The notes beneath the pieces are model-generated. The model was not told the DNA's origin and did not search any database. It saw nothing but the letters and a program-made list of their open reading frames with translations. 64,000 nt of DNA. Source: Monocercomonoides exilis PA203. Lineage: Eukaryota; Protista; Preaxostyla. This document shows positions 1 through 64,000 of the stretch, in pieces. The position numbers and the translations under genes are program-made. The stretch spans positions 310,001-374,000 of the forward strand of contig LSRY02000058.1 in the NCBI GenBank assembly GCA_001643675.2, written 5' to 3'. The number at the start of each line of letters is the position of its first letter. Within the stretch, counting starts at the first letter, position 1.

Positions 1-2812
1 CCCTTCTTCTTTGCCATTTGGCTGCTTCAGTTCAACCACAAAGCTCTTCATCTGCTTTTCCACGGCCTTTCTGTCTGCCACCATCGCAGCTGCTGAATAT
101 ACACCGCCCAACAAATAGAACAGAAGCATCTTTTGAATTCCATTGGCAGCAGATGCCACAAATGACTTGTCGATCTCCATTCTATCTGATTCTTCCTCTT
201 CTTCTTCCACATCTTTTTCTTTAACTTTTTCTCCATTTTTCTCTTCTGTTTCTTCTTTCTCTTTGAATTTTGGATTATTCTTAGCTTCATTCTCGCTTCC
301 ATCATTCATAACTTGCAATCTGTTTGAATCTAAATTTGATTGATTGATGCAATCAAAACTGCTTTTCAGCTCTTTTTCATTCTCTCCATCGATTTTGTGT
401 GTTTCGCCTTTGGATTCCCAGACTACAAGTGAATTATCTTCCTTTTTGATTGAAAGAGGCGAAAGCTGATGTTCATTCAGTTTGCTATTGAATTGAGAAG
501 ATTCACTCGAAAGAGAAGAAGAAATAGAAGAAGAAGAAGTTGCTTCAAATGCATCCACTTGATTCTGTTTCAACGAACCCTTCTTATTTTTTCTATCATC
601 ATCACTCAAATCGCCATTCCCTTCATCACCCACCCCATCCTCAGCAAACGACGCATTGATCAAGCAGACAGCCAGCATCTTTGCTCTTTCTATCAAATGC
701 TCCTCCATCGACATCGTCAGCACAAACACATAATCTGACAACACACCTGGATGAACCATCCCTCCATTCACTGGCTTCACAATCTGATCAGATTGGTTCA
801 ATTTATTTGCAATTTTTTTGGATTCATTTCTGTTTGACTGGCTTTTTTGAATGAAAAAATCTTTTTTCTCGACAGCTGCACGGGATGTGCGAAGAGAATC
901 GAGGAATTTGCCTTCGAAAAAGAGATGGAGAGAATAATTGCTGAGGACGAATGAAGAGCACTTCTTGATCTCTCTTTCAGACAGAAAAGAAAGAGAACTA
1001 AGAGAAGAAAGAGAAGAAAAAGAAGAAAAAGATGAAAGAGAAGAAGGAGAAGAAGGAGAATTCGATAAGTTCTGTGAAATGTTGGAAGGGACAGGCAAAC
1101 GAGAAGGAGAAGAAAACATTGTCTGTTTGATAGGAGAAGAATAAGGAGAAGAAGCAGAAGCAGAAGGAGAAGTGGAAGAAGGGAAAACACTCAATGGAGA
1201 AGACAAAGAAGAAGAAGGAGAGGATGAAGAAGGAGAAGGAGAAGGAGAAGAGGAAGAAGTTGACATCTGCCTTGGAGGAGAAGCAGGTTGAGGTTGGATT
1301 GTTCGCATAGGAATGAGTATTTGAGGTGTTTGAGAAGCAAAAGTGAAAGGAAGATAAGAAGCATTCTGTGTTGATGAGACAGAAGAAGAAGGAGAAGAGG
1401 GAGAAGGAGAAAATGAGGAAGGAGAAGAAGAAGGAGGAGAAGGAGAAGAAGAAAATGATGAAGGAGATGTCGAATGAATATAAAAATTCTGCATCTGTTG
1501 AACAGACTGTGATTGAAAAGGGAACATTTGTGGTTGAAATGGCAGCTGCATCATTTTGAGTCCCTGAGGAAGATAAACAGAGGAGCCAGACTGAGTGAAA
1601 AGAGGAAGAGAAGAAGAAGAAGAAGAAGAAGAAGAAGAAGAAGAAGAGGAGGAGGAGGAGGAAGAAGAAGAATTTGGCAGTTGTTGTTGTTGTTGTGATT
1701 GTTGAGGGAAAGGGACGTTTGGAAGAAAAGATTGGAGTTTGGAGTAATTTTGCTGGAAAGTGGAAGAAGATGAAGGCGAGGAAGGAGAAGAAGAAGGAGA
1801 AGAAGAAGAGGAGGAGGAAGTTTGAGTTGGCTGGTTTGCTTTGAGTGGAAACAGCTGAGAAGATATATCAGTTGAAGGTGAAGAAGAAGATGATGATGAA
1901 GCAAAAGGTTGTTGGCTATTTGGATTGAATGATGAAATGCTGTTCATTGATTTGTTTGGACTAATACATGAAGTTGAAGATGATGAAGAAGAAGGAGGAG
2001 AAGAAGAAGAAAAACCCGTTCCGTTCATTCCCATCATTTGCGCTGTTTGATTGTGCTGTTGAGGAGTGGGATTGCTTAACGAGTTATTTGGATTCATATT
2101 TTGAGGCATTTGATGAGAAAGAGAAGAAGAAAGAGAAGAAGAAGAGGAGGAGGAGGAGGAAGAAGAGGAAGGCGGAGCATATGAAGATGTTGATGAAGAT
2201 GTTGCATAGTTCATTTGCTGCATCATCTGCTGTGGTGCTGCTGGTTGAGCAATTGAATTGAAAGCAATTCCATTTGGATTGAAACTGAAAGGAGGATTCA
2301 TAAACGACGAAGTTGCTGATGAAGCAAATGAACTTTGCATCATCTTCATTGGAGCATCAACATTTGTTGGCTGTTGTGTTGATGAGAAAGGAGGATAAAA
2401 GCGATTCTGCATCATCCCAACATCTAATGCTCCACCTCCTCCACTACCACCACCTCCTCCTCCACCTCCACCACCACCTCCTCCTCTTAATCTTCCTCCT
2501 TCTCCTTCATTCCTCCCATCAAATGCACCTTCCTTCTTCTTCTCCCCTTCTTCCTTCTCCTTTTCTTTTCCCCTCTCCTTCTCCCTTTCATTCTTCTCTT
2601 TCTCCTTCTCCTTCTCTCTCTTCCTCCTCTCATACAACTCCACCCCTTCCACTCTATGCACATCAAACGTTCCTTTCTGCAGCATCTCCTCCAATCCACT
2701 CGCAATCGCCCTGTTTTTCCTCGCCAGCAGTCGATCTGACTGCACATCATCTGCAATGGCATCTGGCATTCTGATGGAGGATGAAATTGGAGAAATGGAA
2801 GAAGAGGAGGAA

Positions 2813-2844
<32 letters not shown>

Positions 2845-4101
2845 AGAAACAGAAGCAATAGAAGATGTGTTTCTGCTGTTGTTGAATGGTCTTTGTTTGT
2901 ATTGTTCTTCACTCATGCCCTGTTGTTGATATTGTTGTTGTTGTTGTTGGCTTTGCAATTGTTGTTGAGTGGTTTGATTATTCTGTTTGTTTATGTTGCT
3001 CATATTGTTCATATTGTTCATGTTATTCATATTGTTCATGTTATTCATGCTATTCATGTTATTCTGTGTATTCTGATTGCTCTGCTGCTGTTGTTGTTGA
3101 CCCAGAAGAAGCTGACAGGCGCAGCTGTCGTCCAACTCACGCAACTTCCTCTGCATCTGCCTCACTTTCGCTGAAGAGCATTCAGATGAACGAGAAAGTG
3201 ACTGAGAAAGCTGATTGAACTGTGGAGTGTGTTTCTGTTGCATTGTAAGTTGGACAATCAGATTAGAGGAGGAAGAAGGAGAAGGAGAAGGAGAAGAGCA
3301 GTTACTTCCTGAATATTCAGTGTATTCAGCTGGGAATAAATTGGAATTGGTTTGTGGTTTAGGCATTATTTCTGGTTGATTCTGTGAAGAAGAAGAAGAA
3401 GAAGAAGTTGATGATGATGATGACAATGATGGAGACAAATGTTGCATATTCATAGACAAAGGCGCAGACAAAGGCACAGCCATCGAAAGCTGAGCGCTTC
3501 TTGCGAGAAACTTGGAGTGGCGAGGAAGAGGCATGCGCTTTTTAACCAGAGAAATTGAAGGATAAAGCAAAAAGTGGGTCAGAAGGGAAGAAGCAGGCGA
3601 AGAATAGCAGAAAACAAGAGGGTTGTGTGTGGTGGTGATGGGGTGATTTGAGCGAAGAGGAGAAATAGAGCGAACTTGAGGATAAAGAACGGGTTGGTTG
3701 GGAGGAAGAGATTTGTAGAGAGAAGAAGGAGAAAGAGAAGAAGAAGAAGAAGGAGAAGAAGAAGATGATGATGTTGATGATGACGATGAAGTGTTCCAAT
3801 CCAAAGAAGAAGAGGAAGAGGAAGAGGAAGAAGAAGATGTTTGTGGCGAAATGGGTAAGGTAATGTTGTGATGTGCTGTGTGTGTGTTTTTGAATGACGA
3901 GGAGATGACAACAGGAGAAAGCTGTGAAGAGAATGAAGGCAGAGTGAATGAGGAAGACTGAAGAGGCTGAATCTGTTGCTGTTGCTGTTGTTGTTGCTGC
4001 TGTTGCTGTTGTTGCCAAGATGAGAAGAGCTGAGGAGATGGCTGGGATATGTTTGGGGTGGCAAGAAGATCAATTGAAGAAGAAGAAGAATAGGAGGAGG
4101 G

Positions 4102-4137
<36 letters not shown>

Positions 4138-5337
4138 AGATGACATGAAAAGAGAAGGGGAGTTGAGTGAATTGGTTATGTTGTAAGAAGGCGACGGGCG
4201 AGGGAAAAGAGGAGATTGTTGGTTCTGCCCGAAATGTGAGTGAATGTTGCTCCGATAAATCGGAGGAGAAGAAGATAAAGCAGCCATTGAGGTGATTGAA
4301 ATAGAGGAGCTTGCTGGGAGTGCTGTGGAGTTGCAATTGCCAGTGAGGGGAGGAGACGATGCAAAGAAATACGAATGAGCCGAAGTGTGTGAATTTGTTG
4401 TTGGACTCATTGAAGAAGAGTTTGGCTGGGCAATCTGGGAATTTATAAGCATTGATGTTCTGGGCTCTGGCAAAAGAGAAGTTGAAGGTACATTTGAGGT
4501 TCTGTCAGTTATTTCCTCAATAATGTCCAATTTAGATTCAATGTCATTGTCTTCGTCAACTGATAGATCGTCTGACTTTATCGCTGGTATTGTGATGTCG
4601 CTTGAAGGAGATGCAGGTGATGATATATTTGATATTTGTTTTTCTTCATCCATTTGCTTGGTATCTGCACAGATTTGCTCCAAATGATTTGATTGTAATT
4701 GTTGTTCAGAGTTATTCTGCCTAACAGGTTGTTTTGATTCACACTGTTCAATTGTAAAATTTGAACACGTTTTATTCTTTGAATCGTTCTTTTCACCTGA
4801 ATCATAAAATTGAGAATGTATTTTCTGTTGTAATTCATGAAGGCAAGTAGATTGTTTGCATATGGCTATGTACGTATCAATAAATTGCTAAATTCAATTG
4901 TTATAATTAAATCAATCTCTAAAATTTTCTTCTTTAAAAAAAGTTCACACAATTAATCGAGATGATGAGAATGAAGGAATCAATTTCCGTGAAAATGAAA
5001 GAAATTCTTCTGCCTATAATAAATATGAATGTCTCAAAAGATATTTTTGCGAATTTTAATGATTTCAAACCAAGTGAGAATTTCCTCTTCTGAGTTCAAG
5101 TAATCCAATAAGAAATGAAGGCTTCCAGTAAAATGGAAGCGCCATCATAATAGACTTCAAACTCTACAATAAATGAAAATTAAATCTCGATGAATCCAGA
5201 GAAATAATTTGTTAATTACAAACATTAATTGCAATCTCAATATCTTCATCTTGAGTAAGATTTGATATTTCTGGAAATTGTCCTAGAGAAAATGACTGGC
5301 AGATGTCATTGTTAAGTTTATTGGGGCATTTGTTCAT
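1..5337 (-). CDS. Large Ser-rich/low-complexity hypothetical protein (>1,700 aa, 3' end outside window), possible single TPR-like helical motif at N-terminus
   Basis: Model: ATG at 5337; exons 5337-5224, 5163-5071, 5013-4951, 4887-<1; GT..TAG introns of 60, 57 and 63 nt. Spliced N-terminus reads MNKCPNKLNNDICQSFSLGQFPEISNLTQDEDIEIAIN|SLKSIMMALPFYWKPSFLIGLLELRRGNSHL|AEEFLSFSRKLIPSFSSSRLI|QFIDTYIAICKQ. The last exon frame was open at every spot-check (~4800-4250, 3480-3580, 2640-2790, 660-740, 1-190) and gives protein-like segments (SDYVFVLTMSMEEHLIERAKMLAVCL; GIQKMLLFYLLGGVYSAAAMVADRKAVEKQMKSFVVEL). It is probably missing from the ORF track because no stop codon lies in the window. Confidence 0.75.
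2990..3075. repeat. Coding 9-bp tandem repeat (CATATTGTT/CATGTTATT units, (NNM)n on minus strand)
   Basis: catattgttcatattgttcatgttattcatattgttcatgttattcatgctattcatgttatt visible in the sequence. Confidence 0.85.
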
Positions 5338-5390
5338 AAAAAAGGAATATAAAAATAATGATCATAACCCTTATATTCTTTCAGACAAAT

Positions 5391-5427
5391 TCTTTCAAAA
5401 AGTTAACCGTTAACCTTTTTTGAAAGA
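5391..5427. repeat. Near-perfect 37-bp palindrome about 55 bp upstream of the ATG at 5337
   Basis: TCTTTCAAAAAGTTAAC-C-GTTAACCTTTTTTGAAAGA. Confidence 0.6.
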
Positions 5428-6095
5428 TATCATAAAAATTTTTAAAAGAAAGCAAATGAGAATCGATTATAAAAGAGGAAATCTTTGCAAAATGGATGAC
5501 ATAAAAAAATCTTTAAAATATCAAATTAAAAAACACTTTAGGAATTGAAAACAAGGAAAAAAAACTGACAAATAAATCTTCAAAGAAATCTCGACAATGA
5601 ATAATTATAAACTTCATTTCTTCGGATTTCATGAACGAGAACAACACAAAAATTAAATTGCAACTGCAAAAGCATATCATTTGTAAGAAAATAATAATCC
5701 AAAATTGAATAATGAGAACAAGGAATATTAAGATTAAAATGAAAAAAGGAAAAAAGAATTCACCAAGCGCAAGACACGAATGAATCAAAAATTCAATTTG
5801 TCATATTTTCAAAAAATGTATTTAAAAAAAGAAAGAAAGAAAAAAAGAAGAAAAGAAGCAAAATTACCAATTTTCTCTTTGCAAATAAATAAATTAAATT
5901 CATTTATAAAAAAAAAAAAATAATTAAAAATAAATAAAATAAACAGTCTGCATTAGAATTAATAAATAATGAAATAAATTGTAATGCATATATTTCATTC
6001 CAACATAATTGTAATTTCTTTAAATAAAATAAATAAATAATTAAATTTAAAAGAAATAAAAAAAAATAATTATTATTTTTCATCAAGACCGCCCA

Positions 6096-8759
6096 TTATT
6101 CCAGTCTTGGAGAAGTGCCCATATTCTCCGCGGGGGGCGAAAGAGGGAATTTTTCCGGCGCAAACACCTGCGGGAAACCAGGTGGCGATGGCGGAGGAGG
6201 CGGAGAAGAGCAAAATGAATGAGAAGGAGAGGAAGAATGTGGAGGAGAGGAAGGAGAAGAAGAATTTAATGAAGAAGAAGATGATGATGATAAAGAAGAA
6301 GATGATGGAATTAATAAAGAAGGAGGAGGAGAAGGACAAGAAGAAGAAGAAGAAGCAATAGAAGCGATAGAAGCGATAGAAGAAGAATGATTATGAGAAG
6401 GATGAATAGAAGAAGAGAGAGGGAGAGGAAGAGGGAGAGGAAGAGAAAGAGGGAAAGAAGTGAATGAAGAAAGAGAATAAGTTGGCAGTTGAGTGGAAGA
6501 AGCAGAAAGGAAAGAGGAAAGAGAAAGAGAAAGAGATTGAGAAGAAGAAGAAGAAGAAAGAGAAGAAGAAAGGGAGGAAGAAGAAGAGGAGGAAGAAGAA
6601 GAGGAAGAAGAAGAAGATTCAAGAGAAGGAGAAGAATCCAAATCAGAGGATGAAGAAGGAGTAAATTTTGAATGAACAACAATATCTTTAGCAATGGCAG
6701 TAGAAGAAGAAGAATGAAGAAGAGGAGGAAGAGGATGAGGAGGAGGAGGAGGAGGAGAAGAAGAGGAGGAAGGCATTAAAGATGATAAGTTAGATGATGA
6801 TGACGATGATTCAATAGAGGAAGAGGAAGAGGAAGAGGAAGAAGAAGAAGAAGAAATATCAGCAATAGAAGAAGAAGAAGAAGAAGAAGAAGAAGGGGTA
6901 GAAGAAGAAGCATTAGAAGTATTAGTAATAGTTGAATGCCAGCTCGTGATTGAAAGAGGAGAAGAAGAGGAAAAAGAAGCAGAAGTGGTTGTGAGTGAAT
7001 GGAGATGAGAATGAGAAGAAGAATGAGAAGAAGAATGAGAAATATAAGCAGAAGAAGAAGAAGAAGAAGAAGAAGAAGAAGAGGGAGAGGGAGAAGAAGA
7101 AGAAGGAGAAAGAGAAGAAGAAATGGTGTCTGAAAGAGAAATAGAATGAGAGTGAGAAGAAGAACGAGAAATTGAATGAGAAGAAGATTTTGGTATGTTT
7201 GAGATGACAGTAGAGTTAGAAGAAGGCAGAGAAGAGGCATTTGAAGATGATATTTTGGAAGATAATTCGATAGAAGAATCAGAAGATAAATCAGCAGTAG
7301 TAGAAGAGGAGGAAGAGGAAGAAGAGGAAGAAGTTGAAGAAGAAGAGGAGGAAGAAGAGGAAGAGGAAGATGAAGAAGAAGAAGGAAGAGGGGGAGGAGA
7401 GAAAGAAAGAGGAGGAGTGGATGTTTGTGAAGGAGCATAGAGAAGGGATGATAGCGTAGTGGTTGTGGCAGAGGAGGAAGAGGCAGAGGGGGGAGGGAAG
7501 GTGGTGCGCGAAGGTTCGAGACTTGACTGGGCCGACTGAGTGGAGAAATCGACGGAAGAAGAAGACATTGAAGAAGAAGGAGATGATGATGATGAAAGAG
7601 AAGAAGAAGAAAGAGAGGAAACATCGAATGCAGAAAGAGAAGGGAAATGGTGTGGTTGTATTGTTATTGGTGTTGAAGAAGAAGAAGAAGAGATTGAAGA
7701 GGAAGAGGAAGAAGGAAATAAAGAAGAAGAAGAAGAAGAAGAAGAAGAAGATAAAGAAGAGGATGATGATGAAGGAACAGAAATATTCTGTGATATTCCA
7801 GAAGTGATAGCAGCACTTGTGTCAGGAGGAGCATCCAAATGAGCAATGAAGAGAGAGTTATCGAGTGAATAGCCAACATCTGCATCATCATCATCTTTAT
7901 CATCTTTGTTATCATCTTTGTTATCATTATCAACAGTAATATTGTTGTGTTCATTGTGTGTATTGGATGAAGGAATGGAAGGAGAGGAAGAGGGAGAAGG
8001 AGAAAGATAATGATGATGAGGAGGAGAATGAGGAGAATGAGGAGAATGAGGAGAATGAGGAGAAGGATGAGAAGGATGTGAAGGATGTGAAGGATGATGA
8101 TGGAGATGATGAGTATTGTTGTGATGATGATGATGATGATGATGAGAATGTTTTCTTTTAGATGTTGTATTGAGTGAATGTGAAGAGGAAGAAGAGGAAG
8201 AATGAGAAGAAGAAGCAGATGATGATGAAAAAGAAGAAGAAGAGGAAGAGGAAGAATGAGAAGAAGAAGAGGAGGAGGAGGAAGCAGAAGGAGAAAGGGA
8301 GTGCAATTGAGGAGGCGTTGTATTGTTTCCAATAGGAGGAGAAAGAATACGAAGAGAAGTATTTTCTACCCTTTCCTTTTCTCTTTCACAAAATTCATCT
8401 TTTTTAATATCTGATTCTATTTTGATGTTGTTTTTATTGTTGATTTTGTTATTATTATTATTATTATTATCTTCTTCTTCTTCTTCTTCTTCTCTTTCCT
8501 CTTTTCCATCTTCTTTTTCTTCTTTTTCTTCTTTTTCTTCTTTTCCATCTTCTTTTTCTTTCTTTTCTTCTTCACTTCCCCCTCTTCTTTCTCTCTTCTT
8601 CTTCTTCTTCTCTTTCTCTTTCTCCTTTTCTTTCCCTCTCTCTCCATATGGAATATTCAATCTTTTCTTCTTCTCAACACATTTCATGCGATTTTCATTG
8701 CTTCTTCTATCAACTTTGTTGTTATAATCAATTTTATTTGTTTTGCTTGAAGATGAAAT

Positions 8760-8792
<33 letters not shown>

Positions 8793-9072
8793 AGAAGAAT
8801 TAAAAGAGGAAGAAGAGGAAGAAGAAGAAGAAGATGATGATGATGACGACGAAGACGACGATGAAGGATGAGGAGGTGTAACAGAAGAAGAAAGAGGAGA
8901 AGCAGAAAGAGAAGAAGAAGAAGGAGAAGGAGAAAGGGAAGGAGAAGGAGAAGGAGAAGGAGAAGGAGAAGAAGGAGAAGAATATTCAGAATTTAGAGAA
9001 AGAGAGCGAGGGGAAAGGGAAGAAAGAGAAGAATCAGAAGAGAAGGAGAAGAAAGATAATTGAGAAGAAGAA

Positions 9073-9104
<32 letters not shown>

Positions 9105-11469
9105 AGAGGAAGAGGAAGAGGAGGAGGAGGAAGAAGAAGAAGAAGTTGAGGATAAAGGAGGAGGAGGAGAAGAAGAAGAAGCAGGAGATAAAGCTGATGA
9201 ACTTGCAAGGGATGAGTTATAACCAGAAGGGAAGGAGAAAGAGGAAGAAGAAGAAGAAGAAGAAGGAAGAGGAGGAGGAGGAATAGAGGAAGAAGGAAAA
9301 GAAGAAGATGAAGAAGAGTGATAAGAAGAAGAATGAATAGAAGAAGAAGAGAATGAAGAAGAAGGAAGAATGTTATGTTCTGAGTATTTCTGCCGGAGAA
9401 ATAGAAGCTGCTGATTGTATTTCTCCGAAAGAGAAGGTTCTAACGAGCTTATTTTGGCACCTGTGGAAGATGATGATTGGTTAAATGGATTAATAGAAGG
9501 GCAAGAGAAGGAAGCAGAAGCAGAAGCAAAAGGAGAAGGAGAAGAGGAAGAAGAAGAAGAAGAAGAAGGAAAGGAAGAGGAGGAAGAAGAATTTGAAGAA
9601 GAATATAAATTAGAAGAAGAAGAAAGAGGTAAATTTAATGTTTGATGATGTTTTTGAAGAAGAAGAAGGTTATTTTGAGGAGAAAATTGTTTGGCGAAAG
9701 AGAAAGAAGAAGAAGGAGAAGGAACAAGCATATCAGATGAAGAGAGAGGGAGAGAAGGAGGAAGAGAAGGAGGAAGAGAAGAGGAAGAAAGAGAATGAGA
9801 AGAAAGAGAATGGCGAGAAGGATGAGATGGAAGAGGGAGAGGGAGAGGAAGAGGAGGACGAGAATGGGAAAGAGAAGAAGAAGAAGAGGGAGAAAGAGAA
9901 GAAGAAGATGATGATGATGATGAAGATAAAGAAGAAGAGGAAGAGGAAGAAAGAGAAAGAGGAAGAGAAGAAGAAAGTGAAGAAGGAGAATTAAAAGTAG
10001 AAGAAGAAAGGGAAGAAGAAGAAAGAGAAGGAAGAGGAGTAGGAGAAAGAAGATGGATAGAAGCAGAGACGAAAGAAGGAGAAGGATGACAGAAAGGAGT
10101 GGAAGCAGAGGCAGAAGCAGAAGAGAGAGGGAAAGAAGAAGAAGAAGAAGAAGAAGAAAGAGAATGAGAAGAAGGAGAAGAAGATAGAGAAGAGGAAGAG
10201 GAAGGGAAGGAAGAAGAAGAAAGAGAAGAAGAAAGAGAATGAGAAGAAGAAGAAAGAGAATGAGAAGAAGAAGAATGACGAGATGGATGAGAAGGAAGAG
10301 GGAGAGGGCGAGGGAGAGGAGGACGAAGATGAGAAAGAGAAGGAGAGGAAGGAAGAGAAGAAGGAGAAAGAGAAGGAGAAAGAGAAGAAGAAGATGATGA
10401 TGAAGATAAAGAAGAAGAAGAAGAGGAAGAAAGAGGAAGAGGAAGAGAAGAAGAAAGAGAAGAAGATATTTGTTTTTTCAGTTGAACATTCATCAAATTC
10501 TTCAAAGATATTTTATTTTCTATTTTTTTTTCTTCTCTTTCTTCTTTTCTTTCTCTTTCTCCTCCTCCTCTTTCTCCTTCTTCTTTTGTCTTCTTCTCCT
10601 TTATCTGCATCAGTTCTTTCAATGATGGAATTCTACGCCTTGTAGAAGAAAAAGAAGAAAAAGAAGAAGAAGAAGAAAGAGAAGAAGAAGAAAGAGGAAG
10701 AGGAGGAGGCGGGCGTTGCGGGCGAAGCAACGCAAGGAGCATGTTATCCAACCGAATTACGAAATTCTTCGGCATTTGACTGCGAAGGGCGTTGAGAGAA
10801 GGGAAAAGAGGGAGAAGAAGAGAAAAGACGAAGTTTTTGACATCAGAAGAAGAATAGTCGGCTATGTGCTGGGCGACGTAGTTTCCGAAGGGGTGGGAGA
10901 GGAGGAGGAGGAGAGGAGAGGAGGAGAGGAGTGGGAGGAGGGGAGGAGGGAAAGAAGAGGAAGAGGAAGAGGAGGAAGAGGAGTAGGAAGAAGAAGAAGA
11001 GGAAGAGGAAGAGGAAGAAGAAGGGACGTAATCACGTGCTATTTGCTGAAGCAAAGAAGGGTTTACCATCAGAATCTCAAAAACAACAGCGTTTTTGTCA
11101 GAAGAAGAACAGTACTGGATCAGCTTCTCCACAACATTCGAAGCAAACTTGTGGAAAGAGAAAGAGAAAAAATGAGTCTTCAACGAAACAACGATTTTTG
11201 TTCTCATTTCTTCATCTCCATACGCTATAAGATGCTGCATAACATAATTTCCGCTTTGACTTTGAGCCATTTCCACAAAATTTGACTGAAAAACGCGAAA
11301 AATCTGGTTTTTTGCGGGGAAAGAAGAGTTTTCTATTAACCTCTGCAATACTCGGCATCCGTAGATGTGACGGGCGATGTCAAAAATATGTGGGGAAGAA
11401 AGCAAGTTATTCAGGATGAGCTGAAGGAGGAGGAGAGGAGGAGGAGAAAGAGAAGGAGAAGAGGAAGAG

Positions 11470-11501
<32 letters not shown>

Positions 11502-13311
11502 AGAAGATGATGATGATGATGATGATGATGAAGTTAATGTAGAAGAAGAAGAAGAAGAATTATAACCATCCACCGACAGAGCGACAATACAAGCCTGCAT
11601 GACATGATTCGCGTTCTGATCCATCGCACACTGCTCCACAGATGGCAGCAATTCACACGAAACCGCTGAAATCGTGTCAGAATCAGCCACGCCCAGAATT
11701 CTCTGAACAACACGGCATCCAAAAGAGTCGAGGGAGAGAGGGAGAATTCGCCCTGTGAGAGAGGAAATGAGGCGATGGATTTGAAAAGGGGTGCCGATGT
11801 CAATGAACTTTTGGATGACATAATTGGCATATTGGTCGGTGCAGATGTGATAGGCGATGTCGGGGGAGCAAGGGAGGAGGAGGTTGAGGCGGGAGGAGAG
11901 GAGGAGAGGAGGAGAAGAAGAAGGAGAGGAAGAAGGAGAGGAAGAAGAAGAGGAAGAAAGAGAAGAAGAGGAGGAGGAAGGAGAAAGAGAAAGAGAAGAA
12001 GGAGTGGAAGAGGGAGAAGAAGAAGAAGAAGATGATGACGATGATGATGATGATGATGATGAACTTAGAGCTTCTGATAAGCTGACTGAAAAAGAGAAAT
12101 TTAAGTTGAAGATTAAGTGGTATAATAAAAAAATAATAATAATTTTGAGAAAGCCAGAAATACAAAGAAAACGAGCAATCAGAAAATAAGAAAGAAAGAA
12201 ATAAGAAAGACTGATAATCAATTATTAATAATTCAAACCATTTCTCATTCCTCCTCCTCCTCTTCCTCCTCCTCCTCCTCCTCCTCCTCCTCCTCCTCCT
12301 CTTCCTCCTCCTGATCCACAACCACAATCCTTCCCCTTCTGATCGGCACATTCATCCTTTTCCTCCTTTCTCTCTCTCATCTGCTCTGCTGACAGGAGCA
12401 GCGCCTCAAACTCCTCTGGCTTCATTGTCAGCTCACAGAACAAAGTTTCCTTCTCATCATCGTCCTCTGCCCTGTCCAGAAGCGACTGCAGGAAGCGACT
12501 GCCAGACTGGTCAGACGCCAGCACACGAGCAGAACGGCGGATCTTCATCAGAAGGCTCGCTACGGACTCTGTGGGCTGCAGCATCGATAAAAGCTCATGG
12601 GGATTCTTCGGAATATTTGCACTGCTGTAACTGGGGAAAGGTTGTGGTGGAGTGGACGGGGATGTCTGGAGTGGTGCTGGAGGAGGCAGTGGAGGAGGAA
12701 TCGATGCACCAGAATGTGGAGATTGGATTCCATAAGAATGATTTGTTGTTTGACTCTGCAATGGAACTTGAAAAGAGGAATGAATGTTGCTAAATCTCGA
12801 AAAATCGCCATGAAGAAGCGGTGGTTGTGTATAATCACTACTTTTACAAAGATCTTTTGAAAGGCCTCGAAGGTTTGACGATAACGCTGCATATTTTTGA
12901 GAGGCATACGATACGGTTGATTGTCTTGGTGATAGTTTTTGCGACGATGTCAATGCCACTTCTTGTTGAAACAATATTGGATGTTGACAGCTGTCGCTCT
13001 GCAAAAATGAGTGCTGATTTGTAACTAATTGAGTTGCTTTCGTTCTGTCATCATTAACTTTAACAGGGGAACCTGAAGTTAAAAAATTCATGAGCAATCA
13101 AGTCATAATCTTTAAAATAAAAACTAATTCACACCTTGAATTTTAATTTTCGATTGGCCTTCATTTGTATTTGCAAATTCAGTTCTGCAGGAAAAACGTC
13201 AAAGTAATTTTATTGTGATAATTACAATAAAAAAGATGCATACAAAGATGCAGAATCTGCATGAATAAGAGGAGTTTGAACAAGATTTACGGCTTTCTCT
13301 GTCTCGCGCAT
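6096..13311 (-). CDS. Pumilio/PUF-family RNA-binding protein (~2,313 aa) with 8 PUF repeats and a very long Ser-rich C-terminal tail
   Basis: Exons 13311-13244, 13184-13135, 13072-12239, 12085-6096 (introns 59, 62, 153 nt, GT..CAG; total 6,942 nt, in frame). Repeat motifs: DQSGSRFLQ, DQYANYVIQ, DSFGCRVVQ, DQNANHVMQ, HIYGCRVLQ, SQSGNYVMQ, HKFASNVVE, HPFGNYVAQ. Confidence 0.92.
8010..8145. repeat. Coding 9-bp tandem repeats ((PHS)n/(HPS)n) and His run inside the PUF tail
   Basis: gaggagaat and gaaggatgt units followed by (gat)n on the plus strand. Confidence 0.8.
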
Positions 13312-14100
13312 ATTTCTTAAACCAATTTTTTGTGTTTCATTTCGCATCTCTGTGGGCTATTCAAGAAAACAAATAAAAATTCATAACTTTCAAATAAATA
13401 GCTTGCTACGAAAATTTTTGTGAACCTTCCTCAAATGAGACATGTATTTTAAACTTTTAAGCGGAACTCTGTTAAAAGAAATGTTTGAACTTCGTTATTG
13501 AAATCTTATTCTTAAGAAAATATTGATTGATATGTTCAATGAATACAAGTATGGGTAATAATCTTTCATGATAAAAGTTTTTTTCGAAAAGAACAAATAT
13601 TTCTGAAAAATGATTTAAAAAGAAGCAAGTTTCAATATTGTTAAAGGACATTCGACTTGTTATTCTGAACATCTATCGAGACTTTTTTCACAACATGGAA
13701 ATTTGTGAAAAGATTTTTTTGCTTTTCTAATTTTGTTCCACGCAATATTTTCAAATGTTTTTCTCGATTTCCTAATTTTTCAACATTCATTTTTGAATGA
13801 GAAAGAAAGAATTATTGTGATATGAGAGCAGAAAAAGCTTGGAACAAATCATTGTATTTTTCTGAAAAGAAAAAATATTTTCCCCATGTAAGAAAAGATT
13901 TTCATAATTTTGGAATAAACAGCTTAAATTATTTGGTTCAAATATCTTCTCTATTTGCTAACAGAATAAATGAAAACAATTATTTTTTGTAATTTTTTGT
14001 TGGTGACGTGTTTTCATAAGCACAAGACCAGTCCGAAGCAAAAAGAAAAAAAGAATACTGGCTTAATAAAAAGGTCAAAGATAAATGGGAAACCTTTAAT

Positions 14101-15562
14101 TCAAAAGTTCATTAAATAATCAGCCACATTTTCATACAAATAATAAGAGGAGTATTCTTCACACAAATAATCCATCATTCCATGAAAGCTGATTATTACA
14201 TCTTCATATCCACTTTCTTCTAATTTATCCAATAATTCGGATTTTCTCTCTTTCAATTCTGCATCGTTGCATTTTATTACCACATTTTTATTCAACCTTA
14301 CAATAAGCGATATAAATATGCAAAGACAATCTGCTGTTAACTCATCGTCTAATGTTGGCGTGTGCATCATTTCCAAAATCACTTCGAATGCTTCAGTCAT
14401 CACCACTTCAGAAAATAAAATTTCATCTGATTTTATCAAATTCATAAATGAATCAACAATTTTTCCATAAATGCCTTTTTCGCAGCCTTTTGCTTCCTTC
14501 AGAAGATCAACAATGCATTTCATGAAGTTTTGACTCTCTTTTTCTTTGAATTCCTTGGAACAATAACCAAACGCTTCGTACACGTCTAACCATCTCAATA
14601 TCACTCTTCCATCTTCACAATCTTTTGGAACTTTTTCATTTTTCTTCACATTCACACAAAGTGCCAGCTCTTCCAATTCTCTTATTGCCTCACTTCCAAA
14701 ATGCATCTCGTTCGCAATTTCTATTTCCCGTTTTTTGGATGCGCTTAATCGATTCACAAAAAAGATCCAAGCAGATTGATATGCAAATCTTGTGAGGTTG
14801 TGATGTTCTTGATGATATTTGATGATTTCCAAGATTTCAATGAGATAAAGTTCTTGTGGCACTTTCTAATTAAAAAAGAGAGAAAGAGAAATATCAACAA
14901 GAGAAAGAAAGAAAAATTCAATGATATCAAAAATGAAAGAATATGCTTATACCGCAGCCTGCCAAATGTTGCTCAAAGCCAGCAAAGCCATTTCAACTTC
15001 TTTTTGTGCATCTTCATTTTCTTCTTTCTTTAACACAGCTTTAAGAAGGCAAGGCACCACAATTCGAGCTAAATCTTTTGATAAACGATAATCAAAAAGC
15101 ATGAGATGAATTTCACAAAGATCGATGAGTAACTCCGGGTTCTTTCCTTTCTTCTCTTCTTGAATTATCAACTTTTCAAATCTTTTACTCAAAGAAGAAT
15201 CCGTATAATATTTGTATATTTTTTCATATGACATAATGCTGTTGCACCCCATGGCCTTAAGCAATAGAATTGCATTTTCCAAAGATAATTCCTTTTTTTC
15301 AATCATTTTATCAATTTCATTAAACTTTTTTTTTGAAAATAAAATCTCTATTTCCTTAACTTCAATTTTGCTAAGCAAAATAATTATCTCTCTGATTTTT
15401 CGTAGTTGCTCAGCATATTCGTAACGCTTTAATTCAGAAAACAGTTCTTCATAAATAATAACATTAAATAAAGTTGTTTCAAAAGCACCTCAATAACAAA
15501 CGAAAAATCTTTTTATTTGGCTGTTTTACAAATTTTTCTTCAGATGAACACCAATCCTTCAT
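14101..15562 (-). CDS. Uncharacterised helical-repeat-like family protein, copy 1 (~439 aa)
   Basis: Exons 15562-15502, 15446-14953, 14865-14101 (introns 55 and 87 nt). Shared family motifs VPCLLKA..KEENEDAQKEVEMALLALSNI, EIIKYHQEHHNLTRFAYQSAW, NEMHF, KLEESGYED. Intron positions match the other three copies. Confidence 0.85.
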
Positions 15563-16131
15563 CACCTGTTTTTGTAAAAATATGTTTTTTTGAATCGAAT
15601 ATTTATTAAAAGATTTCAAAAGAAAAATTAATAGGAATCATGCCGCATTAGATTCTGAATGCATGAGCTATATAATTGGTGTGCAATGATTTCAATTTAA
15701 AAGTTGGACAGAATTAAGAATCTGCACACAGTCTGTTTGGAAATAAGGTTGATCAGAACAAATTTAAAGGAGATCATACCATAAACACAATCTGAAGAGT
15801 TTACCCAACATTCACCCTTTCAAAAAAAGATGAATTTATATTCTTTATTGTGAATGTAATACAAATTTTTTGTTTTTCTTTTAAATAAAGCAAGTTGAGT
15901 AGTGATTATTTTCACTTTCCCATCCACATCTTTTCAACTGTCAAAGATTTTTTCTAACTACAGAATTTGATATTGTGGATTTATGAAAGTTATTCAAAAA
16001 GATGATTATTGAGTTTAAAACTTTGGTTTCCATGTTTTATTTATAAGTGAATGAGGTCAACAAGTTCAAAATGAAAAATATTTGGTTCTTTAGTAGATTT
16101 TAATAAAAGAACTGTTTGTTACGAAGATTTT

Positions 16132-16618
16132 GGCATAATGCTACTTTAAGGGTACCAAAAATATTAAAAATTAGCTTTCCGAAAAGGCTAAATGTTTTCG
16201 AGTGAACTTTCATCAACACTCTTTGGTGTTGACTATATGTTTTATTTATCATTTTTCTTTTTTAAAGTTTTTGTTCTCAAAAACAACTATCCCCTAATTG
16301 AAATTTTAAATAATTTTATTATTTTTGATAAATTCATTAAACAACAATAAAAAGCCATTTTTAGGTTTAAAAATTTGAATATTAGTGCTATTTGCAATTG
16401 TTAGGGTTGCAAAAAACTCAATTCAAGCATTGAAATGAGAATAGAAAAAAGCTTCATGAAAGTTATTATGTGAATAAAAAATCACTCAGTCATTTTTTGC
16501 TTTGATCAATTGGTTATAATAAATCTAATGTATTTATAATATCTTAACATTGCATTTTTTAGCTATTTATTCATGGATTTAACGAAAAAAACGGGTACCC
16601 TTAAAGTGGCATCTTGCC
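16132..16618. mobile_element. Non-autonomous DNA transposon (MITE), 487 bp, 25-bp TIRs, 8-bp TSD; Merlin/IS1595-like termini
   Basis: Left TIR GGCATAATGCTACTTTAAGGGTACC (16132-16156); right TIR GGTACCCTTAAAGTGGCATCTTGCC (16594-16618); 22/25 complementary. Flanking direct repeat AAGATTTT at 16124-16131 and 16619-16626. AT-rich non-coding interior. Confidence 0.85.
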
Positions 16619-17001
16619 AAGATTTTGATTATAATTTTTGTTCTCGAACATATCGTTGGGGTTCGTGCAAAAGTCATTTTTTGTTGGAGTGTATTCCGCA
16701 GAAATAAATGATGTTCATAAAAGTTCTTTTCCTTAAAAATGGATGATCTGATTGAATTTGCAGATTTGATTGGTGAAATGATTCTATCCAAGAAATTTGA
16801 TAAATTAGTATTATTCTTTCAATGCTTAAATGAATATAAAATATTCTGAACTGTAGAAATCATATGCGATAAAAAATTCATCGAATTTTCTATTTTGGAA
16901 TGATAATTTTTTTGTTATTTGATATTCTTTAATATTTGCTGATCATAAGTTATCCATTATTTGATTCATTCGGTTATAAATAAATTTGTTTAGAAGATTG
17001 T

Positions 17002-18708
17002 ATGGCGTTCCATTACAAACCTCTACATCCAGTACCTTCAGGGTTACCTGAATTGCTAATGGATTTTACAAGAGAAGTTTTAAGAAATCAGCCACCAAAT
17101 GTACTGACATTTTTTATTTGTTTATCTTTTAATTCTATTCGAAAATGCATCTATTTTATGATATACTTTAACTTTAACAGATTTTAATTTTTGGTGCGCA
17201 ATATTTCCGAAGCTTGCTTAAAAAACAAACAAGCTCTCCTTTTGCTGTTGTTTGCGAAAATATTAGACAACTTTTCAGAGAGGCAGATCCTGATGGAATC
17301 GGTTATGTGAAATTTTCACAATTTCGAAATGCCTTATTGGATGAAAGATCGGGGCTGGATGAAAGACTTGCCCAAATGACTTTAGTTGAACAAGAGATTG
17401 GAGATGATGGAACATGCGATTATCAAGATTTTTTGCACATTCTAATTCCACTTTTAGATGTTGTTAGCACCATACCTATTAAAGTGCATTCAACTGATCA
17501 GCCGCGTATTCATATTCATGGATTTATTCGAGATGAATATGAGCAACTTGTTAATCAAAAATTGTTAGAATACGAATGCTTAACTCTTGATGGACTTGAT
17601 CGCCCAACTATCCGAAATGCACTTCAGGATCCTGAAATGGGACTTATGAGGAAAGAGATTAATCTTGTGATGGGCTTTATTGAAGTTAATTATCCTGATG
17701 GTCAGTTTACTGGAGAAAATATTGCTTCAAAGATCACAGACTTGCTGTGGAATGCTCATGAAGAAAATATTTTTGCATTTCCAACAGATGCCGCAACAGT
17801 AAACGATATTCTTATTCACGCGTTTGAAGATATAGACAGAGCAAATACGTTTGTTAAATTTTCATTTGAATCACATATTTGAGAAATAACTACGAATATT
17901 TTCGAATGATTTCATTTTTCAAAAATGTTAATTATTGATTTGATTCTGAATTATTTTTCTTTTTTTCTCTCGAAATTTATTTAAAAAAACATTCTCTAAT
18001 ATTTTTATTTTGTTTTATTTTGTTTTATTTTATTATTATTTTTTCATTTTTTTAATGTTTCCAAACAGAGGAAAACTTCCCGTTCTGTCTATTCAATCAG
18101 GGCTGTTTGCAGCAGACTTTGGGCTGACAGTTCTGCAGACGCACGCAATTGTGGGCCTTCTTGCAGACATCACAGCAGACGTAGATTATGTGGCATTTGC
18201 AGAGTACATCGCTCAATGGGTGGTTGTGTTCTTAAATGGAACTGATTTGGTTTGGCTTCTGTTATAGCTTCAAAAATAAAACTTATGTATTTTTTAAACG
18301 TTTTGTTGCTTTTTTTTTTTCATTTTTCCCTTATCGAAAATGGCAGAGAGAAGCAGAGGCAACTGTTGCAGGAAAAGAAAGAGAGCAATTGTACGAGTAT
18401 TTGATGGACATCTTCAAAAAAGCCGATCCAAGTGATACAGGTTTATTTATTGATACATATTTTTTTTTTTTATTCTTATTATTTGATTGTATTTTTCAGG
18501 CTATGTTACTTTTCCAACTCTTGTTTCTATTGTTGATTCACTTCCATTTACACCTCGTGAAAGATCTGCTATCCTGTCATTCTCTCTTCAATCTATCGGC
18601 AGCACAGAAGGTATTCCATATGACGTTATCGCTGAGCAAGCGTTTAATGTGTGCTTTGTTCAAAGTCGTCTTGCATTGAATCTTGTAGGAGAGACAAGAG
18701 AGGAATGA
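17002..18708 (+). CDS. RIIa (PKA dimerisation/docking) domain + multiple EF-hand protein, radial spoke protein 7-like (~416 aa)
   Basis: Exons 17002-17100, 17181-17848, 18069-18249, 18347-18440, 18500-18708 (GT..CAG introns 80, 220, 97, 59 nt; 1,251 nt in frame). N-terminal VPSGLPELLMDFTREVLRNQPPN|ILIFGAQYF is the RIIa consensus. EF-hand-like loops: ADPDGIGYVKFSQF, DDGTCDYQDF, DIDRANT|GKL, ADPSDTG|YVTF. RIIa plus EF-hands is the architecture of Chlamydomonas RSP7. Confidence 0.8.
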
Positions 18709-18950
18709 AACACGTCATTACCCAAATATTTTCATTTCTCCAGGATATCATTTTCATTTCGCCTTCAAACATTTTATTTTTTTTTTAGCTTTTATGTTAA
18801 TTCTTGTAAAATAATCTATCCGTCATCTTTATGGATTTGTTGGTAATGAGAGTAATTGATATTAAAGTGATAAATTATTTCTTTTTTCGCTGAGATTAGA
18901 AACAGAAAATTTAGTGTAATCAACAAAAACTGTACCATTATGACATAAAC

Positions 18951-21002
18951 ATGTCAACTGATCAAAAAAGAAATCAAAAGCTTCTGTTGTCTATTGACCA
19001 AGGAACAACTTCTAGCCGTGTTATCCTTTTTGATGAGGAAGGTAGAAGCTGGCCGCAGATTCAGAAGATGCATACACAGATTTTCCCGAATGCTGGATGG
19101 TGCGAACATGATCCACTTGAAATTTACGCAAGGGTTACAGAAATGATAGAAGAATTAGTAGCAAAAATGCCATCATACAATTTGGATCCAAAAAATATTG
19201 TAGGAATTGGAGTAACAAATCAAAGGGAGACAACAATTGTTTGGGATAAAATTACAGGAAAACCTCTTTATAATGCGATAGTGTGGCATGACACACGAAC
19301 CAAGCCACTTGTGGAAGAATTTATTGGAAGATACGGAAATAAATTTGCATTTACACCAAAAACTGGATTGCCATTTTCCACATATTTCAGTGGATTTAAA
19401 TTGGCTTGGCTTTTCAAAAATGTTCCCGAGGTTAATGCTGCAGTTGCCGAAGGAAGATGTTTATTTGGCACAATAGATAGTTGGCTAATTTGGGTTTGAC
19501 TTTTTTCAACCAGCATTTTTCATTTTTTTTTAAAAAAAAATCTTTTTGAATCTTAGAACCTAACAGGAGGGAAATCTGGAGGTATTCACATCACAGACGT
19601 TACGAATGCGTCTCGTACAATGCTATTTAACATTCATAAATTAAATTGGGACCGTGAATTATGTGCTTCATTTGGAGTTCCGATGTCAATTCTTCCAACA
19701 ATTAAAAGCAGCTCAGAAATTTACGGACTTGTTGCAAGTGGACCGTTAGCGGGGATTCCAGTTGCAGGATGCATTGGAGATCAGCAGTCTGCGTTGCTTG
19801 GCCACAAAGCAATCAAAGATGGAGATGCAAAAGTTACATACGGGACGGGCTGCTTCTTACTGATGAACACAGGCATCACGCCTATTCTGTCACGGCATGG
19901 GTTGGTGTCGACTGTTGGGTTTAAACTGGGTGTGGACAGCCCATGCTACTACGCGCTGGAAGGCTCTGTCGCAACAGCCGGCGCAGCTGTGCAGTGGATG
20001 ACGAAGAACTTCAAAGGGCTCGATAAGCCAAGCGATATCGGGCCGCTTGCTGCGTCGGTGAAGGATACAGGAGACATCGTGTTTGTTCCTTCGTTTGCTG
20101 GTTTCTTTGCGCCGCGGTGGATTTCTGATGCGCGTGCATCGATGCTGGGCGTGTCGCTCCAGGCAGAGCCGGCTCACTTCGCCAGGGCGCTTGAAGAGGC
20201 CATTGCGCTGCAGGTGCGCGAAGTGTTGACGGTGATGGCGTCTGACAAGCACATCTCTTCGTCTATCAGAGGAGCTACTGCAAGACACGCACCAGAAACG
20301 CCTGATTATTCTGCCTCTCCAAGTGCTAAGTCTCCCTCGTGCGCTGCAAATGCGTCGTCGTCTGCTGTTTCCATTAAAGAAGAAGAGGCAGATGCCCCCG
20401 ACAACTGTTCTGTTTCATCAAACTCTTCACACTCTAACCCGTCTCTAGTGCCTGTTTCGCAGAGTTCTTCCAGTCATCCGTCAGATGACGGCAGCTCTTC
20501 TCCAAATTCCATTGGTTCTCTTTCATCCTCACCAGCATTTTCACCCAACATGCACCGCAGCCATCCACACCCATCTCCTCTGACTTCTTCACCAACAGTG
20601 TCCTCTTCCTCTTCTCTTTCTGAGCTTGATGACTTTTCGTCGACTGTATTCTTCTCATCTGCTGATCCGCCTCTGCCTCAGAGGATTCTTGTTGATGGAG
20701 GCCCAACCGACGACGCGTTTCTGATGCAGCTGCAGGCAGACTATCTCGGCACAGACGTGGTTCGCCCGTCGCTGATTGAGGCAACGGCGCTTGGAGCATC
20801 GATAGCAGCAGGGCTGGCTGTGGGTGTGTGGAGGAATGTGGAGGAGATGGATGCGATGATCAAGCGGGAGATGATTGTGTGGAAGCCGAAGATGAAAGAG
20901 GAGGAGAGGAGAAAGAAGTTCAAGCAGTGGGAGAGAGCTGTGGATTCGACACTGAACTACGGAATATCTCTGTCAGGTGAGACTGTGGATACTTTGAATT
21001 AG
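18951..21002 (+). CDS. GK: Glycerol kinase (FGGY family), ~662 aa with a Ser-rich insert
   Basis: Exons 18951-19493 and 19557-21002 (63-nt GT..TAG intron). Motifs IDQGTTSSR, GWCEHDP, IGVTNQRETT, YNAIVWHD, FGTIDSWLIW|NLTG, TDVTNASRTML, IGDQQSAL, KVTYGTGCFLL, YALEGS, FAPRW, VDGG, EATALGA. Confidence 0.95.
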
Positions 21003-21724
21003 AACAGAATTTCTGTTATTTAATTTAATTTTATTTTATTTTTATGTATTTTCCACTTAATAATTCAAGAGTTGGCCTTGTTAAATTCGGTGAGTGATTT
21101 GCATGCTGTATTTTGGACTTTTTCTTATAATGTACTGTTTTTATTTCTTTTAGTGTTGTCTGTAATGCACTTGCATTTGTGGTTTTTGTAAGGTTTGTTT
21201 TGTTCGACAATCGCTATTTATATTGCATATTTGTTCATTTCATGAAATTTTTGCTGTTAAAAGTTTGGAAAATTAGAGTCTTTTGAAAAATTCACAATTA
21301 ATTTTTTTGGAAAAAAAATATTTTTAGTTCCGAATCGTTAGAATGGCACTTTTTTTTCAATTAAAAGCAAGCAATTTTTGTCTTTGAAATTTGATGCGGA
21401 ATAACTGAGTTCTCTTTCAATGCTTCATTTATCAAAAGATAATTGAAATAATCTTCACAATTCAATACAGACAAACTTTGTAATAATCGCATCTGTAGTT
21501 ATAAGAGTTGAAAATATCACACTTTAATAAACATTATAATATATGATATATATTTGAAAGATTTTTCTTCAGTTCAAACAAATCAGAAAAATAGTAATAA
21601 TCTGATTTTTAAAGAGTCATCTTTTTATAAGCACTTTTTTCTTTATTGGCACCAAAATTTTTTGAAATGAAAAAAAGGAAAAAGCACATCAAAAAAATGC
21701 AAAACTCGAATCAATTACTCTTCT

Positions 21725-23284
21725 CACTTTTCTTTTTCCATTTTCACGTTCAAAGGGGTCAAATTCATCACTTGTTTCATCGTCATCACACTTAATTTTT
21801 CTGAATTTTCATTTCACTTTTTTTTCCAAAGGCAATTCTTCTTCTTCAATTTCCTTTTCTTTTTCTTCAATTTCTTCAATTTTCATCTTGTGCTTTTCAT
21901 TATATTCATCCCATTCATCAAGAAGCTTTTCTTTTGTTATTTCTTTTCCGAAGAAGTCGAAACAATGTGAATGAGAAGGAATGAAGTATTGAGAAGACTG
22001 AGGAAGCTTCATTAGCATAGATCAAGATCCATTGCTGTGGATTCTCCTGTTGATGAAGGCTTTTTTGATAACTGATGAAGTGAATGCAGTGTGAAGGGAT
22101 TGTGGCAACATATCTGCAACTGATGTTCTTTTTGAAGATGAGAAGGTGGATGTTGGAGAGTTGTAGCTGTTGGAAAGCTCCGACTTCAACACTGCAAATA
22201 CGCCTCTGTCCAGTGGCTGAGATTTGTGTGAAGTTTGTGGAACGAAGATTACGACGTCTATTTCAGCTTCTTTGAACTGTCTCCATATTGTTGGATCTGC
22301 ACGTGATGAGTGCTAGCACAGGTGAAGAAGGCAACGATGAGATTCTATAAGTGTTCGCTTTCTTCTATCAATGATAACAGGCAGAATGACTGTTAAAACG
22401 AATTTTTTTCTATGACATTTTGTTCATCCAGCCGTTAGTGTTTGGCCAAATGTCAAGCGACGGTGTTAACAGCGTTGTCAGTTCTTTCGGAAGAGTTGCG
22501 CTCGGCCACAGCACGATAGATGGAAGTGAGAAGCCATCAGCAGCGATTCCAGCAACGAGAGTAGCATTCGGCATCCGTTCGGCAGTCTTTTTGAACCCAG
22601 CTTGTTCATCTGCGGGATGAACAACTACCCCTCGTGAAGAAGTTGGAATGTGAAGCGAAGATTCATCTACGTTGAAGATTAATTTTTCTGGATATTTATT
22701 TTCGTCGTGTAATGCTTGTAATTCGGTGTTCAACGGCTAAAGGACTTTCTGACAAGATGCCGCTTGTTTGTTTATGTCAACTTGTTTTGGAAGCGATGGC
22801 TTCAATTCCGGATGGCGCTTTATGAATGCGCAAACTGTCTTCAAATAATCTGTCTTTTTCTTCTTTTTCTCCTTCTTCTTCACCATTGTTAATAAAATTT
22901 TCCATCTAAAGATAATTTAATAAACAATTCAAATATCAATATCAAACCAGATCGCGCGCTTTTCGTTACGTGAGACTTGCCCCAGATCGAAATTTATTTG
23001 TAACTTCTTTTATAAAATTGCTTTTCTTTTTCACCGCGAATAATTGGTGGGTGCCCTTCTTTTGCAATAGGCCTTCCGTTTTTTATGGCTTTAACTGCGT
23101 GCTCCAAAAATTTTTTGCTGATTCCTCCATATTTAACACCGTCGACCAGCCTGACGACATTGTCATTTACAATGTGTGCTATCCTTTCAAATCTTTAACT
23201 ATATTTTCTGTAATGTAATGTAGACATTGCTTCTTTCATCCGTTTCTGCACCGCTTCAGCTTTCTTCTTCACCAGTAATTTCAT
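21725..23284 (-). pseudogene. DDE_1 (CENP-B/pogo-like) transposase pseudogene
   Basis: Pieces in order: HTH-CENPB-type FIKRHPEL, IFNVDES (first Asp), TLVAGIAADG, NGWM, LLHLC*HSSR (second Asp site destroyed), IFVPQTSHKSQPLDRGVFAVLK (third Asp). Several in-frame stops and frameshifts. Probable 42-nt intron at 22947-22906. Confidence 0.88.
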
Positions 23285-23405
23285 ATATATATAATGGGTA
23301 ATGATCATTAATTGATTTTTTTTATTTATTAATTCTCTTCAAAGAATTTTCAATTAATATTTAAATTTTTGAATGAATTAAAAATATTTTCAAACCTTTG
23401 TGCAG

Positions 23406-23472
23406 TCCAATTTCTCATGAAAGCTCAATAAAAGGACTTGAACCACCACATTTCCCCCCATGAGAAATTGGA
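23406..23472. repeat. Perfect 14-bp inverted repeat with 39-nt spacer, inside the transposon upstream of the transposase
   Basis: TCCAATTTCTCATG (23406-23419) / CATGAGAAATTGGA (23459-23472). Confidence 0.85.
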
Positions 23473-24384
23473 TTTCTTTCAAAATTCAAATATAAGAATA
23501 CTTCACATTTGTATATGTTCCAAAAATATATTTTAAAATATCATTTGTGGGTCAGATTAATTTTTATTTAAAGAAAAAGTGCCAATAAAAAGATGACCCT
23601 ATGAAAATGAAATTTTTAATTTCTTCTGTCGAAAAAAGAAAAGACCAACGTTTTTTCTAAACAATGTCCATCATCCTATTTCAAATGAAAATAACATTAT
23701 TAACTTTTATCATTCGTTTATGTTAAATATTCCATCAAATATGTCATTCTTTTTGAAAAGTCACAAATGCATAATTTTCAGGTTCATTGAAATTATTCTT
23801 TTTTTTTTCCAACTGATCTGTAAAATGTTTCCGTTAAAAAGAAATAGTGACAATTATAATAATTTCCATAAGAAATAGTTTGCACACAGGTCGAATAAGA
23901 CAGATCAATTGCATGAATTTATGAAAATATTTCAAGTTTATATGAAACACAAAAAAAAAACATTAGCGTCTTTTCAAAAAGATAAACACAAATATTTCAA
24001 CAGAAATTGTTATCTTTTTTTTTGATGATGGATAATTCAAAACATATGTGATTATTTTTTTAATCAAAACTTTTATCGGAGTGTTGATTTTTCCAAGGTT
24101 GTTTGTTATTGTGAAAAGATTTTGTATTTCAATAAAAAAGAAATCCAAACTGTTTTTTTAAAAAAAAAAAGAAAAACAAAAATAAAAATGAAGACATCTT
24201 TTATAAACTTTTTCACTTTTCGGTATTATTTTAATGATGTTCAAGCGTTTTTTTTTTGTACAGAAAATTTTAATTGAAAAATTTTTATAAAAAAATTTTT
24301 TGTGCGCATAATGTTTTAATTCAATAAAAAACAAACAATTATTTTTGAACACTTATAGAACGAATTAGCAAATAAATGTTTAAA

Positions 24385-24810
24385 TGAATATGGGTGATTC
24401 TTTTTGAAAAGTTCAAATGTTTTTTTTTCGAATAAAATAAAAATTTCACAGTTCGATCAAATTTTGGTTCTCAAACACGAAATTTCAAAAAAATGTAACA
24501 AAATCTTGGCAATGTTATTACTTCCATTTTTGTGAAGTTTCGTGAATGAGAACAGAAATGTGATCGAAATATGAAAATTTTATTTTATTTGTAAATTAAA
24601 CAAAAGTGGCTGGGTGATTATTTTTGAAATCATAAATTTTCACACAAAAATTCTGGTGTAAATATGTTTCATTAATATCAATAAAAAAAATTGAAAAGTG
24701 AATAGGCTTTTTTAAGACATTTTCATTTTTTATTATGAAAAAAGTCATAAGTTTAAAAACAATCACCCAGCTTCACAAGAAAATTTTACATATAAAACAT
24801 TTTCAAGGTT
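24385..24810. repeat. Degenerate inverted/direct repeats built on a TGGGTGATT.TTTTT core
   Basis: TGGGTGATTCTTTTTGAAA (~24391), GCTGGGTGATTATTTTTGAAA (~24609) and inverted TTTAAAAACAATCACCCAGC (~24752-24771). Arms ~24570-24645 and ~24738-24810 align loosely as an inverted pair. Confidence 0.55.
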
Positions 24811-26170
24811 CAAAGAGAGAAAAGGATCAATGGATATCATTCAAAATCATCGAAAATTACTTTAGAAATCAAAATAAAACATCCGTAATGAACAAATATT
24901 TTTTAAAATATGTGCAATTCTTTGACCATAGACATACAAAATATTTTTTCTGACGGACAAAGAGACAATTTTCGCAACAGAACCTCAATAATGAATATAA
25001 TAATTTCTAATGCAAATGTTATAAAATTTAAATTCAAATAATGGAAGAAAAAAAAAATTCATTTTTCATTAAAAATGCAGACTAAAAAAATCAAATTTGG
25101 ATTTTTGATCATCAGATTGTCAGTGAAGTCAGTGACTGTCAATAGAGTCAGTATCTGGCAGGATTGTTATTTCAATTTTATTTTTGAAACAAAGTGCAGT
25201 TTGAAGAATAAATAAAAACAAACAAAATGATTCAAATTGATTTATCTTACGAAACACCTTATAATTTGTGAAAATAAATGATTTTAATAGTCTGCAAACA
25301 CTGGAGAAAACTTTCAATTTCTGACGGACGTGACAAAAGTTGTTTTATCTGTGATACATGTTTTATCAGATTCAATTAAAAAAAGAAAAAAAGAAAAAAA
25401 GTATCATTACACAAGTCAATTTTTTCAATCAACACTCATTGCTTAATTTTCTCTCGTTACAAAGGACAAAAATTCACACTTTGCTAAAAAATGACAAGCA
25501 TTTGCTTTATATTGAAAATCGTTTTAAAAAATTGATATTTCATTTTTATTTTGTACAGAAAAAGAAAAAAAAAGGAAAACCTATTTTGATGAGAAAATAC
25601 TTTTAATTTTTTTTTTTTTTACAGAATGTTAATGAACAGAAATTTATCTAAACTTTATGAAAATATTTCATCATTTTCTTGGAGAAAAAAAAAAAGATTA
25701 AATTTTGTTCAAAGAAATTAGTTTTTAAAAGTCAATATTATTTGCGGCAAAATATTGATGATAATGAAAAAAAACGAGATTTGTTCCATTCATTTTCTGC
25801 AATCATGTCATTATAAGACTTCCATTGCTATGCATTAAAATACAGAAAAATGCTGCAATTGAGAAAAATGATTGAAAACATTGTGCGGAACAAAAATCAC
25901 AAAGAAAAAAATTAGTCCCATTTTTAAATGTCCGTTGTGCATATTATGGTTGGTCCGATCAAAAATAAGCTATTGATTTGCTAAATACTGGTGTGTGGCA
26001 AACAATTACAGATATTCCTCTCTTTCATTTTTGCTTCTTATTTATATAAAGCATTGAATTTTAAATTGAAGTTGTAAAATATCAATTTTGTGAGTAAACA
26101 AAGATGTCTGTATTTTTCGATTATCTTATAAGAAAAATTGGTATTGTTTTTCAAATACCCAGAACACATA

Positions 26171-27659
26171 ATGGACGAAGTGAGTGTAGTCAATAATGTT
26201 GGGGAAAAAGAGGAGGAAGAAGAAATAATTGAAGAGGAGGAAGAAGAAGAATACAAGACAGAGCTTACAGAAAAGTTCACAAGTTTGAGAATTTTTTTCT
26301 TGATTGGACTTTCAACTTTGATTAATTTTGTTTATTTTTTGGAGAATTGTTTGATGAACTGGAAGATTGTGATGGGAATGAGCAGAGACAGAATATTGAG
26401 GAAATGAACGGACTAATGGACAAGATGGACGAAGAGGAACTCAGATCTGTATTCACAATTGAAAATTTCGACAAAATCGACAAAATGGTTGAAGAAAAGA
26501 AAATGCGAATGGAAAATGCTATTTTGCTGATGAAACGTATTGGGTGTTGGATAGAGTTGAAAGGCTTATGGCGTTATCCTTTTGAAAATTCTCTGTTGAG
26601 CAAAAGAATAGAGAAGATGATGATCGTTGACACAGAGAATAAAAGAGAAGAAAAGGATGAAAAGCTTCTTACTGATGTTTGCGAATGCTATTCAATGATA
26701 CTCGATGATATGATTCCTGGAAATTTGCTTGTAATTTGTTTGCCTTTTCTTCTGAAAGCTGCTTCAAACAAAGAGGAAAACGAAGAAGCAAAGGAAGAAG
26801 TGGAAATGGCATTATTAGCTTTGAATAGCATTGGGAGATATGAAGTATGAAAAATTTTTGAACATATCGTTTTATTTTTTGACTTTTATTTTATTATTTA
26901 TTATTATTATTTTTATTATATAAGAAAGTGTCAGAGGAAGTTTATGTTATGGAGTTTAAAGAAATAATCAAGTATCACCAAGAACACCACAATCTGACGC
27001 GGCTTGCTTATCAGTCTGCTTGGGAGTGTTTATTAAACAGATTTCAAAAAGATAAAAGTTTGGAAGAAGTTATTGTGAATGAACTGCATTTTGCGAGAGA
27101 GGCAATAAAGGAACTGGATGGGTTGACAAGAAATGTGAATTGGAAAAAGAAAAAAGAAGGAGAGGAAAAAGGAAAGGAAACGAAAGCACACACTATTATC
27201 AGGATATGGATCGATATAATTATTGAAATCTTCTCCCAATGCAAATTGCGGAATGAAGAATTTGTTGGGCTCATCAACAGTATTGTAGGGTTATATCGAG
27301 CAGCAAAGGATAGTCATAGAGAAATTTGCAGAAGATGCATTTATTCCCTGAGAATTGCAGCAAGAAGCGAGCATGTGAAAAATGATGACTTATTGGAAGG
27401 AGGTGCAATTGACACTTTTTTTGAAGAACTTTATCAGCCAACATTAGAAGATGGAAATGTGTGTAATTGCTTGGATACTGTTTATGCAATTTCAGGAAGA
27501 TTGGAAGGAAAGACGGATGATGAAATGGAAGAAGCGAAAAGAAAAGAGATGAACAGAAAGGTATTTGAAAAGATGGAAGAAGAAGGATATGAAGATACCA
27601 TCACTAGCTTTCATGAAATGCTCACGTTTTTGGAGTTAAAATTTGAATGTTCAATATAA
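26171..27659 (+). CDS. Uncharacterised helical-repeat-like family protein, copy 2 (~448 aa, acidic N-terminus, slightly C-terminally truncated)
   Basis: Exons 26171-26282, 26345-26844, 26925-27659 (introns 62 and 80 nt). Motifs CLPFLLKAASNKEENEEAKEEVEMALLAL, EIIKYHQEHHNLTRLAYQSAW, VNELHFAREA, KMEEEGYED. Confidence 0.85.
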
Positions 27660-27999
27660 GGAAATTCAACTGATTATTTTGTAAATGTTAAAATGAGATG
27701 CTTAGAATTTTGCAAACTTAAAATATTTGTTTATTTTTCATTCAGTATCATATCACATTCGACAAACGTAAAGTTTGTTTTCATCTTTTTCTTTAACATT
27801 TCTTTGAATTCTGTAAAGTGAAAAAATATGAAACATCAACATTCGATTCCTTCTTTTCTTTGGGGGAAAAAATTATCACCGAATATCCATCTTCTCGCAA
27901 GTTTCAAGAATTAATGATATTTTCTTTCTTGTTATTTGTGTTCAGTCTCCTCTTCATTAATTATTTTTGAAACGCAAATGTTTTTACTGAACAGATGTA

Positions 28000-28720
28000 G
28001 AGAAATGAAAAGAAAGAAAAAAAAATTGAGAATTGACGAGATGAACACGAGGAAAAAGAAGATAACTTTTGATTATTTGTGAACCAATTCTTGATCCTCA
28101 ATCATTATCTTCATTCTTTCTCAAATCTCCTCTTCCTCCCCTGATTGGATGTGTTTTTCATTCCATCTTTCTCGTTCATTGAATTAACTTTCCTTTTCAG
28201 TTTCCAATTTCTCTTTCCAAATCATCAAGAAACATTCACAGTCAATTGCAAATGAGCGAAAAGAAAAGAATTCTTGAATCTTGAAGTTGGAGTGGATGCT
28301 AATTCTTGACTTGCAATTGGCAGATCTACAGGCAATGCAGAAGCAGATATCTCACCATCAGATGTGTTGTTTTCTTTCCAGGCTTCCTCTTCGGAGCTTT
28401 TCATCTGCTTTGCATTTTGGCTTAGTCATGTGAGCTGAAAGCTGATCTTTCCGACTCTCAGAAGAAGTCTCATTCCAAATGTGTGAAACAAGAATGGCTG
28501 GTTCATTTTGAGAAGGAAGAGGTGATGAGAGTGAAACTGTGGAAGAAAAAGAAGAAGGACCGATTGATTAAATGAAAACTGATGTTGTGCAAGTGAATGA
28601 TTGTTTGAGAGAGATGGAAGCAGAAGCAGAAGGCGATAATGAGAAGACTGACAGAAATGAATAGAGAATCTACAATTTGTGTTGAATATTCTTATTGCCC
28701 AGCTCAAAAAGCTGCTTTAA
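28000..28720 (-). pseudogene. Possible decayed fragment of a Ser-rich protein gene
   Basis: GC is higher than the flanking intergenic DNA. The minus strand reads SIGPSSFSSTVSLSSPLPSQNEPAILVSHIWNETSSESRKDQLSAHMTKPKCKADEKL between stops, in the codon style of the local genes. No recognisable domain. Confidence 0.3.
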
Positions 28721-28874
28721 AATGAAATCTCTTTTCGTCTCTTCTTATCACATTTTCTTTCCTTTGTTCATTTGCTGCAATCTGCATTTTCTTATTCTCT
28801 ATTTCCATTTCATTCCATTCTTCTTCTTTTCCGAAACTTAAATAAAACGAACAGAATCGAAAAGAATATTCTTT

Positions 28875-30322
28875 TTATGTACGCACAAAAAAATCTTCAT
28901 ATGTTGTAACCAAATTATCATCTCCAAACATCTCATTAACATTGGACAGCTGAAATTTGAGAATGTAATCTTCGTATCCTTCTTCTTCCATCTTTTCAAA
29001 CATTTTCCTTTTCAATTTTTTTCTTTTCATTTCTTCCATTTCATCATCCATCTCTCTTTTCAATCTTTTTGTAATCTTTAAAAAGAACACCAAACAATTC
29101 ATCGTGATTTCGTCACATAAAGTCACTCGGTGTTGTTCTTCAAATACAACGTCAATAGCTCCACTTTTCTCCATAGTATCAACGCTTGCAATCGAGAGAA
29201 ATGCCACTTCTCCAAAATGAGAAATGCACAACTTGATAATCTCTCGTTCATTCTCCCTTGCTGCTCTGCATATCCTCACAAGGCAATTAATCAGTCCAAC
29301 ATGTTCTTCATTCCAAAATCGGAAATAACCAAAAAAATAAACTGTTATGAGAATCCATCTCAATATCATATTCACTTCATTTACAACTTTCGGTTCTTTC
29401 TTTGTTTCCATCCAATCCACGCTTTTTATTAGCTCGTACAATTCTCTTGTTGCTTCCCTCGCAAAGTGTAATTCATCCACAACAACTTTTTTCAAGCTTC
29501 GATGGATAAATGATCTTTTCATCAAAAACTGCCAAGCCAATTGATATGACAGATAAGTTAGGTTATGATGGTCCTGGTGATATTTGATAATCTCAGCGAT
29601 CTCATTGAAATAAAATTCTTTTTTAATATTCTATTTCAGAATTATATATGAGATTCATTAGAAAAATAAAATTCGAAAAAAGAATGTCATACTTCATATC
29701 TATCAATATTGCTCAAAGCTAGCAAAGCCATTTCCACTTCTTCCTTTGTTTTTTCGTTTTCCTCATTGTTTGAAGCAACAATCAGAAGACAACGCACACA
29801 AATCGGAAGTGATTCCGATAATGTGTTTTCAAAAAGAAAAAGACAACATTCGCAAAGAGCAACAAGAAGCCTTTCATCCTTATCTTCTATCTTCTTATCT
29901 TCAATGTTAATCATCTCTTTAACTCTTTTGCTTAATGAAGACTTTTCAAAAGGATGACTCCATATATTTTTTAACACTTTACAATACCCAATATGTTTCA
30001 TCAACATCAGAGCATTTTCCATTCGCATTTTCTTTTCTTCTATCATTTTATCGATTTTGTCCAACAGTTCTTTTGTGAAAACGGATTGGAAATCTTCTCT
30101 GTGCATCTCTTCCATAATTTCTCTCATTTCTTCGAATTTCTGTTTCTGTTCAATTTCGGAGCAATGGCCCAGTTCGTTGAACAAAACTTCAAAAACAACA
30201 GAAAATAAAAGGAGAAGCAGAAATCATAAATTCAAAAATATCAATGTTTGCAAACCATTGAACTTTTCGGTGATATTCATCTTCTGTATTTTTTGTATTG
30301 CGTCATCCTGAAGACACATCAT
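28875..30322 (-). CDS. Uncharacterised helical-repeat-like family protein, copy 3 (~438 aa)
   Basis: Exons 30322-30256, 30186-29693, 29630-28875 (introns 69 and 62 nt). Motifs CVRCLLIVASNNEENEKTKEEVEMALLALSNI, EIIKYHQDHHNLTYLSYQLAW, VDELHFAREA, KMEEEGYED. Confidence 0.85.
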
Positions 30323-30939
30323 TTTCTTCAAGCACACAGATACAAAACAAAACAGTTCGGAAAAATTGAAAAATAAAAAGGGTGCACAGTCATAAAAATT
30401 TCAGCATTCAAACTTATCTTAAAAGTGTTAAAATTTTTTGCGAGTAATTGAGAAGAAGAACAATGATTCAACAATTTGGATTTGTTGTTATGGCTGTCTT
30501 GATCGTTATCACTTTTTGTTTTTCAAAACGAAATTGTCCATCCTCAAAATAAGAGAATATCAAATATAATCCATCTATGAATGATGCGATTTATTTCCAG
30601 TGATGGCCGGAGGCAATCACAAGAAATCGTCAAATTTGGTTTTCATTTTCTTGTTTTTTCATATGAAATGCCTTTGAATGAATAACAATTTTCAACCGTT
30701 TCTGTTGTTTATTGCCATGTTCAAAATGATATGAGTCTCCCGATTAATGTGAAGATCTTTCCATTTGGTGCCTTTTGAAAAGCAAAATGTCTGATTTTCA
30801 TTCTAAAAGGTGATTAATTTGCTTTGTGAAGCTGGATATGGAAGAAAATGAGCTTTGAATCGAATAATAAACTGAAAACAAAGGAATGCGTGGATTAAAC
30901 GTAGTTTCATTCAACTTTTGCTGTGATTGAGATGAAAAC

Positions 30940-31665
30940 AAGTTCAGCAAGAATTAACAACTGTGTTTAGAGGAGCAAAAACAAGTTGTTTTTCAATTCG
31001 GAATTCTTGAAAAAGAAGAGAAACACATTGGAGTGTTTTCAACAAAGAAAGCTGTTGTCCAATTAGAAAGCAGGAAAATGACAATAAATGAGTGAAGGAA
31101 ATGAATTGGATGATCGAAGTTTTTCTCAAAAGAATATTTTGTGCATTGCGATTATGAAGGCAATCGAGCCTTTGATAGAACGATCCAAACGAAGAAAAGT
31201 TGTCTCTCGTTGTGTTGCTGAGCTTTGCTCCACATTGATTTGCATTTTCTGCTTTGTTGCGCTCTTTTGGGAAAAAAAATTGAGTTTATCATGATTTGCT
31301 TTGTTTGCAACATGTTTTCAGCCTTTCCATAATTTGTCACAAGGGCAATTCAAAATGTTGCTGTTCCACAACAACTTCTTCAGTTCCATGTTCAACATTT
31401 GGCCTGAAAAAATATCATTCGATTTCAGCTCATCATCATCTTCTTCTTCTGTTTCTGTTTCTGTTTCTGCATCCGCTGGATTCTGTGCATCTTTCTCAAT
31501 AGCGGCTCGTCTTTATATCCTTCAAACTTGCTTCCCTTGCAATCAAATTCTCTTTCCTCAGCCACCTGCAGACATTCACTCACAACTGTCATGAATAATA
31601 TTCAATTTTCCTTGTCTCAAGAAAACGAACTGCCATTTGCTTCGCTTTGCCTTCTGCTGTTCACT

Positions 31666-31707
<42 letters not shown>

Positions 31708-32425
31708 TTTTGGAGATTGATCTTTTCTTGATGCGGCAAACAGCAGCAGATGGGAATGAATTGTGGAGGTCTCTGCTTTGCAACATTGGCGATTCCTTTG
31801 TCTGTTCTGTTTCTGGAGCTGTGGGCATGCTGTAAGATGAGCATTTGCAAAAAGAAGTCTCTGCTGCTTTGTGTGTTCTGTTTGTGACTGACGCGAGCAT
31901 GCTGTTCTGTGTGGTGGCCCTTCTGATGTTCCGAATGACCGTTCAGTCAGCACCAGCAGCGCAGGATGTGTGGATGATGTGGATATGGTTCAAGTTATTG
32001 AGAGACGCAGGCACATTTGAAGGTGTCGATGAGAAGAGGAAAGAGAGAGGACGAAAGCACCAGAGTGCACTGATTCAAGATTTGTGGGAGAGAAAGTGGA
32101 AAAGCACTTGCTTGAAAGCAGAATCAACAACGAAGAGAAACTGATGGCCAAACACAACCCAAGAGAGGAAGCTGCGATGGAAGAAAATGAAAAAATGGGA
32201 AGCTCCATCATCTGGAAAATCAACACTTCTTAAACATATGAAACGCTGTCTTTCCCGAGAAAATGGGATGAATGTCATCGCAAAGAAGATCGGAGCGAGT
32301 GAATATCAATGGGCCAATCAGAATAGTTTCACGCCTCTCCAAAGCCTCAGTTGCCCTCATTCGCTGGGAAAACAGCATCATATAAGCTTTTATCTTCCTT
32401 TTCAAAAAAATCCCTTCTCGTGAAA
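30940..32425. pseudogene. Mosaic of decayed coding-like fragments around a (GT)n microsatellite
   Basis: Raised GC. Minus-strand fragment AAIEKDAQNPADAETETETEEEDDDELKSNDIFSGQMLNMELKKLLW (~31330-31510). Plus-strand Walker-A-like EAPSSGKSTLLKHMK (~32199-32243). All frames are interrupted. Confidence 0.3.
31668..31704. repeat. (GT)~18 microsatellite
   Basis: Direct reading. Confidence 0.97.
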
Positions 32426-33556
32426 CACAAATGAAAGGATCAAATGAAAAAGTTGCTTTTGAGATTCTTGCTTTGTTGCAATTTTTGTTTTGAAGCAACC
32501 GTTTCGATTCATTTTCTTTGAATGAATGATTTGTTATAATTTTAGTTAATGAAACATACAAAAAGTGGAAGGAAAATTATTTCGGAATAAAAACGAAATA
32601 TTATTCGTCGATACAAAAATATGTCTCTTTTTCTTCTTACTCAAACAGCAGAAAATATGTTTTTTTTTTTTTTCTTACTGATATGTATTCCGAAATGCGA
32701 AAACTACAAACTCAGGAAGAAAAAAATATCTGGAACATGGTGCAATTTTTCCAAAAAGAAAGACACAAAAAGAATTTTAAAGAACAAGAACATTTTTGAA
32801 ATTCATCTAGGATTGAACCTAATAAGAAATAGAAAAGAAGGTGAATCAACATTGACCTGTTTGACTGAGCTGCTGATTGAACGGTGGCTTTCATTCAGCT
32901 TTTTGGATTTGATGATAACTGAAATGATTTGAAGTGAGACAAATGACGAATGAATGCTAGGCTTTGAAAAATAGAAAATATTGAGTCATTTTGAACATAT
33001 CATTGTTCAGTTCCATCAATGATTGAATCCGTTGATAAAAAAGTTTTTAATCCTTCATCATTTTCCTATTTCGTTGGAATTTCTTGTTTTCTTTTTCCTT
33101 CAAATTCCGTGAAGTCTTCTTTTGCTTTTCATCTTCATCTCCATGTGAAATAATTGGTTTTTTTAATCTCTCTTTGCCTGAATATTTTATTTGGTCAATG
33201 TTCGTTCTGTTCTTCTCTCAATCACCTCATTTCACAACAATCATTCTTCTCTTCTCTTCAAAAGGCTATTCATCTCATAATCATTTCTTCACACTCTTTC
33301 AAATATATTTCTGCACAAGACATCTCCGGTGAAGATAAAAAATAAAACAAGATCACCTCTTCTCCCATATCGAAATCATCTGAATTCTTTCTTTCATTGA
33401 TTTTGACATATCTCCACAGGTTTTTCTCATTAATAACTAATCGGTACATTTCCAATAAAACATTGTTTGAATATAAAATATTTTTTTTTATTTTTTTACG
33501 CAAACGCAATTCTCGAACAATTTTTTGTTTTTATTTTGAAATGATAGTTTCGAGAG

Positions 33557-34952
33557 ATGGAAATTTTTTCAAGTTTGATTTGTTTAATTTTTCAAAAAAA
33601 AAAAATGGTAATTTTACGTTTTCAATCCTAAGGATTGTTTCGTGAACTGGAACATTGCAGAGAAGATGAACAGAAACAGAAAATAGAGGAAATGAAAAGA
33701 GTGATTGATTTCATGAATGGAGAAAGATTTCAATCCTTGTTCACAGAAGAACTATTCAACGAAATAGATGATGCGATTGAAAATGAGAAACTTTCAATAG
33801 AAAATGCAATCTTGTTGTTGAAGCATATTGGAAATTACAAAGTACTGATAAACCTATCAAATTTAGCCTTTGATGAATCATCATTGAACGAAAGATTTAA
33901 GAAGATGATGATAAAAGAAAACGAGAAGAAAAAAGAAGAAAAGGATGAAAAGCTTATGACCGATCTTTGCGAATGTTATCTTTTTTTCAACTGCACATCT
34001 TCATCGGAATTAATATCAATTTGTGTGCCTTGCCTTTTGAAAGTTGCGTTGAAGAAAGAAGAAAGCGAGGAAGTCCAAAAGGAAGTTGAAATGTCCTTAC
34101 TAGCATTGAGTTGCGTTGATGAGCTTTATGTATGAGCATTTCTATTTTATTTTTGATATTATTGATTTTTTTCTTGTTTCTGATAAGGAAGTTGAAAGGG
34201 GCCTTTTCCTTAATGAAATTAAAGAGATCATTAAATATCATCAGAAACATCACAATCTGACACAAAATGCTTGTCACTCTGCTTGGAAGTTTTTGATGGA
34301 TAGATTAGTATTCGACAAAAGCTTGGAAGGAATGATTGTGAATGAGCTTCATTTCGCGAAAGAAGCAGGAAGAGAATTGGAAGATCTAATTTTGAGCACA
34401 GATTGGAAGAGGAAAGAAGAGGAAAATGGAAGAAAGGAAGCGAAAGAAGTGCTTATTAACAGGAGATGGATCAAATTATTGAAATATTTCTTCGGCATAT
34501 GCAAATTGTGGAGTGAAGAATATTCTGGGCTTATCAACAGCATTGTGAAAGTATTTCAAGCATCAAGGGATAATTACAGAGAAATCAGTTGCAAGTACAT
34601 TTTTTCATTAGGAAAAGCAGCAGAAAATAGAGCTGTAAAAGCTGAAGACTTGCTGAAAGGAGGAGCAGTTGAAATTATTTTGGAGGAGATTCAGCAGCCA
34701 ATAATTGATCACGATTTTATGTGGAATTGTTTGGTTTTCTTTTTGAATATTTCGGAAGGACTGAAAGAAGAGGAGGATAAAGAAAATGAAAACGAAAAAA
34801 GAAAGGCAACCAAAAAGAAGATGTTTGACAAACTGGAAGAAGAAGGATATGAAGATGCCATCACAAGCTTTTATAAAATACTTCCATTTTTTAGATGGAG
34901 TTATTGTATTATATTGTCGTTGGATATTTCTGATTATTTCGTGAATGTTTGA
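33557..34952 (+). CDS. Uncharacterised helical-repeat-like family protein, copy 4 (~425 aa)
   Basis: Exons 33557-33572, 33633-34129, 34188-34952 (introns 60 and 58 nt). The start could be 33541 if the T-run at 33564-33569 has a 1-nt error. Motifs CVPCLLKVALKKEESEEVQKEVEMSLLAL, EIIKYHQKHHNLTQNACHSAW, VNELHFAKEA, KLEEEGYED, SDYFVNV*. Confidence 0.85.
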
Positions 34953-35243
34953 GAAAATGAGATATTTTACATTTTTTTCTCTTAATTTCAATTTTTGCTT
35001 TTTGATTATTTCCTTTATCTGCAAATGGCTGTTTGCAGCCTTTATCAATTGAAATTTATTATTGGATTGTCTGATGAATTATCAGCAACTGGTGTAAATG
35101 TCCGAGAAAATGAAAAGTTATTTATTCTGTAACTCAAGTTTTTTATTTATTTTTTAACAATCATTTCACAAAATGGAAATGAAAACATTTGAAGAGTTAA
35201 AATTGATAATCATTTTATAATTTTATATTAAAATTATGTGAAT

Positions 35244-35267
35244 CAACAACAACAACAACAACAACAA
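35244..35267. repeat. (CAA)8 microsatellite
   Basis: Direct reading. Confidence 0.9.
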
Positions 35268-35635
35268 AGAAAAGAAAAGAAAAAAGAATGCATCATTTAT
35301 TTTCAGCAATTTGAAACGAGCTTATTCCTCAATTGATTTGTCTTTTCTTTTGCTTCTATATAAAAATTTCACTTTCTTATTCATTCGCCAAATTTTTTAT
35401 TCTTTCGTCTGATTTTTTTAAAAATAGTGATTTTTTTTTTATTTCTGTTCTTGTTCAACTGGATTCGATGTTATTCCAAAGAACAAAAGAAGAGAATTCA
35501 AAGAATGAGGAACTGCGAAATAGAAGCTATTGAAAAGATGAATAAACACACTGAAGCAAAGCTGAACCTTTCTTAAAGGTGAAAATAAGATAGTTTGGAG
35601 AAAGAAATTATATCTTCCAAATGATTAACACAAAA

Positions 35636-35638
<3 letters not shown>

Positions 35639-35726
<88 letters not shown>
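35639..35726. repeat. Perfect (CA)44 microsatellite
   Basis: Direct reading, 88 nt. Confidence 0.97.
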
Positions 35727-35730
<4 letters not shown>

Positions 35731-36172
35731 ACTTATTTGAGAGATTTTCAATTCGTTTCTATATGACTCTTAAATTTCTTCCACACATCTTTTGCAGTTG
35801 TTGTTAAGAACATAATTACTTTTAACGAAAAACAGTTTGACTTTCATTAATATCTCGTTTTTTCGTTCTTGGTTTTCTTGATAATCCTTGATGTTGCAAC
35901 TAGTTTCATATTTTAATTTGTCTGAGGTGATGGAAAGGATAATTCAACACAGTCAGCAAATGTTTTAGATCCGTGAAGAAAATTTCAAAAAAAAAAAATA
36001 ATCATGCATTATTTTTTAAAGTCTATTCTTTGAGCATTTACTGAAAGGTTAAATAAATTCAATTAAAATTTAGTCATAAAAAATTGTAAAACATTACACG
36101 AAAAATTTAACGAAAAATATAAACGAAAGTTAAAAAAATATCCTATAATATTCCTAATATTCAAATAAAATG

Positions 36173-39100
36173 TTACAAACGAACTTTTGGACCCCAAACA
36201 CTTTCAAACTCTCTCATTTCATCAGCACTGAAGTCGATGTACAGCCTGCCACCCCCCATTACCAAATCCTTAAACCCTGGAGTTGTCACGATTACTTCAA
36301 ACTCTGGTGCAGTCATCAAAAATGAAGAATATACAACAGTGCTGCATCCAACGCGTGAAGAAGAATCGATATTGGTTAAAGTTGAAGCGGTCTCAGAGTC
36401 AAACACAGGAAACGTTACTCTGTTGGAGTCCAAGAAATCCGATTCCCTAATATTCTGTTCCTTTTGCACATTTGTTTGATTTTGATTCATAGTGCCACTT
36501 CCAAAGCGAGCAGCAAATGTTTGGAAGTAATGAGTGTGAAACATACTAATTGGAGGGAGGGCTGTAAACTGGAATCGCACCGATGCTGCTGGATTGATAA
36601 CTTCTGAAAGACGAGGCCGCTGGAGTGACAGCTTTAGAATTGGGTACTGCGTCAAATTCGGAGGAAGCAATGGTATATTTGGCAGTTCTGAGAAACACCC
36701 ATTCACAAAATCCCAAGCGCATCCATACATTTTTATCCCCGTGATTAAAAAGCCATCACTTGGAATTTTTGATTGTGGAATTCGTTCTTTTGGATTGTGA
36801 GCCACAAATGAAAGTGAGAGAAGGCTTATATCATCGGCCTCTATGAAGCTATGCGAAATAGACCTGCTCATTTCTGTTCGCAGGCAGACAACAAGAGCTT
36901 TTGGAGCAAAAAACAGGTTGAGAGGAATTACTGGCTGTCTCTTTTTCAACCAGGAGATTGCGAAGCTACTGCCCATTCGAAGCCAAGCAGCAGTTTCTGT
37001 GTTTGAAACAGGCAAGTAGCGCGGAAGTGAAGCGTTCATAAGAAGCGAAGCAGTCAATTTTCCCATTGAAACTATTCCGAATGGATTTGAATGATTGGAA
37101 AAATGATTTGTTTGCTTTGTGAGAAACAGCGACTGTGCACAAGAACGAGATTGGATTGAGGAGACAACACGAAGCATGCAATAAAGCTCACCAAACATGC
37201 ACCGATCTACAGAGGAGCGAAACATGGAAGATGATGTGCCGAAGTTAGCAATGGCTCTCCTCATAACTGGAATACTTGGCAAAGCAGTGATAAGCTGCCA
37301 TTCGTTGTTGAACCAATCACGGATGCTTGCAAACAGTGGGACATCTTTTGAGTTCTGATGAGCAACTGTTGTGAGGCAACGCATCGTCAACAGAGAGCTC
37401 TCAGCAATTGCTTTGTTGGCGATTGTAGGCGACTGGATGAATGCGGTCAGCTGGGTTGCATGCTTCATTAATGACAGAACTCGGGACAATGCATGCTTTC
37501 TATCAAAAGTGGAATAAGCCATCTGACTGTCCAACACAAACGATGGTGCTTCTCCTCTGTAAAATGTGAAATTCGGAGATGCTTCTTCAAGTATATCCAC
37601 AACTGGAGAACCAATCAGAGGAGAGGAGGACGCCGAAGAAGAAGGAGAAGATGCAGGAGTTGAAGAAGCGGAAGTTGAAGAAGAAGAAGAAGAGCGATAA
37701 TTCAACAGAGCAGAAGTTGATTGTTGCAGTCTTTCTTGGTATCTGAAAACAGCGTCTCTAACAAATGGGAAATCAAAGAAATCAAAATCAGGCTGGAATA
37801 TCCGAGGAGAGAAGTAGTGCTTGAGGAGATGCATGATATATTGAATATCGTCTGAGTTGATTCCGAACCTGGAGACAAGATGAATGAACAGAGAGACTAT
37901 CAGCCAAGAAAAGTCAATATCAAGCGAAGGCATCACAGAAGCACCGTTGCTCGAGATCCAGCTATTAACAACTTCTCTCATTATTGAAAGTAGCTTAAGA
38001 AATCCAACTTGATTATACAGCTGCTGTCCGAGAATAATTGCTCTGACCCGCAAAAAGGAATAAATAAATACCAAAGAGAAAAGAAGAGTGCCCCAGCGAG
38101 GAAAGAGCGGATGATGGGCATGCTCTGCTGGGATCCACGAGATAACTGTTGCAAGGCAAAGCGGATAAGACACGATATTGTGGCAGTCAAGAATGAGAAG
38201 CGGAACCATGAAAGACGGGTTGTACGCGAGCGGCTGTGTGAGAGACTGGGAAACGAGCACAAACCTAGTGGCAGAATCACTGCGCTGAGGAAGAATAGGC
38301 TGTAAATAGCGCTCTTCTGAAGAAAGATACAAAGTGGAAAGAGCACCAGTTGAAGAAGAAGTTGAAGAAGAATTAGAAGAAGAAGATGAAGAAGATAATT
38401 TTGAGCTTGCCTTTGAATCACCAGAAAACGAAGAAGATGAAGAAGTTGTGGTAGAAGAAGAAGATGCTGCGCTTCCTGTCTGTTTTGTCCTTTTGTCTTT
38501 GAGATGTTGAGGAAACACACCAGAAACCATTGATGTTCTATCAGGAATCCCGTAGATGAAGAACTTCCAGTGCAATAATTCTGCTTTCGAGATGATTGGC
38601 TGAATAACAACAAATTCGCCTTGAAGAAATTTCTGTTGTGTCTGATTCTTCTGCAATAACGATGATTGCTTTGAATTCAACTGCAGATAAGATCCTCCGT
38701 CAGTTGTTGTACTTGTCAAAGATTCAGCCGAGCTGTCTTTTCCCTGATGAGTTATAAGCAGCGATGCAATTGTGGACAGCCTCCAGTTCGTCTCTGTCTG
38801 ACGGGTGTGCTTTGCTTGAGCCTGAAGATGCGAGTTGTCACTTGGTGTCTGCGCATTTGCAATCCATTCACTGTCTAAGTAAAAGTTTATAAACGACATA
38901 AATTTGGGATCTGCAGTTATCAGAATTGGTGAAGCAAGTGCAGATGGGCGATTTGAAGGCATTGATAGGAATGCATCAAAAGCAAATGGGAATAGAGGTG
39001 AATACGGAGAGACATGTGCTTTATGATAATACGATCTTTCAGTCGAAGCCAGAACAAAACCTTTTTTCCCATCCTTTCGCGCATTCGGAAAAGAGAACAA

Positions 39101-42100
39101 AACTTGTCCAGGAGGCAGAGAGTCCACATCTCTAACAAAGCGCCTATAACTGCCTCCAATCGGCTTTTCGTCTGAAGAAGAATTAACCGTATCTGATCCT
39201 AGGCAAGTCTTGTTTTTCACAGGGTAGATTGAAAAGTTGCCAATTGGCATAATATTTAATGAAGAAAGTGCCTCAAGGATATTTGGCTTCTCTCCTTGTT
39301 TCATTAAAGGAAGAGTCAAAAAGATAAGCTGATTTGAGTTATAGCAGGGAACAGCGTCTGGCTGCATGCTGTTCTTTATTCTCTCGCTGTGAGAAGAGAC
39401 AGCGATGCTTATGTCTGTAACCATATCTGCACAGGATGCGAGAGATCGTTCTCTTATCACCTGAACAGGAATGTTAAACAGAAGCGTGTGCTCACGATGG
39501 ATGGAAGAGGCAGACATGTCAAAACGGTGCGGCATGATCGAATCAATTCGTTTGCTGTTGAAGGATCCATTTTTCGTGAAGTCAAGCGACTTTCTACGCG
39601 CTTGCAACGGAAAAGAAGATTCTGAATCTGCTTCGAGTTGAGGATGCGATCTTCTGTTTGAATCAGACTGCGAGAAAGCGATAAAGCTGAGCATGTCACT
39701 AACATTCATGGCAGAATACAAAAATGTTACACAGTTTGGCGATGTAGTCTTGGCTGAAATTGCAATTTGCGTGTCTACCATATCGATCGATGGCACAACA
39801 AAGCCAAGCATCCCCGCTTTGAACGCTTCTAATGCATATGCCAAACGATGCGGAGCGAGATATGCAATGATCAGGAGGCGCTGGAATGAAGTTAAGTGTT
39901 CATCGAGTCTGTCTGGGAATGGTTGGCTATCAGGCGATAGAGACACAATCCATTTTATCCATTCTTTTGGATGTGAAGCAAAGGATTCCAACAAACGAGG
40001 CGATGATTGCGAAGAATAAAAAGAATTTGGATGTAACGAAGTTGAATTTGAAGAATGCAACTGAAACTCTCCTAATGAAAGATAGTTGTAATTGCCACCA
40101 GAAGATGTTTGCCTCTGATCGCCTTCGTTATTTCTATATGGATGTTCTTTTCCTCGTAAAAGATAATCGAGCGTTTTGATTGAATTACCAATGTATGAAT
40201 CTTTGATGATTGGAAAATCTTCCTCCACTTTTGCCAATAGCAAAGACTCGCTGCATTCTTTTGGGAAATGAAAAACGGGTGTTGATAAAAACACTTTCAG
40301 CCACTTTTCGTAAAATTCGTTGTCAGCAAACAAACTGAAATCTTTGCGTATAGGCTTCGGAATGCACTGAGCTCTGCGCCTCTTTGCTGAAAAAGTTGTC
40401 GGTTTCCACATTTTTCTTTCTCTTCGCTTTCTTTCTTTTGTCTCCGGGAATGTTGCTGTCATTTCATTTATGCTGTTTCTAAGAAGCGCAAATAAAGGCA
40501 GAATATTTGACAGATAATGGTCAGCTTGCTTTTTGGAAGTATCAGTGTACCCAACGTTGATTGAATGCAGCACACGATCCAGAAACTGTGAGGCAACTTG
40601 CCGAAGAAGAATTGAAAGCTGCTTTTTGTAAACTGAGGCTGAAGCAGCAGCAGAAGAAGAAGAACTTGAATGCTTTTTGGAATCAGAAGATAATTTTCCA
40701 AGAAGGCCTAATCGCTCAATTGAAAGAATAAACGGCTGATCGAATCCTTGTTTAAAAGTCCACAAGATTGAATTATCGCCAATTTTCTCATATTTTTCTT
40801 TTTCATCGATTTGAGGCGTCACAAGCTCGCCTGTCGCTGCCAATGCACCTGCCACAAGATGTCTGTGCTTTTCTGTGGAGCGTCTCATTGTGTCCATAAC
40901 AAGTCTGATTGAATCCAAAAGAAGAGTGAAGAACTGGATGTTGGAAGGAATGGAATATGTGAAATAGATATATGAGATTATTGAAACAATCGAAACATGA
41001 TGGAGATCATCCAGATTGTTTGTGTTAATGCATGTGATTACCGCTTCGTGAACATTCATCACAAATTGTGCAATGCTGTCGAGGCACAGAATCTCTCTTT
41101 CTGCTTTGACGAGATTGTTTTCTTCTGCTATGATTACGTTCAACGTTGATGTTGCCTTCATTGTTACACTGCTGCATACGCTGAAGAAGTTTCCACTTGG
41201 ATTTGTTCTCAGCTGCATCAAAAGGTCAATAAATTCTTTCACGTTTTCGTTCAAGCGACGCGACAGCGCACAGCATGTACTCAGAATCTCTCGCCGCTTC
41301 TCAACAAGCTCAGGAATAATTGTAGGCGCAAGAAAATGATAGATCAAATTTGGCTTGAAGGCTGACTCCTTGTTTCTGAATGGGCACCAGTTGATGATGA
41401 TGCAATTACAATACAATACTGTATCAGCAAGTGAACTGTAATATCTCGGAATGAATGTGATCTCATCTTGAATAAACAGAATGAGCCGGAAACCAGGGTG
41501 CACATCAAGTTCTCTACCTGCAAACGTTACTGGCTGAACAGGAGCAGAGAATGAGCATATTGCAAGTGTGTCCAGCAGTTGGAAGAGAGATTCATAGTGT
41601 TCTCGTTGCAGACTCAACTGCAAATCTGTGTACTCCACAAGCAACGGATAGCCTCTGAGCATTGCCAAAAGAGCATCCTCAGGAAATGCATTGTGGAGGA
41701 TGTTAGTGGTGACTACTGGAGTCACAGCACGGAATCGTCTTGTCACCCATTGAAGTGCTGTGCCAAGCGGATCAATGAAAACTAGCGGCTTTGTAGAAGG
41801 TATCCGAAAGGCTGCAGCTGCGCACATCAGAGATTGCTCGTCCGGGGGGACACCTTCTGTGAGATGGCGCAAACATTGAGTGGGACCATTCAATGTTGCC
41901 CAGATTGGGCGAAGGATTGGCCGGATCATGTGGGTGTAGTGCTTAACAGGTGAAGCCAGAAATGGAATTGTTCCGTCATCCAGAATATCCAACCCACCAC
42001 ACAAATCAGAGTCGCTGAAAGATGTTCGCATCAGCTTTGAAAAGGATGGAGGCTCATCTTGCTCGTTTGAATATTTTCTTTTTTTGCATTTTTTCTTTTC

Positions 42101-45100
42101 TGTTATTTGATAAAAGTAATCCTCATCCACTTCTTCAAATTCGCTATTTGGCTGGTCACTTGCATATCGATCTCCACTCCATTCATCTTCTGTTGAAAGA
42201 TCCGAGTTTGTGCTGCTCGAATCGTCATCTTCACTTTCATCAATCTCATTTTGTCCACTTCCCTTTCCAAAAGATTGCCGTCGTCTTTCATAACTTCCCT
42301 GAGCAAATTCCTCATTTCTTGTTTTGTTGTTAAATGTGAGTGTGCTAAGACGAGGGACATCAGGAGCAAGTGTTGTGAACGAAGAATTGAAAGAGACATG
42401 TGGTTGCTGAGGTTCAAAGCCTTGTATCTTTGATTTTTTATCTGAACTATAAAATTCATCATTGTCCAGTGCGATATCAGATGCACACTCCTTTTGATTA
42501 TTTTTGTTCTCTCTTTTTTGAGGTTTCCAAGATGCCTTCTGAAGCATTGCAACCAACTTGTTTCTTTGAGCACGGGGAGATGATTCTGTTGAGCTATCTG
42601 TTGAATCCGAGTCGTATGAAAAAGGCATATTCGAAGTCTTCCATGAAGAAGCAGAAGTTGAGCGTGGAGTCATCAGGGATTCTCTGCTACTTGCACTTTT
42701 TCTTCTCAACTCATGCAAATCCATTCCCATAAAGCTCGTGTCAAAGTACGATCCATCCTTCGCATAGGCTATTTCAGCTTCTTCGAGTATCAAACTCCAT
42801 CGTCTAACCATCGTCTCCCATTCATCAACATGCAGAAAGCCGTTGAATGCCAGAAACGCTGCAGCAAGCATTGAATCTCCACGGCATGTCCTCATCGCCC
42901 TTTCTACAGCAAGCGTCTTCTCTCTCCAGTGGGCAATTGTGTGGGTTATCTGCTTACTCTCGTTCTGCAGCTCAATTGCTTGACTCACCCTGCCATCGAA
43001 TCTGAAATCATCGTCATCGATTTTGGATCGTGTTACGTTTGTTCGAATTCCAGTGAGTTTGGTGACAGCTTGCAATGCAGCACTCAGACGCTGCTGAAGC
43101 TCGTCAAGATCAGACAAGTAGGAGCGAAGTATTCTCAGCTCTGTTTTATACTCTGATGCATGCTGTTGAAGTCTGAGAAACTTTGGTTTTGTTCCTTTGT
43201 TGACAGAGTGGTATGCAAGGAGTGCATCGATAAAATGGAAAATCCCTACAAGCTCACCACACACCTTCTCAATTTCATCTTCTCTGTATCGCTCTGCTGA
43301 CACATACGGTTCAAGAAGCTCCGCCTGCTCTTCGGTCAGTGTGTCCAGAGGGTACTCCATAAGCTGCTTGATGAATGTCATGTCCTGAATGAGCACAATC
43401 GAGTGGCGATAGCTGTCTGCAATCTGATTGTCGATTGGGTCGATGGTAACCTCATTCATCTTCCTTCTCAACACAATCAGAACCATATCGAACACCCGCT
43501 TTAAAAACACAGGAGGGTTTGGCAGTTTACGGAGCCATGCAAGATGAGCTGGTTGCACTTTATTTAGAGATTCATTTGCGTGTATAAGAGCCGGTCTTGC
43601 ATTCATAAGTTCCTCCTCCACCACAGCACGTTCTGCTTTCACCTTTGCAGCAATCTCATTCACAACTTTCTGCTGTTCAACCACTTTTCGTGCAAGTCCG
43701 GTGAGTTCAATGGAGATTTCAGAGATGGAAGCCATGAGCGGTGGCAGAATCTCCGACAGTCCTGTTTTCGAAGACATTAATTCTCGAATGTGGAGCCTTT
43801 GCCCAACAATATGAACATGAATTTGTGTCAACTTTGAGATTTGATTCTGCAAAGTGAGCAAGGCAAAACGAAGTGCTTTCACACGCCTATCATAAATATC
43901 AGTTGCTGAATGCACAAGCGAAATAAAGAAAGCAGGAATTCCATAAGAAGCATGCAGCAGCACAGATGAGATGCTCTTTGAACGATCTGCAAAGTATGAT
44001 GCAGTCTCTCTCACACTCGCGTACATTGCTGAGAAGCAGAGATAGAAACGCTCCATTTCAGTCCGTTTAATCTCTCGAAGCAGTTGCACTGGACCAGGAA
44101 TCACAGAGTGCTTTGAAATAGCAAAGGGAGGACTTTCAAAGCAGGTCACAATATCATTTGGATCAGTGGAACGTGTTGAGTGCAGGTAGAATATCCAAAG
44201 TTCTTCTCTCTCTTCTTTCATTGTTGCTTCATTCACATTATTCACCATCTGTGAAGCTGTTCTCTTTTGCCTCACAAACTTCCCATTTGTAAAAATGATT
44301 GAAGGCTGCTTCAAAGCGAACTTGTTGAACTGTTCTAAAACATAGGCATTTGCTTCTCTCTTCCAATATGATGCTCCATAATGACCGGATTCCACTTTCC
44401 TCGCAGAACGGAGAGGCCGAACAATTCCTCTGCCTTGAGAGCTAAATGCACGAAGACTCGAACCTCCATAACGTTTCGAGTCGACTTTGCTTTTGATATT
44501 TCCATCCAGCCAGTATAAATTCCCCTTTATTATCATTCCTTTTGCTCTTGCTCTTCTTCTTCTTCTTCTCTTTTTCCCATTCTCATTTTCTTCTTCTCCA
44601 GATGCATCTTGTTTACTGTCAGATTCTCCATCATCTTCCCGCGCTGCTGTTCTCTGAATACCAATTGGAGAGCCATAAATTGGCTGAGCCAACGAAGATG
44701 GAGGTGGATAGCCAAATCTCGAGTGCAGGCCAAGCTTTGAAGGAGGAGGAATACCAGGAGGAAGCCACCTGAGATTGTATCCCCCGTTCAATCTGAGCTT
44801 TTCGGATTCTTTTCTCCGCTGACTTTCTTTAAAAGTGACAATTGTTCTCGCCCAATCAGGAAGCTTATCTTTCTTTTTCTGGGAATTAAGTTCGAATGGC
44901 GATCTTGGAACTGGCGACAAAGATGATCCCCTCCGAACATTCTCAGAAGACAATGATTCTTGTGTCACATATGATGATGAAGGGGAAGTTTCTGTTGGAG
45001 TAAGTGAGGGTAAGATGACTTTTCTTGTTGATCTCTGCGGAGTGCTAAGGGCTTGCGAATCGTTTGACAAGTCTTTTGTTTCTGATGAAGTCACCGTTGA

Positions 45101-48100
45101 AGAAGGAGTTACAGTCTGAGCTTTTGCTCGCATGGCAGAAGATGGACGAGGGCGAGAAGGAGAAACAGATGAAAACATAACAGAAGAAGAAGACGGAAAA
45201 GAACGGCTTTGAGCTTTACTAGAAGTTTTAATAAGACTGTTTGAGCCAACATTTGTATCACCACTTGACTGAGTCACTTGTTTGGCTTGTTGCTGTTGCT
45301 GTGAATGAGACAAAGCTGGCATTGCAGTTGCTTTTGAATTGTTCATCCGAACAGGCAAACTGAATGGAGAAAGAGAAGAAAATGTCGGAGCTGTTCTTTT
45401 GGCAGTTGGAGTCTTCACTGACGAATTTGATGAGAAAGGCGTAATAGGAACAGTCTGCTGCTCTGAAAGGCTTGCTATTTCTCCTGGAATTAAAGGTGTT
45501 CTCGGAGTTTCAGCTAAAATCGAATCTGAAAGCGAAAAATCGCTTGAAAACCTTCCATTTCGTTGGCCAGGTAATGGAATCAGTTCAATTTTGGTGTAAG
45601 GAGACCATCTGATTGGGAACGGCACGAGTCTCAGAGGAGGTGGTGGAGTGAATGTTGGGACAGCATTGCTGAAATGCGGTTGTGGCGGAAGGATTGACAG
45701 TGCAGGCTTCTTCAGCAAACGATTGGCATTTCCCAGAGCATTGAACGACTGCGGAGAAGAAACTGTGAAAATAGAAGAGACTTGAGAGCGAACAGAAGAC
45801 GCTGATGCCAACGAGTCCATATCTGACCACAAAGGCGGGCTGAGCGATGGAGTTACCAGTTTCACCTGAGAGGAACGGCGGAGGGGGTCTTTTTCATCGC
45901 GGAGTGGGTTCGGAGGGAGCACATAAAAGAGGGGATGCACCATATTCTTGCCTGTTATGCGCCGTCGAAGAGCTGCATGCTGTGCAGAAGACTCGAGAGA
46001 CGCAAGCGCCTTGTCAATAGCTTTGTCATCGATATTTGATTCAAGAACATCTTCAACAGTTTCCTCACACTCGATTGTTGCTAAAGCAGATGCAATTGTA
46101 CCAAATGATGCATTTGAGGGCAAAGAAGATGGTGACAAAAGTGGAAGTTGCTTTGATGGTGCAATAAGAGAGTGCGCTTTGCGGATCAGTTCTTCTGTCT
46201 CGTCGCGAGTCATCGTTGTTGGCATAATCATCCTCTGTGCAGCTTCAACATATAGTTCAACAGGAAACACATCCAGAAACGCAAACATGCAGCATTGACA
46301 AACCCAATCAAACAGATCAGCTCCAGGATAGCTGATTGTGAAGGCTGACTTGTCCAGAATCAGTGGATCTGGCAGGGATTCTCCATCTGCCCAGTCTGAC
46401 TGCGATGCTCCAGAAGGAGATTGAATGATTGAATGAGAATTATGCACGGAGTCAGGATATATTGAACTTCGAACGGACATTCTATCTGCCTCTTCTTCCA
46501 CAACATGCAGATCAGACATTTCTGACTTATCAAACAAATCATCATTGCTTTCCGCATCCACAACTTCATCTATTTCATCTATTTCATCTATAGACAGATC
46601 TTCATCTTCAGCCTCTCCATCAAATTGCTTCTTTCCCATTTCGTCATCCTCTTCTTCCTCTTCTTCTTCCTCCTCTTCTTCATCTTCATCTTCATCTTCC
46701 TCATCTTCCTCCTCACTCTCTTCCTCGCTTTCTTTTTCATTATCAGCTTTTGAACTTTCTTCTCTCTGGCCTCTTTCTTTGTTCAAAGATTCTTGCACTT
46801 TTGAAGTATCATGAGAATTGAATTTTCCATCTTTATTTTGTTCGCTTCCTTCATTTTGACTTGTCTTTTTTGAATCTTCAAGTCCCTTACCATTTGTCAC
46901 CCCTGCTGCCTCATGTTCATTCTCACTTTCTTCTTTTCTTTCCTTTATTGTACCTCCTTCACTTACCAATGTTTGTGTGCCATTCAGCAAGAACGGGTTT
47001 CTCAGTGATTCAACATAAGGCGATGATGGAACCAGTGACCCAACATTGTGCAAAGGGTTGTGCTGGCTTGCACTCCCATCTTTTCCTAATGCTTTCTCAG
47101 CTGCTTCTCTCTGTTCTCTCACAAACTGCATGCTTTTTGTCCAGTCCAGCGGAGAAAGCGCATATGTGTTCACATTTGTGTGCTTTTTCAATGAAGGAGG
47201 GAGGATGGGCAACGGAGAGACACGGCCCTGGTTAAAGGAGGACTTTGTGAGTCTGCGTTGATTCAATGCCATCGTGTGGAGTCTTGAGCTGAGCTGGTGG
47301 ACGGCTTTTGTGTGGCTTCTTATCTTCCTTAAATGGATGCGGTCGACAACAGGCAAAGCATTTGAGAGTGCTTCTGTCTGCATGATAGATCTTTGTGATG
47401 GTGAAACAGACAACGAAGATGCGGAGAAAACTGGTGAAATTTGTGGATTTGTTGGGATTTCGTTATGTTCAGAATCAGCTTTGATGAAGCTGCGACCTGT
47501 TGGATAGTGCTCAACAACAAAAAAGAAGCGGAGGTTGGACGAAATCTGGTCAATCATCCACTGAGTGCTCTTCGTTTTGGCAAAGTGGCGCTGCTTCCCT
47601 TCAGCAAGCAAATGGCTAAGCTCACTCTCTGAAAATAGATAGAAGATGGATGTGTTACACTGCAGCAGGCAGTACAAGAATTCGCTCACATACTCCGCCT
47701 TCAGTTCGTTCTGAATCCCTGTCCCGCTATTGTCGATTGTCAGCAAACGGGTGTGTTCTTGTTCATCAATTACATTCGCATCGTCAATTCGACCTTCAAA
47801 AGCACTCATCAAATTCTTCAAAGGTGCTTTTTCCTTTCTCTTTTTGTCATCAGCTTTTGACTCAAGTTTGTTTGAATTATGCACTTTAGTCACAAATGAC
47901 TCGATCTTTGTGAGTCCAGTAATTTCCGCAAGAAGAACAGACACCATCACTTTCTCTCCAAACAGCGTTTTCAGCACAATTTCCCTGAGTGATTGATGAA
48001 ATGCAGAAGCTGATGTCGAGAGGCTGAGATGATAATACGCCATCCCGTTGTAGTGTGCTATTGAAGAGATGTACCGTCCGGATAGGAAATGTGGGTGAGT

Positions 48101-51100
48101 GATGGCACAAGTGTGTGAAACTTTCACTTTGTTGGCAATCTCCACCATCTGAGCAGTCAGCCACGGCATGAAATTTCGGGGAAAGAAATTCGGTTGAATG
48201 GAAGTATACAACTTCATCAGACTGGAAATAGGTACATTTCTCTCCACAAGCAGTGCCTGCTCCACTTTCTCTTGGAAAAATGTTGAAATAACATCGCTTA
48301 GATGCTTCACAGGCAGAGCATACAGAAAGTTTGTGAGCCTTTTCACGTCCAGCGGATCTGCATTCATCAGATTTGATGCAAGAGAGATGATAAACAGATC
48401 GAGAGACAGCTTCTCTTGCTGCGGAAGGCGATCTCCAATCACAGATGAGCAGATGTCGCACCACAGCGTCGCAATTCTCAACTCATTCAGCAAATGCAAA
48501 GAAGGGTTGGAAGCAATCTCAGAGGCAACTGTGAAAATGATACTGATTGCATGTTGAAAGCTGATTGGGAATGCAGCCAGAGTTGGAAATAGCGAACGAA
48601 TCTTCACATAAATCAGCTTTGAATTTGTGGATGATGTTGGATCAGATACAATCAACTGATACAAGCAGAGAGTGAGAGAAGGGAGGCGGTGAATAGCTCT
48701 TGTCACTTCCGGTGATAATACATCATGAGCCTTTTGAGCTGTCTTCCTTCGTTTCTGCTTGTGGGCAGTGCGAGGCGTAGTTGGAGGCGCAAAAGCAGAC
48801 GATGAAGAAGAAGGAGAAAGGGGGGAAATTGGAGAAAAAGGAGAAAGAGGACGACGAGAACCAGTTGGAGACAGCGGATAAAGTGGAACATCTCCAACAT
48901 TCTGCTCCTTAAAGAGCATTCCTCCATATTTAAGATTGATCGGTTCCAACACTTCCTGCCAGCATACCTGCAGTACAATATATCGTTCTAACGGCTGCTG
49001 CTCTCTCAAATCGATTTGCGAGAAAAGGCGCAGAAATCGTTCGGGAAGCATCGGAACAAACACATTGCTTACCACAACATGACACTGAACACCAGAATGA
49101 TTGTTGATAAGCTTTGGAGGCTTCGAAAGCGAAACAACTTGGTTTGTCTCTGTCAGAAAGCGAATGGCTTCAAGGCACTGCATCGACACTGGAGCAAACA
49201 ATCTGAATAGAATTTGTGCTGTCACGGTGTGTGTTCTGATTCTATCAGGTCTTGTGTTGCTCGAATCTTCTGACAGAGGAGAAGGGCGACGGGCAGAGTT
49301 CGGAGTTCTTGGAGAGGATCTCCGAGTGTAATTTGAACGTGGACGCTCTCTAAAGTTTGCTGCAGATATCGTGCCTGAATCTTCGCCTCCTGCCAAATTG
49401 CCTCTGTTCTGTACCTGTGGCAGAAGTGACGGAGAAGGCTGTGCAGCAGGAGGAAACACCCACTGCGTTGCTGATCTGGTGATTCCATCCTCAATAGACA
49501 TCTCATTTTCAAGCGCTGACTGCAAATGCATTGAGTTTTCTTGCAATCGTAACTTTGCTGGGTTGCGATTGTCGACCAAAAGACGATCTGAGTTTAGATG
49601 TTGAATGATGCTTGCACTGCTATTCTCAGATGACCACTTTGGAGATGAAGCAGTGCTTCTGCTGCTTTCATTCATCCAAAGTGCATCATCAGACATGTTC
49701 TCAGATGAGTTTTCACTCAAGTTAAGTGAAGCACTTCCCATTGCTTTTGGAGTGTTGTCGCCAAACAGGTTTCTTCTGTCTCTTCGGAGAAAACGTGATT
49801 CAGACTCCTCATAGTTCAGTCTTCTGAATCTTGAGCCTTCTTCCATTTTAATGGGGATGTTAAGTTTCTTCTGCTCTTGCTGAATAAGGTTGTTTGCCTT
49901 GTTCACCAGTCTCCAAATTGTTAAGGGAGATGTGCATTCAAAAACAGGGCAATCAATTGTTAACAGATGTGCATGCTTCTCTGCTGATTGGTCAATAGCA
50001 GTGAATGGTGTTGCAGGCACCCAATCCAGCAAAGAGGAGAAAATGAGTGGATCGTGCACGCAAAGAAGACATGGCCTGTTGACAGATGCATACAAAGATA
50101 GAAGCTGCAACTGAGGAGCATAATGAACAAACATTATGTTATCTCCAGCAGAAGATTCATGCTTTGATGTGAAATTGTGGATGCCTGGAATGTACTTTGC
50201 TTGCACACGCTGACGCATCATGCTTTTGACTCTTGAAGATTGTGGTGTTGTTTGCTGAGATTGCTGGCGAGGCTGCTGTCGCTGTTCATCACCAATCAAT
50301 TGGGAAGGCAAAGCGTTCTGTTTAAACCGTTTCTTTCGCACATTCATCAGATAAACAGCAGCATTCGTCCATTCTCCATTGCACAGATTCACAAAGAAGC
50401 GAAAAGCTGTTCCTCTTCCTTTGTTAGACGTTGGCTGGCCAAGCAACTGCAAAATAGAATGAAAGTCTTTCATTCCCAAAGAGCTCTCATTCACAAAATC
50501 CAATGATTCATCCGCACACCCAACTGGAGGCCCATTGTTCGAGAGAGTTGCCATGAAGCTGCTAAATGCATCAATAAAATCAAAGTCAGATGCAAAGTGT
50601 CCACCAAAACCCCACAAAACAGAATAATATGCCACTCGATCAATTGCTGTTTGATACAACTTGTAGTTCTCTTTCTGTGCAGCTGTTGATAGTGATGCTA
50701 CTGTAGGTAATCCAGCCATTGAGGATTGCATCTGATCAGGATTTTCAATGGCAACAGGATCGGCAATCCTTGGACCGTTTATCTTGATTGACGAGCTTGA
50801 GCTCAGAGCTGCTATATTTTTTGAATAAAAAAGTGGAGACTGCAGAGATACAGAATCTGCAGAAGCCGAGTTCGACGGAGTATCACTTGTTGAATTTGCA
50901 GCTAAAGAAGAAACAGATGGAGTTGAAGAGAAATGTGGAATTGACAGAGATACACTGGATATATGCAATTCATTCGCTGATTCATCCGCTGGCGGGATTT
51001 GCATAATTTCAGAATCACTAGATTTATTTCTTGAATGTGTTGAAAAGAAATGTTCAATAGAAGGAGCAGCAACTGCAGAAAGGGGAGGTGGCGATAGAGG

Positions 51101-54100
51101 AGCTGAAGAACAAATTGATGTATTTGATGATGAAATCGTTTTTGAAGCAAATCCTGGTTGGGTGCGCTTGGAGAACACGAGTGGAAGAATGCACGGAATT
51201 AGATAGTTTATCTGAGCACTGAACAAAGAGATTGTATTGTCAATGAAGCAGTTCGCTGGCGTATCATATCTCAAATTGTCTGCAGATGCAGCCTGATTCA
51301 TCACTCTCTGTGGACTTTTCATTTTATCTCTCGCTGGGGAACAGTGTGCGAGAGTAATAAAAGGAAATGCTCCTGTATCGATGACTTGTGTTCCACTCTG
51401 GTTTGCTGTTTTCTGTTTAAAATGAGCTTGTGTGTTGGCAGAGTTGAAATAAACACGCATCCATTCACCTGCAGTAACCATCCACATCGTCAGCAAACCA
51501 GCCATTCGAGTAACATCATCATACAAAAAGGATGCAATTTTCATATTTTCGAATGCAAATCCAAACCGCTGTTGTCCAACAAGTAATGAGGTAATGATGC
51601 ATTGGTACACATGTTGGAATAATGTGGTCCCAGTGTATCCAAGTGGATTCAATTCAACAAGATGGAATGTCTTCATTGGAAGTGAAAATAGTGAGAGAGG
51701 GATGAACATTGGCCTCACACTCTCCAATAGTATCTGAGGAAGCAAGTCAAGTGACTCTGTTTCAATGATCACACGTACATTGGACTGCAAGCATAACCTG
51801 TGAAAGTTTGGTAGAATGAGTGTGTTGCTTCGACAAAAGGAAGAAGATAATTGAGAAAGAAGCTCTTCACCTGTAAAAGGAACTGTTGCATCGGCATAAT
51901 CCTCCATTGTCTCAAACAAATCATTACGATCGAAATGTTCATTATCTGAAGAGGTCATATCAAAGATCGATTTGAGTATTGACGATTCGTTCTGTACATC
52001 TGAGCTATTATAATTTGATTCTCCTCCAAAAGAATTGGCATTTAAAAACTCATTGGTTCCTCCGAAGTCATCCTTGCTATTGCTCACTCCACCAATTCTG
52101 GTTGGATCACAAACAAGCGGAGGAGGCATTGCCTCGCCTACGATTTTCGTCGCAGCTGACTGGAACGAATACTGTGTCGCAAAACTGTCGGCACCCTCGT
52201 TTGTTCGTGTCAGGAACTGTGACATAATTGCGCTCTGCGCCCTGGACATCGGGTGCAGCAGCGATCCTAAGCGAGACGGCCAAACCTTCAAAGCTGTGTT
52301 TGTGCTGTGTATTTTCGCACTGCTCAGATCTAGCGCAGATGCATTGTGGATTTGTGACATATTAACGTTTGTATCAAATGTTGCATTACTCTTTGAAGCA
52401 ACATCGATGACAAGAAATATCTCTTCTGAGAAAGCTGCTTTGTTATTCTTCAGCATGCTTGTTGGGAAGTCTTGCGAAGACGTGCTTCTATCGCTGTCAT
52501 ATGACGAATCCTTCATAGACGAAGCAGAGCGTTTAATGGATACTGTTGAAAGAGCTGCAATTGATTGTGCGCGTGCAGGTGGCATGAAACGAGTTTGTTC
52601 TGCACTTGTGGAAGCGGTTGATGAACTATGGGAAAGTGATGCGCCAAGTTGGCGCTGTGACATTCGAGGTGGTGTGGTACCTAATATTTGAATGTTGGTT
52701 TTTGAATCTGCATTCCTCAGCAACGATGAAGTTGACGAATATGCTGATTGAGGAGCATAAGCTCCTCTCAGTGTCATTGATGAGTGATGTTTGTCACTTT
52801 TCATATATAATTTCTTTAAGTGATGTTCTCTTTTCTTTTCTGCTTTTGATTTCCATTTGCGCTGTGATTTGATTCGATCATCCAGCAACACATTTGATTG
52901 AAGCGCAAGCGTGTCAAACATTGAAGAAAGAAGTCCGCTTCTCCACTGCTCTGATTCTGATTTGATGGTGCGATTGTCTGTTATTGACTGTGTGATTGTG
53001 GATGAAACAGAACGAAATGAGCCAATTAGCTGTTGAATGGTCATTGATGCAGGGTTGATGTGGATAACCTTCGTTGGCACTCCTGCAAATGTCTGTGCAC
53101 GTGCAAGCGATGCGATGATTGCAGATTTTCCCGATCCAGCTGCTCCAACAACAGCAACAGGTGAGAAGGATGGAATGACACCTTCCCTCGTAGGAGATGG
53201 ATGAAGTGGATGGTGGATGAGTTTGTTCAGCTGAAGAATTTTTGAGAAAGCCAGTGTACTGTTGTTAATCAGTTCCTGCTCATATTTGGAAAAATAATTC
53301 AGATACTCATCTGCTGTAACTTCATCAAAGAAGCGTCCCTCGAATGGAGACTTAAAGATCTTTTCTTGATAAAAATGTGATGAAAACTGTTGATTAGAAG
53401 AAAGAAATTCTGACGATTGCACTGCTCTTCTGTTCTGTTGTGAAGTAGATTCTGATAAATGTGATTTGTTATGCAAAAATGGAGCATGGGCACCTGCTTG
53501 CGAATTATTATCATTTTGTGTGGATTTATTGCTTTCATCTTTCTGTTGAATTGGCTGATAGACGGAGAAGAATGAAGGCTTTGAATCATCAGTTGCGGAG
53601 ACTGTTATGTTCGAAACAAAGGAATCCAGAATGCTGACAGGTCTTTCTTGAGCAGAGGATGTTGACGAAATGGATGAAGACAAAGATAAATCGGAACTGC
53701 TTGTTGACATAGAAAGAGACTTATTTGCCGAATTACCAAAATTGCCATGTGCATTCCCTTCATTTCCTTGCCTATGTGTTGTGTTTCTTTCTGTGCGATG
53801 TTCATGAGAAGAGCTGTGTGGTGTTGCAGCTGATACTTGAGATGACATAAAATACCGATGGAAAGGATCAAGTTGAGCAACAGAGGCAAACAGGGTCATT
53901 TGAAAGCGGCGGAAACGGTCTGTGTCTAGTGGTAGCTGTGGATCAACCAGACTTCTCTGTCCAGTAAGTGAGTCAATAAACATGTTCTCCGCAAAACCTC
54001 CACCAACCACGTTGAGTGTGGAATGCGGTGTCACTTTGACGAGCGACGCGTGCTCGTGCATCACATATCGCCTCAATAGCTCCTTGAACATGCTGGAGTT

Positions 54101-57100
54101 TCTTCCTTGTGCCTGGAAAAGTGAGTCTCCATCCACAATCGCATCAATCGCACCGGTTCCACTTGTAAGTTTGTTGACAAATTCATATTCTGGATTGGAT
54201 ACTTGCAGGATAAATCCGAGAGTGGGAGAAACAAACGGGATGATTTTTGTCATTTCTGGAAAGTTCATCAGAATCAAGTTCATCATCTGTAACGAAGACA
54301 TTTCTGAAAGCATCACCCGAAAACTCTCAGCAAGAAATAGTACAATGGCCACACTCTCTGCCACAAAGTGGAGGCGTTCGTGTTTTAATGCAGTACTTAA
54401 ATTGCGTATCTTTGAAGGAGGTATAAGTTGCATCACCTTCATGTAATAATCGGGGCTGTCATTGTCCGTTGAGTCTTGAGTTTCCGTTGATTCAGATGTG
54501 GATGATGTCTGAGTGTTCATTTCATCAGTAAGCGTATCTTTCGAATTAATATACGCAATAATTGGATTTGAGACTTCCGACTCTATCCTTGTGCAAAGAG
54601 GCAGGATTATTTCAAACATTGTTGTCTGAAGCAATGGAAGAGCAAGCGTCCCGAGTGTCGTTAAAACTGTTGAAAATTGATCAACTTTTCTTGTTGAAAC
54701 ATCTGCAAACTGTTGTGTAACATTCTCAATTCTGCGTGTAAGAAGCACAGCATTCTGGTAACCACTGATCGCCAGGTTCATTTCCAATGCTTCCGACAAA
54801 TGCATCTTCTGCAAAGTTAAGTTTCTGAATCGTGCCCTGATCATTCCAGGAAGACTCGCAGTATCTGAAGCGGTGTCCGAGGTTGCAAAAAAGTAAAAGC
54901 CTGGACGCACACTTGATGTTATGTCTTCAGTAATATGGCATCGCGGCTGCCCTTCTCGCGAGGCAACAAGCACACGATCAATCCACTGTCCAAGATCCTC
55001 CATAATTGAAGCAGGCAATTGGCTTATTCCATCAATAACTCCCCAAGTGCCTGAACCAGCAATCCCTCTGATAAAACGGAGTAGTGTTTGAGTTGGATGT
55101 GTCTCCTCTGACCCGTTAAGGACAAACAAATTGTGTCCACATAAAACAGAAAATTCTTTGATTCGATCATAAGTGAGATACGGTGAAGAACTTTTCATCA
55201 TCACAAAAAGTGATGAAGGATACTTTACAGCTGACTGTTGCGCTGCCAGAGCAGATATCATTGTATTTGATGCTTTGGGAAGATCAATGCTTGAGGATCG
55301 CATGGAACTGTTCATTGAAGCATCAACTGATGAGTTTGACGAAGAATGCATTTGAGCATGAACATTTGATGCAAAATTCGTTGAAGAAGCATTCTTAAAA
55401 TTTTGTATTGTTGTTTCTCTTCTTTCACCGTGTGAAAATGAAGACATAAGATTTGGAATCATAGCACTTGAAGACTGGATCTGGAACAGTGAACCATGAG
55501 AATAAGATCCTCTTGGAGGAAGAACAGAAGTAATTGATTCACAGAGCGAATGGCGAAATTCAGAGATGTTCACAAAATGGAGCGAACGGTCGTTAAGATC
55601 GCCAATCGACGTGAAGAATGGGTGAGGGCTGGAATACACTGAATGCCAAGATGCGATGGTTGATGCAGCTAGGCCAAGATAGTCGCATCCATATGGAATG
55701 CTGTCTCTTCCCACAAATAGCTGAAGACCTGCCATCGAATCAACTGGAATAACATCAGCTCTCTTCTGATGTGATGCGTTGATGCTCTTTAATAGCGAAG
55801 ATAACTCATGTTGTGGATCTGAAAATGGATAGCCATCCAACTCTGTAATATGATCATACAGTGACTGAACAGCATTCGCAGTTGCAAGTGTTTTAGGAAT
55901 CACAAACAACGGGAAAGTCAGTGAATTCATAGAAAGAAAAGTGAGATTTCTGTTCTCGTTAAGAAGCTGGTGAATAACATCAATAATGTTTATGATAGCT
56001 GTAACTGCATGCTCCACTTTCAGCCTCATAAGGGCAGAAAGAGGTTCCAATAGAACGGTCTGAAGGGATCTTAAAGCAAAGCGCACTCTCTCAACAAGTT
56101 GTTGAACAGCCTGAAACAGAATCTTCTTTTGTTTCTGCCTTTCGTGTTCTCTGTCAAGTTTTTCCTCTTTAAGCTTGGCATCAGAAACACTGTTTTGCCT
56201 TGTCATTGACTTTGATTTTTCTTTTTCAGATGTCAAGGCCAGCTCTTCCTCTTCAACTTCCTCCATTTGCAGTTGAGCAATTGCTTGTGCAAGACGCTGC
56301 GCATGATAGGAGAAAGTCGCAAGAAATGTGAAAAATACACCCTGTGCAATGGTTGTGCGTATGAAAGTGCTGAATCGAGCAGGCCTACTGTAGAACCTGT
56401 TTCTTGTCGAGCTAACTTCAATTTCAAAGAGCTCATCCATCAGATTCCGTTGAAGAATCGTTATTGGCACGCGCATGAAATCTTTAGTGCGTGAGTGAGC
56501 TGTGTCAGATGATGAAAAAGAAGGTTGAGAAGATCCTACTGAAGATACCTTTTGCGTTGGTTTAGCAACAGACTTCTCTTTCGTTGTCTCCATCTGATCC
56601 GCTTTCTTTGCTGCTAAAAGCTCAATACGTCGCTTTGATGTAACTTTGCGGTGGTAAATCATTCTGTCAAATTTGATTACTGCTTCTGTCAGCAGAAATT
56701 GGATGCTTTCCTGGATAGAAGCCTCAAGATCTCTGTAGAACTGGACTGGATCCGCGCTGGGAACGAAAGGGACAGCTGTGATAAGAGGAATGTTCTCTTC
56801 AAGTGGCCCTACAACATCTGTGACGTAAACTGTAATGGCTTTTGATGGTGTATCGTTGAAGTTTTCGTTCCCTGTGTATTTCTTGTTGCGCCATTTGTCG
56901 TATTGATCATGCTTATCAGATGAGTCTGTTGAACCAGATTCATCGTCTGATAGGAGTTTGCTGTTGGAACTATCAAATGAATCTGAGACAGAATTAAGCG
57001 AATGCGAGGAGCGTGAGCGCGAACGAGAATGAGAACCGATTAATCCACTTGAGTGTCTGTTAAAATCTGATGAAGGGAAATCGGAAGACCGAACTTCACC

Positions 57101-60100
57101 ATATGGTGTGCGCATGTTCCTTCCTTTTCTCCTTTTCCTTCTCTTTTGTTGAGATTTCTTTTGCAAAGCAGTTCCGAAGTCAAAATCTTCGTCATCCTCC
57201 TCCTCTTCATCCTCGCTATCGTTCTCTTTTGCTTCAATTTCTTTGCTTTCGGCACTTTTTTCTTCTTTGTCTTCGCTTTTCATTTCTTGAAATATCTCGT
57301 TTTCGTGTATAATGCTAGTCATTTGCTCACGAATACTTTCTTTTGAGCGAGATCTTTGAGGGGAAACAGGCAATTGAACAAGTGAATGAGAAGACTTGCT
57401 TTCGGAATTATCTGACTCTTCTTCTATTTGATAATTGTCTATTCGCCTTCTGAAATCACGCTCCATTTGTCTCATTGTTGAAGAGTTCATGTCCTGCATC
57501 ATTCTTCCTCTCTTGAAATCATTCACTTCATTCAATGATGAATAGCTGTGATAAGCACGTGAGTTTTTCATGCTGTTCGACACATACAACGAATTCTTCA
57601 AAGATCCATGGCCTAAAAATGTTGTTAAATACTGAAGTTGAGAAGGGATATTCCTCTTTCTCTGTTGATGAGTCAGGAGAAGGTGCCAATGATTCACTAA
57701 CAATTTTGCCTTTTTCGCATCAGAAGCAGAATGAGGAATGACTGCACGATGCATTGCCAGAAAAGGAGGATCGATGTGAAACACATTCAGCTTGTCAAAC
57801 TCATTTTGTAAGCTGTCTGGTGATTTTTTCCTTTCATGGGTGAAAGGAGAAGTTAATCCTGCATTTCTTATATGCGTGATACTTTGCACATCTTGTGCTC
57901 TCCCGCTCAGATAGTCGTGTTGGTATCTTGGGATCATTTCGATAGAATCATCATCTCCATCTGCATCCCCGTACTGATTCATTGAATCATCTACAGGTTG
58001 TTGTGGCCTGTTAAACTGCATGGACATTCTAGTTTCTCCATCGGTTTCTATCATCGATTTTGTTCTCTGCTGAAATCTTCCATTGAACACATCTCTTCTC
58101 ATAAACCCTTTCCCTTCGCTTCCAGAACTGCCAACTTCATTGACTGCAGATTGAAATGTCAAGTGCCTGTTAACTTCTGATGCATCATCACGCATCAGTC
58201 CAATGTGTATGTTGTTCAAGTGGGCCGAGTCATATTCTGCAGAGTGTGCCGCAACAATGTTCGGATGTTGGAATGAGGCCACATCAACAATGTGAGGAAA
58301 CAATTGTAAAAGAATTGGTTTGATTTGAGAAATGTTGCTTGCAAAGGAAAAGCTGCGGATCACATCTTCTTCACTCAGCAAGAACAGACGCGGGCAGATA
58401 TCCTGTTTTTTCAGGAGAAATGGATGAAGTCTTGCTTTGCACTCAATCAGATTTCTATGTATTTGTGGGAGAGCATTGGCAACATACTCCCCCTTTGCCA
58501 ATGCTTTGATGATAATCGGGCTCTGGCGAATTCTATTCCTGAGTCTGTACCAATCCTCTTCTATCTTTGCAAATTGTCGTGCCTCTAAAGGAAGTGCTTC
58601 CTTCATTTTCTCGTTGTTGAACAAGTCCTGAAGCAGAAGAAATAGTTGCTGTGTGGTGATTAGAGTTGTGAGCTGGTCAGAAAGCGGTTGGAGAATCACA
58701 TACCAGTCCTGCAACTGCGAGATGAATGGATGCACATAGTTGCTGTATGTCAGCTGAGAAAGTGCAACAAGAGAGTTCTCAGATTCTGCAATGGCTCGCT
58801 GGCAGATTATCTCATCAATCACCAGTTTGGACTTGTGATCCACAAAGGCAAAGCGCATTCTGTTCTTCCACACATACTGGATCCGTGCCAAATCTTTGCC
58901 AATCTTGTACTCGTTGGAAATCTCCAGGAGAAGACTCATAATTTCTGCTTTCTTCGGTACAAGGTCTGCATCAATCACCATTCCCACAGTTGGAGATGCA
59001 GTTGTTTGGAGTGTTATGCTGTTCGTAATCTTTCCCAGCTGAATCCAGTGACGTCTTTTGATTTGAGAAGGTTCCATTTGCAGAAACACATCAAGATGCT
59101 CCCGTAAAGACTCCACCTCATTCAGGAATATGAGTGCTGTTTGATTGGGTAACTCTTGTGGTGGCAGGATCGACAGCTTGTATGCAAAGTCATCGAGGGT
59201 CTCTTTCTCTTCCTTTGTGCGCAATGACTCAAACGGGATCTCTCTCAGCTGCTCTGTCCATTTTTGGAACTCATTAAAGAGCACAAACAGGTCTCGCGCA
59301 TATTGAAATTTTTCCTCCAGATCGTTCAGCTGCTGCGGGTTTGTCAGTTCCATCGACAGAAGCACCTCATCGCTGTTGAGTTCTCGCAGCTTTGCTTTCT
59401 TCTCCTTCACATGGTCCAAATAACGCTGGGCAGTCTCTGCTTGCATTTCTGTGTCTCTCTCTGGATCGTTCAGCAGAGCAAGCGCAGAAGACGCACCTTC
59501 CACCAAAACTGAGAGGCCGGACACAAAGTCCTCCTGGTTGCGCAAGAGATATTCCACAAGCTGCCTCTTCTTCGTTTCCAGCGATACCAAAAATTCTGCA
59601 TGTGTCTTCTCCAAAGCGCTGTATGATTCTGTTGCTTCATTCAGAAGTGAAAGAATCTTCTCGTTGCCTTCTGGACGATATTTCACAAGCTGACTGATCT
59701 CTTCGCTCACGTCATGCAACTCCATCTGAAAATCGATTCTTCTGTCGAGAAAGCCTGAAAAAGCCATTGAAAGTCTGCGCATATCATCGATTGTTTCCGC
59801 TGAACCAGCCACGCTATGAGTCGTCTCAGTCAGCGATTCGACAATTTCCATTATCCGAAAACGAAGTTCAGCATCAAGCCGATCTGCAAAGGCAGTCCGC
59901 CACTTCGAAAGCTGGCTCAACAATTCAGGAATGACAGAGGCAAACGTCAATACAACTGAAGGGCTGACAGAGAGTGGATGAAATAAAGTGACAAGGTTAG
60001 CAATCAGTGGCTCAGGAGGCGGTTGGATGAGAACAGAACCTGATCGCGCAATTCCCTTTGAAATCTTGTCCAGTGTAAGCACATTCCGCGAAATGGCTCC

Positions 60101-63100
60101 GATGGAGCGGAAAATGCTGTCGTGTGAGACTGGTCCATATTCGCTCACAGAAGAAGTTGAAGAAGAAGAAGATGAAGGCTGCATGAATGCCATAATTGAG
60201 GAAGGCAGCGAGGATTCAGTGGACAATGGAGAATATCGATAGTTTGAGAGCTCAGAAGTTGAAGATGAGGAAACAGAGTCAACAAAGGCAGAGGTGTACG
60301 TGTTGGTTGACGAAACTGTTGTTGACTCTGATGAGACTGTTGCAATGGAAGATGTCGAGCCGCCAGAGTGTGAAAGACCACCGCCCATTCTGTTGAATTC
60401 GATTAGGCTAATTTCATCTCCTTTGCGCTTCTTCGCATCTCCTCTGAAACTAAATGGAATCTTCTTCTCAGACAGCAAATCGAGAGAATACGGTTGTGAT
60501 GCTGATGCGCTTGCTCCAAATAAACTGAATTGCTGTTGCTGCTGTCTCTGTTGCTGTTGTATCATTTGTTGAGAACGGGTGTTTTCTGTTGACTTCAACG
60601 TGGATAGTCCATACGACCGGAGGATGTGCAAAACGATGTTCAGCGACTGCTCCCACACTGTTATCTTCTTCATTCCTCTGAGCAGATACTCTCTCTCCGC
60701 TGCATAGAACTGCTTTGCCAACTCTGTCTTGTCCATCTTCGAGTGTGCCTGGTGGATATGTGTTGTGAGCGACACAACAGAAACAAACCGCATTTCACAC
60801 AAGCTGCACACATATGGCTGGTCATCCGGAACGAACTGAGGAGGGGATGTTGGATCTGGTGTTACTCGTGACTCCACCACAGCAAATGGAAGCTGCTGGT
60901 TCTTCAAAAAGAAAATAATATTCTGCTCGTGTGTCAATGCACGAACAGGCTGATGCGAGCTGACGGATGAAAACGATCTGTGGTTGAACCTGCCACCTGC
61001 ACGGAAAGAGAAGGAACCGTTTCGAGAATGCCCAAAGGACTGGCGAGAAAAAGAGGCTGATGAACTTCGTGATGTTGTCAATGAAGGAAACACAGAAAGA
61101 GAAGCCGAGCGGCGCAATGGTGTCTGCTGCCCAGGGGATTGAAAAGGCGATGGAGAAGCAGACTGAACAGGAGAGCCAAAAGCAGACGTTGCAAACGAAA
61201 ATGCACGAGTTGATGGTGCGAATCCGATTTCGGTGGTTGATTGGTCAGAAAAGAGCGAGGCGAATGTTGACTGTCTGTTTCGAGAGAAGGAAAAGTGGCG
61301 CTGGTGCGAAATCTGATGCTGTGCAATATGCTCCAACTGAACGGGTGGTGGGCTCTGTGACAACGGAGTGCTGTTTGGAGGAGAGCCAACGAAAGAGGGC
61401 TTTTCTGTTGTTTGTGTTGATGAAGCTTGTCTCATCCACTGAATAGACGATGACTGAGAGAGTGTGGGCATGGCAGGAGTTATGAGCAGCCCAGCTGAAT
61501 TGTGAAATCTTCGACTTTGCTGCTTGGAAATTGCAGACATTGCTCCTGTTCCTTCATTCAATCCTGCACTCCCATTGAATCCAGATGAATGGTGTGAATA
61601 TGAAGCACCATCGCTTCCTTCTCCCGATGTCAGAAAGCGCAGCTCGTACAGCTGTGGAACGTGAAGAGAAGGCAGATCGCGGTGATGAGTGGGTGAACGC
61701 ACCAGCCCGCTCAGCTCATCACACACTGAAACAGGATTGAACTTGAACAGAAAATCGAACATTGAAAATCGCTCGTTAAGAGCCGTAGCAAATTCTGTGA
61801 CGTTCGGCAAGGAAGCCACAACAAGCATCGTTTCCTTCAGCAAAGCATTGCTTGAAGATAGCTCATTCCAGATGTTTGGAGGCATCTCTTCAGGCTCAGC
61901 GTCATTGGCAATCTGCTCAGAATGTTCAGGATTGTCTGTATCAGCGCCCATCTCGTCATTTTGCAGAATGTTGTTGGTTGAATACTGCAGCGGAGCGAAC
62001 AGGTTTGTCTTTCCAGGAAGTGTTGTAGCTGACGAGGCATTTTCCTTTTCGGCAAGGCGGAATCCTTCCATTTCTAATGTCTCGAGTGTTGTCTCTCCAG
62101 AAATCATTGAAAATCTTCTGTTGAGCCTCACCAAATGAGGATCAGTGCTATCTTGTGCAGTCTTTGAGTCTTGTTCCTGTTCAGATGCTCTTCTTTTCTC
62201 CGACGCTGCATCGTCCATTAATGAAGTCTCTCCTGCTTCAGAGCTCATAGTCAGCATATCCAAATCCCTCAAATTGCCCAGCGAATCTGTCGACACAACA
62301 GAAGCCGACCTTTCAAAGTGGTCGAGGCGCTCCTGAAACTGCATCGGCAGCAAGTTGTCTGTGGACTCCTGCAAGAACTTGCCTGAGCTGTCTGTCTGCT
62401 TCACCGCTCTCCATCTGCTCAGCGGACGTGTGGCAGACCACATCGGCATCTTCTCCACTGCGTTGAAGATGGACGTGATGAGCGTGTTGATGGAGCTCAG
62501 AATGTTTGCTGCATTTGGCACGAACTTGAAGCGAGGCAGTGTGAACTCGGCATTCAGCACTAAAGCCACCCGCTGCTTTCGCGAAAAGAGACAAGGATAG
62601 CAGCAGCTGCTGGACTCTCCTTCAGTGTGCAGGACTTGCCCTTCGTCTTCGGAAAGACGATGTGGACTGCCAGTGAAGCTGCTGCTATTTGGCATTTGTG
62701 CATAAGATGACGTAGACTGATTGCGCAGTGGTGATTCACTGTGCCTCACAGACAGCATCGAATACAGTAGAGAAAGAGATTTCAGCACAGAATGGTGTAC
62801 TGCTTCCACAAACAGGCGGTTGTATGATTGCAACATCGATTGGAACCCCTTCCGCATGTCCTCCAGCACCTTCAATGATCCAAAAAATGCTCGGAAGGTC
62901 TGCTGTTTCTCTTTTCCCAGCTTTTCTGTTCTGTCTGTCGAATGAATTTGCTCATGAGCATTGCGCTTCTCTTTCTCCGCGCCTGGGAAAGTGAGCATCG
63001 ACTGAACAAAAGCCGGCTGCTCCTTCTGTTTTCCCTCTGACCGCTGCTCTTCTGTGCTAATCGCAAGAAACGGATCCAATGCAGCTAAAGTCGGGTCAAC

Positions 63101-64000
63101 TTCAGCTGCTTCTTCTTTCTCTTTTGGTGATGAGAATTTGATGTGAGGCGTGCTAAACTCGCTTAATGAAAGTGAGCTCTGCAGCTGTTCTGTGCGAATG
63201 GTCATATTCTGCCTGTCAGGCGAACTTTGTCCCGAATACAGCTTCAGCTGGTTTTTGATGATGTTCTCTTTGTAAGTGCTGAGGGCGAATGAATTGACCT
63301 GAGACACACATTCATCGAATATCCGCATCAGCAGCATTTGGATGGTCTGCGCATTTGAATTCATCTTCTGCGCTGTTGATGAAATCGAATCCATCTGAAC
63401 AGCCACAAATTGATTTACAGATTCTGTGAATTCAGAGGAATCGCACGTTATGAAGCGGCAGCGGGCAGTGGCCAGAATGAATGAGTCGCACATCACACAC
63501 CACTCAGACACTCTTTTGACCAAGTTCAAAATCTGCCGGGAGATCTGCAGCAGCGACAGCGCATACTTCCTCAGCAGGAAAGAGGACCAGTGCACTGTCT
63601 TCAGCCCCATCGCGAACACATCCTCCAGAATGCGAATGTGCGGGGCAAGCATACTCAGCGCACGAGGATGGACAAGAGACAGAATGCGAGAACGCTCCTG
63701 CAGTGCAGATGTGAGGATGGAGATGACTTTTTCCAGAGGACGATAGAAAAGCAGGTAAGAAAGAACAGGGTAATCTTGCTGAGCAGCTTCTGGCATAGAA
63801 GATGCCACAGTTGATGAGAAAAGAGGGGGAAAATGCGAAGTAATCTCAAAAGAACGCTTGTTCACTCCGCTGAGCTGCAAGTTATGCAGTTTGTGTTTGT
63901 CGACGAAGCCGATCCGTGCGAGGAGATACAAGTCAGAGAAAAAGGAGACGAAAGAAGGGGAGAGATTGAGGACGATGTCTGACAGATGGAGCACAGAAGC
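36173..64000 (-). CDS. Giant divergent axonemal dynein heavy chain-like protein (>9,270 aa, 5' end outside window), stalk most like outer-arm gamma/DNAH5-DNAH8 type, probably catalytically inactive
   Basis: Collinear dynein HC landmarks: end of DHC_N1 (LAPHIRILEDVFAMGLKTVHWSS); DHC_N2/linker (IKRRHWIQL; LQDLF..MKEALPLEARQF; FLLKKQDICPRLFLLSEEDV); AAA1 (IPYGCDYLG; FIRGIAGSGTWGVIDG; LPGMIRARFR); AAA2 (VGAAGSGKS; INPASMT..LIG; EQWRSGLL); stalk/MTBD (ARPALIHANESL..LRKLPNPP..KRVFDMVL; YPLDTLTEEQAELLEPY; EKVCG); post-stalk GDSMLAAAFLAFNG; AAA5 (EGVPPDEQS; PLVFIDPLG); AAA5/6 region (LTSFQRLLII..APHR); C-terminal DGFLITGIKMYGCAWD. The frame is open to the window edge. Confidence 0.9.
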   Translation of the reverse strand, partial: ASVLHLSDIVLNLSPSFVSFFSDLYLLARIGFVDKHKLHNLQLSGVNKRSFEITSHFPPLFSSTVASSMPEAAQQDYPVLSYLLFYRPLEKVISILTSALQERSRILSLVHPRALSMLAPHIRILEDVFAMGLKTVHWSSFLLRKYALSLLQISRQILNLVKRVSEWCVMCDSFILATARCRFITCDSSEFTESVNQFVAVQMDSISSTAQKMNSNAQTIQMLLMRIFDECVSQVNSFALSTYKENIIKNQLKLYSGQSSPDRQNMTIRTEQLQSSLSLSEFSTPHIKFSSPKEKEEAAEVDPTLAALDPFLAISTEEQRSEGKQKEQPAFVQSMLTFPGAEKEKRNAHEQIHSTDRTEKLGKEKQQTFRAFFGSLKVLEDMRKGFQSMLQSYNRLFVEAVHHSVLKSLSLLYSMLSVRHSESPLRNQSTSSYAQMPNSSSFTGSPHRLSEDEGQVLHTEGESSSCCYPCLFSRKQRVALVLNAEFTLPRFKFVPNAANILSSINTLITSIFNAVEKMPMWSATRPLSRWRAVKQTDSSGKFLQESTDNLLPMQFQERLDHFERSASVVSTDSLGNLRDLDMLTMSSEAGETSLMDDAASEKRRASEQEQDSKTAQDSTDPHLVRLNRRFSMISGETTLETLEMEGFRLAEKENASSATTLPGKTNLFAPLQYSTNNILQNDEMGADTDNPEHSEQIANDAEPEEMPPNIWNELSSSNALLKETMLVVASLPNVTEFATALNERFSMFDFLFKFNPVSVCDELSGLVRSPTHHRDLPSLHVPQLYELRFLTSGEGSDGASYSHHSSGFNGSAGLNEGTGAMSAISKQQSRRFHNSAGLLITPAMPTLSQSSSIQWMRQASSTQTTEKPSFVGSPPNSTPLSQSPPPVQLEHIAQHQISHQRHFSFSRNRQSTFASLFSDQSTTEIGFAPSTRAFSFATSAFGSPVQSASPSPFQSPGQQTPLRRSASLSVFPSLTTSRSSSASFSRQSFGHSRNGSFSFRAGGRFNHRSFSSVSSHQPVRALTHEQNIIFFLKNQQLPFAVVESRVTPDPTSPPQFVPDDQPYVCSLCEMRFVSVVSLTTHIHQAHSKMDKTELAKQFYAAEREYLLRGMKKITVWEQSLNIVLHILRSYGLSTLKSTENTRSQQMIQQQQRQQQQQFSLFGASASASQPYSLDLLSEKKIPFSFRGDAKKRKGDEISLIEFNRMGGGLSHSGGSTSSIATVSSESTTVSSTNTYTSAFVDSVSSSSTSELSNYRYSPLSTESSLPSSIMAFMQPSSSSSSTSSVSEYGPVSHDSIFRSIGAISRNVLTLDKISKGIARSGSVLIQPPPEPLIANLVTLFHPLSVSPSVVLTFASVIPELLSQLSKWRTAFADRLDAELRFRIMEIVESLTETTHSVAGSAETIDDMRRLSMAFSGFLDRRIDFQMELHDVSEEISQLVKYRPEGNEKILSLLNEATESYSALEKTHAEFLVSLETKKRQLVEYLLRNQEDFVSGLSVLVEGASSALALLNDPERDTEMQAETAQRYLDHVKEKKAKLRELNSDEVLLSMELTNPQQLNDLEEKFQYARDLFVLFNEFQKWTEQLREIPFESLRTKEEKETLDDFAYKLSILPPQELPNQTALIFLNEVESLREHLDVFLQMEPSQIKRRHWIQLGKITNSITLQTTASPTVGMVIDADLVPKKAEIMSLLLEISNEYKIGKDLARIQYVWKNRMRFAFVDHKSKLVIDEIICQRAIAESENSLVALSQLTYSNYVHPFISQLQDWYVILQPLSDQLTTLITTQQLFLLLQDLFNNEKMKEALPLEARQFAKIEEDWYRLRNRIRQSPIIIKALAKGEYVANALPQIHRNLIECKARLHPFLLKKQDICPRLFLLSEEDVIRSFSFASNISQIKPILLQLFPHIVDVASFQHPNIVAAHSAEYDSAHLNNIHIGLMRDDASEVNRHLTFQSAVNEVGSSGSEGKGFMRRDVFNGRFQQRTKSMIETDGETRMSMQFNRPQQPVDDSMNQYGDADGDDDSIEMIPRYQHDYLSGRAQDVQSITHIRNAGLTSPFTHERKKSPDSLQNEFDKLNVFHIDPPFLAMHRAVIPHSASDAKKAKLLVNHWHLLLTHQQRKRNIPSQLQYLTTFLGHGSLKNSLYVSNSMKNSRAYHSYSSLNEVNDFKRGRMMQDMNSSTMRQMERDFRRRIDNYQIEEESDNSESKSSHSLVQLPVSPQRSRSKESIREQMTSIIHENEIFQEMKSEDKEEKSAESKEIEAKENDSEDEEEEDDEDFDFGTALQKKSQQKRRKRRKGRNMRTPYGEVRSSDFPSSDFNRHSSGLIGSHSRSRSRSSHSLNSVSDSFDSSNSKLLSDDESGSTDSSDKHDQYDKWRNKKYTGNENFNDTPSKAITVYVTDVVGPLEENIPLITAVPFVPSADPVQFYRDLEASIQESIQFLLTEAVIKFDRMIYHRKVTSKRRIELLAAKKADQMETTKEKSVAKPTQKVSSVGSSQPSFSSSDTAHSRTKDFMRVPITILQRNLMDELFEIEVSSTRNRFYSRPARFSTFIRTTIAQGVFFTFLATFSYHAQRLAQAIAQLQMEEVEEEELALTSEKEKSKSMTRQNSVSDAKLKEEKLDREHERQKQKKILFQAVQQLVERVRFALRSLQTVLLEPLSALMRLKVEHAVTAIINIIDVIHQLLNENRNLTFLSMNSLTFPLFVIPKTLATANAVQSLYDHITELDGYPFSDPQHELSSLLKSINASHQKRADVIPVDSMAGLQLFVGRDSIPYGCDYLGLAASTIASWHSVYSSPHPFFTSIGDLNDRSLHFVNISEFRHSLCESITSVLPPRGSYSHGSLFQIQSSSAMIPNLMSSFSHGERRETTIQNFKNASSTNFASNVHAQMHSSSNSSVDASMNSSMRSSSIDLPKASNTMISALAAQQSAVKYPSSLFVMMKSSSPYLTYDRIKEFSVLCGHNLFVLNGSEETHPTQTLLRFIRGIAGSGTWGVIDGISQLPASIMEDLGQWIDRVLVASREGQPRCHITEDITSSVRPGFYFFATSDTASDTASLPGMIRARFRNLTLQKMHLSEALEMNLAISGYQNAVLLTRRIENVTQQFADVSTRKVDQFSTVLTTLGTLALPLLQTTMFEIILPLCTRIESEVSNPIIAYINSKDTLTDEMNTQTSSTSESTETQDSTDNDSPDYYMKVMQLIPPSKIRNLSTALKHERLHFVAESVAIVLFLAESFRVMLSEMSSLQMMNLILMNFPEMTKIIPFVSPTLGFILQVSNPEYEFVNKLTSGTGAIDAIVDGDSLFQAQGRNSSMFKELLRRYVMHEHASLVKVTPHSTLNVVGGGFAENMFIDSLTGQRSLVDPQLPLDTDRFRRFQMTLFASVAQLDPFHRYFMSSQVSAATPHSSSHEHRTERNTTHRQGNEGNAHGNFGNSANKSLSMSTSSSDLSLSSSISSTSSAQERPVSILDSFVSNITVSATDDSKPSFFSVYQPIQQKDESNKSTQNDNNSQAGAHAPFLHNKSHLSESTSQQNRRAVQSSEFLSSNQQFSSHFYQEKIFKSPFEGRFFDEVTADEYLNYFSKYEQELINNSTLAFSKILQLNKLIHHPLHPSPTREGVIPSFSPVAVVGAAGSGKSAIIASLARAQTFAGVPTKVIHINPASMTIQQLIGSFRSVSSTITQSITDNRTIKSESEQWRSGLLSSMFDTLALQSNVLLDDRIKSQRKWKSKAEKKREHHLKKLYMKSDKHHSSMTLRGAYAPQSAYSSTSSLLRNADSKTNIQILGTTPPRMSQRQLGASLSHSSSTASTSAEQTRFMPPARAQSIAALSTVSIKRSASSMKDSSYDSDRSTSSQDFPTSMLKNNKAAFSEEIFLVIDVASKSNATFDTNVNMSQIHNASALDLSSAKIHSTNTALKVWPSRLGSLLHPMSRAQSAIMSQFLTRTNEGADSFATQYSFQSAATKIVGEAMPPPLVCDPTRIGGVSNSKDDFGGTNEFLNANSFGGESNYNSSDVQNESSILKSIFDMTSSDNEHFDRNDLFETMEDYADATVPFTGEELLSQLSSSFCRSNTLILPNFHRLCLQSNVRVIIETESLDLLPQILLESVRPMFIPLSLFSLPMKTFHLVELNPLGYTGTTLFQHVYQCIITSLLVGQQRFGFAFENMKIASFLYDDVTRMAGLLTMWMVTAGEWMRVYFNSANTQAHFKQKTANQSGTQVIDTGAFPFITLAHCSPARDKMKSPQRVMNQAASADNLRYDTPANCFIDNTISLFSAQINYLIPCILPLVFSKRTQPGFASKTISSSNTSICSSAPLSPPPLSAVAAPSIEHFFSTHSRNKSSDSEIMQIPPADESANELHISSVSLSIPHFSSTPSVSSLAANSTSDTPSNSASADSVSLQSPLFYSKNIAALSSSSSIKINGPRIADPVAIENPDQMQSSMAGLPTVASLSTAAQKENYKLYQTAIDRVAYYSVLWGFGGHFASDFDFIDAFSSFMATLSNNGPPVGCADESLDFVNESSLGMKDFHSILQLLGQPTSNKGRGTAFRFFVNLCNGEWTNAAVYLMNVRKKRFKQNALPSQLIGDEQRQQPRQQSQQTTPQSSRVKSMMRQRVQAKYIPGIHNFTSKHESSAGDNIMFVHYAPQLQLLSLYASVNRPCLLCVHDPLIFSSLLDWVPATPFTAIDQSAEKHAHLLTIDCPVFECTSPLTIWRLVNKANNLIQQEQKKLNIPIKMEEGSRFRRLNYEESESRFLRRDRRNLFGDNTPKAMGSASLNLSENSSENMSDDALWMNESSRSTASSPKWSSENSSASIIQHLNSDRLLVDNRNPAKLRLQENSMHLQSALENEMSIEDGITRSATQWVFPPAAQPSPSLLPQVQNRGNLAGGEDSGTISAANFRERPRSNYTRRSSPRTPNSARRPSPLSEDSSNTRPDRIRTHTVTAQILFRLFAPVSMQCLEAIRFLTETNQVVSLSKPPKLINNHSGVQCHVVVSNVFVPMLPERFLRLFSQIDLREQQPLERYIVLQVCWQEVLEPINLKYGGMLFKEQNVGDVPLYPLSPTGSRRPLSPFSPISPLSPSSSSSAFAPPTTPRTAHKQKRRKTAQKAHDVLSPEVTRAIHRLPSLTLCLYQLIVSDPTSSTNSKLIYVKIRSLFPTLAAFPISFQHAISIIFTVASEIASNPSLHLLNELRIATLWCDICSSVIGDRLPQQEKLSLDLFIISLASNLMNADPLDVKRLTNFLYALPVKHLSDVISTFFQEKVEQALLVERNVPISSLMKLYTSIQPNFFPRNFMPWLTAQMVEIANKVKVSHTCAITHPHFLSGRYISSIAHYNGMAYYHLSLSTSASAFHQSLREIVLKTLFGEKVMVSVLLAEITGLTKIESFVTKVHNSNKLESKADDKKRKEKAPLKNLMSAFEGRIDDANVIDEQEHTRLLTIDNSGTGIQNELKAEYVSEFLYCLLQCNTSIFYLFSESELSHLLAEGKQRHFAKTKSTQWMIDQISSNLRFFFVVEHYPTGRSFIKADSEHNEIPTNPQISPVFSASSLSVSPSQRSIMQTEALSNALPVVDRIHLRKIRSHTKAVHQLSSRLHTMALNQRRLTKSSFNQGRVSPLPILPPSLKKHTNVNTYALSPLDWTKSMQFVREQREAAEKALGKDGSASQHNPLHNVGSLVPSSPYVESLRNPFLLNGTQTLVSEGGTIKERKEESENEHEAAGVTNGKGLEDSKKTSQNEGSEQNKDGKFNSHDTSKVQESLNKERGQREESSKADNEKESEEESEEEDEEDEDEDEEEEEEEEEEEDDEMGKKQFDGEAEDEDLSIDEIDEIDEVVDAESNDDLFDKSEMSDLHVVEEEADRMSVRSSIYPDSVHNSHSIIQSPSGASQSDWADGESLPDPLILDKSAFTISYPGADLFDWVCQCCMFAFLDVFPVELYVEAAQRMIMPTTMTRDETEELIRKAHSLIAPSKQLPLLSPSSLPSNASFGTIASALATIECEETVEDVLESNIDDKAIDKALASLESSAQHAALRRRITGKNMVHPLFYVLPPNPLRDEKDPLRRSSQVKLVTPSLSPPLWSDMDSLASASSVRSQVSSIFTVSSPQSFNALGNANRLLKKPALSILPPQPHFSNAVPTFTPPPPLRLVPFPIRWSPYTKIELIPLPGQRNGRFSSDFSLSDSILAETPRTPLIPGEIASLSEQQTVPITPFSSNSSVKTPTAKRTAPTFSSLSPFSLPVRMNNSKATAMPALSHSQQQQQAKQVTQSSGDTNVGSNSLIKTSSKAQSRSFPSSSSVMFSSVSPSRPRPSSAMRAKAQTVTPSSTVTSSETKDLSNDSQALSTPQRSTRKVILPSLTPTETSPSSSYVTQESLSSENVRRGSSLSPVPRSPFELNSQKKKDKLPDWARTIVTFKESQRRKESEKLRLNGGYNLRWLPPGIPPPSKLGLHSRFGYPPPSSLAQPIYGSPIGIQRTAAREDDGESDSKQDASGEEENENGKKRRRRRRARAKGMIIKGNLYWLDGNIKSKVDSKRYGGSSLRAFSSQGRGIVRPLRSARKVESGHYGASYWKREANAYVLEQFNKFALKQPSIIFTNGKFVRQKRTASQMVNNVNEATMKEEREELWIFYLHSTRSTDPNDIVTCFESPPFAISKHSVIPGPVQLLREIKRTEMERFYLCFSAMYASVRETASYFADRSKSISSVLLHASYGIPAFFISLVHSATDIYDRRVKALRFALLTLQNQISKLTQIHVHIVGQRLHIRELMSSKTGLSEILPPLMASISEISIELTGLARKVVEQQKVVNEIAAKVKAERAVVEEELMNARPALIHANESLNKVQPAHLAWLRKLPNPPVFLKRVFDMVLIVLRRKMNEVTIDPIDNQIADSYRHSIVLIQDMTFIKQLMEYPLDTLTEEQAELLEPYVSAERYREDEIEKVCGELVGIFHFIDALLAYHSVNKGTKPKFLRLQQHASEYKTELRILRSYLSDLDELQQRLSAALQAVTKLTGIRTNVTRSKIDDDDFRFDGRVSQAIELQNESKQITHTIAHWREKTLAVERAMRTCRGDSMLAAAFLAFNGFLHVDEWETMVRRWSLILEEAEIAYAKDGSYFDTSFMGMDLHELRRKSASSRESLMTPRSTSASSWKTSNMPFSYDSDSTDSSTESSPRAQRNKLVAMLQKASWKPQKRENKNNQKECASDIALDNDEFYSSDKKSKIQGFEPQQPHVSFNSSFTTLAPDVPRLSTLTFNNKTRNEEFAQGSYERRRQSFGKGSGQNEIDESEDDDSSSTNSDLSTEDEWSGDRYASDQPNSEFEEVDEDYFYQITEKKKCKKRKYSNEQDEPPSFSKLMRTSFSDSDLCGGLDILDDGTIPFLASPVKHYTHMIRPILRPIWATLNGPTQCLRHLTEGVPPDEQSLMCAAAAFRIPSTKPLVFIDPLGTALQWVTRRFRAVTPVVTTNILHNAFPEDALLAMLRGYPLLVEYTDLQLSLQREHYESLFQLLDTLAICSFSAPVQPVTFAGRELDVHPGFRLILFIQDEITFIPRYYSSLADTVLYCNCIIINWCPFRNKESAFKPNLIYHFLAPTIIPELVEKRREILSTCCALSRRLNENVKEFIDLLMQLRTNPSGNFFSVCSSVTMKATSTLNVIIAEENNLVKAEREILCLDSIAQFVMNVHEAVITCINTNNLDDLHHVSIVSIISYIYFTYSIPSNIQFFTLLLDSIRLVMDTMRRSTEKHRHLVAGALAATGELVTPQIDEKEKYEKIGDNSILWTFKQGFDQPFILSIERLGLLGKLSSDSKKHSSSSSSAAASASVYKKQLSILLRQVASQFLDRVLHSINVGYTDTSKKQADHYLSNILPLFALLRNSINEMTATFPETKERKRRERKMWKPTTFSAKRRRAQCIPKPIRKDFSLFADNEFYEKWLKVFLSTPVFHFPKECSESLLLAKVEEDFPIIKDSYIGNSIKTLDYLLRGKEHPYRNNEGDQRQTSSGGNYNYLSLGEFQLHSSNSTSLHPNSFYSSQSSPRLLESFASHPKEWIKWIVSLSPDSQPFPDRLDEHLTSFQRLLIIAYLAPHRLAYALEAFKAGMLGFVVPSIDMVDTQIAISAKTTSPNCVTFLYSAMNVSDMLSFIAFSQSDSNRRSHPQLEADSESSFPLQARRKSLDFTKNGSFNSKRIDSIMPHRFDMSASSIHREHTLLFNIPVQVIRERSLASCADMVTDISIAVSSHSERIKNSMQPDAVPCYNSNQLIFLTLPLMKQGEKPNILEALSSLNIMPIGNFSIYPVKNKTCLGSDTVNSSSDEKPIGGSYRRFVRDVDSLPPGQVLFSFPNARKDGKKGFVLASTERSYYHKAHVSPYSPLFPFAFDAFLSMPSNRPSALASPILITADPKFMSFINFYLDSEWIANAQTPSDNSHLQAQAKHTRQTETNWRLSTIASLLITHQGKDSSAESLTSTTTDGGSYLQLNSKQSSLLQKNQTQQKFLQGEFVVIQPIISKAELLHWKFFIYGIPDRTSMVSGVFPQHLKDKRTKQTGSAASSSSTTTSSSSSFSGDSKASSKLSSSSSSSNSSSTSSSTGALSTLYLSSEERYLQPILPQRSDSATRFVLVSQSLTQPLAYNPSFMVPLLILDCHNIVSYPLCLATVISWIPAEHAHHPLFPRWGTLLFSLVFIYSFLRVRAIILGQQLYNQVGFLKLLSIMREVVNSWISSNGASVMPSLDIDFSWLIVSLFIHLVSRFGINSDDIQYIMHLLKHYFSPRIFQPDFDFFDFPFVRDAVFRYQERLQQSTSALLNYRSSSSSSTSASSTPASSPSSSASSSPLIGSPVVDILEEASPNFTFYRGEAPSFVLDSQMAYSTFDRKHALSRVLSLMKHATQLTAFIQSPTIANKAIAESSLLTMRCLTTVAHQNSKDVPLFASIRDWFNNEWQLITALPSIPVMRRAIANFGTSSSMFRSSVDRCMFGELYCMLRVVSSIQSRSCAQSLFLTKQTNHFSNHSNPFGIVSMGKLTASLLMNASLPRYLPVSNTETAAWLRMGSSFAISWLKKRQPVIPLNLFFAPKALVVCLRTEMSRSISHSFIEADDISLLSLSFVAHNPKERIPQSKIPSDGFLITGIKMYGCAWDFVNGCFSELPNIPLLPPNLTQYPILKLSLQRPRLSEVINPAASVRFQFTALPPISMFHTHYFQTFAARFGSGTMNQNQTNVQKEQNIRESDFLDSNRVTFPVFDSETASTLTNIDSSSRVGCSTVVYSSFLMTAPEFEVIVTTPGFKDLVMGGGRLYIDFSADEMREFESVWGPKVRL
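60743..60814 (-). other. Classical C2H2 zinc-finger motif inside the dynein-like tail
   Basis: YVCSLCEMRFVSVVSLTTHIHQAH fits Y-x-C-x2-C-x3-F-x5-L-x2-H-x4-H. Confidence 0.75.

What the first reader, a model, noticed from the sequence alone, without database searches (positions are those of the whole stretch)
36173..64000. Giant 'pseudo-motor' dynein heavy chain: twice normal length, ATPase motifs lost, architecture intact
Seen: more than 9,270 uninterrupted codons carrying every dynein HC landmark in order, and the N-terminus is still outside the window. Established: dynein HCs are ~4,000-4,700 aa and need AAA1 hydrolysis. Here the AAA1, AAA3 and AAA4 P-loops are unrecognisable while the linker, AAA2 P-loop, stalk/MTBD, AAA5/6 and C-terminal motifs persist. 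A 27.8-kb stop-free frame rules out a decayed pseudogene. Inference: a catalytically dead, microtubule-binding dynein paralogue repurposed as a structural cross-linker, brake or scaffold, conceptually like mammalian DNHD1 but apparently derived from an outer-arm chain. If the host is an oxymonad, the cross-bridged axostyle/preaxostyle microtubule arrays are an attractive location. This is the strongest candidate for a new system in the window.
Basis: partly seen in the sequence, partly recalled or inferred. Interest (0 to 1): 0.85.

Follow-up and report, generated by a model that had tools for sequence, protein, structure and literature searches.

The report
Giant motor-dead dynein of oxymonads
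This is a real, unbroken 32-kb gene of the gut protist Monocercomonoides exilis for a 10,708-residue (1.2 MDa) dynein heavy chain that keeps the dynein build and its microtubule-binding stalk but has lost the ATP site that drives movement; it belongs to an oxymonad-only family of such dead motors that probably act as fixed microtubule struts or scaffolds.

Summary
The minus-strand frame runs 4.3 kb beyond the window: 10,716 stop-free codons, with a likely start giving 10,708 aa.

Dynein landmarks lie in canonical order: linker, AAA1, AAA2, vestigial AAA3/4, stalk with microtubule-binding domain, AAA5, AAA6, C-terminal domain. The whole protein has one P-loop, at AAA2. In AAA1 the Walker A, the Walker B glutamate and sensor-1 are gone.

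It is not a lone oddity. Three M. exilis paralogues share the dead AAA1, and up to six more giant dynein-like frames were not inspected. Blattamonas nauphoetae has a colinear orthologue and seven further members, the seven that reach AAA2 each keeping only that P-loop.

The family is monophyletic and sits beside the outer-arm gamma (DNAH5-type) clade. A canonical gamma chain exists separately, in two copies.

Four RNA libraries from one study hold the locus without splice joints.

Non-motile dyneins are already known (DNAHX, DNHD1), so this is a new, more extreme variant of a known kind. A static cross-linker role, for instance in the axostyle, is inference only.

The scan has already reported paralogues of this gene elsewhere in this genome.

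The parts
36173..64000 (-). Part of the coding sequence inside the window (aa 1434-10708 plus the stop at 36173-36175). The first 1,433 codons lie beyond the window end, up to C56:378299.
60629..60907 (-). Family-specific block in the tail with a single C2H2 zinc-finger-like motif (aa 2496-2520). It is present in all eight Blattamonas family members and absent from the canonical heavy chains tested.
59669..59935 (-). Weak match to the distal tail of gamma-type dynein tails. A second weak match lies at 63332-63715.
   Evidence: E 1e-6 and 1.5e-7, colinear
58259..59620 (-). Linker domain (DHC_N2).
   Evidence: 179 bits; E 9e-51
54719..55201 (-). AAA1 large-domain remnant. The Walker A position (55154-55201) holds a non-P-loop sequence. 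Walker B (55016-45) has Gly in place of the catalytic Glu. Sensor-1 is lost (54821-92). The Arg of the LFRP motif is kept.
50360..53161 (-). AAA2 module with large inserts. It holds the only P-loop of the protein, at 53123-53146.
   Evidence: hhalign probability 98.6%
43988..50359 (-). AAA3-AAA4 region: vestigial, no P-loop, with long serine-rich and acidic inserts. Only weak colinear remnants are seen (AAA3 sensor region near 49133-49174, and a W..C..V.GDRL motif before AAA4).
   Evidence: low probabilities
42746..43987 (-). Coiled-coil stalk and microtubule-binding domain. After the linker it is the best-conserved region, with a 13-residue insert in the microtubule-binding domain.
   Evidence: (E 2e-38)
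41630..41896 (-). AAA5 remnant.
   Evidence: E 1.5e-4
39764..39985 (-). AAA6 remnant.
   Evidence: E 1e-10
36680..36964 (-). C-terminal domain remnant (Dynein_C, just under the Pfam cut-off).
   Evidence: 24.7 bits, cut-off 25.7
59350..62147 (.). Stretch of the gene that also exists as at least 9 decayed copies, with stop codons, on other contigs.

Best explanation
The locus is an intact, intron-free gene that is probably transcribed. It encodes a 10,708-aa dynein heavy chain paralogue that cannot run the dynein ATPase cycle. Shown: the dynein ring architecture is kept in order. AAA1, the site that powers every known dynein, has no Walker A, no catalytic Walker B glutamate and no sensor-1. AAA3 and AAA4 have no P-loop. 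Only AAA2, a nucleotide-holding and non-hydrolysing site in canonical dyneins (established knowledge), keeps its P-loop. The linker and the stalk with its microtubule-binding domain are the best-preserved parts. The gene belongs to a family found so far only in oxymonads (Monocercomonoides and Blattamonas). The family probably split from the outer-arm gamma (DNAH5-type) lineage, lost AAA1 catalysis before the two genera diverged, then duplicated and swelled with low-complexity inserts. Inferred: the protein binds microtubules through its stalk without ATP-driven release. It would then work as a static strut, tether or scaffold, with AAA2-bound nucleotide serving ring stability. It would sit on one of the oxymonad microtubule arrays (axostyle, preaxostyle or flagellar apparatus).
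For: Real gene: 0 stops in 10,716 codons against 349-569 in the other five frames. Decayed copies of a 2.8-kb piece of the same gene carry 3-5 stops in about 220 codons, an internal neutral control. The Blattamonas protein P0001 is colinear from residue 1 to about 6170. RNA-library contigs cover window 50001-56000 at 100% identity without joints in 4 runs of one study. Dead motor: one P-loop in the whole protein; AAA1 motif table; the same losses in paralogues C41, C69 and C45; only the AAA2 P-loop in each of the 7 Blattamonas members that reach AAA2. Microtubule binding: stalk and binding-domain HMM match E 2e-38. The AlphaFold model (pLDDT 71) hits only dyneins, with 5ayh at TM 0.77 and 8i3j at 0.73 by target. 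Origin: family monophyletic at 100, query plus P0001 at 99, attached beside the gamma clade. C80, the gamma/DNAH5 type, is the best canonical match in the linker (107 vs 82 bits), AAA1 (37.5 vs 27.5) and stalk (104.7 vs 51).
Against: No protein-level or localisation data exist. Microtubule binding is inferred from sequence and a medium-confidence model. RNA evidence comes from assembled contigs of one study, and no silent-stretch control for DNA carry-over could be laid. The gamma affinity rests on very divergent sequences, a quick tree and an assumed root, so long-branch artefacts are possible. Only about 1,190 of about 3,060 motor-profile positions could be aligned, so an unconventional nucleotide site cannot be formally excluded. 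The N-terminal roughly 1,500 residues match nothing.
Confidence: 0.7

Rival explanations
1. DNAHX-like regulatory partner. The dead heavy chain pairs with an active axonemal heavy chain, holds it in an inhibited (phi-like) state and helps to store or deliver flagellar dyneins. It would not cross-link cytoplasmic microtubules.
For: The only structurally studied non-motile heavy chain, DNAHX, also branched from the outer-arm DNAH5/8-type chain, carries many inserts and has a degenerate AAA1; it forms a heterodimer (PMC11785096). The family here also attaches next to the gamma clade.
Against: DNAHX keeps its AAA1 Walker A and is locked with ATP, and an insert disables its microtubule-binding domain (PMC11785096). 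Here Walker A is gone and the stalk and binding domain are among the best-kept parts. No DHC_N1 dimerisation or intermediate-chain region is detectable. Ten or so paralogues of 7,000-13,800 aa are hard to explain as chaperone-like partners.
Confidence: 0.15
2. Giant disordered scaffold. The dynein core is a vestigial anchor, and the function lies in the thousands of residues of serine-rich, acidic and basic inserts, for example as a matrix or spacer around microtubule arrays.
For: Serine makes up 15% of the residues. Only about 1,190 motor positions align, and most added length is low-complexity insert. Inserts differ in length between the orthologues (about 6,170 vs 4,618 aa over the shared span).
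Against: The inserts are poorly conserved between orthologues, while the linker, AAA1 and AAA2 cores and the stalk are conserved. This argues that the dynein core is what selection keeps.
Confidence: 0.1
3. Still an active motor that uses an unrecognised nucleotide site, for example AAA2 turned catalytic or a rebuilt AAA1 pocket.
For: The AAA2 P-loop is conserved in every family member that covers it. The arginine of the AAA1 LFRP motif is kept.
Against: No known dynein moves without AAA1 hydrolysis (established knowledge). Walker A, the Walker B glutamate and sensor-1 of AAA1 are all lost, in different ways in each paralogue, which is the pattern of relaxed constraint and not of a rebuilt site.
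Confidence: 0.04
4. Decaying pseudogene or assembly/annotation artefact.
For: No protein from this locus was found in the protein collections searched. Pieces of the gene exist as dead copies elsewhere.
Against: A stop-free frame of 32 kb, a colinear orthologue in another genus, identical RNA-library contigs, and dead copies that show what decay looks like in this genome.
Confidence: 0.01

Closest known systems
DNAHX (non-motile dynein heavy chain of sea-urchin sperm and other externally fertilising animals; PMC11785096)
   Same: A heavy-chain paralogue that arose next to the outer-arm DNAH5/8-type chain. It is longer than normal through inserts, its AAA1 motifs are degenerate and it is predicted non-motile.
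   Different: DNAHX is 5,272 aa, keeps its AAA1 Walker A and binds ATP, and its microtubule-binding domain is disrupted by an insert. It is reported only in animals. Here the protein has 10,708 aa, Walker A is absent, and the stalk and binding domain are well kept. The family does not group with the mollusc DNAHX-like sequences in the tree. An independent origin is likely.
DNHD1 (orphan dynein heavy chain of mammals, needed for sperm flagella)
   Same: A divergent heavy chain with disordered inserts and an AAA1 lacking catalytic Walker B residues, as stated in PMC11785096.
   Different: About 4,750 aa and a single gene (my own knowledge for the length). No DNHD1 sequence was compared here, so any relationship is untested. 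The DNAHX paper itself reports no sequence homology between DNHD1 and DNAHX.
Outer-arm dynein gamma heavy chain (Chlamydomonas gamma, human DNAH5/DNAH8; M. exilis C80, MONOS_5201)
   Same: It is the best canonical match in linker, AAA1 and stalk, and the family attaches beside this clade.
   Different: The canonical chain has about 4,500 aa and intact AAA1 motifs and is 52-54% identical to animal DNAH5. The dead protein shares only about 20-25% identity with it in alignable blocks and is not nested inside the clade.
Dynein-like cross-bridges of motile oxymonad axostyles (Saccinobaculus, Pyrsonympha; PMC2108841, PMC2114570)
   Same: An oxymonad-specific microtubule array whose intra-row bridges look like outer dynein arms. 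The molecules have, to my knowledge, never been identified.
   Different: Those bridges are ATP-sensitive and force-generating. This protein lacks the motor site, and no localisation links it to the axostyle.

Membership tests
Dynein heavy chain superfamily | Linker domain (DHC_N2) before the AAA ring | tested here: met
   Pfam PF08393, 179 bits against a cut-off of 31.9; HMM of 14 canonical M. exilis chains, E 9e-51.
Dynein heavy chain superfamily | Six AAA+ modules in one chain, in order | tested here: inconclusive
   AAA1 (AAA_6, 37.8 bits, above the cut-off), AAA2 (hhalign 98.6%), AAA5 and AAA6 (weak HMM hits) are colinear. AAA3 and AAA4 appear only as low-probability remnants.
Dynein heavy chain superfamily | Antiparallel coiled-coil stalk with microtubule-binding domain between AAA4 and AAA5 | tested here: met
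   Pfam MT, 30.1 bits (cut-off 24); HMM E 2e-38. The predicted fold matches dynein stalk structures 5ayh and 8i3j (TM by target 0.77 and 0.73).
Dynein heavy chain superfamily | Catalytic AAA1 site (Walker A GPAGTGKT, Walker B DE, sensor-1 N) | tested here: not met
   All three are absent in the alignment to canonical chains and PDB dyneins. The protein is therefore a structural homologue, not a functional motor by sequence.
Dynein heavy chain superfamily | N-terminal tail (DHC_N1) for dimerisation and intermediate and light chains | tested here: not met
   No PF08385 hit even at E 1. There are only two weak colinear matches to the distal part of gamma-type tails.
Dynein heavy chain superfamily | C-terminal domain (Dynein_C) | tested here: inconclusive
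   24.7 bits against a cut-off of 25.7.
Outer-arm gamma / DNAH5 class | Nested within the gamma clade in a heavy-chain tree | tested here: not met
   The family forms its own 100%-supported clade, joined to the node between the gamma clade and the rest. It is at best a sister group or derivative.
DNAHX | Groups with animal DNAHX, AAA1 Walker A kept, insert disrupting the microtubule-binding domain | tested here: not met
   It does not group with the mollusc DNAHX-like sequences (my assignment of those sequences, from their length and motifs). Walker A is absent and the binding domain is contiguous except for a 13-residue insert.
DNHD1 | Orthology to vertebrate DNHD1 | not tested
Oxymonad giant dead-dynein family (defined here) | Only the AAA2 P-loop kept, a C2H2-like block in the tail, dead AAA1 | tested here: met
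   The features are shared with the Blattamonas proteins P0001, P0003-6, P0012, P0046 and P0062 wherever those models cover the feature, and with M. exilis C41, C69 and C45 (for these three only the AAA1 region was available).

The most novel reading that the evidence does not exclude
The oxymonad giant dead dyneins are the long-unidentified inter-microtubule bridges of the axostyle and preaxostyle. An outer-arm-derived heavy chain would have been recruited to cross-link singlet microtubule sheets. In genera with a non-contractile axostyle (Monocercomonoides, Blattamonas) it lost its ATPase and became a static strut, while relatives in oxymonads with beating axostyles should still carry an active AAA1.
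Probability: 0.2. Interest if true: 0.75.

Novelty: new variant of a known kind. Interest (0 to 1): 0.6.

Why it matters
Dynein heavy chains are among the most conserved large proteins of eukaryotes. The canonical gamma chain of this organism is still 52-54% identical to animal DNAH5.

Here the same scaffold has been released from motor duty, has multiplied into a family shared by two oxymonad genera, and has grown to 7,000-13,800 residues while keeping its linker, its AAA2 nucleotide pocket and its microtubule-binding stalk. This is a natural experiment on which parts of dynein matter when it no longer moves. It is also a third, independent and more extreme case beside DNAHX and DNHD1.

The family offers concrete candidates for the dynein-like bridges of the oxymonad axostyle, described by electron microscopy in 1973-1986 and never identified. 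No protein from this locus was found in the protein collections searched, so the gene is probably missing from current gene sets.

Tried and rejected
- Pfam on the N-terminal 2,766 aa gave only sub-threshold C2H2 hits and no DHC_N1.
- An ESM Atlas feature search of residues 1-420 gave no usable hit.
- The search for homologous proteins with the C2H2 block as region gave no hit, not even the known Blattamonas members. This is a limit of the word index and says nothing.
- The search for homologous proteins with the 9,275-aa piece found no protein from the locus itself. It found only one family member plus long animal dyneins admitted by the length filter.
One genome search failed and later loci could not be cut. 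So C41, C69 and C45 were studied only around AAA1, and C14, C1, C5b, C25b, C50 and C16 not at all.
- I first read a stretch near aa 6729 as the AAA4 Walker A remnant. hhalign instead pairs it, weakly, with the AAA4 Walker B region, so no AAA4 motif assignment is claimed.
- I tested whether the family descends from the giant but P-loop-bearing paralogue C10b. This is rejected, because C80 scores higher than C10b in both the linker and AAA1.
- The M. exilis and Preaxostyla genome papers do not mention these genes. The supplement of PMC6759080 is not held.
- A claim from an earlier scan report that three oxymonads share the family could not be checked. I saw only two genera.
Full report
**Identity of the DNA.** The window is contig C56:310001-374000 of an 82.3-Mb, 101-contig genome. 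Protein names returned for hits on the same contigs identify it as Monocercomonoides exilis. The contig count matches the published long-read assembly (PMC8767320).

**The observation.** The ORF listing reports one minus-strand ORF at 36173..63994, and the frame stays open to the window edge. With the neighbouring 26 kb added, the frame continues to an in-frame stop at extended coordinate 68324-68326. That gives 10,716 stop-free codons.
- The first Met lies eight codons into the frame, giving 10,708 aa, 1.196 MDa and 15% serine.
- The N-terminus aligns residue 1 to residue 1 with a Blattamonas protein, so this start is probably right.
- The other five frames carry 349-569 stops. About 569 are expected from base composition.
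- RNA-library contigs cross 6 kb of the gene, including low-complexity inserts, without any joint. The inserts are therefore coding sequence, not introns.

**Anatomy.** Pfam finds DHC_N2 (179 bits), AAA_6 (37.8 bits, but only profile positions 49-198, which start just after the P-loop), weak AAA_5 and lid matches, MT (30.1 bits) and Dynein_C (24.7 bits, just under the cut-off), in canonical order. No DHC_N1 is found. I built a profile from 14 canonical M. exilis heavy chains, all of which are themselves stop-free over 10 kb. Its matches on the protein:

| Region | Residues | E-value |
|---|---|---|
| Linker | 2894-3347 | 9e-51 |
| AAA1 | 4381-4527 | 3e-5 |
| AAA2 | 5048-5099 | 1.6e-6 |
| Stalk and microtubule-binding domain | 8105-8518 | 2e-38 |
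| AAA5 | 8802-8890 | 1.5e-4 |
| AAA6 | 9439-9512 | 1e-10 |

- Profile-profile comparison extends AAA2 over aa 5047-5980, across large inserts, at 98.6% probability. For AAA3 and AAA4 it finds only weak, colinear traces.
- About 1,190 of 3,059 motor-profile positions could be aligned. The rest is divergent or is insert.

**The ATP sites.** A motif scan finds exactly one P-loop in 10,708 residues, GAAGSGKS at aa 5052, which is AAA2. In AAA1:
- The canonical GPAGTGKTE is replaced by an unrelated stretch.
- Walker B FDEFNR reads IDGISQ, so the catalytic Glu is a Gly.
- Sensor-1 NPGYAGR is replaced.
- The arginine of the LFRP motif remains.

All 14 canonical chains of the same genome have these motifs intact. 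In canonical dyneins AAA2 holds nucleotide without hydrolysing it (established knowledge). Its retention fits a structural nucleotide rather than an engine.

**Microtubule binding.** The stalk and binding domain align contiguously with canonical chains, including the NPP-containing helix of the binding domain, with one 13-residue insert. An AlphaFold model built on an 8-sequence alignment (mean pLDDT 71) is a long helical hairpin with a small globular tip. Every top Foldseek hit in the PDB is a dynein. The isolated stalk structures 5ayh and 8i3j match at TM 0.77 and 0.73 by target. Binding itself was not tested.

**A family, not a single gene.** Whole-genome scans with DHC_N2 and AAA_6 show about 16 canonical heavy chains with open frames of 4,185-5,320 aa. 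They also show a set of giant divergent ones:
- C56 (this gene), C41 (11,068), C45 (13,776), C69 (10,340), C14 (9,452), C1 (9,015), C5 (8,171), C25 (7,994), C16 (7,564), C50 (7,081).
- Less divergent giants: C10 (9,622), C30, C43 and C91.
- In six of the giants, this gene included, the AAA_6 match starts at profile position 49 to 66, that is, after Walker A; in a seventh, C50, the only match is sub-threshold and covers positions 111-198.
- The nearest paralogues (C41, C69, C45; 33-38% identity around AAA1) show the same loss of Walker A, Walker B and sensor-1, each with different replacement residues.

An exhaustive profile-free search of 1.8 billion representative proteins with the linker found relatives above the canonical background only in Blattamonas nauphoetae.
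- P0001 (KAK2964927.1) scores E 6e-93 at 33% identity. It is colinear with this protein from residue 1 to about 6170 and is probably a truncated model of the orthologue.
- Further Blattamonas members have 6,500-7,000 aa.
- The next hits are ordinary dyneins of unrelated protists at about 20% identity.
- Each of the seven Blattamonas members that reach AAA2 has only that P-loop.
- All eight share a block in the tail with a C2H2 zinc-finger-like motif (aa 2496-2520 here). That block is absent from the canonical chains tested and from all 284 other proteins fetched.

**Origin.** A maximum-likelihood tree (LG+C20, 1,193 columns, 33 rows, quick search) gives three results.
- The family is one clade (SH-aLRT 100).
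- This gene is sister to P0001 (99).
- The family attaches at the node between the rest of the dyneins and the clade holding M. exilis C80.

C80 is the outer-arm gamma/DNAH5 type by its PDB matches. It is present in two copies, is annotated as MONOS_5201, and is 52-54% identical to animal DNAH5. Independently of the tree, C80 is the best canonical match in three regions:

| Region | C80 (bits) | Next-best canonical (bits) |
|---|---|---|
| Linker | 107 | 82 |
| AAA1 | 37.5 | 27.5 |
| Stalk | 104.7 | 51 |

The best PDB matches to the AAA1 remnant are Chlamydomonas gamma and human DNAH5. Descent from a gamma-like outer-arm chain is thus the best reading, with the caveat of long branches and an unrooted tree. 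The orthologue pair within the oxymonads shares only 22-37% identity in alignable blocks. The family therefore evolves far faster than the canonical gamma chain, yet keeps its frame and core.

**Expression.** Four metatranscriptomic RNA runs of one study hold 92-100% of the sampled words of window 50001-56000.
- Their contigs lie on it at 100% identity, tile it nearly gap-free (one run in a single piece), and show no joints.
- Each run's contigs total about 63 Mb, less than the 82-Mb genome and shared with bacterial transcripts. Genome-wide DNA carry-over therefore seems an unlikely source, but no silent-stretch control could be laid.
- I treat transcription as likely, not proven.

**Comparison with what is known.** Non-motile dynein heavy chains are described.
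- DNAHX of sea urchin and other animals (5,272 aa) branched from the outer-arm DNAH5/8-type chain. It has inserts, a degenerate AAA1 that still binds ATP, and a disrupted microtubule-binding domain.
- DNHD1 has an AAA1 lacking Walker B residues (PMC11785096).
- The oxymonad family differs in several ways: Walker A is lost altogether, the stalk is preserved, the proteins are two to three times longer, there are many paralogues, and the family has its own zinc-finger block.
- It does not group with the mollusc sequences that look like DNAHX.
- I found no paper that mentions these oxymonad genes.
- Classic work showed that the intra-row bridges of motile oxymonad axostyles resemble outer dynein arms and are ATP-sensitive (PMC2108841, PMC2114570). 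That makes an outer-arm-derived, oxymonad-specific family an attractive but untested candidate for axostyle or preaxostyle bridges.

**Verdict.** The cellular role remains inference. The kind of thing is known, so this is a new and extreme variant. Earlier reports of this scan describe paralogues of this gene on other contigs of the same genome with the same reading. I reached mine before reading them, and I confirmed the shared dead AAA1 for three paralogues myself.

Noticed in passing
window 59350-62147; copies at L002 (C91:1270231-1273372), L003 (C68:221179-224325) and on C82, C42, C24, C51, C10, C45, C36: A 2.8-kb piece of this gene (tail-linker junction) exists as at least 9 dispersed decayed copies. 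They are 82-90% identical in DNA and carry 3-5 stop codons in about 220 codons. There is a sharp boundary at window 62147. Beyond it the copies match each other (90% over 3.1 kb) but not the gene. This looks like gene-fragment capture by a larger dispersed repeat. The public annotation-aa hypothetical proteins (MONOS_18061, MONOS_17754 and others) on these copies.
   Followed up: partly
G000:C10:186236-196235 region (locus L032/L033, paralogue 'C10b', open frame 9,622 aa): Another giant heavy chain keeps an AAA1 P-loop (GPAGVGKTE) and a Walker B reading LLDEAQSL. The motifs closely resemble those of long mollusc dyneins that look like DNAHX (GPVGVGKTE, FDEAQSL). DNAHX is reported as animal-only, so either this is convergence or the DNAHX type is older than thought.
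   Followed up: no
G000:C80:371387-372601 (+) and C80:515284-516498 (-): The canonical outer-arm gamma heavy chain is present as two identically scoring copies in inverted orientation, 144 kb apart on one contig.
   Followed up: no
whole genome: All 14 canonical dynein heavy chain loci fetched are stop-free over the full 10 kb read, so these very long genes appear intron-free in an otherwise intron-containing genome.
   Followed up: no
window 6096-12221 (-) and 19620-21002 (+): The neighbours are a 2,041-aa Pumilio-repeat RNA-binding protein, in a stretch with very strong GC and AT skew, and an FGGY-family carbohydrate kinase fragment. Neither has an evident link to the dynein gene.
   Followed up: partly
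protein collections: No protein from this locus was found in the collections searched, although the canonical gamma chain of the same genome is present (MONOS_5201). The giant gene seems to be missing from, or broken in, the public gene set.
   Followed up: partly
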